This document shows, in pieces, positions 1-64,000 of a stretch of 64,000 nt of DNA. Under the pieces are notes generated by a model. It made no database searches. It had not been told where the DNA came from and saw nothing but the letters and a program-made list of their open reading frames with translations. Source of the stretch: Vicinamibacteria bacterium (GTDB lineage: Bacteria; Acidobacteriota; Vicinamibacteria; Marinacidobacterales; Marinacidobacteraceae); assembly GCA_963668695.2 (NCBI GenBank), contig CAXXLQ010000004.1:3849788-3913787 (forward strand), given 5' to 3'. The translations under genes were made by a program, and so were the position numbers. Positions within the stretch are counted from its first letter, which is position 1; each line of letters opens with the position of its first letter.

Positions 1-460
1 GCGCTCGCGTCAAGCTGGGTTTCGAGCGACCCGGCGACCTCGGCGAGCACCTCCTCTCCGGGGCGCCGGGCCCCCGGCGGCGGCATCATGCCGAGCCGCA
101 GCTTCGAGACCATCTTTTCCGCGAGGGCGGCATCTTCCGGCGCGTTCCCGGCGTCGAAACCGGAGAGCGTCATGTTCCCGGTCTTCATGCGGTCGTTGTG
201 GCAGACATGCAGTAGGTCCGCAGCATCCGGTTGTGGGCGGCCGCGTTTTCGGGGGACACCGCCACAACGGCGCGCTCCGTCGCTGACGGCTCCCAGGACC
301 GAACGGTGGCGACCGTCGGCCCGGAAGCGGTGGGCTCCGATCCTTCCAGCCGGGCCAGCCGGGCTTCAAGCCCGGGCGCCGCCGCCGCGACGGAAGACGC
401 GAGCAGGCCGGCGAAGAGAACCGGAATCAGCGAAACCGCTTCCAGCCTGGATGTCCCCAT
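1..460 (-). CDS. DUF1592-family cytochrome c protein, paralog of 4027-6600; 5' part only, with a 1-nt frameshift at ~206
   Basis: Signal peptide then AAAHNRMLRTYCM. DNA is near-identical to ~6130-6375 but reads gcagacatgc instead of gcagaccatgc. Restoring one base gives YCMVCHNDRMKTGNM..EKMVSKLRLGMMPPPG. Runs off the window start. Confidence 0.8.
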
Positions 461-469
461 CGTGGCGCC

Positions 470-2503
470 TCAGCAACCCACGCAGCGGTTGTTGTTTTTC
501 GCCCCGTAGGTCTCGAGGAGGGCGATGGTCTCCGGGAAGGGGCTGATCCGCTGCACCGGCCCGTTCGCCAGGTCCACCGTGGTCTGCCCGGTCCGGGCGA
601 TTGCCAGCGGGTCGGCGCCCTTCGAGATCAGGTATTCGATCATCTCGTTGTCGCCCCGCGAGGCCGCGTGGTGGATCACGCTGTAGCCGTTGTGGTCACG
701 GGCGTCGGGATCGGCGCCCAGCTCTTCCACGAGGTACTTCACGGAGGGCATCCAGGCGTCGGGGGCGTGGCGATGCGAGTTCGCGGCCAGCCCGAGCCCG
801 TACCCGACGCCGGCAGCGGCGTGTACGGGATGGACCCCGGGGCCCCCGTGGAGAACCTCAGGGAGGCCCGAGGGATCTTCCTCAGGCTCTTCCGCCGTCA
901 GGTCGGTCAGCCCCCGGAGGGTCCGCTCGGGAACCTTGATGGTCGGGATCCCGGGGTCCGCGCCGCGCGCGACCAGCATCTTCATCGCGGGGATGTCGAG
1001 CGCGTAGGCCGCGCGCCAGAAGGCGGTGGCCCCGGCCCGGTTCACCCCGAGCTGGTCGGTGTTGTAGGTGCTGTACCACTGCTTCCGCTCGAGCCGGGAG
1101 TTCACGTCCGCCCCGGCATCGATGAGCGCCTCCATCAACTCGATGTGCGAGGTCTGCTGGCGGAGGTGATCCGCGGGCTGGGGATGGAAGGGTTGCGAAA
1201 TCCAGCGGGCGTTGATCGCGCCATACAGCGGAGCGCCGCCGGAGACGTTCTTCAGGTTCGGGTCCGCACCGCGTTTGAGCAGTTCCATTCCGATGTCGTA
1301 GTGGCCGTTGATCGCCGCCATCAGGAGAGGTGTGGTGCGGTGGCCCTCGGCCCGCTGGTTGATGTCGGCCCCACCGTCCATGAGGGCGACGGCGGCTTCC
1401 AGATGGCCGTCACGAGCGGCGAGCAGCAGAGCCGTCAGGCCGCCGTGCGTCCCGACCAGTTCGGCGTAGCGGAGCGGCTGGAGGCGGTTCCGGTCCCGCT
1501 TCCTGCTCGCTCTGCGCTTCTTTGCCTCTTCGATGGCCTTGGCCCTGACGAGATCGTCCTCGGGATGACCGTGCGCCGCGGCGTGCTCGTCCTCCTCCGC
1601 CGCCAATTCCTCCGCGGTCTTTGCGGTCTTCAGATCAGCAAGGTCCTTCGCAAGGTCCGCAGAACCGGATTTCCCGGTGCCGGCGTCGGCTCCCGTGGAA
1701 GCGGTCGCGGGGGCCTCCTCGATGCGTCCCTTCTCGTTCGCCGCCTTGGCGGCCGCGGCCCGCGCCCGTCGCTGGGCCTCCCGGGCCTTCTTGTCGCGTT
1801 CCCGCTCGTCGTAGATCACGCCCGCTGCGCCCCGTCCCTGGTCGATCCGCGCCTGGCGAGCCCGACGCGCGATGAGATCCCGCTCGGCGCGGGCCGCGAC
1901 GTCCAGTACCGAAGCGGTGATCGAGGGATCGGCGCCCGCTTCCAGAAGCGTCGCGACGGCCGCGGTGCGGCCCACGGCGGCCGCGAACATGAGCGGGGTC
2001 TGTCCCCACTGCGGCTCGACGGCGTCGAGGTTGGCGCCATGCTTCCCCAGCACCGTGAGGGTCGGTGTGCTGCCGGAAGCCGCGGCGAAGTGGATCGCCC
2101 GGGCTCCGGTTCCGGTCGGCTCGGCGATCGGGGCGCCGGCCTCGAGGAGGACTTCGGCAACTCCCGCCTGGCCGGCCGCCGCCGCCACGTGCAGCGGCAT
2201 GTGGCTCCCGAGGCGCGTGGTGGCGCTGATGTCCGCACCCGCCGCGATCAAGACCTCCGCAACCTCGCGGTTCCCCGTCTTCGCCGCCCAGTGCAGCGCC
2301 GTGAACCCGTCGCCCTGCGCCGCGTTCACGTCCGCGCCCGAGCGCAGCTCCGCCTTCAGCGTCTCCAGGTCACCGCGCTTCGCGGCGTCCAGCACCGGCG
2401 CGAGCAGCGCCGCATACCCGGCTCCGACCAGCACTCCCAGCACTGCGAGCAGTGCCGCCAGGCCGATCCATCGCTTTTTGATCTTCCGCTTTCCAATCTT
2501 CAT
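470..2503 (-). CDS. Ankyrin-repeat protein with N-terminal membrane anchor
   Basis: Repeated TALHWAA, TPLMFAA, TPLLMAA and GADVN/GADPN ankyrin motifs; hydrophobic N-terminus; C-terminal CVGC. Confidence 0.92.
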   Translation of the reverse strand: MKIGKRKIKKRWIGLAALLAVLGVLVGAGYAALLAPVLDAAKRGDLETLKAELRSGADVNAAQGDGFTALHWAAKTGNREVAEVLIAAGADISATTRLGSHMPLHVAAAAGQAGVAEVLLEAGAPIAEPTGTGARAIHFAAASGSTPTLTVLGKHGANLDAVEPQWGQTPLMFAAAVGRTAAVATLLEAGADPSITASVLDVAARAERDLIARRARQARIDQGRGAAGVIYDERERDKKAREAQRRARAAAAKAANEKGRIEEAPATASTGADAGTGKSGSADLAKDLADLKTAKTAEELAAEEDEHAAAHGHPEDDLVRAKAIEEAKKRRASRKRDRNRLQPLRYAELVGTHGGLTALLLAARDGHLEAAVALMDGGADINQRAEGHRTTPLLMAAINGHYDIGMELLKRGADPNLKNVSGGAPLYGAINARWISQPFHPQPADHLRQQTSHIELMEALIDAGADVNSRLERKQWYSTYNTDQLGVNRAGATAFWRAAYALDIPAMKMLVARGADPGIPTIKVPERTLRGLTDLTAEEPEEDPSGLPEVLHGGPGVHPVHAAAGVGYGLGLAANSHRHAPDAWMPSVKYLVEELGADPDARDHNGYSVIHHAASRGDNEMIEYLISKGADPLAIARTGQTTVDLANGPVQRISPFPETIALLETYGAKNNNRCVGC

Positions 2504-2554
2504 GCCGCGTCCCTCTCTTGGGTCAAAGTCCCTGATGTGGATCCCGCTCCCGGG

Positions 2555-3943
2555 TTACACCGCCTGCGAGAGCGAGAACGCACCCGTGCTGTTCCCGAAG
2601 CTCTCCAGATCATCCATCCCCAGCTTGTGCAGCAACGTGAGCATCACGTTCGCCAGCGGGGTCCCGGGTTCCGCACGCAGGTGCAGGTTGTTCTCCAGCG
2701 CTCCGTTCGCGCCTCCCGCTACAAAGAACGGAACGCGCTTGTGGTTGTGGATGTTCGGATCTCCCATCGGAGACCCATACAGGATCATCGTCTTGTCCAG
2801 CAGCGTCCGATCCTCTTCCTGGATGCTCCGCAGCTTCTCCATGAAATACGGAATCAGGCTCACGTGATACCGGTTGATCCGGCTCAGGAGTTCCACCCGC
2901 TCGTCGTCATTCCCGTGGTGTGAGGCCGGATGGAACGCCGTCGATTCGCCGCTGTCCGGAAACACCCGGCTCGACGCGTCCCGGCCCAGCTTGAGGCTGA
3001 ACACCCGCGTCATGTCCGACTGGAACGCCAGCGCCTGCAGCTCGAACATGATCTTCACGTGCTCGTCGAACGAGTCCGGAACCCCTGACGGAGCGTTCGG
3101 AAGCTCACGAAGCTCCCCGCTCGTGTTCCGTTCCACGATCCGCTCGATCCGACGCTCCATCTCCCGGACGTCCGTCAGGTACCGGTCCATCCGGCGCAAA
3201 TCCTGCGGATCCAGCGCTTCTTGCAGGGTCCGCACCTCTTCACCGATGAAGTCCAGAACGCTCCGGCGAGCCTTCTGCCGCGCCACCCGGCCCTCCGGGG
3301 TTCCCCCCGCGCCGAACAACTGGTCGAACACGATTCGGGGATCCCGTGTCATCGGAAGCGGCTCCGTCGGCGACCCCCAACTGATGGTGTCGGTGTACGC
3401 GCAGGCATACCCGTAAGCGCAACCACCCGCCTGGTCCACCGTCTCGATGCAGAGCTGCATCGAAGGAATCGGCGTGTCCTGGCCGAAACGGTTCGCATAC
3501 ATCTGATCCAGCGAGGTCCCGGCAAAGACATCGGACCCTTCGGTCTGCCTTGGATGGGACTGGGTCAGGAACGTCGAGCTCGAGCGGAAGTGGTCCCCGC
3601 CGATCTCCCGCGCCGTCTCGGCCTCCGCGGGCTCCACGTCACAGTCGCTCACGACCGTGACGTAGTCCCGGACCGGCTCCAGGGAGCTGAGCGCACCCTT
3701 CGACAGATCGAAGTCCGCGCCCTCTTTCTCCGGAGACCACAGGTGCTGCTCACGACCGTACTTGTTGCTGCCCGCCGCCCCGTGGACGATCTCCACCGCC
3801 ACGAGCCGCGTCGGATCCTCCGCCGTCGGCTTCGCGATCACGCTCGCCGGAACCATCGCGTCCAAAAACGGCAACGCGACCGTGGCCCCCGCTCCCCGCA
3901 GGAACGTACGGCGTGGAAGGCTCTTGCCGGTCAGGTAGTTCAT
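2555..3943 (-). CDS. DUF1552-domain protein, Tat-exported
   Basis: RRTFLRG twin-arginine signal; ALPFLDAM, CAYGYACAY, D-TRVFS and HPASHH motifs; lies directly downstream of a DUF1592 gene. Confidence 0.9.
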   Translation of the reverse strand: MNYLTGKSLPRRTFLRGAGATVALPFLDAMVPASVIAKPTAEDPTRLVAVEIVHGAAGSNKYGREQHLWSPEKEGADFDLSKGALSSLEPVRDYVTVVSDCDVEPAEAETAREIGGDHFRSSSTFLTQSHPRQTEGSDVFAGTSLDQMYANRFGQDTPIPSMQLCIETVDQAGGCAYGYACAYTDTISWGSPTEPLPMTRDPRIVFDQLFGAGGTPEGRVARQKARRSVLDFIGEEVRTLQEALDPQDLRRMDRYLTDVREMERRIERIVERNTSGELRELPNAPSGVPDSFDEHVKIMFELQALAFQSDMTRVFSLKLGRDASSRVFPDSGESTAFHPASHHGNDDERVELLSRINRYHVSLIPYFMEKLRSIQEEDRTLLDKTMILYGSPMGDPNIHNHKRVPFFVAGGANGALENNLHLRAEPGTPLANVMLTLLHKLGMDDLESFGNSTGAFSLSQAV

Positions 3944-4026
3944 CGCTGTCTCCTTGTGGTCAGACTGACTTTCTCTCTTGGCTTTCTCGTTTTGACTCTT
4001 CTCGGTTTGATTCTCTGTAGGGCTTC

Positions 4027-6600
4027 CTAATGCTCCGCGGCATGCTCCGCGGCGAGCGTCGTCTCCGTCTCGGCTTCGACCCCGCCCTTCATCTGGAAGG
4101 CCGGACTCGTCGCCACCCCCAGGATGAACGAAGACATCCGGTAGTCCGAAGCCTCCGCTTCCCGAACGATCTCCCGGATCAGCGGCTGGTCGTAATACTC
4201 CACCCGCCGACCCAGCGCATACGCCATCAGGTTCTCCGTGAATGTCCGCAGCAGCGGCGTCGGACGCTTCAACAGCGCCTCCCGCAGGTCCCCGATGTCA
4301 CGGATCGGAGTCCCGTCGTAGAACTCGCCCGACGCGTCGATCGGCTGGCCCGCGTCCTTCACCCGAATCCGCCCAGTCACGTCGAATTGCTCCAGGGCCA
4401 ACCCGATCGGATCCATCATCCGGTGGCACGAACGGCACGCCGGGTTGTCCCGGTGGATCTCGAGGGCTTGGCGGGCGGTGAGTTTGCGGACCGTCTCGCC
4501 TGACTCCCCGGCATCCAGGTCCGGAACGTTCGGAGGCGGAGGTGGCGGCGGACTCCCGAGCAGCACCTCCATCACCCACTTCCCACGAAGCACCGCCGAC
4601 GTCCGATACGGATGGGACGTCAGCGTCAGCATGCTCCCGTGGGCGAAGATCCCACGCCGGTTCGGATTCTGATACCGCACCAGACGGTGCTCCGGACCGG
4701 CAACCCCCTCCATCCCGTAGTGGTCGGCCAGGTTGTCGTTCACGAACGTGTAGTCCGCCGTGAACAGGTCGAAGACGCTCTTGTCCTCGGACACCAGGTG
4801 ATGGAAGAACCGCTCCGTCTCCTCCACCATCGCCAACTTCAACTGCTGGTAGAAGTCCGGATACAACCGAACGTTCGGGTTGATCTTCTCCAGATCCTGC
4901 AACCGGAACCATTGATGCGCGAACCGCTTCGCCAGCGCTTCCGAGCGCGGGTCCGCGAGCATCCGACGAACCTGCGTCTCGAACACCGCAGGATCCGACA
5001 ACTGCCCCGCCTCGGCCGCATCGAGCAGCTCGTGGTCGGGGATCGTCCCCCACAGGAAGAACGACAGGCGCGACGCCAGGTCGGTATCCGTCAGTCGGTA
5101 CCCGAACTCCGCCTCCCGCGGGTCCAGGGGCTCTTCGATCCGGAACACGAAGTTGGGGCTCGCGAGCATTCCCTCGATCCCCATCCGGATCCCTTCCTCG
5201 AAGCCGACGCTCGCGGCCCCCATGTCATAGAGCGACATCAGCGCCTTGAGGTTGCGCTCGGTCAGATTCCGCCGATACGCGAGACGCCCGAGCCGCGACA
5301 GGATCTTCTCGGCACAGGGGCCCGCCTCTTCCGCCGAGAGCGGCCGGCAGGTGAAGATCGCCTCGCGGCTCGGGGTCTCCGACACCCCGGTCGCGTCGAA
5401 GGGCCCCGTAATGATCAGATCCCGCAAGTGGGGTACGTTGTGGATGCCGTAGGTCCTCGACGTCGCGGTGCTGGCAAGTGACCAGTCGTGGGGGGAGATC
5501 AGGTCGAGGACCGGTCCCTCGTAGTGCTTCAGGAAAACCGCGGCCACCTTGCGCGGGCCACCCCGCACGAAGACCGGTTCGCTCCGCAGATTGACCCCGT
5601 CGGGGTCGGAAACGTGCATCCAGCGACCGACGTCCAGGAGCGCGAGCCGCTCACCGTCGATCGAGATCTCGACCTGCTCCGGAGTGTCGACCGTGTGAAG
5701 CGAACTCGATCCCGAGCCGACAATGGCGCCGGTCGTCTCGTGGTGGAAGGCCACCCGGAACCGATACGCGCCGTCCGCCGGGAATACGTGGTCCACGACG
5801 ATTCCGCCCCGCGTTCCGTAGGGAGCTCCCTCGACCAGATCCAACTGGGCAGCCCAGCGGGACACGTGGTAGCCGGACTCCGCGGCCACCGCGTCAGGGT
5901 CCCCGACCGCGAGATGACTGATATCGCTGGCCGCCCGCAGGTAGGAGTCCATGAGCGTCGCAGACAGCAACTGGACGTCCGCGATGTTGTCGAAGTTCGC
6001 GCTGATCGTGTCCTGCGGGAGGTATTTGGCCCCATCCAGCGGGAGGTCCAACAGGTCCCCGATCGCCGCGGTGTATTCGGCCCGGTTCAAGCGCTGGAAG
6101 GAGCGGCGCCCGGGATTCGGGTTTTCCTCGGCGCTCGCGTCAAGCTGGGTCTCGAGCGACTCCGCGACCTCGCCAAGCAGGTCCTCCGCCGGCCGCCGGG
6201 CCCCCGGCGGCGGCATCATGCCGAGCCGGAGCTTCGAGACCATCTTCTCCGCGAGGGCCGGGTTCGCGACTGCCTCGCCGGCATCGAACGCGGCAAGCGA
6301 CATGTTCCCGGTCTTCATCCGGTCGTTGTGGCAGACCATGCAATAGGTCCGCAGCATTCCGTTGTGCGCGGCGGCCGTCTCCGTGCTTATGGACCCAGTG
6401 TTTTTGGACCCATCGTTTTTGGACCCACCGGGGGAACTCTCCGGACTCCAGTTCCGGACAGACGCGATGGTAGGCGCCGCCGGCGCGATGGTGGGCGCCG
6501 CCGGCTCGAAGCGCGGCGTCTCCTCGGCATCAGCGGCCGGCGGCAGCAGGTATGCGCCCACGCCGAGGGACCACGCTGCGACGATGGGAATTAGGCGCAT
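4027..6600 (-). CDS. DUF1592/DUF1588/DUF1587 (PSD/PSCyt) cytochrome c-like protein
   Basis: Two CxxCH motifs (CMVCH, CRSCH); RLNRAEY, LASRLSFFLWGTIPD, LLGSPPPPPP and DPIGLALEQFD motifs. Start could be 6696. Confidence 0.9.
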   Translation of the reverse strand: MRLIPIVAAWSLGVGAYLLPPAADAEETPRFEPAAPTIAPAAPTIASVRNWSPESSPGGSKNDGSKNTGSISTETAAAHNGMLRTYCMVCHNDRMKTGNMSLAAFDAGEAVANPALAEKMVSKLRLGMMPPPGARRPAEDLLGEVAESLETQLDASAEENPNPGRRSFQRLNRAEYTAAIGDLLDLPLDGAKYLPQDTISANFDNIADVQLLSATLMDSYLRAASDISHLAVGDPDAVAAESGYHVSRWAAQLDLVEGAPYGTRGGIVVDHVFPADGAYRFRVAFHHETTGAIVGSGSSSLHTVDTPEQVEISIDGERLALLDVGRWMHVSDPDGVNLRSEPVFVRGGPRKVAAVFLKHYEGPVLDLISPHDWSLASTATSRTYGIHNVPHLRDLIITGPFDATGVSETPSREAIFTCRPLSAEEAGPCAEKILSRLGRLAYRRNLTERNLKALMSLYDMGAASVGFEEGIRMGIEGMLASPNFVFRIEEPLDPREAEFGYRLTDTDLASRLSFFLWGTIPDHELLDAAEAGQLSDPAVFETQVRRMLADPRSEALAKRFAHQWFRLQDLEKINPNVRLYPDFYQQLKLAMVEETERFFHHLVSEDKSVFDLFTADYTFVNDNLADHYGMEGVAGPEHRLVRYQNPNRRGIFAHGSMLTLTSHPYRTSAVLRGKWVMEVLLGSPPPPPPPNVPDLDAGESGETVRKLTARQALEIHRDNPACRSCHRMMDPIGLALEQFDVTGRIRVKDAGQPIDASGEFYDGTPIRDIGDLREALLKRPTPLLRTFTENLMAYALGRRVEYYDQPLIREIVREAEASDYRMSSFILGVATSPAFQMKGGVEAETETTLAAEHAAEH

Positions 6601-6883
6601 GGGACGTTTTGCCGGACGTGGCGAGGCGGTGTTTCCGCCCCCGAATACGCTCCGGCCCAATTGGAAGAGGATAGTGGCGAGCGACCCCCGATGCAAGCAG
6701 CGGAAACCCGTTCCGGGGCGTTCGGCGGAGGCGCCCAGCGGCCCCCGCAGCGCGTCGGATCAGCCCGGAATCCGGCGATTCTCTTCGCAGGCCACGGAGC
6801 GCGGTCGCGTGATCGCGGCGGAGTCCGGAGCCTGCTTCCGAGACCTTGCGGAGCTGGAGCGGGGCGGGGTCGGTCGATCGGAG

Positions 6884-6909
6884 TATGGTATTATGGTATT
6901 GGTATGGTC
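6884..6909 (+). promoter_or_regulatory. Extended -10 promoter (TGGTATTAT) overlapping TATGGTA direct repeats, putative antitoxin operator
   Basis: AT-rich gtatggtattatggtattggtATG directly before the RHH antitoxin start in otherwise very GC-rich DNA. Confidence 0.5.
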
Positions 6910-7179
6910 AAGGTTACCTACTCGCTTGACGACGCCACGGTGCGCCGGATCCGCACCATCGCGGGCCGACTCGGCATTCCCCAGAGCCAGATGGTGCGGG
7001 AGGCCGTCGCCGACTATGCGGCACGCAAGGATCGGCTGAGCGAGGCCGAGCGCCTCCGCATGCTGGAAGTGCTGTATCGCCTGCGCGACACGCCACCCCG
7101 CCGGTCCCGAGCGGAGGTGGAGGCGGAGCTGAGGGAAATCCGCGATGCGCGGCGCCGGGGCTGGCGGCCGGAGCGGTGA
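6904..7179 (+). CDS. vapB: Ribbon-helix-helix (CopG-like) antitoxin
   Basis: MVKVTYSLDDATVRRI..QSQMVREAV RHH pattern; GTGA overlap with the PIN gene. Confidence 0.8.
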   Translation: MVKVTYSLDDATVRRIRTIAGRLGIPQSQMVREAVADYAARKDRLSEAERLRMLEVLYRLRDTPPRRSRAEVEAELREIRDARRRGWRPER

Positions 7180-7550
7180 TCGTCCATCTCGACACCTCGG
7201 CGCTCGTGGACGCGCTGGCCGGCCAGAGGTCCTCGCTCACACGGCTCATCGCTCTCGTGGACGCGGGACACCGCCTGAACATTTCCGCCCCCGTCCTCTA
7301 CGAGTGGCTACGGGGACCCAGAACTCTCGACGAATTAAGGGATCAGGAGGCGCTTCTGCCTCGCCGCGCTGCCGTCCCTTTCGATACCGACGCCGCGGCG
7401 GCCGCGGCCGATCTCTATTCCGGACTCGGGAGGGCGCGCGGCCGCGAAACGGACCTGGCGGTCGCGGCGTGTGCGATCACGCAGGACGCCGCGCTCTGGT
7501 CCCTGAATGAGGAGGATTTCCAGGACATTCCCGGCCTCAACCTGGTGTAG
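7176..7550 (+). CDS. vapC: PIN-domain toxin
   Basis: HLDTSALVD, VLYEWL, DLAVAACA and SLNEEDF acidic PIN motifs; 124 aa. Confidence 0.9.
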   Translation: MIVHLDTSALVDALAGQRSSLTRLIALVDAGHRLNISAPVLYEWLRGPRTLDELRDQEALLPRRAAVPFDTDAAAAAADLYSGLGRARGRETDLAVAACAITQDAALWSLNEEDFQDIPGLNLV

Positions 7551-7598
7551 CCGGCCGGCGCCCGACGACCGAATTCGTCCGGATCGGTCGGTTTCCCG

Positions 7599-8396
7599 CT
7601 ACGGGAACTCGAGATCGCAGAGGACCGGCGCGTGGTCGGAGGGAATGTCCTCACCCTTCCGCTGACGCCGCTCGTCCCGGTCTACCCGGACCGATCCGAT
7701 CCGACCGGCGAGAGGACCGGTCAGATAGATGTGATCGATGCGGGCGCCGACGTTCCTGGCGAAGGCCAGGCGGGTGTAGTCCCACCAGGTGTAGAGGCCC
7801 TTTTCCGGTTCCGCCCCCTCCGCGTAGACCGTTCGATAGGCATCGGACAGTCCCCACGCGGCAACGCCTCGGAGCGCCGTGCGGGCGTCCGGGTGGCAGA
7901 GCACCCCTCCCGGGTCCGCCACCGCGGCGTCTTGGTCCTTCGGGGCCACGTTGAAGTCTCCGCAGAGGATGAGCGGCTCCGCGGGATCCGCGTTGCCGGC
8001 AAGATGGTCCCGGAGCGCTCCGAGCCATTCCAGCTTGTACTTCCAGTCGTCGGTGCGGCTCACCGCCTTCCCGTTCGGTACGTAGGCGGTGATCACCCGG
8101 CATCCCGCCGCGCGGACGTCCAGCAGGCGCGCCTCGCCGCGCTCCCGGCACGGAGGAAGGCCGCGCTCCAGAACCTCCAGAGACTCGCGGGCGAGGATGG
8201 CCACCCCGTTCCTCGCGGCCTGGGCGTGCACGACGGCCCGGTAGCCGGCAGCCTCGATATCCAGCCAGGGGAAGGCCTCCGCGGGAGCGCGAAGCTCCTG
8301 GAGACAGAGGATGTCGGGCTCGTGTCTTGCGAGCAGACGGAGCAGGCGAGGCCGGCGCGTCCGGATCGAATTCAGGTTCCAGGTAATGACGCGCAA
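7599..8396 (-). CDS. xth: Exodeoxyribonuclease III
   Basis: TWNLNSIR, CLQE, YVPNG, GDFNVAP, YTWWDY, RIDHI and SDHAPV motifs. Confidence 0.95.
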   Translation of the reverse strand: MRVITWNLNSIRTRRPRLLRLLARHEPDILCLQELRAPAEAFPWLDIEAAGYRAVVHAQAARNGVAILARESLEVLERGLPPCRERGEARLLDVRAAGCRVITAYVPNGKAVSRTDDWKYKLEWLGALRDHLAGNADPAEPLILCGDFNVAPKDQDAAVADPGGVLCHPDARTALRGVAAWGLSDAYRTVYAEGAEPEKGLYTWWDYTRLAFARNVGARIDHIYLTGPLAGRIGSVRVDRDERRQRKGEDIPSDHAPVLCDLEFP

Positions 8397-8460
8397 CGAG
8401 ACAACCGGGCCGGATCATAGACGGCCCTCAGCCCCTACACTTGGCACCCGCCGACCCCGC

Positions 8461-8709
8461 ATGAAAGCCTTCTTTCCGATGCCGCCGCGCGAGCGCGTCG
8501 CGCTCTTCGCCCTGGTCGCCTTCTCGACGATCGCCTTCCTGCCGGTGTTCGGAGAAACGTCGGTGCTCGGCGTCGCGGTCTTCGGTTGGCTGATGGCGGT
8601 GCTGCTGCTCGGATCGCCGGCGATGCTTCTCCTGTTGCTCCTTGCCGAGCCGGACAGGGGAAGCGGCCAGGAGAATCACGAATCGGCGGAACTCCGCCCG
8701 GATCCATGA
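8461..8709 (+). CDS. Small two-TM membrane protein, probable accessory subunit of the downstream symporter
   Basis: Two hydrophobic segments; ATGA overlap with the SSS gene, a common arrangement. Confidence 0.6.
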   Translation: MKAFFPMPPRERVALFALVAFSTIAFLPVFGETSVLGVAVFGWLMAVLLLGSPAMLLLLLLAEPDRGSGQENHESAELRPDP

Positions 8710-10136
8710 TCGAACGCTGGCTCGTCCTCGCCTACCTGCTGGTATGCGTGGTGGTCGGCGCGCTGGCCACCCGCCGCGTGCTCGGCTCGGCGGACGAGTA
8801 CTGGGTGGCCGGGCGCCGCGTCGGGACGGGGGTCAACGCGCTCGCAATCATGGCGAGCCTGGCAAGCGGCGGCTCGCTGATCGGAGTGTTGGGCCTTGCC
8901 TACCGGGACGGCATTCCCGCAACGCTCGCGCTGTTCGCAGGGGCGGTGGTCGGGTTTCCGCTCGCCACCATCCTGGTCGCCGCGCCGCTTCGCCGACTGG
9001 CGAAATTCACGATCACCGACTTCATGGTTTTCCGCTACCCCCACGGACTGGTGCGGGCGCTGGTCCCGGCGATCATCGTGGTGTCGCTGACCGTCTACAT
9101 GGTGGCCCAGATGAAGGCCGCCGGGATCACCGCCGAGGCCCTGCTGGGCGTGGACTACGGGACCGCGATCACCGTCGCCACCCTCGTGTTCGTCCTCTAC
9201 GTGTCCTTCGGCGGAATGGTTGCCGTAACGGTCACCGACGTGATGCAGGGGGCTTTGTTGTTCCTCCTGATGGGGGCTACCGCCGTCATCCTGGCGCTTT
9301 CCGCGGGCTCGCCGTTCGCGTCGCTCCAGGCGGCGACCGCGGCCTCCCCGGCCTTCGGACAGCTCCCCCCGGGGGGATCCGGCTACCTGAGCTACTTCGT
9401 GATCTGGGCTTCGGCGATTCCGGTGATCCCCCACATCGTGATGCGGGTGGCCACCGCCCGGAATCCGCAAAGCGCCCGGGTCTCGCTGAACCTGGCGACG
9501 GCCATGTACGGCGTGATGATCCTGGCGGCGATCCTGCTCATCGCCCCGGTGGGGATCCTCGAATTCCCCGGGCTGACCGACCCGGATCAGGTGTTCCTGC
9601 GCATCGTGGGCGATCACTTTCCCCCGGTGCTGCGCGGGCTTGCGGTGGCGGCGGTGCTGGCGGCGGTGATGTCCACCACCGATGCCTTCCTGCTGGCGGT
9701 GAGTTCCGCGGTCGCCCACGACTTGCTGGGCGGCTACCTGTCCCGGAAGAGCAAACGAGCGCAGGCCGCCGCCCGCCTCGGAACCACCTGGCTCGTGGGG
9801 GCCGCGGCGCTCTACTGGGCCTGGTCGCCGCCCGAGTTGCTCACTCAGTTCTATACCGCCGGCGTCGGTCTGCTCTCGGCGGGGCTCTTCGTGCCGGTGG
9901 TCTTCGGCATCTGGTGGCGGCGGGCGAATCTGGTGGGCGGCGTTTTGGCGCTCGTGTCCGGAGTGACCACCTATTCCGTGCTGCTGCTCGCGGGCCCACA
10001 GCTCGGAATCGGGATCGGTCCCATTCTGCTGGCGCTTCCCGTGAGTCTGTTGGCGATGCTGATCGGCGGGCTGTGGGGCGGACGCGATCCCGCCGAGCGG
10101 TTAAGGGCCGTCGAACGACTCCACGGGGCGCAGTAA
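8706..10136 (+). CDS. Sodium:solute symporter (SSS/SLC5, ActP/PutP-like)
   Basis: YWVAGR, FTITDF, TDVMQG, PHIVMR and AAVMSTTDA motifs; many TM helices. Confidence 0.92.
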   Translation: MIERWLVLAYLLVCVVVGALATRRVLGSADEYWVAGRRVGTGVNALAIMASLASGGSLIGVLGLAYRDGIPATLALFAGAVVGFPLATILVAAPLRRLAKFTITDFMVFRYPHGLVRALVPAIIVVSLTVYMVAQMKAAGITAEALLGVDYGTAITVATLVFVLYVSFGGMVAVTVTDVMQGALLFLLMGATAVILALSAGSPFASLQAATAASPAFGQLPPGGSGYLSYFVIWASAIPVIPHIVMRVATARNPQSARVSLNLATAMYGVMILAAILLIAPVGILEFPGLTDPDQVFLRIVGDHFPPVLRGLAVAAVLAAVMSTTDAFLLAVSSAVAHDLLGGYLSRKSKRAQAAARLGTTWLVGAAALYWAWSPPELLTQFYTAGVGLLSAGLFVPVVFGIWWRRANLVGGVLALVSGVTTYSVLLLAGPQLGIGIGPILLALPVSLLAMLIGGLWGGRDPAERLRAVERLHGAQ

Positions 10137-10139
10137 GGG

Positions 10140-10380
10140 TTAACAGCCTGTGGTGAAACCCGCGCGGCCCAGTTCTCCCGGTGGGGGCTCGGCCGGCGAT
10201 CCATCCCGGCTGAACCACTCCGCTTCGCTGCGTTCTGCGTTGCGTTTCGGTCGAAATACACCGGGTATTCCTCCCTCACGCGCCTTGTCAGCCGGGCCCC
10301 CACCGGGAGGACTGGCCCCACCGGGAGAACTGGGCCTCACCGGCCTCGGCGCTCACCCGGGTTCCACCACAGGCTGTTAG
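10140..10380. mobile_element. MITE copy carrying three 19-nt inserts
   Basis: Terminal inverted repeats ACAGCCTGTGGTGAAACCC / GGGTTCCACCACAGGCTGT; TTAA and TTAG flanks; homologous to other copies in the window. Confidence 0.85.
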
Positions 10381-10383
10381 ACG

Positions 10384-11832
10384 TTGCCGGCCGCTATCTC
10401 GGGGGCCGTACTTCTTCTCTACACCGCCCTTCTGTTCGGGATCGCGTGGATCTCCAGTCGCCGCGTCCACAACTTCTCGGACTACCTGGTCGCCGGCCGG
10501 CGTCTCGGGACACCGCTCGCCTCGCTGAGCCTGCTCGCCACCTGGTTCGGGGCCGGCACGCTCCTCGCTTCCGCCGAAGAAGTCCGGTCCGTAGGGTTGT
10601 CGGCAGCCGCCCTGGAGCCCATCGGTCCTGGGATCTGCTTGTTGCTGGTCGGTCTGTTCTACGCGGCCCCGCTCCGGCGGCAGGGGCTCCTGACGCTCGG
10701 GGATTTCTTCGCCGGCCGTTTCGGCCGAAGCGCGGAGATCGTCTCGGCCGCCATCATGGTTCCGAGCTTTTTCGGCTGGATCGCCGCCCAGTTCTCGGTG
10801 TTGGCCGCGCTCCTCGGCGAACTCTTCCAAATCCCGCTCGCTGCGGGTCTCCTGTTGGTCGCCGCCGTTGCCATCGGCTACACGCTGATCGGGGGGATGT
10901 GGTCGGTGACCCTCACCGACGCGGTACAAGGGGTCATCGTGGGCTTCGCGCTCATCGCCCTCGGGGTTTCCGCCCTGGCCGAACTGGGCGCCGGATCGGC
11001 CTTGGGAGGGCTGGCCCGGCTCGGACGCGAGACGCCGCCGGACCTGCTCGCCGTCGTACCCGGCGAAATGACCGCGCTGTTCGCCTGGTCCGGACTCCTG
11101 ATCGCAGGCGCCCTCGGGAACATCCCCGGACAGGACGTGCTGCAGCGGGTGTTCTCCTCACGCTCGGAACAGGTGGCCCGGCGCGCCTGCCTGATCGCCG
11201 GCAGCCTCTACCTCGGCCTCGGCGCCATCCCGGTGATGCTGGGACTGGCCAGCCGCCTCCTGCTACCCGGGCATGAAGGCGACATGCTGGCCGCGCTCGG
11301 CCGCATTCTCTTCAGTCCCCTCGCAGCACTGGGGCTCATCTTGCTGGTGGTTTCGGCGCTCCTGTCGACCGTGGACAGCGCGCTAATATCGGCCGCGTCC
11401 GTACTGGCGCAGAACCTGCTCCGCCACCCCCTGCCCCGGGTGGGGCTCTTGCGGTTGAGCCGGCTCTCAGTCCTGATGGTCGGTGCGGCGAGTCTCTTCT
11501 ATGCGTTTCGTGGTCTCAATGCGTACTCCCTGCTGGAGGACGCGTACGAGCTCACGCTCGTGGGGCTGTTCGTACCGTTGACCGCAGGACTCTTCTCGGA
11601 ACGCGGCGGACGCTTCGCCGCGCTCACCTCGATGGCCGGCGGCACCGTTTTGTGGATCATTCATCTGGCGTTCGGGTGGGACTGGTTCCTCGAGCCCGCG
11701 CTGTATTCCGCCGGCATAACGATTCCGAAGGCCATCGGCCTGACGGCCGCGAGCGGCGCCGGGTACCTGCTCGGGGCGGCCTTCGACACCGCGAGCCGGC
11801 GGCGGCCCCCGCGCCCGGGAGCCGCCGCCTGA
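10384..11832 (+). CDS. Sodium:solute symporter (choline-transporter-like subfamily)
   Basis: YLVAGR, ATWFGAG, GGMWSVTLTD, QDVLQRVFS and STVDSAL motifs. Confidence 0.9.
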   Translation: MPAAISGAVLLLYTALLFGIAWISSRRVHNFSDYLVAGRRLGTPLASLSLLATWFGAGTLLASAEEVRSVGLSAAALEPIGPGICLLLVGLFYAAPLRRQGLLTLGDFFAGRFGRSAEIVSAAIMVPSFFGWIAAQFSVLAALLGELFQIPLAAGLLLVAAVAIGYTLIGGMWSVTLTDAVQGVIVGFALIALGVSALAELGAGSALGGLARLGRETPPDLLAVVPGEMTALFAWSGLLIAGALGNIPGQDVLQRVFSSRSEQVARRACLIAGSLYLGLGAIPVMLGLASRLLLPGHEGDMLAALGRILFSPLAALGLILLVVSALLSTVDSALISAASVLAQNLLRHPLPRVGLLRLSRLSVLMVGAASLFYAFRGLNAYSLLEDAYELTLVGLFVPLTAGLFSERGGRFAALTSMAGGTVLWIIHLAFGWDWFLEPALYSAGITIPKAIGLTAASGAGYLLGAAFDTASRRRPPRPGAAA

Positions 11833-11839
11833 GCGCCCG

Positions 11840-13279
11840 ATGAGCGAGTTCCGCAACCGCGCCGAATCGCTGCGGCGCCGCTCCCGTGCGCTCGAGCCGG
11901 ATGCGGAAGAGCGGCGCACGCTCACCGAGGCAACCATCCGCCACACCGAGGAGTTTCTGGAGGGCCTGATCAGCGGCCCGTCCTGGGTTCCGCCGAGGGA
12001 ATCCCGGGAAATCAACGAACTTCCCATCGGCGCGGAAGGCCGCCCCTTTCCCGAACTCCTGGATCTGGTTCGGCGAGAGGTCGAGCAGCAGGGTCTGAAC
12101 CCTGCATCCCCGCGCGATCTGGGCTACGTCCCCGGCGGCGGGATTTTCGTATCGGCGCTCGGCGACTACCTGGCGGCCGTCGGGAATGCATTCGCCGGGT
12201 ATTTCCCCGCCTCGCCGGGAGCGGCCCGCGTGGAAAACCGGCTCGTGGAATGGATCGCCGAGATCGTGGGCTACCCGAAAGAAGCCGGAGGGACGCTGAC
12301 TTCAGGGGGAAGCGTCGCCACCCTGACCGGGGTCATCGCCGCCCGCGAGGCCAAGGGACTCCGCTCAACCGACTTCTCCCGGGCATCGATCTACGTGACC
12401 AGCCAGGAGCACTATTCGGTCCGCAAGGCGGTCCACCTCGCGGGTGTGGGTGAGGCGCCCTGCCGGATCGTCGCCGTGGACGGCGCTTTCCGCATGGCTC
12501 CGGAATCCCTGGCCGCCCAGATCCGGAAGGATCGCGCCGACGGCCTGCTGCCCTGGCTCGTAGTCAGCACCGCCGGCACCACGAACACCGGCGCGGTGGA
12601 TCCGCTGGACGCGATATCCGAGATCGCGCGGGCCGCCGGCGTCTGGCACCATGTGGACGCGGCCTACGGCGGGTTCTACCTGCTCGTTCCGGCGCGGCGG
12701 GATCTGTTCCGGGGCATCGAGAAGTCGGACTCCGTCGTACTGGATCCCCACAAGAGCCTGTTTCTTCCCTATGGAAGCGGCGCGCTCGTGGTCCGGAATG
12801 CGGCGCACTTCGACACGTTCCGCTTCCAGGCCCCCTATCTCCTTGATAAGCCGCAGGAGGAAGTCTCCCCTTCCGAGCGGTCGATCGAGCTCACCCGGCA
12901 CTTCCGCGGGATGCGCCTCTTCCTGCCGCTGCTACTCCACGGCACCGAGGCATTCGCGGCCGCGCTCGAAGAGAAGTGGTGGCTTGCCCGCTACCTCCAG
13001 GACGAACTCGGTCGCTGGGAGGACATCGAGGTGGGGCCGGAGCCCGCACTTTCGACCATGTGCTTCCGCTACCGGCCGGAAGGTCGGACCGAAGAGGAAA
13101 CGGATGAACTCAACCGCCGGATCGTCGCGGCGCTCCACGCCGACGGCCGGATCTTCATCACCGCCACCTACCTGAACGAACGCTTCTGGCTCCGGCCCTC
13201 GATCGGCATCTTCCGCACCCACATCGAGCACCTCGACGAGTTTCTGGAGATCCTGAAAGGCTTCATCGCGGAGCTCTGA
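11840..13279 (+). CDS. Group II PLP-dependent decarboxylase (aromatic amino acid/glutamate decarboxylase family)
   Basis: SGGS, HYSV, AGTTNTGAVD, HVDAAYGG and DPHK (PLP lysine) motifs. Confidence 0.92.
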   Translation: MSEFRNRAESLRRRSRALEPDAEERRTLTEATIRHTEEFLEGLISGPSWVPPRESREINELPIGAEGRPFPELLDLVRREVEQQGLNPASPRDLGYVPGGGIFVSALGDYLAAVGNAFAGYFPASPGAARVENRLVEWIAEIVGYPKEAGGTLTSGGSVATLTGVIAAREAKGLRSTDFSRASIYVTSQEHYSVRKAVHLAGVGEAPCRIVAVDGAFRMAPESLAAQIRKDRADGLLPWLVVSTAGTTNTGAVDPLDAISEIARAAGVWHHVDAAYGGFYLLVPARRDLFRGIEKSDSVVLDPHKSLFLPYGSGALVVRNAAHFDTFRFQAPYLLDKPQEEVSPSERSIELTRHFRGMRLFLPLLLHGTEAFAAALEEKWWLARYLQDELGRWEDIEVGPEPALSTMCFRYRPEGRTEEETDELNRRIVAALHADGRIFITATYLNERFWLRPSIGIFRTHIEHLDEFLEILKGFIAEL

Positions 13280-13315
13280 GGCAAGAGACCGCCAACAGGC
13301 CGGGCGGCACCGCCA

Positions 13316-13443
13316 GCGAGGGGCCCCCACCGGGAGAACTGGCCGCCGACCTCCAGGTCGGCACTGCGAGGGGCCCCCACCGGGAGAACTGGCCGCCGAC
13401 CTCCAGGTCGGCCCAGCGAGAGACCGCCGACCTCCAGGTCGGC
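13316..13443. repeat. Three tandem REP-like hairpins (GCCGACCTCCAGGTCGGC), two carrying the 19-nt insert
   Basis: About 50-bp direct repeats. Copies 1-2 read gggcccccaccgggagaactggccgccgacc; copy 3 reads agaccgccgacc. Confidence 0.85.
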
Positions 13444-13612
13444 AACTGCCGCGCGCAAGCGCGGCGAAACGCGGTCTACAACCCTTATTCCTTGCAAATC
13501 GTCCCGTGGACGGTACGTTTTGCACGGAACACCGTCCCTTTGTCCCTGTCAGGCCGCGCGTCGGTATCACGAGCGTTAATGCCGGCAGACCTGCGGTAGG
13601 CTCCATCCAGCC

Positions 13613-13990
13613 ATGGGTCGAGCGGCGGTGCAAGGGAACCCCGATCCTCCTGGGGCCGCTGCGGTGACCGACGCCGTGATCGCCGAGATGGTCGAGACGC
13701 TCGTAATGGAGGCCGATCCCGAACAGGTCATCCTCTTCGGGTCTCGCGGCCGCGGCGACGCGCGGGCCGACTCGGACGTGGACCTGATCGTGGTGGAGGC
13801 GGAACCCTTCGGTCCCGGCCGGGACCGCGTGAAGGAGATGGCGCGGCTCTACAAGGCGCTCGCTGGATTTCTGGTTCCGGCCGACATCCTCGTGTACTCG
13901 CGAGAGGATGTGGAGTACTGGCGGGATTCGCTGAACCATGTCCTGGCGCGAGCGCTCCGCGAAGGCAGGGTCGTCTATGAGCGACCCTAG
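13613..13990 (+). CDS. Minimal nucleotidyltransferase (MNT) antitoxin
   Basis: LFGSRGRGDARADSDVDL (GS-x10-DxD); overlaps the HEPN gene. Start may be GTG 13664. Confidence 0.88.
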   Translation: MGRAAVQGNPDPPGAAAVTDAVIAEMVETLVMEADPEQVILFGSRGRGDARADSDVDLIVVEAEPFGPGRDRVKEMARLYKALAGFLVPADILVYSREDVEYWRDSLNHVLARALREGRVVYERP

Positions 13991-14399
13991 GTGCGCCGAC
14001 GCGATGCTTCGAGCGGCGGAGCGCGATCTGCTGACCCTCCGGAGCATGAATCACGAAGCGCCGGAAGAGTCCTTCGGGTTCCACCTCCAGCAGGCCGCCG
14101 AGAAGGCTTTGAAAGCATGGATCGCGGCACTGGGGGACGAGTATCCGCTGACGCACAGCATTGAAACGCTGGCGAGCCGCCTCCGAGCCCTTTCCGTGGT
14201 GACGGAGCCCTTCGCACCGCTCGCCGAATTCACGCCCTACGCCGTGACCTTTCGGTATGAGGGGGTCGGTCCGGAAGCCGAACCCATCGACCGCGAAGCG
14301 ATGATCGCACTGCTTGACGCGCTGCTTGAGCGAGTGCGCGCCGAGGTCCGCAGTGGGCCTGAGGCACCGAGGTCACCTACCGACCGTCCGCCTGAGTAA
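13977..14399 (+). CDS. HEPN-domain protein (MNT-HEPN pair)
   Basis: FHLQQAAEKALKA..YPLTH..RY motif set. Confidence 0.88.
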   Translation: MSDPRCADAMLRAAERDLLTLRSMNHEAPEESFGFHLQQAAEKALKAWIAALGDEYPLTHSIETLASRLRALSVVTEPFAPLAEFTPYAVTFRYEGVGPEAEPIDREAMIALLDALLERVRAEVRSGPEAPRSPTDRPPE

Positions 14400-14500
14400 C
14401 CCGCGGCACGTTACTCCCGCGACCTGGGATCACGATCCCGACCGAGACACTGCGGCGGTCTGGACCATGATCGCTCACCACCAGTTGGCCGGACACGAAG

Positions 14501-14827
14501 GTGGGGGCGTCTTTCGAGGGGTTCGCGATCAAGCAGGTGCTGTCCTGCCTGGGGCTCGGAAACGCGTCCTTCCGGGGCACCCAGGGCCGAGCCGAGCTCG
14601 ACCTGTTGATCACCCACCGCGGGAAGCGATACGGCTTCGAGGTCAAGTACGCGGACGCACCGGGCACGACACGGTCAATGCACACCGCCATCGCGGATCT
14701 GGGACTCGAACACCGGTGGGTGATCTATCCGGGGAGCGAGCGCTACCGGTTGCGCGAGAAGATCACCGCGCTGCCGATCGGTCACGTTCCCTTCGTATTT
14801 GGCGACGGGAGTCCGGTTATCCCCTGA
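14501..14827 (+). pseudogene. C-terminal remnant of an AAA_14/DUF4143 protein
   Basis: GASFEG..ELDLL..GFEVK resembles the C-terminus of 49487-50674; no ATPase domain upstream. Confidence 0.7.
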
Positions 14828-14851
14828 GAACTGCCGGTCGCGGCTTGGCCT

Positions 14852-15257
14852 TTAACAGCCTGTGGTGAAACCCACGTGAGCGCCGAGGCCGGCCAGTTCT
14901 CCCGGTGGGGGCGAGGCCCAGTTCTCCCGGTGGGGGTCCGGCTGACAAGGCGCGTGAGGGAGGAATACCGCGTGTATTCCGACCGAAACGCAACGCAGAA
15001 CGCAGCGAAGCGGAGTGGTGAACAGCCGGTGGTGGAACCCACGGGAGCGCCGAGGCCGGCGAGGCGCCCGGTTGACAAGGCGCGTGAGGGAGGAATACCG
15101 CGTGTATTTCGACCGAAACGCAACGATGAGCGGCGCGCAGCGACGCGGTTCAGCCGGGATGGATCGCCGGGCGAACGCCGCGTGGGTTTCATCACCGGTT
15201 GTTTGGCCGGGATGGATCGCCGGTCGAACGCCGCGTGGGTTTTGCCACAGGCTGTTA
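14852..15257. mobile_element. Nested MITEs: an insert-free copy (~15021-15203) inside a copy carrying two 19-nt inserts
   Basis: The outer copy breaks at cggagtggt and resumes at ggccgggatgg around a complete inner copy with its own TIRs. Confidence 0.8.
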
Positions 15258-16559
15258 CGGGCTCTTGACCACCTCGCCGCCCTTCATGACGAACTTCACG
15301 TCCTCGAGGAGCCGGATGTCGTCGAGCGGGTTGCCCGCCACCGCGATGATGTCGGCCAGCTTGCCGTCCTCGATAGAGCCGAGGTCCGCCTCCCAGCGGA
15401 GCAGTTCCGCGGCGTTGATGGTGGCCGTCTGGATCGCCGCCATCGGCGAGATGTCCATCGCATCCACCATGATGGCGAAGTCCCGGGCGTTCCTGCCGTG
15501 CGGGAACACCGCGGCGTCCGTCCCGTAGGCGAACTTCACGCCGGCGTGGAAAGCGGCGGCGAGCCGCTCGCGCTGCTGGGCCGCCATCTCTTTCGCCTTC
15601 TGGATGGCGTATTCGGGGATGTCGTTGTCGGCCCCTTCGTCAATGATGTAGTCGAGTGTGTAGAGGGTGGGAACGACGAAGGTGCCGTGCTCCTTTGCGA
15701 GGCGGATCCCCTCGTCGTCGATCAGGGTTCCGTGCTCGATGCTGGCCACCCCGGCGCGGATCGCATCGTTCATGGCCGCCGGCGAGTGGGCGTGCGCCGC
15801 CACCGGGGTGTCGAGCATGTCCGCGGTCTCGACGATCGCCTTCAGTTCATCGAAGGAGTACGCCTGGTCGTACACCGAGTCGCCGTGCGAAAGCACCCCG
15901 CCGGAGGCGGTCACCTTGATGACGTCGGCGCCGTACTTGACCTGGTAGCGCACGGCGCGGCGCAGCTCGTCGGCGCCATCCGCGATCATCGCGTAGCCGG
16001 GGGTCGGCACGTCGGGGTTCCAGCCGTTGATGTCGGCGTGTCCGCCCGTCGAACCCACGCCCCAGGTCGCCGCCTGGATCCGGGGTCCCGGAACGACGCC
16101 CCGCTCGATCATGTCGCGGAGCGCCGCGTCGTGATAGTTCCCCGCGCCGATGTTGCGAACGCTGGTGAAGCCCTTTTCCAGGGTGATCTTCGCGTGCGCC
16201 ACCGCGTAGATCGCCTCGTGGGCGACCGTCTCCCGCATCTTCTGGGTGTCCCCGCCGTCGCCCGGAATGCCGCCGAGGTGGACGTGGCAGTCGAAGAGTC
16301 CGGGAAGGATGGTGTGGCCGCTCAGATCCAGCACGGTCGCACCCGGCGGGATCGGAATCGCCCCCATGGGGCCGACAGCGGTGATCCGCTCTCCCTCGAT
16401 GACCACCTCGGGGTTCAGGATGGGAGGGACGTCGGTGCCGACAATGAGCCGGTCGGCCCGGATCACCACCGCAGTTTCGGACTGCCATCCGGCCGCTGGA
16501 AGCGCGGCGAGAACGGCGACGCCGAGGGCGAGAGTCAAGCGGCAGAACGAATTGCGCAT
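15255..16559 (-). CDS. Secreted metal-dependent amidohydrolase (Xaa-Pro dipeptidase-like)
   Basis: PGLFDCHVH, GGHAD, AAHAH, SIEHG and YGTDA motifs; signal peptide. Confidence 0.92.
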   Translation of the reverse strand: MRNSFCRLTLALGVAVLAALPAAGWQSETAVVIRADRLIVGTDVPPILNPEVVIEGERITAVGPMGAIPIPPGATVLDLSGHTILPGLFDCHVHLGGIPGDGGDTQKMRETVAHEAIYAVAHAKITLEKGFTSVRNIGAGNYHDAALRDMIERGVVPGPRIQAATWGVGSTGGHADINGWNPDVPTPGYAMIADGADELRRAVRYQVKYGADVIKVTASGGVLSHGDSVYDQAYSFDELKAIVETADMLDTPVAAHAHSPAAMNDAIRAGVASIEHGTLIDDEGIRLAKEHGTFVVPTLYTLDYIIDEGADNDIPEYAIQKAKEMAAQQRERLAAAFHAGVKFAYGTDAAVFPHGRNARDFAIMVDAMDISPMAAIQTATINAAELLRWEADLGSIEDGKLADIIAVAGNPLDDIRLLEDVKFVMKGGEVVKSP

Positions 16560-16736
16560 CGGAAATCCCTCCGGGAGAAGCGGGCGATCGTACCCGGATT
16601 TCGGTGGGGCCAGGCACCTTCAGCGCTGTCCGGGGAGGCGAAATTGCGCATCTCGCCCCGCTCCGGGGGGCGGTTCCCGCCCCCACCAGGAGAACTGGCC
16701 GGCGTTCCCGCATTCCCGGCGGATAATCGGCGGGTC

Positions 16737-19007
16737 ATGAGAACCCGGATCGCCCTCTTCGTAACCGCCGGCCTGCTCTTCGCCGCCGGAGCCCCAGCCC
16801 AGACCGAACCCGCCCAGACCGAATCGGCCCAGACCGAACCAGCCCAGACCGAACCCGCCCAGACCGAACCCATCGAGCTGAGCCAGCTCTACGGTCCGGA
16901 GGCGCTCTCGTTCTCCCCCGAGCTCCCGCGGGTCCGCTGGATGCCCGGTGGAACGCACTACCTGACCGGGGCCGGAGAGGAAGCCGAACGCTCCTGGAAC
17001 GTGGTGGAGGCCGCTACCGGCGCCTCCCGGGCTCTTTACGACGCGGACGCCCTGGCCGCGGCGCTCACTGAGACGCTCTCGCTTCCGGAAGAAGAGGCTG
17101 CCCGGGCGGCGCGGCCGGCGTCGCTCACCATGTCCACCGGCGGAGAAAGGCTGCTCCTGAACCTGGCTTCCGACCTTTTCTCCTGGGAGCCGGCCGAGGG
17201 CGCCCTCCGCCGGCTGACCCGGGGCCCGGAGACCGAGGAACTGGCCCGCTTCTCGCCGGACGGGAACCGCATCGCCTTCATCCGCGACAACGACCTCCAC
17301 GTCGTGGATCTCGCGGGCGGCGATCTCCGGCTCACCACCGGGGGCGGACCCGACCTCCTGAACGGGAAGCTCGATTGGGTCTATCAGGAGGAGATCTACG
17401 GGCGCGGCAACTTCTTCGCCCACTGGTGGAGCCCCGACGGCAGCCGGATCGCGTTCCTGCAGAGCGACGAGCGGGACGTCCCCCGTTTCACCGTCGTGGA
17501 CCACATCCCCTACCACCTGGGACTCGAGGTCTATCCCTATCCGAAGGCCGGAGACCCGAATCCCCGCGTCCGTCTCGGCGTCGTCCCATCGTCCGGGGGC
17601 GACGTCGTCTGGTTGAACCCCGGCGGCTACGGCAACGCGGAGACGCTGATCGTGAACGTGGCGTTTTCTCCGGACGGCGACGTCTGGTACCAGGTTCAGG
17701 ACCGGACCCAGACTTTCCTGGATCTCCACCGGGCGGACTCGCGGACCGGCGAGTCGTCGCGGGTGCTGCGGGAAGATGCCGGGCCCTGGGTCAACGGACA
17801 CGGCGCCCCCCACTTCCTCTCGGAAGCGAGTGGCGGCGGTTTCCTCTGGTTCAGCGAACGAACCGGCTTCAAGCACCTCTACCGCTACGACGCGGCCGGC
17901 GAGCTGGCCGGCGCGCTCACCGAAGGCCGTTTCGAGGTCCGGCGACTCCACGCGGTGGACGAAGAGGCCGGGGCGGCGTATGCCTCGGGTACCTACCGCT
18001 CGTCGCTGGGCGCCGACACTCTGAAAGTGGCCCTCGACGGGTCCGGCGCGACCCTGCTGGGCGAGGCGCCGGGCACGCATCAGGCCAACTTCCCGGAGGG
18101 GCCGAACGTCGAGCACTACGTGGCCGTATCCCACGATCTGGACAGCCCCCCGCGGATGAGCCTGCGCCGCGCCGCCGACGGCGCCGCCCTCCGCGATCTT
18201 GGAGGCGGCGAAGTTCCAGACCTCGCCCGCTTCGAGATCTCTCCGCCGGAGCTACTGAAGATCCCCACCGCGGACGGCACGCAACTCGAAGCGATGATGG
18301 TGCGGCCGCACGGCTTCGATGCTTCGCGCGTCTACCCGGCCTGGGTCCACGTATACGGAGGCCCCCACGCACCCCAGGTCCGCGACGCCTGGCCGGGGAC
18401 GCGCGGCATGTGGTTCCAGTACCTCGCCCAGCAGGGGATCGTGGTCCTCGTGGTGGACAACCGGATCGCCTCCGGCAAGGGGGTGGAGTCCACCTGGCCG
18501 GTGTACGGCAACTTCGGCGAGCAGGAACTCAGCGATCTGGTCGAGGCGGTGGACTGGCTCGGCTCCCGCGATTTCGTGGACGCCTCCCGGATCGGAGTGG
18601 ACGGCTGGAGCTTCGGCGGCTACATGACGCTCACCGCGCTCACCAAGTCCGACCGTTTCCGCGCCGGCATCGCGGGCGGCAGCGTCGTGGACTGGCGCGA
18701 CTACGACTCGGTGTACACCGAGCGTTACATGAGCACGCCGGACGAAAACCCGTCGGGCTATCAGAAGAGTTCCGTGCGCGAGGCGGCCGGGAACCTCACC
18801 GGCGACCTGCTGCTGATCCACGGGACGATGGACGACAACGTGCACCTCCAGAACACCGTGCAGTTCGTCCACGACCTGCAAGAGGCCGGGAAACCCTTCG
18901 AACTGATGGTCTATCCGCAGTCGCGCCACGGGGTTCGGGACGACAACCTGGTGCTCCACCTGCGGGAGACCATGGCGCGGTTCATCCTGAAGACGGTGTC
19001 GCCCTAG
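16737..19007 (+). CDS. Dipeptidyl-peptidase IV (S9B) family serine peptidase
   Basis: DWVYQEE, YPKAG, GWSFGG nucleophile, YDSVYTERYM, HGTMDDNVH and a C-terminal His; AQTE repeats after the signal peptide. Confidence 0.93.
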   Translation: MRTRIALFVTAGLLFAAGAPAQTEPAQTESAQTEPAQTEPAQTEPIELSQLYGPEALSFSPELPRVRWMPGGTHYLTGAGEEAERSWNVVEAATGASRALYDADALAAALTETLSLPEEEAARAARPASLTMSTGGERLLLNLASDLFSWEPAEGALRRLTRGPETEELARFSPDGNRIAFIRDNDLHVVDLAGGDLRLTTGGGPDLLNGKLDWVYQEEIYGRGNFFAHWWSPDGSRIAFLQSDERDVPRFTVVDHIPYHLGLEVYPYPKAGDPNPRVRLGVVPSSGGDVVWLNPGGYGNAETLIVNVAFSPDGDVWYQVQDRTQTFLDLHRADSRTGESSRVLREDAGPWVNGHGAPHFLSEASGGGFLWFSERTGFKHLYRYDAAGELAGALTEGRFEVRRLHAVDEEAGAAYASGTYRSSLGADTLKVALDGSGATLLGEAPGTHQANFPEGPNVEHYVAVSHDLDSPPRMSLRRAADGAALRDLGGGEVPDLARFEISPPELLKIPTADGTQLEAMMVRPHGFDASRVYPAWVHVYGGPHAPQVRDAWPGTRGMWFQYLAQQGIVVLVVDNRIASGKGVESTWPVYGNFGEQELSDLVEAVDWLGSRDFVDASRIGVDGWSFGGYMTLTALTKSDRFRAGIAGGSVVDWRDYDSVYTERYMSTPDENPSGYQKSSVREAAGNLTGDLLLIHGTMDDNVHLQNTVQFVHDLQEAGKPFELMVYPQSRHGVRDDNLVLHLRETMARFILKTVSP

Positions 19008-20215
19008 TCCCCGGCCAGGGCCGCCACCTGCTCGGCGATGGCGAGCGACGCCGTGGCCGCGGGCGAAGGGGCGTTCAGCACGTGGATGCGGTTCTCGCGG
19101 CGCACGATGCGGAAGTCGTCCGCGATGCGGCCGTCCGGGAGCACGGCAATCGCCCGCACCCCGGAGGGCGAGGCGGTGAGATCTTCCGCGCGGATTTCCG
19201 GCACCAAACGCTGCAACCGCCGGGTGAAGGCCCGTTTCGAGAGGGACCGGTGGATCTCGTCCACCCCGACGCGCCACTCGCGCAGCGCCAGACGGCGGAA
19301 CCCGGAATAGCCCGCCATCTGCCGGAGATCGCCGAGGTCCAGATCGCGGCGGCGGTACCCCTCGCGGGCGAGGGCGAGCACCGCATTCGGGCCCGCGTCC
19401 ACCTGCTTGTCGAGGTTTCGGTGGAGGTGCACCCCGAGGAACGGGAACCGCGGATCGGGCGTCGGGTAGATCAGCCCGCGCACCAGCCCGGCCCGTTCCG
19501 GCCGGACCCGGAAGTACTCGCCCCGAAAAGGCACCACCTGCAGTTCCGGATCGTCCCCCGCCAGTCGCGCGACGCGGTCGGCGTGGAGGCCGGCACAGGT
19601 GACGAGCCGCCGGCAGGCGAAATCCCCTCTCGTGGTGAGAATCCGGGTCCCGCCGTCAGAACGGGAAAACCCGAGCACCCGCGCGCCGGTCTCCACCCGG
19701 CCCCCCGCAGTCTCGAAGAGACGGCGGAGCGTCGCCGCCACCTCACGGAAACGGACCACCCCGGAGGTCGGGGAGTGGAGCGCCGCGACCCCCTCGGCGT
19801 GGGGTTCGATCTCGCGGAGCGCCGCCCGATCCAGCAGGCGGAGGCCGGGAACGCCGTTCGCTTCACCGCGCCGATGCAACTCGTCGAGCCGGCCCCGTTC
19901 GGCCTCGTTCGCGGCGACGATCACCTTGCCCGAAAGGGCGAAGGGAACTGCGTGTTCCCGGCAGAAACGGAGCAGCAGCTCCACCCCGCGGCGGCAGTTC
20001 CGGGCCCGGAGCGAACCGGGCGCGTAGTAGATCCCGGAATGAATGACCCCGCTGTTCCTTCCGGTCTGGTGCCGGGCGATGTCCGCCTCCTTCTCGAGAA
20101 CCAGAATCGACCGCGAGGGCGCCGTTTCCTGAAGGCGGCGCGCCACCGCCAGGCCGACGATCCCTCCCCCGACCACCGCGACGTCCAGAGGTTTCGTCCC
20201 GCCCGCTCCGCTCAT
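19004..20215 (-). CDS. lhgO: L-2-hydroxyglutarate oxidase
   Basis: GGGIVG FAD motif, HQTGRNSGVIHSGIYY, PFLGVH and NAPSPAATASL. Confidence 0.93.
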   Translation of the reverse strand: MSGAGGTKPLDVAVVGGGIVGLAVARRLQETAPSRSILVLEKEADIARHQTGRNSGVIHSGIYYAPGSLRARNCRRGVELLLRFCREHAVPFALSGKVIVAANEAERGRLDELHRRGEANGVPGLRLLDRAALREIEPHAEGVAALHSPTSGVVRFREVAATLRRLFETAGGRVETGARVLGFSRSDGGTRILTTRGDFACRRLVTCAGLHADRVARLAGDDPELQVVPFRGEYFRVRPERAGLVRGLIYPTPDPRFPFLGVHLHRNLDKQVDAGPNAVLALAREGYRRRDLDLGDLRQMAGYSGFRRLALREWRVGVDEIHRSLSKRAFTRRLQRLVPEIRAEDLTASPSGVRAIAVLPDGRIADDFRIVRRENRIHVLNAPSPAATASLAIAEQVAALAGD

Positions 20216-20219
20216 CGGC

Positions 20220-20928
20220 TTAGTAGCCTGTGGATAGAGTGGCGTGAGCACCGAGACCGGCGAGGCCCAGTTCTCCCGGTGGGGCCAGTTCTCCCGGTGG
20301 GGGCCCGGCTGACAAGGCGCGCGAGGGAGGAGCCCCCACCGGGAGAACTGGCCCGAGGGTATTCCGACCGAAGCGTAACGATGAGCAAAGCGAAGCGGAG
20401 TGGTTCAGCCGGGATGCATCGCCGGTCGCTTCCGGAGCGGGGCGCAAGCACCGCGGAGACCCCGGAGCGAGAGGGATGGGGGACGGGGACACCCGGCTCC
20501 GATCCCTCTTGGCTCGGGCTTCCGGAGCGGGGCGCGAGCACCGCGGAGACCCCGGAGCGGAAGGGACGGGGGGCGGGGTCACCCGACCACCATCCCTCTT
20601 GGCTCGGGCTTCCGGAGCGGGGCGCGAGCACCGCGGAGACCCCGGAGCGGAAGGGACGGGGGGCGGGGTCACCCGACCACCATCCCTTCTGGCTCGGGCT
20701 TCCGGAGCGGGGCGCGAGCACCGCGGAGACCCCGGAGCGGAAGGGATGGGGGACGGGGACACCCGGCCCCCATCTCTCTTGGCTCGGGCTTCCGGAGCGG
20801 GGCTCGGGCTTCCGGAGCGGGGCGCAAGCACCGCGGAGACCCCGGAGCGAGAGGGACGGGGGACGGGTCCACCCGGCCCCCATCCCTCTTGACTCGGGAA
20901 TGCCGCGTGACTTTGTCCACAGGCGGCT
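20220..20928. mobile_element. MITE copy expanded by an internal 90-bp tandem array
   Basis: MITE left part 20220-20428 and right part ~20899-20928 match the reverse complement of 42635-42840; three 19-nt inserts. Confidence 0.8.
20429..20898. repeat. Five ~90-bp tandem repeats with hairpin-forming variable halves
   Basis: cttccggagcggggcgc starts at 20429, 20519, 20609, 20699 and 20809, plus a 20-bp partial at 20789. Confidence 0.9.
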
Positions 20929-21064
20929 CACGCCCTCATGGTGTCAGAAGGCGGCAGTATCACCAGCGCCGCAACCTCTTGAACGCGAATTCAGAAGATC
21001 CCCGCAATTCCTTGAATTCGAGGTCAATTCCGAACCGGAGCGCCGGCGCCTCGTTGCCGGGGAT

Positions 21065-21763
21065 ATGCGCGTTCGTCTCCGACCCCTTCTCCTCTCCGGC
21101 GCTCTCCTCACCGCGTCGAACTCCGCCGCCTCGAACTCCGCCGCGGTTTCTCCCGGCCTCCTCCTTCCGCAGATCGAGTTGCCGGCGGTCGCTCGGACGG
21201 AGCCGCTCCAGGTGCGGTTCTATGACCCCTATCACCTGCTTTCCCGCGAGACCCGCGAACGGCTCCAGGAGGAGGTGGTCCTCGCTTTCGAGGCGAGCGA
21301 AATCGGACTCCGTTTCGTCGGCCGCGGAGGCCCGGGGGTGATTCCCGCAACCCTCTATCCCGAGCTCCCGGACCGCTGGGACGTTGCCCCCGAGGCGATC
21401 GGAGTAGCGATCGGGGTGCAGGGGGAACGCCGGTCGATATTCCTGTCGCTCGGGGCCGCCGAGCGGGCGCTCGGTTTGCCCCTTGCCCGGCGCACCGAGT
21501 GGAACGGAAAGGGGAAGCGGGCAAAACGCCACCTGGCGGGCTCGCAGCCCCGCCGCCTCGGAATCGCCCTCGGCCGCGTCCTTGCCCACGAACTCACCCA
21601 CACGATCGCCCCCGAATGCCCCCACACGAAGAGCGGTCTGATGGCAAAGCGGCTGAGCCGCAGAATGCTTACCGCTCCCGGAGTCCGGTTCGACGCCCAG
21701 GCGACCCGTCACCTGCAGCAAAGGGTGGCGAATCTCCGCGCGAACGCTCCGGAGTCAGGCTGA
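21065..21763 (+). CDS. Putative secreted zinc metallopeptidase-like protein
   Basis: LGRVLAHELTH..PH..GLM (HExxH, third His and Met); N-terminal signal-like segment. Confidence 0.7.
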   Translation: MRVRLRPLLLSGALLTASNSAASNSAAVSPGLLLPQIELPAVARTEPLQVRFYDPYHLLSRETRERLQEEVVLAFEASEIGLRFVGRGGPGVIPATLYPELPDRWDVAPEAIGVAIGVQGERRSIFLSLGAAERALGLPLARRTEWNGKGKRAKRHLAGSQPRRLGIALGRVLAHELTHTIAPECPHTKSGLMAKRLSRRMLTAPGVRFDAQATRHLQQRVANLRANAPESG

Positions 21764-21867
21764 TCCGGCTCCCGGAGAGGCCCGGGCCCGGCCCCCGGAG
21801 AAACCCGGACCCGGCCCCCCGTCGAATATGGAGAGGAGCGCCCGCCGGACCCGGTTAGAGTTTGCCT

Positions 21868-23073
21868 ATGCGGCGTCAGAGTCCGCACCGGCAGCGGATC
21901 CTCGTGCTCGCCGGCCTGGTGGCCGGCGCCCTCGGGGTCGCCCTGTTCCAGGGCGCGCTCACCATGCCGGAACGGGTGGAAGCGCTCTACACCACCGGTA
22001 TCTATCCGCTGGTCGTCCGCGGGTTCTCCTTCCTCAGCGGCCTCGTTCCCTTCTCGCTGGCCGAACTGCTGATCGCGGCCGCCGCCTTGTTCGTGATCGC
22101 GCGCCTCACCTGGCGCCTCACCTCGCGCCTCACCTGGCGGTTGACCGGCCGCTTCCGACAAAACGCCGCGACCGGGGAATCGCCGCCGGCGCAAACCACC
22201 ACTCTCCGCCGGCTGGCGCACACCGCGATCTTCGCGCTCGCCGGAGCCGGCGCCCTCTACGCCGTCTTCGTCGCGGTGTGGGGGCTGAACTACGCGCGGC
22301 CCCGCCTCGAACACCGTCTGGGTCTCCCGATCGGCCAGATCGAGGAGCCGGAGCTCGTCCGCCTGGCCACCCGCGTCGCGGCCGACACCACCCGCCTCCA
22401 CCGGCTCGCCGGCCTCCCGCTCCACGCGGTGTCGACGAATCCCCTCGACTTCGGCACCCTCAGCACCGCCATTGACGAGGCGTACGACGCCCTGCAGCTC
22501 CCGGGCGACCCCGGTCCGCGGAGGCTCAGCCCGGTCAAGCCGGCCGTCTTTTCGGGACTCCTGTCCCGCCTCGGCATCAGCGGCATCTTCGTCCCCTTCA
22601 CCGGCGAGCCCACCGTGAACACCGGCCCCCCGGACGTCGCCGTTGCGTTCACGGCCGCGCACGAGAAGGCGCACCAGCGGGCCATCACTCATGAGGGCGA
22701 AGCGAGTTTCGCCGCGTATCTGGCGCTGTCCCGGCAGCGGCGGCAGCCTTACCTTTCCTACGCCGCTTCCTTCTTCGCCGCCAGGCATCTGCTCGCAGCC
22801 GTCAGACATGCCGGCACGGAGGACCGGGACCGCGCCTGGGCCGCCTTCGGACCCGGGCCACGGCGCGATCTGGACGCTCTCAACGCTTTCTGGGCCCAGC
22901 ACCGGGGCATGGTTCGCGGCGCCGCCCAGCGGGTGAACGATTCCTACCTGCGCACCATGCGGATCCCCGACGGCGCCCGCAGTTACGGCACGGTGGTGCG
23001 CCTGCTGATCGCCGACCTGCGGCGGCGGCCGGCGCCTCCGGTCGGGATCACGACCGACGACAGCGAGGGCTGA
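21868..23073 (+). CDS. DUF3810-family membrane protein (HExxH)
   Basis: PFSLAE, WGLNY-R, GISGIFVPFTGE and HEKAHQ..EGEA motifs. Confidence 0.85.
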   Translation: MRRQSPHRQRILVLAGLVAGALGVALFQGALTMPERVEALYTTGIYPLVVRGFSFLSGLVPFSLAELLIAAAALFVIARLTWRLTSRLTWRLTGRFRQNAATGESPPAQTTTLRRLAHTAIFALAGAGALYAVFVAVWGLNYARPRLEHRLGLPIGQIEEPELVRLATRVAADTTRLHRLAGLPLHAVSTNPLDFGTLSTAIDEAYDALQLPGDPGPRRLSPVKPAVFSGLLSRLGISGIFVPFTGEPTVNTGPPDVAVAFTAAHEKAHQRAITHEGEASFAAYLALSRQRRQPYLSYAASFFAARHLLAAVRHAGTEDRDRAWAAFGPGPRRDLDALNAFWAQHRGMVRGAAQRVNDSYLRTMRIPDGARSYGTVVRLLIADLRRRPAPPVGITTDDSEG

Positions 23074-23089
23074 GGGCCGAAACCCCCAT

Positions 23090-23170
23090 CCGCGGGGGAT
23101 TGGCCCGCGGGGGATTGGTCCGCGGGGGATTGGTCCGCGGGGGATTGGTCCGCGGGGGATTGGCCCGCGG
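23090..23170. repeat. 15-bp tandem repeat (CCGCGGGGGATTGGY) x5 between convergent genes
   Basis: Copies at 23090, 23105, 23120, 23135 and 23150. Confidence 0.9.
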
Positions 23171-23180
23171 ACTCCCGCCC

Positions 23181-24698
23181 TCAGTCGGCTGCGCCCACGG
23201 CTTCGTCCACCTCGGACTCGCCGGGGAACCGCAGCGCGGTTTCGAAAAGCGTCCGCACGCCGAAGCCGGTGGCGCCCTTCGGGTAGTACTTCCACGGCTT
23301 TTCCACGATGAAGGGCCCGGCGATGTCGAGGTGGGCCCACTTGGCGCCTTCCGGAACGAACTCCTGGAGGAAGAGGGCGGCGGTGATCGCGCCCGCGTTG
23401 ATGCCGCCGATGTTCTTGAGGTCCGCTGAGTCGCAGCGGAGTTCCTCGGCGTATTCCTTGACCAGCGGCAGCTCCCAGAACAACTCGCCGTGCGGCTCGC
23501 CCGCCTCGATCACGGCGCGCACCCACTCGGCGTCGTTCCCCATGACTCCGGCGACCCCGGTGCCGAGCGCGCGCACGGCGGCTCCGGTCAGGGTCGCGAC
23601 GTCCACGATGTGCGTTGCGCCCTCCTCGCCGGCACGGGCCAGCCCATCGGTGAGCACGAGGCGGCCCTCGGCGTCGGTGTTGTCCACCATCACGGACTTG
23701 CCGTTGCGGGCGCGGAAGATGTCTCCCGGCCGCGTAGCCGACGGTCCCGGATAGTTCTCGGCGGCCGCCACGATTCCGGTGACCGTCACCGGCACGCCCT
23801 CCCGGGCCACGGCCGACATGGCGGCGAGCACCGCGGCAGCCCCGGACATGTCGCCCTTCATGGTCCACATCCCGGAGGGCGGTTTGAGCGATATGCCGCC
23901 GGTGTCGAAGGTGATGCCCTTGCCCACGAGAGCGAGGTGGTTCCCGTTCTTCGGGGCGTCCGGCGGGCGGTGCCGGAGCACGATGAGGCACGGAGGCCGG
24001 TGGCTCCCCTGCCCGACGGAGATCAGCCCGGGATACCCCTCCTCCTGGAGCGCCTTCTCGTTCCAGACCTGGACCTCGAGTCCGGTTTCGGCCGCGATCC
24101 GATGGGCCTCGCGGGCCAGGGTTTCCGGAGTGACGGCTTCCGCCGGCTCGTTGATGAGATCCCGGGCGCGGTTCACTTCGGAAGCGAGCCGCACGGAGCG
24201 GGCGACCCCCTCCCGGGCCTCTTCGAGGGCTTCCTCGGCGACCACGATCCGCACCCTCGGAGATGCCGGGTCGCCGGGATCCTTGAGGTACCGCGCGAAG
24301 CGGTACGCGCCGAGGGTGGCGCCTTCCGCCACCGCTCCCGCGAAGGCGAGACCATCACGGCCCTGGAGCGAGAAGACCACTTCCCCGTGATGGAAGTCGC
24401 GGGCGTGCCGGAGGGCGCGCGCCGCCAGAATGCGAACTCCGTCGGACACCGGATAGTTGCTGGTGGCCCGGGTGTGGAGCGCCAGAGTCGAGGCGCTCCG
24501 CGGCCCGCCATGCCCCGCCACCGCTCTTTTGACCTTCGGGTCCCCGAAGATCCTCGCGGCGTTCGTCAGGAAATCGTTTTCCCATCCCGCCTTCGGGGCG
24601 GCGAAGTCGTGGACGTCATCAAGGAGATACGCGACCAGCGAACCTCCCCGGGCGGAGGCGTCCGCCGAAACCTGAACCTGCGGTGTCTCAGTCCTCAT
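23181..24698 (-). CDS. pepA: Leucyl aminopeptidase (M17)
   Basis: [26 protein letters not shown] and HLDIAG motifs. Confidence 0.95.
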
Positions 24699-26652
24699 CG
24701 CCGTACTCCTCCCTGAGCTTCTGCACCACCGCCGGATCGGCCAGCGTGGTGGTATCGCCGATCGCCTTGCCCGCCGCGATGTCCCGGAGCAGGCGCCGCA
24801 TGATCTTTCCGGACCGCGTCTTGGGCACGTCCGCCGCCAACACGATGTCGTCGGGGCGGGCGATGGGTCCGATCGCCTGGACGACGTGCGCCTTCAGTTC
24901 GGCGATGAGGCCGTCATGCGCCGTGGCGCTCTCCCGGAGGACGACGAAGGCGGCGATCCCCTCTCCCTTGATCTCGTGCGGACGACCGACCACCGCCGCT
25001 TCCGCGACGGCCTCGTGTTCCACCAGGGCGCTCTCGATTTCCGCGGCCCCCAGACGGTGGCCGGAGACGTTCAGCACGTCGTCCACCCGGCCCATGAACC
25101 AGTAGTAGCCGTCCTCGTCGCGCCGGGCGCCATCCGCCGCGAAGTAGATGTCCTTCCACTGGCTCCAGTAGGTCTCCCGGAAACGTTCCTCGTCGCCCCA
25201 GATGCCGCGCAGCATGGAGGGCCAGGGCCGGGTGATGGCGAGCAGCCCGCCGCCGACCTCGACCCGCTCTCCCCGGCGGTCCAGGATGTCGAGGGAGATC
25301 CCCGGAAAGGCGCGGGTCGCGGATCCAGGCTTCAGAGTGGTCACCCCGGGGAGCGGGGTCGCCATGATGGCTCCCGTTTCGGTCTGCCACCAGGTGTCCA
25401 CCACCGGGCAGCGCCCGCCCCCGATCTCCCGGTGGTACCAGACCCAGGCCTCGGGGTTGATGGGCTCTCCCACCGTTCCCAGGAGGCGCAGCGAGGTCAG
25501 GTCACGGGAGGCCGGATGTTCGGCTCCCCACTTCATGAAGGCGCGGATGGCCGTCGGCGCGGTGTAGAGGCAGCTCACCCCATAGCGCTCCACGATGGAC
25601 CAGATCCGGGCGCGGTTCGGAAAGTCGGGCGCACCCTCGTACATGACCTGGGTGACCCCGAGCGCGAGCGGGCCATAGACGATGTAGGAGTGGCCGGTCA
25701 CCCAGCCGATGTCCGCCGCCGCCCACCAGACGTCGGAGTCCTTCAGGTCGAAGACGGCGCGCGCGGTGGCGGTGACCGAAGTGAGGTAGCCGCCGGTGGT
25801 GTGCACGATCCCCTTGGGCTTCCCGGTGGTGCCCGAGGTATAGAGGATGTAGAGGATGTCCTCGGCGTCCATTTCCTCGGGCTCGGCCGTGTCGGGAACG
25901 CCCTCCACGAGATCCGCCCAGTCGTGGTCCCGGCCGGCCCGCATCCCGACCTGCTGGCCGGTGCGGCGCACCATCACCACCCCGGTGATGGACGGCGTAT
26001 CCTCGAGAGCCTCGTCGGCAATGTCCTTCAGCGGCACGATCCCGCCGCGCCGGTAGCCGCCGTCGGCGGTGATCAGCACCTTTGCCTCGGCGTCGTTGAT
26101 CCGGTCGCGGAGCGACTGCGCGGAAAAGCCGGCGAAGACCACGCTGTGGGGCGCCCCGATCCGGGCGCAGGCGAGCATCGCGACCGGAAGCTCCGGGATC
26201 ATCGGCAGGTAGATCGCCACCCGGTCGCCCTTTTGGACCCCGAGGCCGCGCAGAACGTTGGTGAAGCGGCAGACCTCCCGGTGGAGGTCGGCGTAGGTCA
26301 GGGTCTTCCGGTCCCCCGGCTCGCCTTCCCAGAGGATCGCCGGACGATCGCCGCGGCCGCTGGCAAGATGCCGGTCCAGGCAGTTGACGCTCGCGTTCAG
26401 CTTTCCGCCGACGAACCAGCGAGCGAAGGGCGGCTTCCAGTCGAGGACCTGGTCCCACCGGCGGGTCCAGTCGAGCCGCTCCGCCTGGGCAGCCCAAAAC
26501 GCTTCCGGATCGGCCTCCGCCTCCCGGTAGATGGACTCGTCCCGGACCCACGCCTGGTTCCGGAAGTCCTCCGGGGGCGGATAGACGCGCTGCTCATCGA
26601 GCAGCACCTCTATTTCCTGTTCTGGAACTTCCTGTTTGGGTTGCTCGGCCAT
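24688..26652 (-). CDS. acs: Acetate--CoA ligase
   Basis: [35 protein letters not shown] and [13 protein letters not shown] motifs; TACAAT 6 nt upstream of ATG 26652. Confidence 0.96.
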
Positions 26653-26735
26653 CGGACGATTGTAGGAGGGTTGCGGCGGGAGCGGAACGCCGGGGTTTTC
26701 CGGGGTCGCAGCGGAATTTGGCCCCTCGGGACCGC

Positions 26736-28277
26736 TTAGAAGAGCGCGCGGCGGACGCGGCGACGGGCGGAGTGGATGGGACCGAGGAGAAGGACGGCCA
26801 CCGTAACGATTTCGAGACGGCCGGCGATCATGAGGGCGGCCAACAGGAGCTTGGCCGGCTCGGGAAGGAACGCGTAGCTGGCGGCAGGTCCTACGGCGCC
26901 GAACCCCGGACCGACGTTCGTCACGGCGGCGGCGGCAGCGCTGAAGGCAGTCAGCAGATCCACCCCCATCGCCGCGATCGCCAGCGCGCCGGCGACGGTG
27001 AGGCCGATGAACAGCAGCACGACCTCGCCGATCGTCGAACTGAGCAGCAGGGAGACCGGACTCCGGCCAACGTAGACCCGCAGTTCGGTGTGAGGCTGAA
27101 TGGCCACCCGCAAAGCGAGCGGCACTTTCCGGAACAGGATCACCCAGCGGAGGATCTTGATGGAACCGGCGGTCGAGCCGGCGCAGCCGCCCGCGAACAT
27201 GAGGACAAGCAGCAGCATTCGCGAAAAGTCCGGCCACTGGTTGTAATCCACGACGGAGTAACCGGTCGTGGTGATGATCGCGACCGCCGTGAACGCCGCC
27301 TGGCGCAGGCCGTCCATGGAACCCTGCCCTATCAGATAGAGACTGAGGAACAAGAGCCCGGTGCTGACCGCCACCACCCCGATGTAGAGACGCAGTTCCG
27401 GATCCGAGAAGTAGCTGGCGGCCGGGGCCGCGGTCGCCTGCCGCCCGCGGCCGCCCCGGACCCGCCGCCAGAGCCGGGTCAAGCCGGCGACGACGCGCTT
27501 CACTTCGTAGATATGGATGGCGAAGCGCATGCCGCCGATCACCATGAAGGCGATGATGACCCACTGCACAACCGGCTCGAACGCCCCGACGCTTGCGTTC
27601 CGGGTGGAAAACCCGCCGGTCGCCAGGGTGGTGAGCGCATGGCAGATCGCGTCGAAGGCGGGCACCTCGAGGAACAGGAGCACCGCGATGAGGATCGCAG
27701 TGAGCACGGTCCCGACGATCACCGCGTCCCGCGCCGTTTCGTTGAGGTGGGGCTCGGTCTTTTCCGGGGTCGGTCCGGGCACCTCCGCGGACAGCACGTC
27801 CAACCCCCACTGGCGGCGGCCCAGCAGCCAGACGAAGATGATGATGATCCCCAGCCCGCCGAGCCACTGGGTCAGGGCTCTCCAGAGCAGTAGCGAGCGC
27901 GGAAGCGACTCCACTTCCGTGAAGATGCTGGCTCCGGTGGTCGAGAAGCCGGACGCCGATTCGAAGATGCCGTTCACCACGAAGCCGGGGCCGAACTCCG
28001 CGATGTACGGCAGGGCCCCGAACACCGTGGCCAGGCACCACGCCAGCACTACGAAGAGATAGGAGCGACCGCCGCCCTTGGAGGGCCCGGATCGTCCGAC
28101 GAGGGGGGCGAAGCGGCGGCTGAAGGCCCCGATCGCCAGCCCCAGCGCGGCGGGAGCGGCGAAGGCCAGCCAGGCCGGCTCTCCGAGGACGAGCGCGACG
28201 GCCAGGGGAATGAGCAGCGCCAACCCCAGCGCCTCGGCCATCCGCCCGAGCAGCGCGATCGTCTCCGTGCGGTTCAC
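26736..28277 (-). CDS. trkH: Trk potassium uptake membrane protein
   Basis: Four pore motifs (FSTTG, LATGGF, ITTTGY, NVGPG) plus GGCAGSTAG and GRLEI. Confidence 0.93.
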
Positions 28278-28412
28278 GGGCGCTCCGAAAGGACCGGCAT
28301 CATTCGCTGCGGCCGTTGTGGCGGCCGGCCGCGGAACGATTCTAGTACGCGAACAACACTGGCCCGCTCTCCTTTTCGTGACGGGCCGCGGCGGGAGGTC
28401 GGCCCGCAGCGC

Positions 28413-29954
28413 TCAGGAGAGCAGGTCGCGAACGCGGCGGCGGGCGGAGCCAATCGGGCCCAGGAGAAGGACCGCCACCGTGACGATTTCGAGGCGGCCG
28501 GCGATCATCAGGGCGGCCAGCAGCAGTTTCGCGGTAGCGGGAAGGAAGGCGTAGTTGGCCGCGGGTCCCACCCCACCCAGACCGGGACCAACATTCGTCG
28601 CGCTGGCCGCGGCGGCGCTGAAGGCGGTGAGCGGTTCGATTCCCATGGCGACGATCGCCAGCCCTACGGCCATGGTGACCCCGACGAACAGCAGCACGAA
28701 CTCTCCGATGGTCGAACTCACCGACCAGGAGACCGGCCGGCCGCCGAGGTGGACACGCAGCTCCGTATGCGGCTGGGTCGCCATCCGGAGCGTCAGCGGC
28801 ATCTTGCGGAGCAGGATCACCCAGCGGAGCACCTTGATGGATCCGGCCGTGGAGCCCACACACCCCCCCACGAACATGCAGAGCAGCAGCAGCGTTCGCG
28901 AAAAATCCGGCCAGCCGTCGAAGTCCGCGGTTGCGAAACCGGTCGTGGTGATGATCGAGACCGCCTGGAACGCCGCGTGCCGGAGGCCGTCCATGGACCC
29001 CTGCCCCACCTGCTGGAGGCTGAGGAACAAGAGTCCGGTGGCGACCACCACCACCCCGATATAGAGGCGCAGTTCCGGATCTCCGAAGTAGCTGGCGAGC
29101 GGCGAGGTGGGGACGTGACGCCAGCGACGCTCCCTCAGAGCCCGCCAGAGCCGGGTCAGGCGCGCCGAAAGGCGCTTCACTTCATAGATGTGGATGGCGA
29201 AGCGAACCCCGGCGAGCAGCATGAAGGCCGTGATGACCCACTGCACCGCCGGGGCAAAATCGGCGAGCCCGGCGTTTCGCGTGGAAAACCCGCCGGTCGC
29301 GAGGGTGGCCAGCGCGTGGCAGACCGCATCGAAGAGGGGCACCTCAAGGAAGAGGAGCAAACCCACGAGCGCCGCGGTCAGCACCGTTCCCACGATCACG
29401 GTGTCCCGGGCGGTCTCGCTGATCTTGGGCTCGGTTTTCTCCGCGGAGGGGCCAGGCGCCTCCGCCGACAGCACGTCCACCCCCCACTGGCGGCGGCCGA
29501 GCAGCCAGACGAACAGGATGACGATCCCGAGTCCCCCGAGCCACTGGGTGAGGGCCCGCCAGAGCAGCAGCGAGCGGGGAAGCGATTCCACGTCCGTGAA
29601 GATGCTGGCTCCCGTCGTGGAAAAACCGGAGGCCGATTCAAAGAGGGCGTCCACCGCGAAACCCGGGCCGAACAGCGCGATGTACGGCAGGGCCCCGAAC
29701 ACCGCGGCCAGACACCAGGCGAGCACCACGAAGAGATAGGCGCGCGTGCCTCCCGCGGAGGGACTGGGACTTCCGACGACGGGCGCGAAACGCCGGCTGA
29801 GGCCAGAGATCGCGAGTCCCAGCGCCGCGGGAGCCGCAAAGGCCAGCCACGCCGACTCACCGAGGGCGACCGCGACCGCCAGCGGAATGAGCAGCGCCAC
29901 TCCCAGCGTCCCCGCCAGCCGGCCCAGGAGCGCGAGGGTCTCGCCGCGGGTCAC
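28413..29954 (-). CDS. trkH: Trk potassium uptake membrane protein, second paralog
   Basis: Same length (513 aa) and same motifs as the neighbouring gene. Confidence 0.93.
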   Translation of the reverse strand: MTRGETLALLGRLAGTLGVALLIPLAVAVALGESAWLAFAAPAALGLAISGLSRRFAPVVGSPSPSAGGTRAYLFVVLAWCLAAVFGALPYIALFGPGFAVDALFESASGFSTTGASIFTDVESLPRSLLLWRALTQWLGGLGIVILFVWLLGRRQWGVDVLSAEAPGPSAEKTEPKISETARDTVIVGTVLTAALVGLLLFLEVPLFDAVCHALATLATGGFSTRNAGLADFAPAVQWVITAFMLLAGVRFAIHIYEVKRLSARLTRLWRALRERRWRHVPTSPLASYFGDPELRLYIGVVVVATGLLFLSLQQVGQGSMDGLRHAAFQAVSIITTTGFATADFDGWPDFSRTLLLLCMFVGGCVGSTAGSIKVLRWVILLRKMPLTLRMATQPHTELRVHLGGRPVSWSVSSTIGEFVLLFVGVTMAVGLAIVAMGIEPLTAFSAAAASATNVGPGLGGVGPAANYAFLPATAKLLLAALMIAGRLEIVTVAVLLLGPIGSARRRVRDLLS

Positions 29955-29976
29955 GGGCGTTGCGGGAGGACCGTCT

Positions 29977-31353
29977 TCATTCGTTCCGGCGCCCGAACAG
30001 CTCTTCGAGTTCCGAAAGCAGGGATTCCGGCTCGCCGGATCTGCCGGCGGCGTCGCGGCTCATGAAGAGGGCCACGCGATCTCCGGGAACGAACTCGGTG
30101 TCGCCGTTCGGCACGAAGGGCGCCGACCGGGCGCGAACCACCTCGCCGACGATGCAGGTGTGGGGGACCCCGAGCTTCCGGAGCGGCGCCCGGGTGGCGG
30201 GGCTCCCCTCGGCGACCTCGAATTCCACGAGCTCGCCGCCGCCCTCCACGAAATCGAGCCGGACCATCGCGCGGGTGTGCAGGAGCTTCAGGAGAGCTCC
30301 CGCGGAGATCACTCCCGGGGAAATCGGATGGTCCACCCCGAGATGCCGCATCGCCTCGTGGAGGTCGTCCCGGTTGTAGAGGGCGACGGTCCGCCGCGCG
30401 CCCGCCTTCTTCGCGAGGTGTGCCGCCATCAGGTTCACTTCGTCGGCGTCGGTGGCGGCCACGAAGAAATCCGCATCCCCGACTCCCGCTTCCTGCAGAA
30501 TGTCCTCATCCGTCGCGTCCCCGACGATCGTGTGAGCCGCCAAGGGGAACCCGGAAGTCGGATGCCGGCGGATGGCGGTGAGGTCCACATCGTCATCAAG
30601 CAGGAGTTCTCCCAGGCGCTGGCCGACCTGTCCGAGCCCTGCAATCACCACCCGCCGGGCCGGCCGCTGGCTCACCCCGATGGTCTTCAGAAAGTTCCGC
30701 GCTTCGCTGGCGGGCCCGACGGCGAAGATCTCGTCACCCTCTTGCACCCGGGTCCGGCCGCGCGGGATCTCGAGAGGCCCGCCGCCCTTGCGGAGGATCC
30801 CGGTCAGGATCCAGCCGCGAGGCGCGGTATCGATCTCCTCAAGCGGCCGGTCGAACGCCGCCGGCGGCTGCGGCGCCGCGCGCAGCAGCACGAGCACCCC
30901 TTCCCCGAAGGAACGGACGGAGCGCGCGCCCGGATAGCGGAGGATTCCGAGGATCTCCTCCGCAACCAGTTCCTCCGGAAAGATCGTCTCGATCGCCTCT
31001 CGCCGGCCCTCCTCGGCGAGCAACGGATTCTGCCGGTGTCTTTGATCGCTCAGGCGGACAACGGCGCGGTGCACGCCGATTGCCGGATCGGTTGCGGTCA
31101 GCGCCGCGAGCATGTTCGTGGCGTCATCGTTCGTGAGCGCAAACAAGGCGTCGGCGCCCGCGCAGTGCTGGGTGAGGACCGCCGGAACGCGGGCGTCACC
31201 CTCCACGATCCCGATGTCGTATTTCCGTTGCAGATGAATGCGGATCTCGGGATTCCGCTCGACCAGCGTGATGTCGTGGTGCTCGGGAAGCCGGCTCAAC
31301 TGCCGGATCAGGTGCTCGCCCATCCGGCCCGCACCCAAGACGACGAGACGCAT
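29977..31353 (-). CDS. trkA: Trk system RCK/NAD-binding subunit
   Basis: Two Rossmann motifs (VLGAGRMG, IAGLGQVG) with TrkA_C regions; upstream of trkH. Confidence 0.9.
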   Translation of the reverse strand: MRLVVLGAGRMGEHLIRQLSRLPEHHDITLVERNPEIRIHLQRKYDIGIVEGDARVPAVLTQHCAGADALFALTNDDATNMLAALTATDPAIGVHRAVVRLSDQRHRQNPLLAEEGRREAIETIFPEELVAEEILGILRYPGARSVRSFGEGVLVLLRAAPQPPAAFDRPLEEIDTAPRGWILTGILRKGGGPLEIPRGRTRVQEGDEIFAVGPASEARNFLKTIGVSQRPARRVVIAGLGQVGQRLGELLLDDDVDLTAIRRHPTSGFPLAAHTIVGDATDEDILQEAGVGDADFFVAATDADEVNLMAAHLAKKAGARRTVALYNRDDLHEAMRHLGVDHPISPGVISAGALLKLLHTRAMVRLDFVEGGGELVEFEVAEGSPATRAPLRKLGVPHTCIVGEVVRARSAPFVPNGDTEFVPGDRVALFMSRDAAGRSGEPESLLSELEELFGRRNE

Positions 31354-31355
31354 TC

Positions 31356-31620
31356 TTAACAGCCCGTGGAAAAAGCACCCCGCACGATTTCCGGAACGGT
31401 ACGTGCGGCGATTCCGGCGATTTGTGCGCGTGCGGGGCGCTTTCCCCACGGGGTGATGGCGCGAATCGCTCCGCGATCCGCACCATCGTCTTTCGTGGGG
31501 AGGGGAATCCCCTCCCCACACCCCTCCCCCGCGGCGCTGCGCGCCGCGACCCCACACCCCTCCCCCGCGGCGCTGCGCGCCGCAAATGGATCGGACCAGA
31601 GTTTCGCCACAGCCTGTTAA
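31356..31620. mobile_element. MITE-like element with related ends but a different interior
   Basis: ttaacagcccgtggaaaa ... tttcgccacagcctgttaa; internal duplication of ccccacacccctcccccgcggcgctgcgcgccgc; shares a TTAA with the next MITE. Confidence 0.55.
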
Positions 31621-31857
31621 CAGCCTGTGGTGAAACCCGGGTGAGCGCCGAGGCCGGTGAGGCCCAGTTCTCCCGGTGGGGCCAGTTCTCCCGGTGGGGG
31701 CCCGGCTGACAAGGCGCGTGAGGGAGGAGCCCCCACCGGGAGAACTGGCCCGGGTGTATTCCGACCGAAACGCAACGCAGAACGGAGCGAAGCGGAGTGG
31801 TTCAGCCGGGATGGATCGCCGGGCGAACGCCGTCTGGGTTTCATCACAGGCTGTTAA
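31617..31857. mobile_element. MITE copy with three 19-nt inserts
   Basis: TIRs, with TTAA on both sides. Confidence 0.88.
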
Positions 31858-31911
31858 AACCGCATCCCTTTCCCGAGGGGGAAGGGCGCGCGGGGAAACT
31901 ACCCTAACGGG

Positions 31912-32922
31912 GTGTCAGAGGAAAGGCTCCCCGAAGGAAAAATCCCGCCCCGCGTGCTCCGGGAGATGCTTGCGCGTCTCGGAGACGGCGCCGGACTCGA
32001 TCCCGGACCCGCAGCCGGGGAGGACGCGGCGGTGGCGCTGGCGGGGAACGAGCCGCGGCTGGTGCTGGCGGCCGATCCGATCACCTTCCCGAGCGCCGAC
32101 CCCGGCTGGCACGCGGTGATCGTGAACGCCAACGACGTGGCCGCCACCGGAGGCGAATCGCGTTGGTTCCTTTCCCAGGTGCTCGCCCCTCCCGGAACCA
32201 CTGAAGACCGGATCATCGCGATCGCCGACGGGATTCGCCGCGGATGCGACGAAGTAGGGGCGGTGCCCGCCGGCGGCCACACCGAGATCACGTCTGCGGT
32301 CGAGCGAGTCGTGGTCGCGGGAACGATGGTCGGCGTGGCCACCGCCGAGCGCGTCAAACCGACCGCGGGCGCCCGGGAGGGCGACATGCTGGTGGTCACG
32401 AAGGGCGTCGCAATCGAAGCCACCGCCATCGTCGCGACCGAACGGGAGGAAGAAGTGCGGCGAACCTTCGGAGCGGACTTCCAGCGGCGCGCCGCCGGTT
32501 TTCTCGCGGATCCCGGGATCAGCGTCGTGGCGGAGGCCCGGATCGCCGCCGGAATGCTCGAAGTGCACGCGATGCACGACGTCACCGAAGGGGGCATCGC
32601 GACCGCGGTGCGCGAAGTGGCGGAGGCGGCGGAACTCGGAGTCATCATGGCGGAAGCGGAGATTCCGCGCTTTTTGGAATCCAAGCGTCTGATGACCCAC
32701 TTCGGCCTCGACATCCTGGGCGCCATCGGCTCGGGCGCCCTGCTCATCGCCTGCGCCGAGTCGGGAACCGGGGAACTGCTGGAGCGTCTCGAGGAAGCCC
32801 GGATCGGCGCCTTCGTCATCGGGCGTTTCGTCCGGCGCTCCGCCGGGATCCGCCTCGCCCGGGGATCCGTCCGGCGCGATTTGCCGGTCTTCGAGTCCGA
32901 CGAACTCACCCGCCTCGGCTGA
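31912..32922 (+). CDS. AIR synthase-related (HypE/ThiL-like) protein
   Basis: GEDAA, DPITF, VNANDVA, GGHTE and MHDVTEGG motifs. Confidence 0.88.
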   Translation: MSEERLPEGKIPPRVLREMLARLGDGAGLDPGPAAGEDAAVALAGNEPRLVLAADPITFPSADPGWHAVIVNANDVAATGGESRWFLSQVLAPPGTTEDRIIAIADGIRRGCDEVGAVPAGGHTEITSAVERVVVAGTMVGVATAERVKPTAGAREGDMLVVTKGVAIEATAIVATEREEEVRRTFGADFQRRAAGFLADPGISVVAEARIAAGMLEVHAMHDVTEGGIATAVREVAEAAELGVIMAEAEIPRFLESKRLMTHFGLDILGAIGSGALLIACAESGTGELLERLEEARIGAFVIGRFVRRSAGIRLARGSVRRDLPVFESDELTRLG

Positions 32923-32997
32923 GCGTCCGTGGTGGCCGCTGGATGGGACCCGAGGCCCGGGTGCGATGTTTGCGGGCGGCCTCCTAGAATCCACCCG

Positions 32998-33450
32998 ATG
33001 AGACGCCTCCGTACCCGGAGTTCCGGCGCGCCCGGCGTGCTGCTGCTCGCCGGACTCTTGATTTCAGGATGCAGCCCCGGCACCACACCCGGGTTTCCCG
33101 CTCCCGATTTCCAGGCTCCGCTTCAGACACCCTTCGCGCTGCGGGCCGGCGACCTCGGCTACATACAGGGCACGGCCGACTTCCTCTACCTCAGTATTCA
33201 GTCGGTGGGCATCGACAGCCGGTGTCCCCCGGAGTCGAGCTGTGACGAGCCGGGGTTCGTGGAAGTGATCCTGGAACTCGAAACCGCGGAAGCCCAGGGC
33301 TCGGCGGGGATGCGGATTCCACCCAGCGGGGACGCCGTCATCACCTACCGGGGCTTCGAGATCCGGGCCCACGAGGTGCAACCTCCGGGCAGCGCGAGCC
33401 GGATCCCGCCCGCGGACTACTTCTTCCTGATGTCGGTCTCGTTGCGTTAG
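32998..33450 (+). CDS. Hypothetical lipoprotein
   Basis: LISGC lipobox; DSRCP..C motif; TAGAAT 7 nt upstream of the ATG. Confidence 0.7.
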   Translation: MRRLRTRSSGAPGVLLLAGLLISGCSPGTTPGFPAPDFQAPLQTPFALRAGDLGYIQGTADFLYLSIQSVGIDSRCPPESSCDEPGFVEVILELETAEAQGSAGMRIPPSGDAVITYRGFEIRAHEVQPPGSASRIPPADYFFLMSVSLR

Positions 33451-33532
33451 CAGTCCGAACCGGGAATCCCGAACCTAGAATCCCGGCTCGCCCCGAACGG
33501 GACGGAGGAAACGCATGCATCACTACCACGAC

Positions 33533-33719
33533 TCAACAGCCCGTGGCAAAACCCACGCGGCGTTCGACGGGCGATCCATCCCGGCTGAACCGCCCCGCTT
33601 CGCGGGGCTCTGCGTTGCGCTTCGGTCGAAATACGTTCGGTATTCCTCCCTCGCGCGCCTTGTCAGCCGGGCGTCTCTCCCGTCTCGGCGCTCACGCGGG
33701 TTTCACCACGGGCTGTTCA
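33533..33719. mobile_element. MITE copy with no 19-nt insert (empty form, ~186 bp)
   Basis: TIRs acagcccgtggcaaaaccc / gggtttcaccacgggctgt; interior matches other copies minus the inserts. Confidence 0.82.
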
Positions 33720-34795
33720 TGAGAGTTGCCGGAACCGGCATCGCCTGCGCCGCATTCCTGCTGGGAGCGGCGGCGTGCGGGGGAAACGAAATGGAAGAGC
33801 CGGCGGAGACCCAGGAAGCGGTTTCGGAGAACGACGACTTCCCGAACCCGTTCACCGCCGAGGCCATGTGGGGCGAGCTGCCCGGCGACCGCGGCTGGGG
33901 CGCCATCAGCGCGATCTATCCGGCGTTGGACGGCAACATCTGGGCCGCGGAGCGGTGCGGCGCGAACTTCTGCGGCGACCGGCCCGACGTGGACACGATC
34001 GTCCTCTTCAGCCCCGGCGGCGAAGCGCTGAAGAGCTTCGGGGCCGGGCTCATCGCCTGGCCGCACGGGATGTTCGTGGATCACGAGGGGAACGTCTGGG
34101 TCACCGACGCGAAGGGTTTCGTGCCCGACGAGCGGGTGCCGGAGGGTCTCGGCCACTTCGTGATCAAGTTCAGCCCCGAAGGCGAAGTGTTGATGCGGCT
34201 CGGCGAGCCCGGGACGGCGGGGACCGCTGACGGGCAGTTCAACATGCCCTCGGCCGTGCTGGTCGCGCCGAACGGCGAGATCTACGTGGCCGACGGTCAT
34301 AACGCCGGCGGGAACAACCGCATCGTCAAGTTCTCGGCGGACGGCGCGTTCCTCATGAGCTTCGGGGAGACCGGCACCGGACCGGGGCAGTTCCGCGATC
34401 CGCACGCGCTGGCGATGGATTCCATGGGCCGCCTCTTCGTGGGCGACCGGGCGAACAACCGGATCCAGCTCTTCGACCAGGCAGGCAGCTTCATCGAGGA
34501 GTGGCTCCAGTTCGGCCGGCCGAGCGGGATCTTCATCACCGCCGACGACACGATCTACGTCGCGGATTCCGAGTCCACCTCGGAGGCGAATCCGGGCTTC
34601 GGGCGGGGCATCCGCATCGGGAGCGCGGTGGACGGCACGGTGCACACCTACCTGCCGGACGACGTATCCGACCTCGAACCCGGCGCGGAGCCCGTGACCA
34701 GCGGGCCGGAAGGCATCGCGGTGGACGCCCAGGGGAGCGTCTACGGGGGCGAAGTCCGCCAGCAGATGGTCCGGAAGTTCACACGAAGCGAATAG
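33719..34795 (+). CDS. NHL-repeat beta-propeller lipoprotein (peptidyl-alpha-hydroxyglycine lyase-like)
   Basis: AAAC lipobox; WPHG, YVADG, NNRIVKF, GQFRDPH and DRANNRIQ motifs. Confidence 0.88.
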   Translation: MRVAGTGIACAAFLLGAAACGGNEMEEPAETQEAVSENDDFPNPFTAEAMWGELPGDRGWGAISAIYPALDGNIWAAERCGANFCGDRPDVDTIVLFSPGGEALKSFGAGLIAWPHGMFVDHEGNVWVTDAKGFVPDERVPEGLGHFVIKFSPEGEVLMRLGEPGTAGTADGQFNMPSAVLVAPNGEIYVADGHNAGGNNRIVKFSADGAFLMSFGETGTGPGQFRDPHALAMDSMGRLFVGDRANNRIQLFDQAGSFIEEWLQFGRPSGIFITADDTIYVADSESTSEANPGFGRGIRIGSAVDGTVHTYLPDDVSDLEPGAEPVTSGPEGIAVDAQGSVYGGEVRQQMVRKFTRSE

Positions 34796-34833
34796 CGGCC
34801 CGTCGCGCGGGTGTCGCCGCAGTCTCCTTCGAC

Positions 34834-35493
34834 GTGGACGGCACCGACAACGCCGCCAGTTCTCCCGGTGGGGGCCTTCAGACCGGCATCGCCCCGCACC
34901 GCGGGGCGAACTTCGCAGCCGTTTCCTTCGACGTGGACGGCACCCTCTACGCGGACGGCTTTCTGCGGGCCCGGATCGCTCTCGAAGCCATCCGCCGCCT
35001 GAATCCGAGTTCCCTCCGGGATCTCTACCGTTTCGATAAACGCGCCGTTGCCGCCCGCGCCGCCGGGGGAGCACTCGACCCTTCCTGGGCTTCCACGATT
35101 CCCATCCGGCTCGAAGCGGAGGCTCGCCTGCTGCTCCCGGTCATCCGGCGCCTGGGGCCCCGGGCCGGTGCGGCCGATCTCCTGACCCGCCTCCGGCCCC
35201 GCACCCTGATCGCCGTCTCGGACTTCGACGCGGAGGCCAAGCTGGAGGCGCTCGGCCTCCGCCATCACTTCGACCACACCTACGCCGCCGAGCGGTACGG
35301 CGCCCTCAAGCCCGACCCTTTGGTCTTCCGGGCCGCGCTCGCGGATCTCGGAATTGCTCCCTCCACCCTGCTGCATGTCGGAGACCGCCCGGACACCGAC
35401 GGCCTCGCCGCCCGTGCGGCCGGCTGCCGCGCCCTCATCCTGGGCACCGACTTCGCCTCCTTTCGCGGACTCGGGGACCTGCTCGCCCCCTGA
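34834..35493 (+). CDS. HAD-superfamily hydrolase
   Basis: FDVDGTLY, KPDP and HVGDRPDTD motifs; start uncertain because the 5' end is duplicated. Confidence 0.8.
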   Translation: MDGTDNAASSPGGGLQTGIAPHRGANFAAVSFDVDGTLYADGFLRARIALEAIRRLNPSSLRDLYRFDKRAVAARAAGGALDPSWASTIPIRLEAEARLLLPVIRRLGPRAGAADLLTRLRPRTLIAVSDFDAEAKLEALGLRHHFDHTYAAERYGALKPDPLVFRAALADLGIAPSTLLHVGDRPDTDGLAARAAGCRALILGTDFASFRGLGDLLAP

Positions 35494-35720
35494 ATCCGCA
35501 GCGGAGGTCGTCCGCTTGGTCCTTCCGGGCGGTGGTCCGCGACGAAACGTATGATCCGCTGATCGAGACGACGGTAGATGCGCTGGGAAGCGAACCGGAA
35601 AGGTTCCTTCAGACCGGCATCGGGTAGCTCCTCAGCGACCTGTCAAGAATGCACGCCGAGCAAGCAGCCGCGCTCGTGGAACGAGCACTACGAAAAACAG
35701 CCTCCGGGGAGGGGACGTCC

Positions 35721-36864
35721 ATGAAGATCGAGCGCCTGGGGTCAACAGTTCTGGTGGCCTTCGGACTTGCGCTGCTGTCCGCCTGCGCGGACGAGAGTCC
35801 GGGTGGCAGGATGGAGTCGGCGCCGGCGGGGCCGGTGGCCAAGGGCGGCGACGACCGGACCGGCGAGTACGACGCCGTACCCGGCTGGTGGAAGCCCGCG
35901 CCGGGACCATGGGGAGCCCTGGGTCTGGGGACAGGTCTCGGGCGTGGCGGTCGACACCCCGGACCGGGTCATCGTCGGTATCTGGGGCGACCGGGACGCC
36001 GAGGGGCGCGAGCGCGAGGGAAGCACCAACTACGTTGTCGCCGTGGACCGGGACGGCAACATCACCGAGAACTGGTCCCAGTGGGACTCGATCTTCAACA
36101 AGCCTCATCAGCTCTACATCAGCCCCTACGACCCCGAGCGCCACGTGTGGATCGTGGAGCGCGGCGGCGGCAAGAACGTCAACATGCAGATCCTCAAGTT
36201 CTCGAACGACGGGAGCGAGCTGGTGATGCGGCTCGTCGATCCGGATCACCCCACCACCCGGGCGGAGGCGCGCGCCAACCCGCACCCGGGCCCGTACGAG
36301 TACGGCGACCCCGCGGTGATGGCGTTCCTGCCGAGCGGTGACTTTCTGGTGGGCGATGGCTACTGGCACTCGCGCATCATCAAGTACGACGCCGAGGGCG
36401 AGTATCTGATGGAGTGGGGCGAACTCGGGAGCGGGCCGGGCCAGTTCGACCTGGTGCACGGGCTCGCGGTGGACCGGAACCGCCGCGTCTACGTGGGCGA
36501 CCGCGCCAACAACCGCATCCAGATCTTCACCGAGGACGGCGAGTACATCGACGAGTGGCCCGACGTCTCCGACCCCGTCGGCGTCTTCATCGACGAGAGC
36601 GATGCCGTCTGGGTGGTCTCGGCGATCCTGAACCGCATCCTCAAGTTCAACTTGGACGGCGAACTCCAGTACCACCTGGGCGCCTACGGGGGCACGCGGG
36701 GCGGCTTCCCGGGCGGTCTGTCGCGGCCGCATCAGATCGATGTGGACGAGGAGGGCAGCCTCTACATCGCGAGCTGGGACGGGGGCTGGATGGACAAGTT
36801 CATTCCCAAGCCGGACGCGGATCCGAGCAAGCTGGTGGGGAGGAAGCTGGTTCTGGAGAACTAG
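35721..36864 (+). CDS. NHL-repeat lipoprotein, with +1 frameshift at ~35903
   Basis: LLSAC lipobox in one frame; NHL motifs (GDGY, GQFDLVH, DRANNRIQ) in the next frame after ccgggaccat. Confidence 0.8.
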
Positions 36865-36931
36865 CCGGCAACCCGATGCTGATTCCGCTCGCTGGCTGTT
36901 CCTGGGGAGCCCAACACCCTGGAGTACCGTT

Positions 36932-37968
36932 ATGAGTCGCCGAACATCGATCGCAGTGCTGGCCCTCGGGCTCACGCTGCTTTGGCCCGGATCACGCCTC
37001 GCCGCCCAGATCCCAGGCCTCCTGCTGAACGAGGCCGGTGAGGAGATCGTCGCCACCTTCTCGATCGTCGCGCGCGATCCAGGCACGGGAGAGCTGGGAG
37101 TCGCCGTGCAGTCGCGGGCGTTTCGCGCCGGAGCCATCGTTTCGTACGCCAAGGCGGGGGTCGGGGCGATCGCGACCCAGGCGGCGGCCAACCAGACCTA
37201 CGGGCCGCGCGGGCTGGAACTCCTGGAGCTGGGGCTCTCGCCGGACGAGGTGGTCGAGCACCTGACCGGCTCGGATCCGGGGCGTGACCGCCGCCAGCTC
37301 GCCGTCATCGACGACCAGGGCCGGGTCCGGGCCTACACGGGATCGGCAACCAGCGCCTGGGCGGGACACCTCGAGGGCGAGAACTTCTCGGCTCAGGGCA
37401 ACATCCTGGCTGGGGAAGCGGTGGTGCAGGCGATGGCGGAGGCGTTCGAGGCGTCCAGGGTCCGCTCGCACTTCGTCTGATGGACGCCCTCGATGCCGGC
37501 CAGGCCGCCGGGGGCGACGCGCGCGGCAAGCAGGCTGGCGGGGTTTTGGTGGTGAAGCCGATCGGCAACTCCGGCCGGACCACCCGGACCAGCGACCGCT
37601 GGGTGGACGTGCGCGTGGACGACCATGCCGAGCCGTTCAAGGAGCTGCGCCGCCTGGTCAACATGTCGGTCTCGCGAATTCACGCGAGCGAAGCCCGGAC
37701 GCTGGCCGCGGAGGGCCGCTTCGACGAAGCCGTGGCGGCGCAGCAGGAAGCGATCGCGATCGTGCCCGGGGAGGATCAGCTCATCTACGGGCTGGCCCGG
37801 CTGTACGCCCGCGCGGGCGACGCCGCGGGCGCGGTGGCGACGCTCAAGCAAGCCATCGAAATCGACGCGCGCTGGCGAGGGCTGGCGGCGTCACAGGCCG
37901 ACTTCGACAACATCCGCGATAACGCGGAGTTCCAGAAACTGCTCAACTCCAAAGGACCCCTGTCATGA
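36932..37968 (+). CDS. DUF1028 (Ntn-hydrolase-like) protein with C-terminal TPR-like region, frameshift at ~37456
   Basis: TFSIVARD..GVAVQS, ATQA and QGNIL; then AGGDARG and DVRVDDH in the shifted frame. Confidence 0.82.
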
Positions 37969-38461
37969 AATATCGCCGAATCCCGCTGCTGTTCGCCCTG
38001 GCGCTGCTCCCGGGTTGCGCTGCCGACCCGGCCCCCCCGGAGGCGACTGCCCCGGAGTTGCCCAGAATGCCCCAGTTGCCCCGGAGCGGAGCTACATCAA
38101 CTCCCGCTCGGCACAAGACCCCGATGTGCCGCCCTTCAGCGGCGGCGTGATGGTGGGCGACACCTTCTACGTTGCGGGAACGATCGGGCTGGGCCCCGAC
38201 CAGACGGTACCCGAAACCGCCCAGGAGGAGGCTCGCATCGTCCTCACCAACGTGCAAAACACACTGGAGGCGGCCGGGCTGACCATGGACGACCTGGTGT
38301 CGGTTCAGGTCTACTCCTCGGACGTCGCGGATTACGACGCCTTCAACGAGGTCTATCGCACGTTCTTCACCCAGGAGTATCCGGCGAGGGCATATCTGGG
38401 CTCGGGCACGTTGCTCTTCGAAGCGCGGTTCGAGGTGCTGGGGTTCGCGGTCAAGCGATAG
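37965..38461 (+). CDS. RidA/YjgF-family protein with lipoprotein signal, frameshift at ~38030-38070
   Basis: PFS..GDTFYVAG, FNEVY..F..YPAR and ARFEV; LLPGC lipobox in the upstream frame. Confidence 0.78.
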
Positions 38462-38537
38462 GGCCGCTCGGAACACAGTCTCAGATTCGCGGTGCGCGTT
38501 CGCCCGCCTCCGGCGGACGATGCCGACCGGACTCCCC

Positions 38538-38622
38538 CGCGCGCCTTGTCAGCCGGGCGCCTCGCCCCCACCGGGAGAACTGGCCGCTCTCGGCGCTCAC
38601 CCGGGTTCCACCACCGGCTGTT
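38538..38622. mobile_element. Partial MITE (one end) with a 19-nt insert; supplies the GH3 stop codon
   Basis: gcgccttgtcagccggg...gggttccaccaccggctgtt. Confidence 0.7.
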
Positions 38623-40211
38623 CCCCCTCTTCCCAAAGACGCGGGTAGAAGGGCTGGAACTTGAACTGGGAGTCAACGTGGGCTGAGCCTCCACCGGAGG
38701 CGCGCGGAAGGAAGTCCGAGAGCTCAAGGGTTGAGCAGCGGACTCCACCGAGCCGGCGGCTCGCACGCTTGGCGCGGTATTCGAGGTTCTGATTCCCGAG
38801 AAGTTCATCGAGCCGCTCGGGGAGGCCCTCGGGGAGGCCCTCGGGCAGGCCGCCGGGCTCGCGCGACGCCGGGCGGACCGCCGCCAGGTGGTAGCAGGGA
38901 AGCGCATCTCCTCGTGGGTTCGAAGGAAAGAGCGCGAGCCAGAAACGCTTCCGGAGTCCCGGGAACTCGCAGTCCAGCGCCGAGAACGCGCGCTCAACGT
39001 GCCCGGCGGTGAGCTTTTCCCCGGTGAAGGACCAACCCAGGCCTCGCCGGCGGACAAAACGGAGATCCGGATGTCCGCCGACGAAGCGCGCGACCCGAAA
39101 AAGATCCCCGGTCGCGTAGCGCCGGAGGCCGAAACGGTGGCTCACCACCATTTCGTACGTCTCCCCCGGCCGCAGGTCGCTGGCGCCCAAGAGGCTTGCC
39201 TCGGATCCCAGGCTTGCCTCGGATCCCGGCTCGAGGAACTCGTAGAAGACGCCGGGTGCGGCCGGTAGGAACGCCGTCTCTCGCTCCCGGTAGTCGGGAA
39301 CGGTCTCGATCGTCTCGGTGGACATCGAATACATCGGCTCCCGGGTGAAACGCGATGCGGGGAGGCGGCGGTCGAGCCGCTGCAGAAACGGACCCACCGC
39401 GCCTCCGGTCCAGCAGACGTAGGTCGTGACGCCGGGCGCCCAGGCCGTGATCGGCAGTGGCTCGGGACTTTCCGCCACCCGGAGGAGCCGCTTCCGCGAT
39501 CCCATCGAAGCGAGCTTCCGGAGGAGCCGCCAGACGGACGGGTGCAGGCGCTCAGGTTCCCGGACGACCCGCCGAACGAGCGCGGAGGCGCTGCTCCCAA
39601 TCGGCGTCGAGCTCTTCGAAGAACCCGCTCAGCGTGGAGGGGTTCGTTGCGTAGAGGACTCCCGGATTCGACAAGGTGAGGACCAGGAGACGAAGCGCGG
39701 CCGCGCCGTACTGCTCTTTCAGATCCTTAAGCGCCGGATCCGACTGCGCCCGGTAGGGCGCCTGCAGCAGGATGAACCACGGAGGCGCGCGGCGCTCGCT
39801 GACGAGCAACCAGCTCAGCGAGCGATCCGGATCGAGAGCGCCGAAGACGTAGAGGCTGGGACGCCGGATCCGCCGGCGCGCGACGAGGCGAAGCATCCCG
39901 TCCACGAAAACGCCGCGGGTCGCCGAGAGCCGCTGCCGCGGGTACGCGACGCGCTTGGGCTCGCCCGAGGTGCCGGAGGTGAGCGCCACGGGGGCCCCCG
40001 CCCCGTCACCCGAATCCGCGGAAGGCAGTTCCCGGGTGAGCGGCGTCGCGGGGGTGATTCCGAAGCGCCGCCGCAGCCGCCGTTCCCGGAGCGGATGGAT
40101 CGTCAGACGTACGCGGTGGCGAAGGACGGCCGCCCGCCCCGCCAGTCGCAGGACAAGCGCGATCGCTGCGCGTCCGAGGTCATTCGCGAGGCCCCGGGCC
40201 TCGCGGCTCAT
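38597..40211 (-). CDS. GH3-family acyl-adenylate-forming enzyme, frameshift at ~39590
   Basis: LTSGTSGEPK, YSMSTE, FYEFL, GLRRYATGD, TGEKL and N-EY motifs across two frames. Confidence 0.8.
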
Positions 40212-40254
40212 CGGGGTCGAACTCGGGGCCGAACTTGGGCGCCGGTGGACAGAG

Positions 40255-40467
40255 CCAGGCGGCCCAGTTCTCCCGGTGGGGGCTCGGCCGGCGATCCATC
40301 CCGGCTGAGCGCTGCGCCCCACTTCGCTCGTCGTTGCGCATCGGTCGAAATAACCCGGGCCAGTTCTCCCGGTGGGGGCTCCTCCCTCGCGCGCCTCGTC
40401 AGCCGGGCGCCTCGCCCCCACCGGGAGAACTGGCCGGCCTCGGCGCTCACCTTGCTCTGACCACAGG
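40255..40467. mobile_element. MITE copy with degenerate ends and three 19-nt inserts
   Basis: Interior homologous to 10140-10380. Confidence 0.78.
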
Positions 40468-41745
40468 AACCCAGGGCTGTCCGGACCGGACGAACGGCGG
40501 ATCAACCAGGGGGGCCACAAAGGCGGCAGCGATGAAGTCAATGTCTTCCTCGCGGAGGAGGGCCGGGTCCCAGGTGATCGTGACCACGGTCTGGTCGGCC
40601 TGGGACATGGCGGCGAAGTAGAGCGGATGCTGCCGGTGGAGGCAGGCGATCACCTCCATGCCCGAAACGTCCTGGAGCACCGGCTCGTCGTCACCGGGCC
40701 AGTGCTCGAGGTGCGTAAACCCGGCGGTGCCGAAGTCGGCCCACGGCCGGTAGATCCATCGGCGGAGCAGGGGGGCCGCGACAGGAAACAGCGAAGCGGG
40801 AACCGGCAGAGAGGGAACTGCCCACTCTCCCGTCCGTTTCTTCCGGTACACCATCCGGCGAACCGAGCGGCAGCGCTCCAGAAAGGCCCGGCTCTTCACG
40901 ACAGAAACCGGCTCGCGGTGAACCCGGATCCGCGACGCACCGTTCCCGAAGCCTCGGAGGCGATCCTCCCGGACGTTCATCGGCACCCAAAGCCCGATTC
41001 GATTCCCGGACACCCCCTGGTGCTCGTTCCAGGCCGCCAGCGCGTCGAGCGCCGCCGCCAGCAGACAATCGTTCCACCGGAATCCGCCGACCGTCTGGGA
41101 CAGGGAGGCGAGAGGCTCGCGGGGCACGGACACCGTACGCCAGCAGCGGCTCGCCGAAGCAGGCCCGGGACGCGTCGCGAGCGTGGCCGAGGTGCCGGAA
41201 TCCGGGTTGCGACGGGCGCCCTTTGGCGCCTCCATCAGTTTGAGCGACCCGGTCTGGGGGCGCGAGGGCATGGTGTCCAGGCCGCGCGCCATGCGTAGCT
41301 GCCGCTGCACGAACAGCAGCGTGCCGATCAGGTCCGAGGCGGCATGGTGTACCTGAGTGACGAGACTCCAGGAGGGAGGGTCTCCGGTGCCGAGCAGCAT
41401 TTGCCTGAGCGGTGGCCCCTCCTCGAGGGGAAAGGGAATCTCGAGAAACTCCTGGATCCGGGCGACGCGCTCCCCCTCCGGAAAAACCCGGATCGCCAGG
41501 GATGGCGAAGCGCCGGGCCGCGGCTCCCACATCGGTACATCGAACGGCGGCCGGCAGAGCCGGCTCGTGGACACCGGGAACAACTCCCCAGCGCCCTGAG
41601 TCCCGGCGTACAGCGGCCCGAAGTCCGTCACCGCATGCGACGACCGGCCCAGATCGAGCACCAGGGCGTAGTCCAGGGGCCGCTCCGGCGAGTCCGCGAG
41701 CAGACACGCCAGGTCGGGCGTGGCGAGCGGGATGCGTCCGGTCAG
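40447..41745 (-). CDS. Stand-alone condensation/CoA-dependent acyltransferase-fold protein
   Basis: PFPLEEGPPLR..VHHAASD (HHxxxD) and VPMNVR..GFGN. Frame is open back to a CTG overlapping the desaturase stop; alternative start GTG 41661. Confidence 0.75.
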   Translation of the reverse strand: MTGRIPLATPDLACLLADSPERPLDYALVLDLGRSSHAVTDFGPLYAGTQGAGELFPVSTSRLCRPPFDVPMWEPRPGASPSLAIRVFPEGERVARIQEFLEIPFPLEEGPPLRQMLLGTGDPPSWSLVTQVHHAASDLIGTLLFVQRQLRMARGLDTMPSRPQTGSLKLMEAPKGARRNPDSGTSATLATRPGPASASRCWRTVSVPREPLASLSQTVGGFRWNDCLLAAALDALAAWNEHQGVSGNRIGLWVPMNVREDRLRGFGNGASRIRVHREPVSVVKSRAFLERCRSVRRMVYRKKRTGEWAVPSLPVPASLFPVAAPLLRRWIYRPWADFGTAGFTHLEHWPGDDEPVLQDVSGMEVIACLHRQHPLYFAAMSQADQTVVTITWDPALLREEDIDFIAAAFVAPLVDPPFVRSGQPWVPVVRAR

Positions 41746-42617
41746 ACGGCTTCCGGCGGCGCTTCGCGCCAGATGTCGCGGCGCGGAATCCGGCGCCGCT
41801 CGGGGTCGCGCTCGACAAGCTGGTGAAGCTCGACCCAGGCGAGATGCGGCCTCAGGTGGTGTTCTCGGTGCATGGACAGTCCGGAGGAAAACCAGTACGC
41901 CAATCGGCCGAAGTAGTTGTGGGAGCGCGCCGCGGGATCACCGGTGGAATAGCCCTCATGGGTGAGATGGGCGAAAGGAATCCAGAGCACGAGCGACACG
42001 AGTACGCAGACCGGCAGGGTCCCCGACACCACCCGCCAAGGACCCACCAGCATGGCCACCAGAAGATAACAGGCCGCGATGGCCAGATAGTTCACCGCCA
42101 GATCGCGTCCATGGCCCGGAGGCAGTCCGCCGCGGCGGCGAATCCAGAAGAACCATTGGTGCGGCATCGCCACCGCCCGGAAGGGAAGCTGCCACTTATG
42201 GGGAGTGTCCAGGAACAGGTCCGGATCCTTCCCCGGCTCGTTGGTGTGGCGGTGGTGCTGGAGATGGGTGCCCCGGAAATTCGTGAACGGAACGAGACAG
42301 GGCAAAAGAGCCAGCCGGCCCCAGAAGGCATTGGTTTTCCGCGACCGGCCGAGGAGGCCGTGGACGCCTTCGTGGGCCATTACGGTGCCGATGAAGGCCA
42401 GCCAGCTCCGGAACAGGATGTCCGCCGTCCAACCCCACCAGGTGGTGGGAACCACCAGCAACCCGGCGAAGCTCAACGCCAGGAGCGACACGATCACCGT
42501 GCGGCTGAGCAGGTGGACCCGGCGGACCGGCCAGCGACGAAGTCCGGCCGGAACGGAGGGAGAATGGACACCGGAAACCTCTTCGGACCGGTTTCGATTC
42601 ATGGCCACCTGGTACAC
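41742..42617 (-). CDS. Membrane fatty acid desaturase family protein
   Basis: Three His boxes (HEGVH, HLQHH, HREHH) and TM segments. Confidence 0.9.
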   Translation of the reverse strand: MYQVAMNRNRSEEVSGVHSPSVPAGLRRWPVRRVHLLSRTVIVSLLALSFAGLLVVPTTWWGWTADILFRSWLAFIGTVMAHEGVHGLLGRSRKTNAFWGRLALLPCLVPFTNFRGTHLQHHRHTNEPGKDPDLFLDTPHKWQLPFRAVAMPHQWFFWIRRRGGLPPGHGRDLAVNYLAIAACYLLVAMLVGPWRVVSGTLPVCVLVSLVLWIPFAHLTHEGYSTGDPAARSHNYFGRLAYWFSSGLSMHREHHLRPHLAWVELHQLVERDPERRRIPRRDIWREAPPEAV

Positions 42618-42634
42618 CCCTTCCGATCTTGACT

Positions 42635-42840
42635 CTAGCAGCCTGTGGACAAGGTCACGCGGCGTTCGGCTGGCGATGCATCCCGGCTGAACCGCGCCTC
42701 TGTGAGGCGCTCATCGTTGCGCTTCGGTCGAAATACACCAGGTATTCCTCCCGCGCGCGCCTTGTCAGCCGGGCGCCTCGCCCCCACTGGGAGAACTGGC
42801 CAGCCTCGGCGCTCACGCCACTTTGTCCACAGGCTACTAG
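42635..42840. mobile_element. MITE copy with CTAG target duplication and one 19-nt insert
   Basis: ctagcagcctgtggacaa ... ttgtccacaggctactag. Confidence 0.88.
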
Positions 42841-42920
42841 CATTCGCCATACCTCGAGACGGACGGCCGGCAGCCTGCGCGCCAGCGGCCGAATTCCTGG
42901 AAGAAGGAGGGAAGCGCTCC

Positions 42921-45900
42921 ATGCCCCCAGCACACTTTGACATCGGCTCCGCACCCGTGACCGGCGGGCGCCGGAAACGCGCGGCGTTGCTCGCCGCCGC
43001 CCTCCTGCTGGCCGCCGGTTTCGCCGCCGGCCAAACCGCGGATCCGGATACCGGGCCGGTTGCCACCGCGATCGAGGGACTGAAGCTCCGCGGGATCGGC
43101 CCCGCCCTGATGGGAGGCCGCATCGCCGACATCGCCGTGCACCCGCAGCGGCGCTCCACCTGGTACGTGGTGGTGGGTTCCGGCGGGCTCTGGAAGACCG
43201 AAAACAGCGGCACCACCTGGAAGCCGGTCTTCGACGAATACCCCTCCTACTCCATCGGCACCGTAGCCCTCGATCCTTCGAACCCGGAAGTCGTGTGGAT
43301 CGGCACCGGAGAGAACGTGAGCGGACGCCACGTCGGCTGGGGCGACGGGGTGTATCGCAGCCGTAACGGCGGCGCCTCCTGGGAACAGGTGGGCCTCGCC
43401 GGCTCGCAGCACATCGGCAAGATCCTGGTGGATCCGCGGGATGGGGACACCGTCCTGGTGGCCGCCGAGGGGCCGCTGTGGAACGGAGGGGGCGAACGCG
43501 GCGTGTACCGGACCGAGGACGGCGGCGCCACCTGGACCCGCACGCTCGATCTCGGCCCCGACACCGGCGCGACCGATCTGGAGTTCGCTCCGGGCGACCC
43601 GGACACCGTCTATGCCGCGGCCTACCAGCGCCGGCGCCACGTGTGGTCGTTCCTGGCCGGAGGACCCGGCTCCGGGATCCACAAGTCCGACGACGGCGGC
43701 CGGACGTTCCGAAAGATCACGAAGGGCCTGCCGAAGGGGGACGTCGGGAAGATCGGCCTCGCGGTGACCCCGGCGGATCCCGGGCTCGTCTACGCGACCA
43801 TCGAGGCCGACGAGGAGGAACGCGGCTTCTACCGCTCCGGGGACCGGGGCGAGAGCTGGGAGCGGCGCAGTCCCTACGTGTCGGGAGGCACCGGGCCGCA
43901 CTACTACCAGGAGATCGAAGCGTCTCCGGCCGACCCGGACCTCGTGTACCAGATGGACGTCTTCTTCCACGTGACCCGGGACGGCGGCAAGACCTTCGAC
44001 TACCTCGGCACCGGACGCGAAAAGCACAGCGACAACCACGCGATCTGGATCGATCCCGACGACCCCGGCCACCTGCTCGGCGGCACCGACTCGGGGCTTT
44101 ACGAAACGTTCGACGAGGGAGTGACCTGGCGGCACTTCCCGAACATGCCCGTCTCCCAGTTCTACAAGGTGGCGCTCAGTAACGCCGAACCCTTCTACGA
44201 CCTCCTCGGGGGGGCGCAGGACCTCGGGTCGGTGCACGGTCCTTCGCGCACCCAGAACAGGGAAGGGGTCCGGAACCGCGACTGGTACGTGCCGCTCGGG
44301 GCGGACGGCTACGGCGTGCAGATCGATCCGCGCGACCCGAACATCCTCTATCTGATGACCCAGCAGGGGAATCTCTATCGCGCCGACCGGCGGAGCGAGG
44401 AGACGCTGCACATCCAGCCGCTGGCCGCCCCCGGCGAACCACCGGAACGCTGGAACTGGGACTCCCCCATCCTGATCAGCCCGCACGACGCGGACCGGCT
44501 GTACTTCGGGTCGCAGCGAGTGTGGCGGAGTGAGAACCGGGGCCAGTCGTGGACCGCGGTCAGCGGGGACCTGACCACCGGCCGGAACCGCTACGAGCTC
44601 CCCTTCTACGACCGGATCTGGAGCGTGGACGCCCTGCACGACACGGCGGCCATGTCCCGCTACGCGACGCTGACCGCGATCTCCGAGTCGCCGGTGGCGG
44701 AGGGCGTGCTCTTTACCGGAAGCGACGACGGACTGGTCCACGTCAGCACCGACGGCGGGGCGAACTGGAGCCGGGCGGCGGCGCTTCCGGAACTCCCGGC
44801 CCTCGCCTTCGTCAACGACGTCGAGGCGTCCCAGCACGACCCGGACACCGTGTTCGTGGTGGCCGACAACCACAAGATGGGCGACTTCCGGACGTATCTG
44901 TTCCGCAGCCGGGACCGCGGGGCGTCTTGGGAGTCCATCGCCGGGGACCTGCCCGACGGGACCATCGTCTGGGCCATCCAGCAGGATCACCGGGACCCGG
45001 ACCTGCTGTTCCTGGCAGCCGAGTACGGGCTCCACGTCTCGTGGAACGGCGGGACGAACTGGGTGAAGCTGAAGGGCGCCCCGACGATTTCGTTCCGCGA
45101 CGTGAAGGTGCAGCGGCGGGATGACGACCTGGTCGGCGCCACCTTCGGTCGGGGGTTTTACGTCCTGGACGACTACGCGCCGCTCCGGGCAATGGCCGCC
45201 GCGGTCCGCGCCGGCGAATCCACGCTCTTCCCGCTGCGCGACGCCTGGTGGTACGTGCCGTCGGTTCCGGCCCAGGCCCCGGGCCGTCCCACCCAGGGAA
45301 GCACCGCCTTCGTGGCGGACAACCCGCCGTTCGGCGCGGTGCTGACCTACTACCTCGCCGAGGACCTGAAGACGGCGAAGGAGGAGCGGCAGGCCGGCGA
45401 GAAGGAAGCGCGGGAGAGCGGCGCCGACATCCCCTTCCCCGGATTCGACACGCTCCGGATCGAGGAACTGGAAGAGGATCCCGCGGTGTTCGTGGTGATC
45501 CGGGACGCGAACGGAGCGCCGGTCCGGCGGGTCGCCGGATCCCCGAAGAAGGGCGTCCACCGGGTGGCCTGGGACCTCCGGGGCCCGGCGCCCAACCCGA
45601 TCACCTTCCAGGAGCCGGGGTTCACCCCTCCCTGGGTGCGCCCGCCCCAGGGACCGCTCACGGCGCCGGGCGAGTACTCCGCGCAGCTCGTCGCGGTGAC
45701 CCGTGACGGCGCCCGCAACCTCGGGGAACCGCAGCGCTTCCGGGTCAAGCCCGTGCCGAACCTCCCCGAGGGCACCGATCCGGCGGCGGTGGCCGCCTTC
45801 CAGCAGGAGACGGCCAGCCTGCTCCGAGCGATCCACGGGGCCGCGGCCGAGGCCGGCCGGGTCCGGGAGCGGATCCGCCACCTGCGGGCGGCCCTCAAGG

Positions 45901-46244
45901 AAACCCCCCAGGCGGACGAAGCGCTCTTCGGGCGGATGGACGCCGTCCTCAGGACGCTCTCGGACCTGGAAGTCCGGCTGAACGGCGACCCCGCCCGCGG
46001 TTCGCGGAACCACCCGGCGGCGCCCTCCATCCGGGAGCGGGCCGGGGGCATCGCGGGCGGCCACTGGGACACCCGCCAGACGCCCACCGAGACCCAGCGC
46101 GAAAGCCTCCGCATCGCGGCCGGGGAGTTCGAAGGACTGCGGGGTGAGTTGCGGTCGCTGGTCGACGAGGACCTGGCCGGGCTCGAAGCGGACCTCGAAG
46201 CCGCCGGGGCCCCCTGGACCCCGGGGAGGAAGATCCCGGGATAG
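42921..46244 (+). CDS. Secreted VPS10/BNR-repeat (sortilin-like) protein
   Basis: GGAGG RBS; many S/T-x-D-G-G-x-T/S-W Asp-box repeats; GPALMGGRI N-terminal motif. Confidence 0.9.
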   Translation: MPPAHFDIGSAPVTGGRRKRAALLAAALLLAAGFAAGQTADPDTGPVATAIEGLKLRGIGPALMGGRIADIAVHPQRRSTWYVVVGSGGLWKTENSGTTWKPVFDEYPSYSIGTVALDPSNPEVVWIGTGENVSGRHVGWGDGVYRSRNGGASWEQVGLAGSQHIGKILVDPRDGDTVLVAAEGPLWNGGGERGVYRTEDGGATWTRTLDLGPDTGATDLEFAPGDPDTVYAAAYQRRRHVWSFLAGGPGSGIHKSDDGGRTFRKITKGLPKGDVGKIGLAVTPADPGLVYATIEADEEERGFYRSGDRGESWERRSPYVSGGTGPHYYQEIEASPADPDLVYQMDVFFHVTRDGGKTFDYLGTGREKHSDNHAIWIDPDDPGHLLGGTDSGLYETFDEGVTWRHFPNMPVSQFYKVALSNAEPFYDLLGGAQDLGSVHGPSRTQNREGVRNRDWYVPLGADGYGVQIDPRDPNILYLMTQQGNLYRADRRSEETLHIQPLAAPGEPPERWNWDSPILISPHDADRLYFGSQRVWRSENRGQSWTAVSGDLTTGRNRYELPFYDRIWSVDALHDTAAMSRYATLTAISESPVAEGVLFTGSDDGLVHVSTDGGANWSRAAALPELPALAFVNDVEASQHDPDTVFVVADNHKMGDFRTYLFRSRDRGASWESIAGDLPDGTIVWAIQQDHRDPDLLFLAAEYGLHVSWNGGTNWVKLKGAPTISFRDVKVQRRDDDLVGATFGRGFYVLDDYAPLRAMAAAVRAGESTLFPLRDAWWYVPSVPAQAPGRPTQGSTAFVADNPPFGAVLTYYLAEDLKTAKEERQAGEKEARESGADIPFPGFDTLRIEELEEDPAVFVVIRDANGAPVRRVAGSPKKGVHRVAWDLRGPAPNPITFQEPGFTPPWVRPPQGPLTAPGEYSAQLVAVTRDGARNLGEPQRFRVKPVPNLPEGTDPAAVAAFQQETASLLRAIHGAAAEAGRVRERIRHLRAALKETPQADEALFGRMDAVLRTLSDLEVRLNGDPARGSRNHPAAPSIRERAGGIAGGHWDTRQTPTETQRESLRIAAGEFEGLRGELRSLVDEDLAGLEADLEAAGAPWTPGRKIPG

Positions 46245-47436
46245 GAACTCCACGCTCTGGCGGGGTCTGTTGCGGGGACTCCACGCTGGAGCGGTGGAAC
46301 TCCACGCGGCACGCTACTCCACGCTGGAGCGGGGTCTGCGGGCGCGCTACTCCACGCTGGAGCGGGAACTCCACGCTGGAGCGGGATCTGTTGGCGGGAA
46401 CTCCACGCTGGAGCCGCCGAACTCCACGCTGTAGCGGGATCTGTCGGCGGGAACTCCACGCTGGAGCCGCCGAACTCCACGCTGTAGCGGGATCTGTTGG
46501 CGGGAACTCCACGCTGGAGCCGCCGAACTCCACGCTGTGGCGGGGTCTGCTGGTGGGAACTCCACGCTGGAGCCGCCGAACTCCACGCAGCGGGATCTGC
46601 CGGCGGGAACTCCACGCTGGAGCCGCCGAACTCCACGCTGGAGCGGGTCTGTTGGCGGGAACTCCACGCTGGAGCCGCCGAACTCCACGCTGGAGCGGGA
46701 TCTGTTGGCGGGAACTCCACGCTGGAGCCGCCGAACTCCACGCTGGAGCGGGTCTGTTGGCGGGAACTCCACGCTGGAGCCGCCGAACTCCACGCTGGAG
46801 CGGGATCTGTTGGCGGGAACTCCACGCTGGAGCCGCCGAACTCCACGCTGGAGCGGGATCTGTTGGCGGGAACTCCACGCTGGAGCCGCCGAACTCCACG
46901 CTGGAGCGGGATCTGTTGGCGGGAACTCCACGCTGGAGCCGCCGAACTCCACGCTGGAGCAGGATCTGTTGGCGGGAACTCCACGCTGGAGCCGCCGAAC
47001 TCCACGCTGGAGCGGGGTCTGTTGGCGGGAACTCCACGCTGGAGCCGCCGAACTCCACGCTGGAGCGGGATCTGTTGGCGGGAACTCCACGCTGGAGCCG
47101 CCGAACTCCACGCTGGAGCGGGGTCTGCTGGCGGGAACTCCACGCTGGAGCCGCCGAACTCCACGCTGGAGCGGGGTCTGTTGGCGGGAACTCCACGCTG
47201 GAGCCGCCGAACTCCACGCTGGAGCAGGATCTGTTGGCGGGAACTCCACGCTGGAGCCGCCGAACTCCACGCTGGAGCGGGGCCGGCGGACGGAACTCCA
47301 CGCTGGAGGGGGTTCGGCGGATGGGGACTCCACGCTGGAGGAGGTGGAACTCCACGCTGGAGCCGCGAAGCTCCACGCTGAAGCGGGTTCGGCGGGCGGG
47401 AACTCCACGCTGGAGCCGCGAAGCTCCACGCTGGAG
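46245..47436. repeat. 1.2-kb tandem array with a 53-bp unit holding two CTCCACGCTGGAG dyads (~45 cores)
   Basis: Unit gggaactccacgctggagccgccgaactccacgctggagcgggatctgttggc; ~17 regular units plus degenerate flanks; begins at the upstream gene's stop codon. Confidence 0.95.
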
Positions 47437-47621
47437 GAGGTTCCGCGGGCGGCGACAGGACTGTCAGAAATTCCGTGTGTAGGCCGGTGACTCTGGAAAC
47501 TGCGTTCGGTTTGCTTCCCGGAATTGTATGACCGGGCCGATGGGGATTTGGCCGGCGCGCCCGAGGGGGCCGGCGCGGAGCGGGTAGGGACGCCCGATGC
47601 GCGTGAAGCGCGTGGTTGCGC

Positions 47622-48347
47622 CTAACGGACCGCCCGCGAGTACCACCCGCCCCACGCCGCCTTCCACCGCCGGAATACCGCGATGAAGAGCGGGTTGGTC
47701 CAGATCAGGATCTTCCACAGCGGCCACTGGTCGAAGCGGCGGCACGAGGGCCGGACGGGCGGTTCTCGGATCCGCCGGATTCGCCGGCCGGTCTTCCGCC
47801 CGAGCCGCCCGAGACGCCAGACGAAGTCCACGTCTTCGCCGATCCACGTCCGCTCGTCGTATCCACCCACCTGTTCGAAGGCGTCCCGGCGAGCGAACTG
47901 CGCGGCCCCCAGCACCATCCCCGTGAGCCGGACGAGAAGCCACCAGGCGCCCAGGTAGAGCCTCACCGAGAGGCGCCGCGCCCGCCAGGTTGTCTCCACG
48001 CCTCCCCCGATGCACGCCGGATCGCTCATCGCCTCGTGGATCCGGATCAGGAACTCCGGCGGGACGATCACGTCCGCATCCACAAAGACCAGCACGTCCC
48101 CGCTCGCCCGGCGCGCCCCGGCGTTCCGGGCCCGGGCGATGACCTGCACCGGCTCGTGGACCACCGTGGCGCCCCGCTCGCGGGCAATCGACGCGGTCCG
48201 GTCGCGGCTGTTGTTGTCCACGACAATCGTTTCGACTTCCGCGCCGGTCCGGGAACCGAGCGCCTCCGCGGCAATCCGGAGCGAGTCGAGCGTCGGCCCC
48301 AGGTACGCCTCCTCGTTGAAGGCGGGGACGACAACGGAGAACTTCAC
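47622..48347 (-). CDS. Glycosyltransferase family 2
   Basis: SVVVPAFNEE, VDNNSRD, ARNAG, FVDAD, GGYDE and ED motifs. Confidence 0.92.
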   Translation of the reverse strand: MKFSVVVPAFNEEAYLGPTLDSLRIAAEALGSRTGAEVETIVVDNNSRDRTASIARERGATVVHEPVQVIARARNAGARRASGDVLVFVDADVIVPPEFLIRIHEAMSDPACIGGGVETTWRARRLSVRLYLGAWWLLVRLTGMVLGAAQFARRDAFEQVGGYDERTWIGEDVDFVWRLGRLGRKTGRRIRRIREPPVRPSCRRFDQWPLWKILIWTNPLFIAVFRRWKAAWGGWYSRAVR

Positions 48348-48447
48348 TAAGCTCGGATCAGCGCCCTCCGGTGTACGAATCAATCACCACGTCAGCGATT
48401 TCATTCACGTGGTGAATAGCTGGGAACTCCAGGTCGCACCGGGCAAT

Positions 48448-48507
48448 CCTGCTCCACCCTGGCCTGCTCCACCCTGGCGTGCTCCACCCTGGCCTGCTCC
48501 ACCCTGG
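48448..48507. repeat. 15-bp tandem repeat (CCTGCTCCACCCTGG) x4
   Basis: Read directly; core resembles the core of the large array. Confidence 0.85.
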
Positions 48508-48518
48508 AATCGGTCCCG

Positions 48519-48812
48519 TCAGACATGGCGCTGGGCATCCATTTTGGCGTGCAGAACCCGAACGATGACCAGACCCTCGGACCCCGGCAGATAGAACACG
48601 ACATGCGAACGAAACTCGTACCGCCGCAACCCCGGTGCAAGGGATTCGGCACTTCGGCCTAGTCCGAGGTTGCCGACCAAACGCTCACAGCACGCATGGA
48701 GCCCGTCGAAGTAGCTGCGCGCCTGTTCGAGTCCGAAGCGTCCCGCGGTGTATTCGAAAATCCCATCCAGGTCTGCCGCCGCGCGACGCGTCAGCCTATA
48801 GGCCGCCGTCAC
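48519..48812 (-). CDS. parE: ParE/RelE toxin
   Basis: YRLT..AAADL..IFEY...FG..QA..Y and HVVFY..IVRVLH. Confidence 0.9.
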   Translation of the reverse strand: MTAAYRLTRRAAADLDGIFEYTAGRFGLEQARSYFDGLHACCERLVGNLGLGRSAESLAPGLRRYEFRSHVVFYLPGSEGLVIVRVLHAKMDAQRHV

Positions 48813-49053
48813 GCCGAAGCCGTGCTTCGCCTTCCTTCGCGATCTGCAAGATCGTCCGGTCGCTCATCCCGCTTTCCAGCCCTTCCCGGATCGCCGCCTG
48901 GAGGACATGGAATGAGGCATCACTCTCGCGGTCGCGCCGGATCAGGTCGCGGATGTATTCGCTGTCGTTGGTGAAGCGACCAGCCGCGATCTGGGTCTTC
49001 ACCCACTGATCCTGTTGACTGGTCAGTGTGATGGTCTTCCGGACTGTGGGCAT
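48796..49053 (-). CDS. parD: ParD-family RHH antitoxin
   Basis: RKTITLT..GRFTNDSEYIRDLIR..AIREGLESG; overlaps parE. Confidence 0.9.
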   Translation of the reverse strand: MPTVRKTITLTSQQDQWVKTQIAAGRFTNDSEYIRDLIRRDRESDASFHVLQAAIREGLESGMSDRTILQIAKEGEARLRRDGGL

Positions 49054-49486
49054 GTAGGAACTCTCCAGGATTCGCAGTGGCTATTCCGAGAAGCGCATTA
49101 TCGCACCGATAATCATCATTTTCATGTCGAAATCGGATCGGGCCGGGGATGAAGTACGCAACGACACTATAGGCCTCGCCCGCCTCCGGCGGGCGAGGCC
49201 GGCCTCCACCGGGAGAAACGCCCATGATCGGGTCCTCCCGTACACCCCGCCTGGTACGAAAAAGGTGGAGCGGCACTCACATTGGCAGAGCCCGGCATCA
49301 TCGGCGCTGGTTTCGCGCTCCCGCGCGATGCCGGCCCCCACCGGGAGAACTGGCCGGAGGTCGGCGTTCCCGTGCCTGCGCGCCATCCGCTCTTTCGGGG
49401 GCCCGGCGCGACTGGATTTTCACAGCAACTGGCCGGCGGTCCCGTGCCCACGCGCCTCCCCGACAGGCGCCGCGCCCTCCAGGCCG

Positions 49487-50674
49487 TCACCCGAGGTCGA
49501 GCGCTGCCGGCGAACACAGCGTCCAGCGTTCCCGGATGCGAACCGGTTGCTCTGGCGCGGTGAGGGAAACGACCTGTCCGGGCTGCCAGTTCGGGTCGGA
49601 GATCCGGTCGAGCGGGGCCAGGCGGTCGTGGCGGGGCGAGCCCAGCTTGACCTCGACCGGCCAGACTCTGCCGGCGTGCTCGATCAGGAAGTCAATTTCC
49701 TGGCCGTCGCGGGTGCGCCAGAAATAGATGTCCACCTCGTGCGCCCGATGGCGAAACTGCCGGAGGATTTCCGAAAACACCTGGGTCTCGAACAGGGCGC
49801 CGGCCATCGGCCCGAGACGCGCCTGCTCTGTGCTCCTCCAACCGCCGAGCCAGGCGGCGAGACCGGCATCCAGGAAGTAGAGCTTCGGATTCTTGGTCAT
49901 CCGGCGCGTCCGGTTCGTGAAGTACGGAAAGAGCAATCGGATGAGAAAACTGTCTTCCAGCAGGCTGAGCCATTCCCGAACCGTTGTCGGGGACACGCCA
50001 GCGTCCCGCCCCAAATCGTGGTAGTTCACGACCTGGCCGGTGCGGAGCGCGGCGAGCCGCACGAACGTTTCAAACTCCCGGCGTTTGCCGATTCTCAGCA
50101 GTTCGCGAACATCCCGCTCGATATAGGTCTGCACGTAGGAGGCAAGATAGAGATCGCGGGTGGCCCCATCCCCGGTTCCGGACAACCGCGGGAAGCCGGT
50201 CTCGAGCATTCTGCCGAAGTAGTCGCCGGGTGACAGCAGGTGGGGCAACCTCTTTTCCTCATCCGAGAGCCCGAGCAGGTTCAGGATCGCGACCCGGCCG
50301 GCCAGGGTCTCGGTCACGCCTTCCATCACCCGGAAGTTCTGTGAGCCGCTTAACCGGATGGCGCCGGGTTCGAGGCCACCCTCGTCCACCATCCGCTTGA
50401 TGGGGCTGAGCAGCTTCGGCGCATACTGGATTTCATCAATTACGAACGGCGGTCTGAGGTCGCGCATGAACAGAACCGGATCCCGATTGGCGCGCTCGCG
50501 GACGTCAAGGTCGTCCAGGTTGGCATAGGTGTGGCTTCCGGAGCACCGATGGAGCAGCGAACTCTTGCCGACCTGTCGCGGCCCGAGCAGCAACCACACC
50601 GGGAAGAGCCGCAGCTGCTCGGCCGGAGCGTCGAGTACCGGTTGAAGGGTCCGGTGGATCCAGTCGAGCGGCAT
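49487..50674 (-). CDS. AAA_14 + DUF4143 ATP-binding protein
   Basis: GPRQVGKS Walker A, IDEIQ Walker B, ETLAGR, KLYFLDAG and EIDF..VEVK. Confidence 0.92.
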   Translation of the reverse strand: MPLDWIHRTLQPVLDAPAEQLRLFPVWLLLGPRQVGKSSLLHRCSGSHTYANLDDLDVRERANRDPVLFMRDLRPPFVIDEIQYAPKLLSPIKRMVDEGGLEPGAIRLSGSQNFRVMEGVTETLAGRVAILNLLGLSDEEKRLPHLLSPGDYFGRMLETGFPRLSGTGDGATRDLYLASYVQTYIERDVRELLRIGKRREFETFVRLAALRTGQVVNYHDLGRDAGVSPTTVREWLSLLEDSFLIRLLFPYFTNRTRRMTKNPKLYFLDAGLAAWLGGWRSTEQARLGPMAGALFETQVFSEILRQFRHRAHEVDIYFWRTRDGQEIDFLIEHAGRVWPVEVKLGSPRHDRLAPLDRISDPNWQPGQVVSLTAPEQPVRIRERWTLCSPAALDLG

Positions 50675-50801
50675 ATGTGCAGTTTACTTTGGATCTGCCG
50701 CTCACGAGGATCAAGAAGATCTCGCGCTTCCCGCCAGCGGCGAATGGCGGCCTGGAGGCCGGCGGTCCCTTGCCGGCGCGCCGTACCGGGGCCGGCGGTC
50801 C

Positions 50802-50944
50802 CTAGCAGCCGGTGGTGAAACCCAGGCGGCCCAGTTCTCCCGGTGGGGGCTCCTCCCTCACGCGCCTTGTCAGCCGGGCCCCCACCGGGAGAACTGGGCC
50901 TCGCCGCCCTCGGCGCTCACCCGGGTTCCGCCACCGGCTGCTAG
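50802..50944. mobile_element. Internally deleted MITE with CTAG duplication and two 19-nt inserts
   Basis: ctagcagccggtggtgaaaccc ... gggttccgccaccggctgctag; the interior between two insert sites is missing. Confidence 0.82.
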
Positions 50945-52749
50945 CGCTCGGTCTCGATCCAGCGGCGGATGACGGTGTCCAGCACCGGGAGGGTGACCGG
51001 GCCGTTCAGCAGCACCGCGTCGTGGAAGGCGCGGACGTCGAAGGCGTCGCCAAGCTCGGCCTCGGCGAGGGCGCGCATCTCGCGGAGCTTGAGTTCCCCC
51101 ATCTTGTAGCCGAGGGCCTGCCCCGGCCACGCGATGTAGCGGTCGGTCTCGGTGGTGATCTCGTGGATCGAGAGGGCGGTGTTGGCGGCCAGGTAGTCGA
51201 GGGTCGCTTGCCTCGTCCAGCCGAGGGCGTGCATCCCGGTGTCCACCACCAACCGGCAGGCCCTCCACATCTCGTAGGTGAGCCTGCCGAAGTTGTTGTA
51301 AGGGTCCTCGTAGAAGCCGACCTCGAGTCCGAGCCGCTCCGAATAGAGCCCCCAGCCTTCGCTGTAGGCGCCGATCCCGAAGTAGCGGCGGAACTCGGGC
51401 AGGTCGAGTTCCTTGGCCAGGGAGATCTGGAGGTGGTGGCCGGGGACCGCCTCGTGGAGCGAGAGCGACTCCAGGGTGTAGAGCGGCCGGCTGTCGAGCT
51501 GGTAGGTGTTGACCCAGTAACGTCCGGGCTGGGTTGAAGTGAGCGCCGCCCCGACGTAGCGGCCGCCGGTGTACTTCGGGGCGATGGCGTCCGGGACCGG
51601 CTCGACGGTGTAGGGCTGGCGCGGGAGGCGCCGGAAGAGCCGCGGCAGCGCTCCGTCCATGCGCTTCACGATCCACATCGCCTCCCGCAGCAACTCTTCG
51701 GGGGTGTCCACGTAGAAGCGGGGATCGGTGCGCAGGAACTCGAGGAACTCGGCGAAGGTCCCCTCGAACCCGGTGGCGCGCATCGCCTCTTCCATTTCGG
51801 CCCGGATGCGCTCCACCTCGGCGAGGCCGATTTGGTGGACCTCCTCGGCGGTCTGGTCGAGGGTGGTGAAGCGGCCGATCAGGAACGCGTAGTACTCGCG
51901 CCCGTTCGGCAGCTCGGAGGCGCCGATGCTCGTTCGGGCGGCGGGCCGGTATTCGTCCTCGAAGAAGTCGAGAAACGTCTGGTACGCGGCCGCCGCTCCG
52001 CTGAGGATCGCCTCCGCTCCCTCGGCTCGCAGCCGGCCCCGCTCGGCCTCCGGGATCCGCTCGGGGAGCGAAGCGAAGGGCGCGTAGAAGACGCTTTCCT
52101 CCGGGTCTTCGACCACGTGGCTCGCGATCGTGACCTCGTACCCCTCGAGGACCACCCGGGGCACGGTCATTCCGAGTTCCATGCCGCGCCGCATGAGGGC
52201 GATGTGCTCCTCGAAGTAGCGGGGAATGTCGCGGAGCAGCGCGATGTAGGCGTCGTAGTCGGCCGCCGTGCGCAGCGGAAGCGAGTTCGGGAGGCGCGCC
52301 ATCCCGATGTGGAATCCGGAATCGGCGTTGATCGGGAGGAAGTGGCCGCCGAACTGCGCGTCACCGATCTGCTCGGCGAGCGCCGCCTCGAAGATGTCCC
52401 GATGGACCTGGTCGTCGTCCGAAAGCCGCTCGCGGGGGATTTCGAGCAGCCGGTCCCGGAAACCGCGCGCCGCCGCCGCGCGCCGCTCGCTGTCGGCCTC
52501 GGTCATGGAGCCGAGAGTCGTCGGGGAAACGCCGTCGAGCGAGGCCGCAAAACGGGGCTCCTCCTGGCGGCGGAACTCCATGAAGTCGTCGAAGAGCGCG
52601 TGGAGTTCGGCATCACCCGACGCGGGAACCGGCTGGGCGGGCGCCGGCGCGGGAACCGGCTGGGCGGGCGCCAGCGCGGGAACAAGCCCCGCCACCCCGA
52701 GCCAGAGGCCGATCCGGAGCGCGCGGGCGCAGAAGAGCGTGGAAATCAT
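50941..52749 (-). CDS. DUF885-family secreted protein (HExxxxH putative metallopeptidase)
   Basis: HEAVPGHH, EGWGLYSE, RACRLVVDTG and RYIAWPGQALGYKMG motifs. Confidence 0.92.
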   Translation of the reverse strand: MISTLFCARALRIGLWLGVAGLVPALAPAQPVPAPAPAQPVPASGDAELHALFDDFMEFRRQEEPRFAASLDGVSPTTLGSMTEADSERRAAAARGFRDRLLEIPRERLSDDDQVHRDIFEAALAEQIGDAQFGGHFLPINADSGFHIGMARLPNSLPLRTAADYDAYIALLRDIPRYFEEHIALMRRGMELGMTVPRVVLEGYEVTIASHVVEDPEESVFYAPFASLPERIPEAERGRLRAEGAEAILSGAAAAYQTFLDFFEDEYRPAARTSIGASELPNGREYYAFLIGRFTTLDQTAEEVHQIGLAEVERIRAEMEEAMRATGFEGTFAEFLEFLRTDPRFYVDTPEELLREAMWIVKRMDGALPRLFRRLPRQPYTVEPVPDAIAPKYTGGRYVGAALTSTQPGRYWVNTYQLDSRPLYTLESLSLHEAVPGHHLQISLAKELDLPEFRRYFGIGAYSEGWGLYSERLGLEVGFYEDPYNNFGRLTYEMWRACRLVVDTGMHALGWTRQATLDYLAANTALSIHEITTETDRYIAWPGQALGYKMGELKLREMRALAEAELGDAFDVRAFHDAVLLNGPVTLPVLDTVIRRWIETER

Positions 52750-52866
52750 GAAGCCGATGCTACCGAACCGCCTTCCGCCCGCCCGAGCAACGTTCCGGAC
52801 CGGTGGAGCGCCCGGGACCTCCCGCGGGGCGAGCCGGGTAGACTCGAACCTCGATCGAGGTGCACC

Positions 52867-54561
52867 ATGAATGTGTCAAGAGGGAACGAACACGCACGCA
52901 GAAAATTCCTCGCCTACTTCTCGGGCGCCGGACTGACCACGACGCTCTTCCCCGGCGTGCTTTGGGCGCGTCTCCAGGAGAGCGGCGCGGAGAGCTTGAA
53001 CATCGGCATGATGAAGGAGACCGCGGCTCTCGCCGGGCTTGAGTTCACCGACGAGGAATACGAGCTGATGGTGGACGAGGTCAAGAAGAACTTCGACCAC
53101 TACCACGAGATGCGGCAAACGCACCTCGACAACTCGGTACCTCCTCCCCTCTATTTCAACCCCGCCGTTCCCGGGATGAGGTTCGAGCGCACCGAACGGG
53201 CGTTGCGCCTGAGTGAAGTGCGCGGGGTGTCGCGTCCCGCCAATCTGGAGGATGTCGCGTTCTGGCCGGTGACCCGGTTGGCCCGCCTGATCGAGACGCG
53301 CGAGGTCAGCGCGCTCGAGCTGACCGACATGTATCTCTCGAGGCTCGAGCGGTTGAATCCGGTCCTCAACTGCGTCGTGACCCTCACCACGGACCGGGCG
53401 CGCGAACAAGCGCGGCAGGCGGATGAAGAAATCGCCGCCGGACGCTACCGGGGCCCGCTCCACGGCATCCCCTGGGGCGCCAAGGACATCATCGCGGTGC
53501 GCGGATACCGCACGACCTGGGGCGCCGCCCCCTTCGAGAATCAGGTCCTCGACGTCGACGCCGCCGTCGTCCAGCGTCTGGATGCGGCGGGCGCCGTGCT
53601 CGTCGCCAAGCTCACGACCGGCGAGCTGGCGTTCGGCGACCAGTGGTTCGGCGGGCGCACGAACAACCCGTGGAAGCCGGAGGAAGGTTCCAGCGGGTCG
53701 TCCGCCGGCTCGGGCTCGGCGGCCGGCGGCGGCCTCGTGGGGTTCGCGATCGGAACCGACACGGGCGGATCGATCCTTTCGCCGGCGGTGCGGAACGGCG
53801 TCGTCGGTCTCCGCCCGACATTCGGGAGGGTCAGCCGCTACGGCGTGATGGCCGCCGGGTACACGCTGGACAAGATCGGGCCCATGACGCGAATGGTCGA
53901 GGACAACGCTTTGGTCCTGCATGCCATTGCCGGGCCTGACGACCGCGACCTCGCCGTCGTCGCTGGCGTTCCGTTCAACTGGGACGGTACGGCTTCCGTG
54001 CGCGAACTGCGGTTCGGCTTTTGCGCGTCCGCGTTCGAAGAGGCGGATTCGCCGGAAGGCGAAGCGACTCTCGCACACGCCCGCCGGAGTCTGGACACCC
54101 TCCGCTCGCTCGGCTATGACCTCAAACCCGTGGAGATACCGCGCAATCGACTCTCGTATTTCATCGAGTACGTCGAGCGGTCCGCCGGTTTCGACGAATT
54201 CGCGCGGACCCGGCAGGACACCGACCTGAAGAGGCAGCGGCATCGCGGCGAGCTGCGCGCGTCGCATCTCGTGCCCGCGGTCGAGTATTTGCAGGCCAAC
54301 CGAATTCGCTACCTGTTCATGCAGGAGATGGCCAGCGTCATGGCGGAGCTCGACGTCGTCGTGTCCCCGTGGCGCGCGATCAATCCGCTCACGAGCATGA
54401 CCGGCCACCCGGTCGTAACCGTGCCCAACGGTTTCGAAGAGGACGATACGCCGACCGGGATCTCCCTCATGGGACGGATTTACGGAGAAGAGCGACTCCT
54501 GCTCGCCGCGAAAACGCTTCAGGACGCGACGGACTATCACCACCGCCACCCGAGTCTTTGA
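52867..54561 (+). CDS. Amidase-signature family enzyme, Tat-exported
   Basis: RRKFL signal; GPLHGIPWGAKD, GSSGSSAGS and GTDTGGSI catalytic motifs. Confidence 0.92.
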   Translation: MNVSRGNEHARRKFLAYFSGAGLTTTLFPGVLWARLQESGAESLNIGMMKETAALAGLEFTDEEYELMVDEVKKNFDHYHEMRQTHLDNSVPPPLYFNPAVPGMRFERTERALRLSEVRGVSRPANLEDVAFWPVTRLARLIETREVSALELTDMYLSRLERLNPVLNCVVTLTTDRAREQARQADEEIAAGRYRGPLHGIPWGAKDIIAVRGYRTTWGAAPFENQVLDVDAAVVQRLDAAGAVLVAKLTTGELAFGDQWFGGRTNNPWKPEEGSSGSSAGSGSAAGGGLVGFAIGTDTGGSILSPAVRNGVVGLRPTFGRVSRYGVMAAGYTLDKIGPMTRMVEDNALVLHAIAGPDDRDLAVVAGVPFNWDGTASVRELRFGFCASAFEEADSPEGEATLAHARRSLDTLRSLGYDLKPVEIPRNRLSYFIEYVERSAGFDEFARTRQDTDLKRQRHRGELRASHLVPAVEYLQANRIRYLFMQEMASVMAELDVVVSPWRAINPLTSMTGHPVVTVPNGFEEDDTPTGISLMGRIYGEERLLLAAKTLQDATDYHHRHPSL

Positions 54562-54641
54562 AAAGGTCGCACCGCCGCCGGACCCGTCGCGTTTCGCGCC
54601 ATGACACACACCGTGGTGGAGCACGTTCAGGTCGCGACGGG

Positions 54642-55688
54642 ATGAGGATCGCGCCCCGGATGAGAGAGGCTGCGTTTGCCATCATCCTGATGTCGGCTGC
54701 CGCCGGCCAGGCGGCGGAGCTGCCGGTGGTCAAGCTCTTCACCACCGGCGGCACGATCCAGAGCCTTGGCTCGGATCGCCTGAAGCTCGACGACTATGGC
54801 GACGGGCGCATCGATGGCGAAGCGATCGTCGAAGCCGTGCCCGAGGCCTCTCGGCTGGCGCGGATCGAGGTGGAAGAGATCTCGGCCGTGAGCAGCCTCG
54901 CGATGGGGGCTGAACAGCAACTGCGTCTCGCCCGCGGGATCATGCGCGAGTTGGAGAGGCCGGACGTCGCCGGTGCGGTCGTCACCCACGGAACCACCAC
55001 CCTGGAGGAAACGGCGTATTTCCTCCACCTTACGGTCAAGACCACCAAGCCGGTGGTGGTCATCGGTTCGATGCGGCCCTGGAGCGCGATCAGCCGGGAC
55101 GGGCCGCTCAACTACCTGGGCGCGGTCCGCACCGTGCTCACCCCCGAGGCCGCCGGCAAGGGCGTCATGGTGCTGCTCAACGGCACGATCCACTCCGCCC
55201 GCTTCGTGACCAAGACGCATACCTACCATGTCGAGACGTTCGTGTCCCGCGACGTCGGCCCGCTGGGCTTCGCCGACTCCGATCGCGTGGTGTTCTACCG
55301 CTCGCCCGTGACCCGACACACGGGCGCCACCGAGTTCGACCTCAGCGAGATCGAGTCGCTCCCCCAGGTCGACATCGTCTACGGGTATCAGGAGGCCTCC
55401 CGCGCCTCCATCGACGCGCTGACGAAGGAGGGTGTGAAAGGCATCGTCCTGGCCGACGACTCGCCGGCCTATCGCAACGCCGTGCTGGAGGCCAGGGCCG
55501 CCGGCGTGGTCGTGGTGCAGGGGAGCCGCAAGGGTGCCGGCCGGGTCGTGCTCAGCGCTCGCGCCGCGGCGCGGGGCGAGGTCACGGCCGACAATCTCAA
55601 CCCTCAAAAGGCGCGCATCCTGCTTCGTCTCGCCCTCACCCGGACGACCGACACGAAGGAACTGCAGCGGATCTTCAATGAGTACTGA
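54642..55688 (+). CDS. Type II asparaginase/glutaminase family protein
   Basis: TTGGTI, HGTTTLEETAYF, VTKTHT and DNLNPQKARILL motifs. Confidence 0.9.
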   Translation: MRIAPRMREAAFAIILMSAAAGQAAELPVVKLFTTGGTIQSLGSDRLKLDDYGDGRIDGEAIVEAVPEASRLARIEVEEISAVSSLAMGAEQQLRLARGIMRELERPDVAGAVVTHGTTTLEETAYFLHLTVKTTKPVVVIGSMRPWSAISRDGPLNYLGAVRTVLTPEAAGKGVMVLLNGTIHSARFVTKTHTYHVETFVSRDVGPLGFADSDRVVFYRSPVTRHTGATEFDLSEIESLPQVDIVYGYQEASRASIDALTKEGVKGIVLADDSPAYRNAVLEARAAGVVVVQGSRKGAGRVVLSARAAARGEVTADNLNPQKARILLRLALTRTTDTKELQRIFNEY

Positions 55689-56823
55689 GGGACCCGGGCC
55701 GCGCCGGCGGGTCGCGAAGGGGCGGCGGGCTGTGCTCGGCATCGCCGGGGGAGTCGCGGCGCTCCTGGCGGCGGCCACTCCGGGCGCTCAGGAAATACCA
55801 CCGCTGCCGCCGCCGGGCCTCGATCTGCCGCACGTCGTGCTGGTGTCCGTGGGCGGAGAGATCGCCAGGAACTGCGACACCCGCCTCGAGCTTGCCGGCT
55901 GCGAGACGAACACCGAGAGCATCGGACCGGAGACGTGGACCCGCGACCTGCCCGATCTGCGACTCGTCGCCCGGTTGACGACGGATGACCTGCGGGCTCT
56001 CCCGCGTGCCGATGGGGGATCGACCACGGAGCACTGGTACCGGGTCGCGGGACGTTTGCAGGAACTCGCCGACGATCCCGGAGTTGACGGCGTCGTCGTC
56101 GCCCATGGGACGGCTGGGCTCGCGGACACGGCCTATTTCATGAATCTCGTGGTGCGAACCCGGAAGCCGCTGGTCTTCGTCGGCGCCCAGCGTCCCTGGA
56201 GCGGGATGAGCGGCGATGGCCCGCTCAACCTCTACAACGCGGTTCGGGTGGCCGCGACCCCGGCTGCCGGCGGCAAAGGGGTGCTGCACGCCACGAACCA
56301 GGAGGTGCACGCGGCGCGCGACGTGATGAAGACGAACGCGAACCGGGTGGACGCTTTCCAGAGCGTGGACCTCGGGCTGATCGGGGTGGCGGACCCCGAC
56401 ACCGTCAAGTTCTTCTCCGAACCGACCCGCAGGCATACCTACCGCTCCGAGTTCCCGCTCGCGGCCCTCCCGGAAGCGCTTCCCGCGGTGGAGATCGTGA
56501 CTGCGTATCCGGACGCACCGGGCCGCGTGATCGATGAACTGGTGGCGGCGGGAGCGAAGGGCCTGGTGGTCGATGGCGCCGGGCCGGACAGTCTGTCCGG
56601 CGGCCAGCTCGAGGCGGTGCGACGTGCGCTGGAAAAGGGCGTCGTCGTCGTCGCCACAGCGCCCACGCGCGGCGGCCGCGTGCAACACACGGCTTTCACC
56701 CGCGAGTCCGGAATCATCCCCGGCGACAACCTGGCGCCCGGAAAGGCGCGGACGCTGCTCCGGCTGGCGCTGACGAAGACCACCGACCCCGGGGAGATCC
56801 AGCGAATCTTCCACGAATATTAG
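55678..56823 (+). CDS. Asparaginase-fold protein with a degenerate active site
   Basis: SVGGEI and HGTAG in place of TGGTI and HGTDT; DGPLNLYNAV and DNLAPGKAR retained. Confidence 0.85.
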   Translation: MSTEGPGPRRRVAKGRRAVLGIAGGVAALLAAATPGAQEIPPLPPPGLDLPHVVLVSVGGEIARNCDTRLELAGCETNTESIGPETWTRDLPDLRLVARLTTDDLRALPRADGGSTTEHWYRVAGRLQELADDPGVDGVVVAHGTAGLADTAYFMNLVVRTRKPLVFVGAQRPWSGMSGDGPLNLYNAVRVAATPAAGGKGVLHATNQEVHAARDVMKTNANRVDAFQSVDLGLIGVADPDTVKFFSEPTRRHTYRSEFPLAALPEALPAVEIVTAYPDAPGRVIDELVAAGAKGLVVDGAGPDSLSGGQLEAVRRALEKGVVVVATAPTRGGRVQHTAFTRESGIIPGDNLAPGKARTLLRLALTKTTDPGEIQRIFHEY

Positions 56824-56848
56824 GGACGGCTCCGGACCTCAAGGAACC

Positions 56849-58066
56849 ATGAGACTACGAAAAAGCACCGCAGGCCTGGCCCTGTTCCTTACCGCGCTGC
56901 CTGTGCCGGGTTCCGATGCGATCGCCCGGCAGAACGACGAATCGAGCGTCACGCTTGCCATCGTGGGTCAGGCACTGATCAAGGTGGATCCGCGAGAACA
57001 GTGGCCCAACCCCTTCGCCGGAATCCGACCGATCCTCCGGGATGCCGATGTCGCCTTCACCAACTTCGAGATGGCGGTGGACGACGAGTGCGGCGTTCCC
57101 CCTGACTACCAGGTCGTGCTCGGCGAGCCCGAGCTCGACGAGGAGCAGCGGCCCGGCAACACCGGCGGGCCCCACGCGGTCCGCGAGCACGTGATGGACT
57201 TTCTCGCGTCCATGAATTTCGGTCTCCAGTCCCTCGCCAACAACCATTCGTGGGACCTCGGAGACTGCGGCGTCATGGCGACCATCGCGGCCGCCGAAAA
57301 GTACGGCGTGACGCACGCCGGAACCGGAAGAAACCTGGAGGAGGCGACGCAGGCGGCCATCATCGAGGTGAAAGGCCTCCGGATCGCGCTGCTGGCGGCG
57401 ACGACTTCGCTGGATGAGAGAGACCTCATCCTGCCCACGCCGTCCAGCCCGGGGGTGAATGGCGTCTGGATCGGGCGCCAGGACGACTGGGATCGGAACA
57501 TCGAGGCCGTCCGTTCCGCCGCGCAGCGGGCCGACTTCGTCATCTACTACCAGCACTTCCAGATCACGAATGAGGATCTGTCCGGGGACCGCTCGAGCCG
57601 GGTCCAGGGTCATCTCGAGGTCGACGACGTTCAGGAGTGGCAGTCCCGCTTCGCAAAGGCCGTAATCGACGCCGGGGCCGGCATGTTCATCGCGCACGGC
57701 GATCGCATCTTCGACGGCGTCGAGATCTACCGGGGCAGCCCGATCATCCGGCAGTTCGGAGGATTCGCCTACCAGGGACTCCAGGCGGAGGGCTCCTACG
57801 ATCCGCTCGTGTGGGAAGGGCTCCTGGGGACTGTGACGATTCGGGCCGGACGCGTGAGCGCCATGGAGGTGTTGCCCCTCCGGCTCGACGAGGGGCGGGA
57901 GGGCGAATACGGCGGTGAGGTCGAGTTCCGGCAGAAGCGAGGCTTTTCCGATCTGGCCGCGGCAGAGCAGGGACGCCGGATCCTCGAGCGATTCGCCGAA
58001 CGCTCCCGAAACTACGGCACGAGCGTGCGGCTCGAAAACGGGCGCGCGCTGATCGAGGGCTGGTGA
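56849..58066 (+). CDS. CapA (PgsA)-family metallophosphoesterase-like protein
   Basis: TNFE, SLANNHSWD, HAGTG and VEIYRG motifs; signal peptide. Confidence 0.85.
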   Translation: MRLRKSTAGLALFLTALPVPGSDAIARQNDESSVTLAIVGQALIKVDPREQWPNPFAGIRPILRDADVAFTNFEMAVDDECGVPPDYQVVLGEPELDEEQRPGNTGGPHAVREHVMDFLASMNFGLQSLANNHSWDLGDCGVMATIAAAEKYGVTHAGTGRNLEEATQAAIIEVKGLRIALLAATTSLDERDLILPTPSSPGVNGVWIGRQDDWDRNIEAVRSAAQRADFVIYYQHFQITNEDLSGDRSSRVQGHLEVDDVQEWQSRFAKAVIDAGAGMFIAHGDRIFDGVEIYRGSPIIRQFGGFAYQGLQAEGSYDPLVWEGLLGTVTIRAGRVSAMEVLPLRLDEGREGEYGGEVEFRQKRGFSDLAAAEQGRRILERFAERSRNYGTSVRLENGRALIEGW

Positions 58067-58172
58067 CTGCCCGGGCGGGACGAAAACGCCGCCGACGGAA
58101 CCGGCCCTGTCAGACCCGCGCCTGTCAGACCCACGCAGAAGCCGCGCGCGGCAGCGCGTCGGCGCCTGGGCG

Positions 58173-61028
<2,856 letters not shown>

Positions 61029-61154
61029 GGATCGGGGGCGGGGATTGTAGGTGGGAGCGCCGATCTACAGCCGGGATCGGCTGCCCCCAGGCGAACGAAA
61101 AGCGCCAACACAGCAACCGGAAGCAGGTGAAGGACGGGATAGATTCTCCGCCGG

Positions 61155-61958
61155 ATGGCGAAAGACCACACCGAGATCCCGGTCCTCGCCGGTCTGGGCC
61201 CGGACCCGATCCGGATCCACCACCCGGAGGGCGCGTTCGTCCCGACGCCGGCGAGCCGGGTGGCGCTTCGCGCCATCGGCCGGCAGGCGGATCGGTTTCA
61301 GGGACGGGGACTCGACTGGGGCAGCGGGTCGGGCATTCTGGCGATCGTCGCCGGCCGGATCGCTGCCGTGGAGGAGGTGCTCGGGCTGGAGCTCGACCCG
61401 CGGGGCGTGGCCGCGGCCCGGGAGAATGCCCGGCGGAACGGGATCGAGGACAAGGTCCGGTTCGTCGCATCGGACTCCTACCAGCCCGTCTCGCCAGCAG
61501 GCGCCAGGACGCTCGAGCGGTTTCGCGGCGCCACCGACTTCATCATCGCGAATCCGCCCTCGTCCAGTCCGCAAGGAGACGGCTTCGAGTTCCGGCGGGT
61601 CGTTATGCGAGGGGCCCGGGACTACCTCAAAACGGGCGGATTCCTGCTCCTGAGTGTCTCGACGCAGTACGGTGAGGAGCGGGTTCGAGGGCTCGTGCGC
61701 GCGAATCCCGGATTCGTCCACGACGGGGTGGCCGCCAGCAGCGACTGGGTTCCCTTCGACATGGAACGCCCCGATCTGCGCCAGGACGTGCTCACCTACG
61801 CCCGCGAGGAAGAACGCGGGGGCCTGCGCTACGCGTTCCGCGATCCCCGCGATCCGGAGCGGGAAATGACCGCGGTGGAAGCCTGGAAGCGGCACGAAAC
61901 GGACGGGGAAAGCCCGCTCTCACGCTGGCAGAACCATCTGCTGGTCTGGACGGGGTGA
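61155..61958 (+). CDS. Class I SAM-dependent methyltransferase (PrmC/RsmC-like)
   Basis: LDWGSGSGILAI motif I and IIANPP motif. Confidence 0.85.
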   Translation: MAKDHTEIPVLAGLGPDPIRIHHPEGAFVPTPASRVALRAIGRQADRFQGRGLDWGSGSGILAIVAGRIAAVEEVLGLELDPRGVAAARENARRNGIEDKVRFVASDSYQPVSPAGARTLERFRGATDFIIANPPSSSPQGDGFEFRRVVMRGARDYLKTGGFLLLSVSTQYGEERVRGLVRANPGFVHDGVAASSDWVPFDMERPDLRQDVLTYAREEERGGLRYAFRDPRDPEREMTAVEAWKRHETDGESPLSRWQNHLLVWTG

Positions 61959-61996
61959 GATAGGCGAGACCCCGACCGCAGTGACGGCGCGAAGAA

Positions 61997-62062
61997 GGGA
62001 ACGCCGGCCAGCTCTCCCGGTGGGGGCCTTCAGACCGGCACCGCGGCCCGCAGGGTCGCGAA
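61997..62062. repeat. REP-like hairpin GGGAACGCCGG|CCTTCAGACCGGC interrupted by a variant 19-nt insert
   Basis: Between convergent genes; the same junction occurs at ~34850-34890. Confidence 0.7.
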
Positions 62063-62108
62063 AGAGCGCTCTGCCAACTTTCGTGAAACGCGCTGCCGGA
62101 GCGGTACG

Positions 62109-62663
62109 TCACCCAAACACGTCGAACCGGCGAAGCGCGTCCTGCTGGGCTTCCGTGAGTTCCAGCGGGGTACCGGGACAAGCAGGAAAGATGCGGGCGC
62201 GGTCCCATTCCCCCGTCCGGACGCTCGTCGCGGTGCCCACTTTCACGCCCCGCTCCAAGAGCCGAGCGACCAGCGGCGCGGCCCTGAACAGGAACACCTC
62301 CTTGATTCCCCATGGACGGCCAGTTCCCCGCGAAGTGGCGGCCGAAGATTTGGGACCCGCAAGGACCAAGTAGTAACTCGGAAGGCGTTCCGGGTTGATA
62401 TCAAGGATCCCCTCCCTTCTGCCGTACATCTTGATGTCAACTGATGCTCCGGCCCGGGGACGGGAGCGGAATTGCCCGTCGCTCCCCGGGTTGGTCGCCG
62501 ACTGCTCCAGCTCGATGTCGAAGATCCGGGAGGCGATGAACTCACCGATATGTCCAAGCAGGGCCGGCCGGCCGATCACCCCGGTGATCGCGACCTCGTT
62601 TACATTGCGCTCGCGAATCAACTCCGCGAGTTTCTGGAGGTCCTTCTCGTGGTTCTGATTCAC
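62109..62663 (-). CDS. Hypothetical protein, putative PD-(D/E)XK nuclease
   Basis: GHIGEFIA..GSDG..VDIK pattern. Confidence 0.65.
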   Translation of the reverse strand: MNQNHEKDLQKLAELIRERNVNEVAITGVIGRPALLGHIGEFIASRIFDIELEQSATNPGSDGQFRSRPRAGASVDIKMYGRREGILDINPERLPSYYLVLAGPKSSAATSRGTGRPWGIKEVFLFRAAPLVARLLERGVKVGTATSVRTGEWDRARIFPACPGTPLELTEAQQDALRRFDVFG

Positions 62664-62700
62664 CCCGATCAGGTTCCTGGAACCGCAGCGCCCTCGTGTC

Positions 62701-63249
62701 TCAGGCGCCCGTCAGATCCGACAAGTCCAGTTCCGTTCCCAAAACGGATCGGACGACAATCTCCCGGTAGGACTCTTCCGACACTCTTCGAGCGGACACC
62801 CGTGCCGTCTGCTTGCGAAACCGCAGCGCGGCCCGCTCGAACACGGCCACGTAGGAAACGGGTATGTCGCCATCCCGTGAGCCTCCAGCTTCGACGAGGC
62901 ACAAGGCGTCCAGATAACGCCATAGAGGAAGGGATCGACGGAGTTGTTCCTTGGCCTTCGAGTCTTCTTCGGCAAGGGTCTTCTTCAACTCCACAAGAAT
63001 CACATGCGTGCCCGAAGCGGCCTCGCAGACGAGCAGGTAGTCGCACGAACTCTTCCAGGGCCCATCGGCAACCCTGGACACTCCGAACTTCGCCAGGTGG
63101 ACGGGGGTGACCTCTGCATCTCCTACGGTGAGCGCCACCTCCATTTGGGCCTTGCGCTCTTCCAGAACGATGACTCCATCTTCCTCCCGAACTCCCAAGG
63201 CCTTGTCGTCCAACATCTTGCGAAGCAGAGGCCCAATCGTTGCGGTCAT
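62701..63249 (-). CDS. Hypothetical protein, putative PD-(D/E)XK nuclease
   Basis: SCDYLLV..ILVELK..KAKEQL pattern; TGATG coupling to the ATPase gene. Confidence 0.7.
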   Translation of the reverse strand: MTATIGPLLRKMLDDKALGVREEDGVIVLEERKAQMEVALTVGDAEVTPVHLAKFGVSRVADGPWKSSCDYLLVCEAASGTHVILVELKKTLAEEDSKAKEQLRRSLPLWRYLDALCLVEAGGSRDGDIPVSYVAVFERAALRFRKQTARVSARRVSEESYREIVVRSVLGTELDLSDLTGA

Positions 63250-64000
63250 CAGGAGTCGCGGTCCATGCGCACCGAGAGCGCGTTCGCGACGCGGTTGATC
63301 TCATCGATCACGTCGTCGAAGACGGGCATGTCCATGCCGTACTCGTCGACGGGACACCGCGACAGACCGCCGTTCTCGGCCACGTACGCGCGGACGCTGT
63401 TCGGCGGGAGGAAGTCGTCCCGGCGGTACCCGTATTTGCGAACGACATCATCCCTGCCCGGCATCTCATGCGACAGCATGATGAGGTTGTTCAGTTCCTT
63501 GAGCAGGTAGTCGCTGTGGGTGGCGAGAAGCACACGGGTTCCTCTTCGCACCAAGCGTGAAAGGAAACGCGCGAGTTCGATCTGGTTCCGGGTATCCAGC
63601 GCGGATTCCGGCTCGTCCACCAACACCAGATCCTCATGAAAGCCACCCTCTGTTTGGGCGTAGTTCAGGCCTGCAAGAGAACGCACGGATGCGGACGCCA
63701 AGTAGAGCGGAATCCGAAATGGATCCGGCGCACCCTTTGCAGACCGGAAAAAGATCGAATGCCCGTCCGTTTCATATCGGCCACCCATGATCTTGGCAAT
63801 CCCCTTCTGCAGAGCGCGATTCCTATACGTATTCGTCGCTGGCATCTCTCTCGCGAAATCAATGAAATCCCGAACCAGCAAGGAGTAACGGCTCGCCCGG
63901 CTTCTCAGGAACCCCTCAAGGGCTGGTTCTGGCTCCGCAACGGCAGGATTCTGTAGAGCCTCGACGATGCGGTCCTTGCTACTGTCAAGTTCACGCTGGA
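63249..64000 (-). CDS. ABC-type (AAA_15/AAA_21-like) ATPase, C-terminal part; start lies beyond the window
   Basis: ASASVRS signature-like motif, VLVDEPE Walker B and ATHSDY H-loop; frame open to the window end. Confidence 0.85.
   Translation of the reverse strand, partial: QRELDSSKDRIVEALQNPAVAEPEPALEGFLRSRASRYSLLVRDFIDFAREMPATNTYRNRALQKGIAKIMGGRYETDGHSIFFRSAKGAPDPFRIPLYLASASVRSLAGLNYAQTEGGFHEDLVLVDEPESALDTRNQIELARFLSRLVRRGTRVLLATHSDYLLKELNNLIMLSHEMPGRDDVVRKYGYRRDDFLPPNSVRAYVAENGGLSRCPVDEYGMDMPVFDDVIDEINRVANALSVRMDRDS

Follow-up and report, generated by a model that had tools for sequence, protein, structure and literature searches.

A word of only 18 nt, CCAGTTCTCCCGGTGGGG, is a true independent insertion in the genome studied here, and gain or loss of units at its sites is still going on. 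Its high copy number probably stems mostly from amplification of MITE and REP carriers and from recombination at a few hot spots, and not from some 1,600 separate insertions (a point missed by an earlier note on this DNA). Overall, we favour, at a probability of about one half, a reading in which this micro-element is written as a block by an activity acting in trans and is then multiplied by its carriers.

The repeat unit and its carriers

The unit measures 18 nt, or 20 nt when the usual trailing GC is counted, and not 19 nt as given in the earlier note. Genome-wide counts, which that note had suggested, come to 1,631 units with the 18-mer (1,288 exact; GC follows most) and 1,613 matches with the 19-mer. 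The host genome (G000; completeness by marker genes 91.7%) is that of a sponge-type acidobacterium. In the window (the whole 64,000 nt analysed here, belonging to a 138-kb stretch that the assembly contains twice at ~99% identity), the 19-mer with at most two mismatches finds 24 matches (17 exact, 7 with one mismatch), against 0 in 100 shuffles of the window. All 24 sites first reported are real, with 0 expected by chance and starts exact as listed, except for one at 10315 instead of 10316.

Information content falls off beyond positions -2 to +20, giving sharp unit borders. The unit starts with CCAG and ends with GGGG(GC), and is followed by GC, GT, GG or nothing, which means that the 3' end is incompletely fixed. 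Terminal repeats, a palindrome and a hairpin of its own are absent from the unit, and together with short flanks it folds no better than shuffles (z +0.6). Genome-wide, strand bias is absent, and of the 1,631 units only one locus is clearly within a coding frame. Neighbouring units at spacing 18 form only 146 pairs among about 1,600 units, bearing out the tandem double insertions described earlier; the second unit is often unlike the first (76/127 pairs), and on these figures minisatellite slippage is rejected. A CRISPR origin is rejected as well: the units are dispersed and the CRISPR repeat of the genome is a different sequence. Inverted unit pairs are frequent and form long hairpins; the +/- pairs at spacing 48 (n=144) represent MITE sites C108 and D139.

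The host MITE has a 185-nt skeleton, inserts at TA and occurs in lengths stepping by 18 (181+18n). Units enter it at five main positions, in fixed orientation, and at some minor ones; most copies are found at these five positions or in REP hairpins, where the earlier count had been at least four MITE positions plus REP hairpins. The REP hairpins carry units even inside their arms and are broken by the insertion. Among 213 MITEs we find 39 occupancy patterns, with all four combinations seen for every site pair.

Within the window, the MITE at 10141..10379 (+) consists of the 185-nt skeleton and three units: one at site A28 (10169..10186, +; found by match search and MITE alignment) and a tandem pair at D139 (10298..10333, -), of which one is a CCAGTCCT variant. 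Its orthologue in the related genome G001 has units at A28 and C108 instead, while G008 lacks the MITE. A reversed, truncated MITE starting at 14853 has units at E145 (14893..14910, +) and D139 (14918..14935, +). A MITE variant holds a tandem pair at D139 (20267..20302, +) and a unit at C108 (20334..20351, -); in its G004 orthologue a reversed unit occupies a different site. The MITE 31618-31856 likewise has a pair at D139 (31664..31699, +) and a unit at C108 (31731..31748, -), and its G004 orthologue is without any of the three. A truncated MITE (38532-38622) carries a unit at E145 (38566..38583, -), where the G008 orthologue is empty. Three units sit in the MITE at about 40240-40470, at A28 (40264..40281, +), C108 (40360..40377, +) and E145 (40416..40433, -); in G001 the stretch between the first two is deleted. 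The MITE starting at 42636 has a unit with one mismatch at E145 (42782..42799, -), whereas both G004 and G008 have it at D139. Finally, the unit at 50831..50848 (+) fuses A28 directly to C108, the MITE stretch between two direct units having been lost, and makes a 23-25-bp perfect hairpin with the unit at D139 (50880..50897, -). Such deletions between direct units are found in some MITE copies and mark the units as recombination points. The empty MITE copies at 15021..15203 (-) and 33535..33717 (+) are real, as had been stated: they fit the empty consensus at 90%, with no insertions.

The remaining units of the window lie in REP-type contexts. One adjoins the REP hairpin GCCGACCTCCAGGTCGGC (13325..13342, -) and one a second REP hairpin (13375..13392, -); the 50-nt REP+unit block of the latter is single in the other haplotype copy, and the third REP (about 13417) is unit-free, as noted earlier. 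A solitary unit with one mismatch follows GGGAACGCCGG (16681..16698, -). Two units interrupt hairpin arms, namely the one at 34856..34873 (+), in the 5' arm as GCCG[unit]GCCTTCAGACCGGC, and the one at 62008..62025 (+; one mismatch). The unit at 49336..49353 (-) reads GCCGACCTCCGG[unit]GCCGGC.

Insertion as a block and probable multiplication by carriers

Insertions in genes take place outside the carriers. The RND transporter gene of G000 contains an in-frame unit that is absent in 19/19 family genomes; here CG was exchanged for unit+GC, and the nearest other unit is more than 1.9 kb away. An Mfd-like gene has a unit in G012 with the G000 site empty, and a unit is also present in a CoaBC-like gene of G010. 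The two haplotype copies in the assembly differ by the presence or absence of a unit at least six times in about 268 kb of ~99% identical alignment. For instance, the unit at 14918..14935 is missing from the other copy (C4:90727) while the 262 nt are otherwise identical, except for an adjoining GC to GT change; no other copy matches all 116 nt of the filled allele (best 97%). Another allelic difference (C1:44543) has three base changes nearby, as in a conversion tract. Between haplotypes, 1/1,706 aligned unit bases differ against 43/7,593 in the flanks (p=0.003), making units about ten times less diverged. Units are also nested in units (CCAGTTCTCCCGG[unit]GCGGGG), with T exchanged for unit+GC, just as at site E145 and in the REPs. 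The earlier note had read the element as inserting independently, and this reading holds: the RND insertion is derived, single units differ between haplotypes, occupancy differs between orthologous MITEs of G000 and those of G001, G004 and G008, and units are nested. The opposite case, a unit that belonged to the MITE from the start and was lost from the empty copies, is contradicted by the RND insertion absent in all 19 relatives.

The unit sites fall into 57 or more flank clusters, of which 31 are singletons and four, all MITE sites, hold about 1,346 units. Both flanks are unique for only 12/1,629 units, and a paralogue with exactly adjoining flanks exists for 1,090/1,629 sites (at -1 for 313). 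At D139 the adjoining base is tied to occupancy: without a unit it is GC in 325 cases and GT in 5, with one unit GT in 69 and GC in 6, and with two units GC in 127. Such a pattern resembles the spread of a few haplotypes through descent and gene conversion, not repeated fresh insertion.

The proposed writing step and its alternatives

In the reading that we favour, there would have been a few dozen founder insertions, amplified along with their carriers (MITEs and REPs) and exchanged between the carrier copies. Writing itself would be performed in trans by a sequence-specific activity at the DNA level, probably other than a reverse transcriptase, Y1/RAYT or TnpB. If this activity recognises the unit, the occurrence of the same word in several genera and its near-invariance in place would be explained. 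Searches in G000 give 0 matches for Y1/RAYT (PF01797; controls matched in 6/14 genomes) and no TnpB match over the cut-off. RVT_1 has 0 matches in the unit-bearing G000, G004, G008 and G018, which rejects retroelement-templated insertion, and is matched in only 4/28 family genomes, two of them unit-free. All six unit-free genomes lack IS110 transposases, but so do G031 (70 units) and G037 (17 units); among the gene families tested, none has a presence cleanly tracking unit load. Consequently, of the mobile element spread in trans that was proposed earlier, the independent insertion stands but the enzyme lacks a Y1/RAYT or RVT_1 match, and the two analogues invoked there do not fit (0 matches for either family, and no palindrome in the unit). 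Counting against a writer are the enzyme not found, the dominance of five MITE positions and the variable 3' end. The lone unit of G032, moreover, sits within a MITE copy, so the word common to several genera may have been passed on horizontally by MITEs already loaded with it. It might tentatively be argued that we are dealing with a new class of mobile DNA, in which an 18-20-nt word without repeats, hairpin or coding capacity is installed and kept current by a dedicated DNA-level writer at CCGG|T-like sites, needing no reverse transcriptase or HUH transposase.

Alternatively, and in our view rather unlikely, no dedicated enzyme is involved: units would be copied from units in ordinary replication or repair (through template switching or short-patch gene conversion), a few shared bases acting as primer where a hairpin-forming repeat has stalled or broken. 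More copies would lead to more events, and conversion would also keep the copies uniform. The junctions agree with this. As was claimed earlier, 1-3 target bases are replaced (often T of CCGG|T or GT) and target duplication is absent; the base after the unit is variable. Entry sites are G-rich, typically ...CCGG|T, GC|GT or G|CG, and their CCGG(T) or GT also occurs in motifs of the unit itself. Both the replaced bases and these tiny shared motifs also fit repair-type copying; nonetheless, the shared bases amount to only 1-4 nt. Copying by repair is further supported by the tenfold lower divergence of the units relative to their flanks (as expected of concerted evolution), the hot spots and junction bases linked to state, the SNPs clustered about the allelic indel at C1:44543, the deletions between direct units (units do recombine) and the absence of matches for RT, Y1 and, over the cut-off, TnpB. 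On the other hand, the inserted tract has the same first base at most sites and as a rule stops after the same 18-20 bases, over at least 57 flank clusters and in other genera, whereas microhomology copying should give variable tracts with donor flank. No second unit is found within 1.9 kb of the RND insertion, and with the best copy at 97% to the 14918 filled allele over 116 nt, a conversion tract would need to be very short.

It is improbable that selection or drive maintains the unit as a word that serves the host (a DNA-uptake signal or a chromosome-protein binding site), its spread reflecting benefit. Conservation in place relative to the flanks, frequent inverted pairs forming long hairpins and the absence of strand bias would suit such a role, as would the occurrence of the same word, with dialect-like variants, in 5/7 genera searched of this Vicinamibacteria family, in different hosts. 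ComEC is present in the genome too, though it is unspecific for uptake of unit-bearing DNA. However, copy number runs from 15 to 1,566 inside one genus while two genera have none, units come about by insertion of a block and not by point mutation, and the insertions destroy REP hairpins. Uptake signals, moreover, are common in genes, whereas one coding locus is found among 1,631 units.

Very improbable is a unit that forms a mere module of the MITE and REP families and never moves alone, all variation stemming from carrier transposition, deletion and recombination. The few units with unique flanks and the four large MITE-site clusters are in line with it, and in five genomes the unit number scales with the number of MITE ends (ratio about 2). 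It is contradicted by the insertions in the RND, Mfd-like and CoaBC-like genes, by unit-in-unit nesting and REP-arm insertions, and by 46 full-length MITEs without a unit. Units per MITE end range from 0.19 to about 2, the lowest value being that of G010 with 81 MITE-end matches but 15 units; in the low-copy species G013, 3/4 TIR pairs among the matches listed have the empty length of 181 nt. An assembly, adapter or polishing artefact can practically be dismissed: the assembly contains redundant haplotype pieces and k-mer-based read correction could in principle erase variants of a very frequent word, but the word recurs in at least 14 further named assembly records from separate projects, in metagenome contigs and in contigs of runs from 7 studies, with in-frame gene positions and consistent junction rules.

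Relation to known repeats and meaning

By description, the small dispersed repeats (SDR) of cyanobacteria appear to be the closest known things. Elhai et al. reportedly described these in 2008 in Nostoc and other cyanobacteria as words of 21-27 nt lying inside homologous sequences and nested in repeats. Both are very short, are present or absent within otherwise homologous sequence, nest in other repeats and in each other, and vary widely in copy number among relatives. The present unit differs in its length (18-20 nt) and its host (Acidobacteriota), and for it a junction rule, gene insertions, allelic differences and conservation in place are documented. The palindromic elements of Rickettsia, said to have been reported by Ogata et al. 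in 2000 (about 100-150 nt), are also short selfish DNA that can sit in frame within protein-coding genes, but the unit is 18 nt, structureless and rarely in genes (1 locus in the genome). Pneumococcal BOX (with a varying number of tandem boxB copies at one place) and neisserial NIME/dRS3 resemble our carriers in that they vary internally by gain or loss of short modules. Our units, in contrast, enter five separate MITE places, REPs and genes, and the 20-nt dRS3 word has inverted ends and serves as a phage attachment site. DNA uptake sequences (DUS/USS; 10-30 nt, present some thousand times, frequently in inverted pairs behind genes, and common in genes) share the fixed word, the copy number, inverted pairs, conservation in place and genus dialects. 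They are rejected since an even density including genes is expected, whereas unit density varies 100-fold within a genus with 1 coding locus/1,631; the unit also differs in arising by block insertion.

Like REP/REPIN-RAYT elements, as characterised in PMC3116915 and PMC3733652, the unit is short, very abundant, mostly intergenic and often found in inverted pairs able to form hairpins. It is rejected as one of them, since it inserts into REP hairpins without being one: an imperfect palindrome of 20-40 bp is expected against 18-20 nt with z +0.6, the GTAG or CGTC tag that PMC3733652 places at one REP end is lacking, and the genome has no Y1/RAYT gene. Nor is the unit a MITE, for which that paper gives terminal inverted repeats, a target-site duplication and 70-300 bp. 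At 18-20 nt it has no inverted ends, makes no duplication and replaces 1-3 nt.

To our knowledge, the unit is far smaller than any known transposon, and we know of no kind of enzyme that explains its insertion. Mobile DNA is generally taken to require ends for an enzyme to hold (inverted repeats, hairpins, attachment sites), in practice a length of tens to hundreds of bases. The present word has 18 bases and no such ends; its insertions cover at least 57 flank contexts, genes among them, and its turnover continues. We are aware of only the cyanobacterial SDR as comparable, with a mechanism that is, as far as we know, still unexplained. The present family is a cleaner case for study: the unit is exact, its junctions follow a readable rule, sister sites with and without it number in the hundreds, and closed genomes are loaded with 0 to about 1,500 units. 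If ordinary repair were the cause, the unit would be a striking example of a sequence spreading by conversion alone. If a dedicated writer exists, the unit would be smaller than every self-propagating genetic element known so far, the whole would form a natural system for writing short inserts, and the writer would offer a natural tool for short programmed insertions.

Copy number and borders of the unit

The earlier note claimed a micro-element of about 19 nt inserted into other repeats, and its 24 listed sites in the window are confirmed: the 19-mer is found there at up to two mismatches (17 sites being exact), against 0 matches across 100 shuffles. Searching the whole source genome (G000) yields 1,613 matches of the 19-mer (1,123 exact) and 1,631 of the 18-mer CCAGTTCTCCCGGTGGGG, namely 1,288 exact, 278 one-mismatch and 65 two-mismatch sites. 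Base frequencies tabulated over 1,612 sites show that positions 1-18 are near-invariant, that position +19 is G in 87% and C in 12% (the C representing tandem copies), that +20 is C in 88% and that -2 is G in 92%. Beyond -2..+20 the information content collapses and the borders of the unit are therefore sharp. Direct reading of the sequence gives 0 stop codons in any frame, and no strand or replication-strand bias of the units is seen along the chromosome. Neighbouring units prefer spacings of 18, 25, 48, 55, 71 and 98 nt, showing that many of them reside in larger repeats. A master array as source was rejected, given that tandem runs extend to 5 units at most and no 1.5-kb window holds more than 17.

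The G000 assembly (contigs C1-C4) measures 4.10 Mb at 67.5% GC, with the window as the final 64 kb of C4. The terminal ~138 kb of C4, including the whole window, are 97-99.5% identical to C4:9354-148038, and C1, C3 and C2 are variants of chromosomal stretches at 99%, 98-99% and 87% identity, respectively. These near-duplicate stretches indicate that the assembly mixes strain haplotypes, which fits the contamination figure of 9.3%. As an 87% variant, C2 is ruled out as an enzyme-carrying plasmid.

Host repeats and the junction rule

Unique sequence borders the unit on both sides in only 12 of 1,629 cases. The principal host is a MITE whose ends read ACAGCCTGTGGTG (961 end matches at up to two mismatches) and whose end-to-end lengths rise in steps of 18: 46 copies measure 181 nt, 43 copies 199/200 nt, 33 copies 217/218 nt, 38 copies 235/236 nt, 25 copies 253/254 nt and 10 copies 271/272 nt. 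To map the sites, 271 oriented copies were aligned to a 185-nt consensus from 46 empty copies (lacking the unit). As previously proposed, the unit occupies multiple positions in the MITE: besides a few minor sites there are five main ones, each in fixed orientation and numbered on the consensus as A28 (+, 116 units), B62 (-, 29 units), C108 (+, 128 units), D139 (-, 173 units, often double) and E145/146 (-, 91 units). The number of units per MITE end is ~2 in G000 and in four other genomes of the family (G001, G004, G008 and G009), and 0.19 in G010 (81 end matches, 15 units). At window 15150-15256 and at L192:7332-7539, two or three copies of the MITE's terminal 53 nt (71 nt including a unit) follow one another head to tail, which explains the frequent 71-nt spacing. 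In public run X9, a contig joins 14851 straight to 15255, that strain being without the whole MITE cluster (window 14852-15254), and carries 13 extra letters behind 14824.

The location of units inside REP hairpins was borne out as well, the second host being GCCGGTCTTCAGACCGGC and relatives. A strict count of REP right halves gives 34 filled and 153 empty; once unit variants missed by the pattern are read, the estimate for the subfamily is roughly 70 filled and 70 empty. Low-copy species have the majority of their units in REPs. Within a filled REP the unit is located in one stem arm, and neither filled REPs nor the unit alone fold more stably than shuffled sequence (z +0.6 to +1.5). Inverted unit pairs make perfect hairpins of 23-25 bp (z -6.6).

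For 1,090 of 1,629 sites there is a paralogue that lacks the 18-mer and in which the flanks abut exactly (for 313 of 1,629, at -1). Comparison of filled and empty copies upholds the claim that 1-3 target bases are replaced without target duplication: these are swapped out for the unit plus mostly GC, at a net gain of 18 or 19 nt. Empty GGC-GT-TCG becomes GGC[unit]GC-TCG at A28, CGG-TAT-TCC becomes CGG-G[unit]GC-TCC at C108, CCGG-T-GAGG becomes CCGG[unit]GC-GAGG at E145, AAGC-GGC-GCGG becomes AAGC-G[unit]GG-GCGG at B62, and in REPs CGCCGG-T-CTTCAG becomes CGCCGG[unit]GC-CTTCAG. In another genus, CCAGTTCTCCCGG[unit]GCGGGG represents a unit interrupted at its internal CCGG-T by a second unit following the same rule, and such nesting can only be insertion. 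What is written into DNA is a defined block of 18-20 nt that replaces 1-3 bases; its targets are repeats, other units and, rarely, genes.

Inside a clear coding frame of G000 this is seen only at the RND transporter locus, with an in-frame unit at C4:394435 and in the C1 haplotype copy. Exactly these 18 nt are missing from the gene in 19 of 19 other family genomes; the closest relative (92% identical) reads CCCG-CG-CGGG against CCCG[unit]GC-CGGG in G000, and no second unit lies within 1.9 kb. An Mfd-like gene is filled in G012 and empty in G000, and a CoaBC-like gene of G010 carries a unit in a variable linker.

Turnover and distribution of the units

Units are still gained and lost in place. 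The near-duplicate haplotype pieces of G000 (97-99.7% identical) pair the last 138 kb of C4, holding the window, with C4:9354-148038, C1 with C4:304-421 kb and C3 with C4:3505-3538 kb, and across ~268 kb of alignment the copies differ in the presence or absence of at least six units. These include window 14918-14935 (where the surrounding 262 nt are identical save GC to GT beside the unit), C1:44543, C1:94437, C3:12910 and two C108 sites on C3, for which BLAST shows a 12-nt gap plus mismatches. At window 13366 a 50-nt block of REP and unit differs in copy number. Haplotype copies also differ in the copy number of several 25-30-nt tandem repeats unrelated to the unit (window 23105 and 38057; C4:3783241 and 3811953) and by small indels in a satellite of ~53-nt units built on CAGCGTGGAGTTCC (window about 46296-47346), which recurs elsewhere in the genome as a 1.4-kb array (L191:6738-8133).

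Orthologous MITEs of sister species likewise differ in occupancy. The copy at window 10141-10379 has A28 and two D139 units in G000 versus A28 and C108 in G001; from 42636 onward G000 has E145 versus D139 in G004 and G008; at 31618-31856 G000 has three units and G004 none; at 38532-38622 G000 is filled and G008 empty; and from 20226 onward the G004 copy bears a unit in reversed orientation at a different site, again with GT changed to unit plus GC. Deletions between two direct units (window 50803-50943, and the G001 orthologue of 40240-40470) show that units recombine.

Exact matches in the species collection fall in MAGs labelled Acidobacteria, Vicinamibacteria or 'Candidatus Marinacidobacterium'. 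In a survey of 28 family genomes, the word is present in 16 of 16 from the genus of G000 (itself included; 15 to 1,566 copies), in three further genera (17-259, 70 and 7 copies) and as a single copy in one of four genomes of a fifth; it is absent from two genera, and also from 12 of 12 genomes of two other families of the order and from the viral contigs searched. Neither the word nor the genus name was found in the literature searched. Two outlying 19-mer matches were set aside: one in an Acidimicrobiaceae record, inside coding sequence, is taken as a chance match, and another, on a 6-kb contig binned as 'Gammaproteobacteria' but in acidobacterial REP context, as a binning error. In another genus, the related MITE carries a diverged unit, CCGGTTCTCCCGGTAGGG, at fixed places, and partial 13-nt copies CCAGTTCTCCCGG occur there in tandem (loci L013, L026, L028 and L055). 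The unit and the REP core CCGGTCTTCAGACCGG agree in 10 of 13 aligned bases, a likeness that may hint at the origin of the unit. The single unit of G032 was ruled out as source locus, as it sits in an ordinary MITE copy.

Probable founders, constraint and a proposed writing activity

The 213 clean MITEs show 39 different patterns of occupancy, with all four filled/empty combinations in 10 of 10 site pairs, so that filled copies are not simple nested subfamilies. Hairpin compensation between the MITE arms was rejected, site pairing being only weak (odds ratios 1.3-2.7). At D139 the next base is tied to state (empty: GC 325, GT 5; single: GT 69, GC 6; double: GC 127), and one allelic unit difference is flanked by three nearby SNPs. 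Given also that there are only five hot spots of fixed orientation, we infer that most copies go back to few founder events, whose products the carriers multiplied and recombination or gene conversion reshuffled. Distinct insertion contexts fall into 57 or more flank clusters, of which 31 are singletons; this is a lower bound because the clustering errs toward merging too much.

Comparison of the haplotype copies shows differences at 1 of 1,706 aligned bases in units (0.06%), at 43 of 7,593 in their flanks (60 nt each side; 0.57%) and at 0.74% in the remainder. Units are thus less diverged than flanks (Fisher p = 0.003), with the caveat that the conservation could be overestimated if reads were corrected toward so frequent a word. 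Exact units make up 178 of 204 single-unit MITE inserts, and in empty MITEs a mean of only 34% of 18-nt windows match their consensus exactly.

Membership among REP/RAYT, MITE, uptake-sequence, CRISPR, retroelement or minisatellite families fails in each case on at least one defining feature tested. The REP/RAYT analogy drawn earlier did not hold, Y1/RAYT having no match in G000. From L191:10876 onward (G000:C4, about 3280875) at least 45 CRISPR repeats (61-nt period) form an array, adjoined by a weak Cas1 match (C4:3284095-3284739); the repeat of this array is unrelated to the unit, and a CRISPR link was rejected. The same applies to descent from a tRNA or PBS-like sequence, since no real tRNA matches at more than 14 of 20 bases (16 of 20 only in a dubious 98-nt call). 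RVT_1 has no match in G000, G004, G008 and G018 and matches in only 4 of 28 family genomes, TnpB gives no match over the cut-off, Rfam families none in the window, and the Y2_Tnp profile 0 anywhere (its controls likewise 0).

IS110 has one copy in G000, inside a REP hairpin (L174, G000:C4:480899-484372), and 10-11 copies in G004, G008 and G014. It is missing from all six unit-free genomes, and also from G031 (70 units) and G037 (17 units); since these two carry units without it, its association with the unit may reflect only the overall load of mobile DNA. IS630 is present in G000 in three or four copies, and the ends of neither element show likeness to the unit. Two MITE copies enclose an intact element of the IS630 type (L176, G000:C4:666125-669565); TGTGGTG is all that its ends have in common with those of the MITE, so that it may not be what mobilises the MITE.

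For the writing process, copying of existing units during repair is a serious competing explanation, as it accounts for why bases are replaced, why the 3' end varies slightly and why units are so homogeneous. As the writer we favour an activity that is specific to the unit, works at the DNA level and acts in trans, because the ends of the unit are constant across many independent sites, several genera share the word and there is a target preference. The nearest described system is the small dispersed repeats of cyanobacteria. Whatever writes the block, most of its multiplication was probably done by the carriers.
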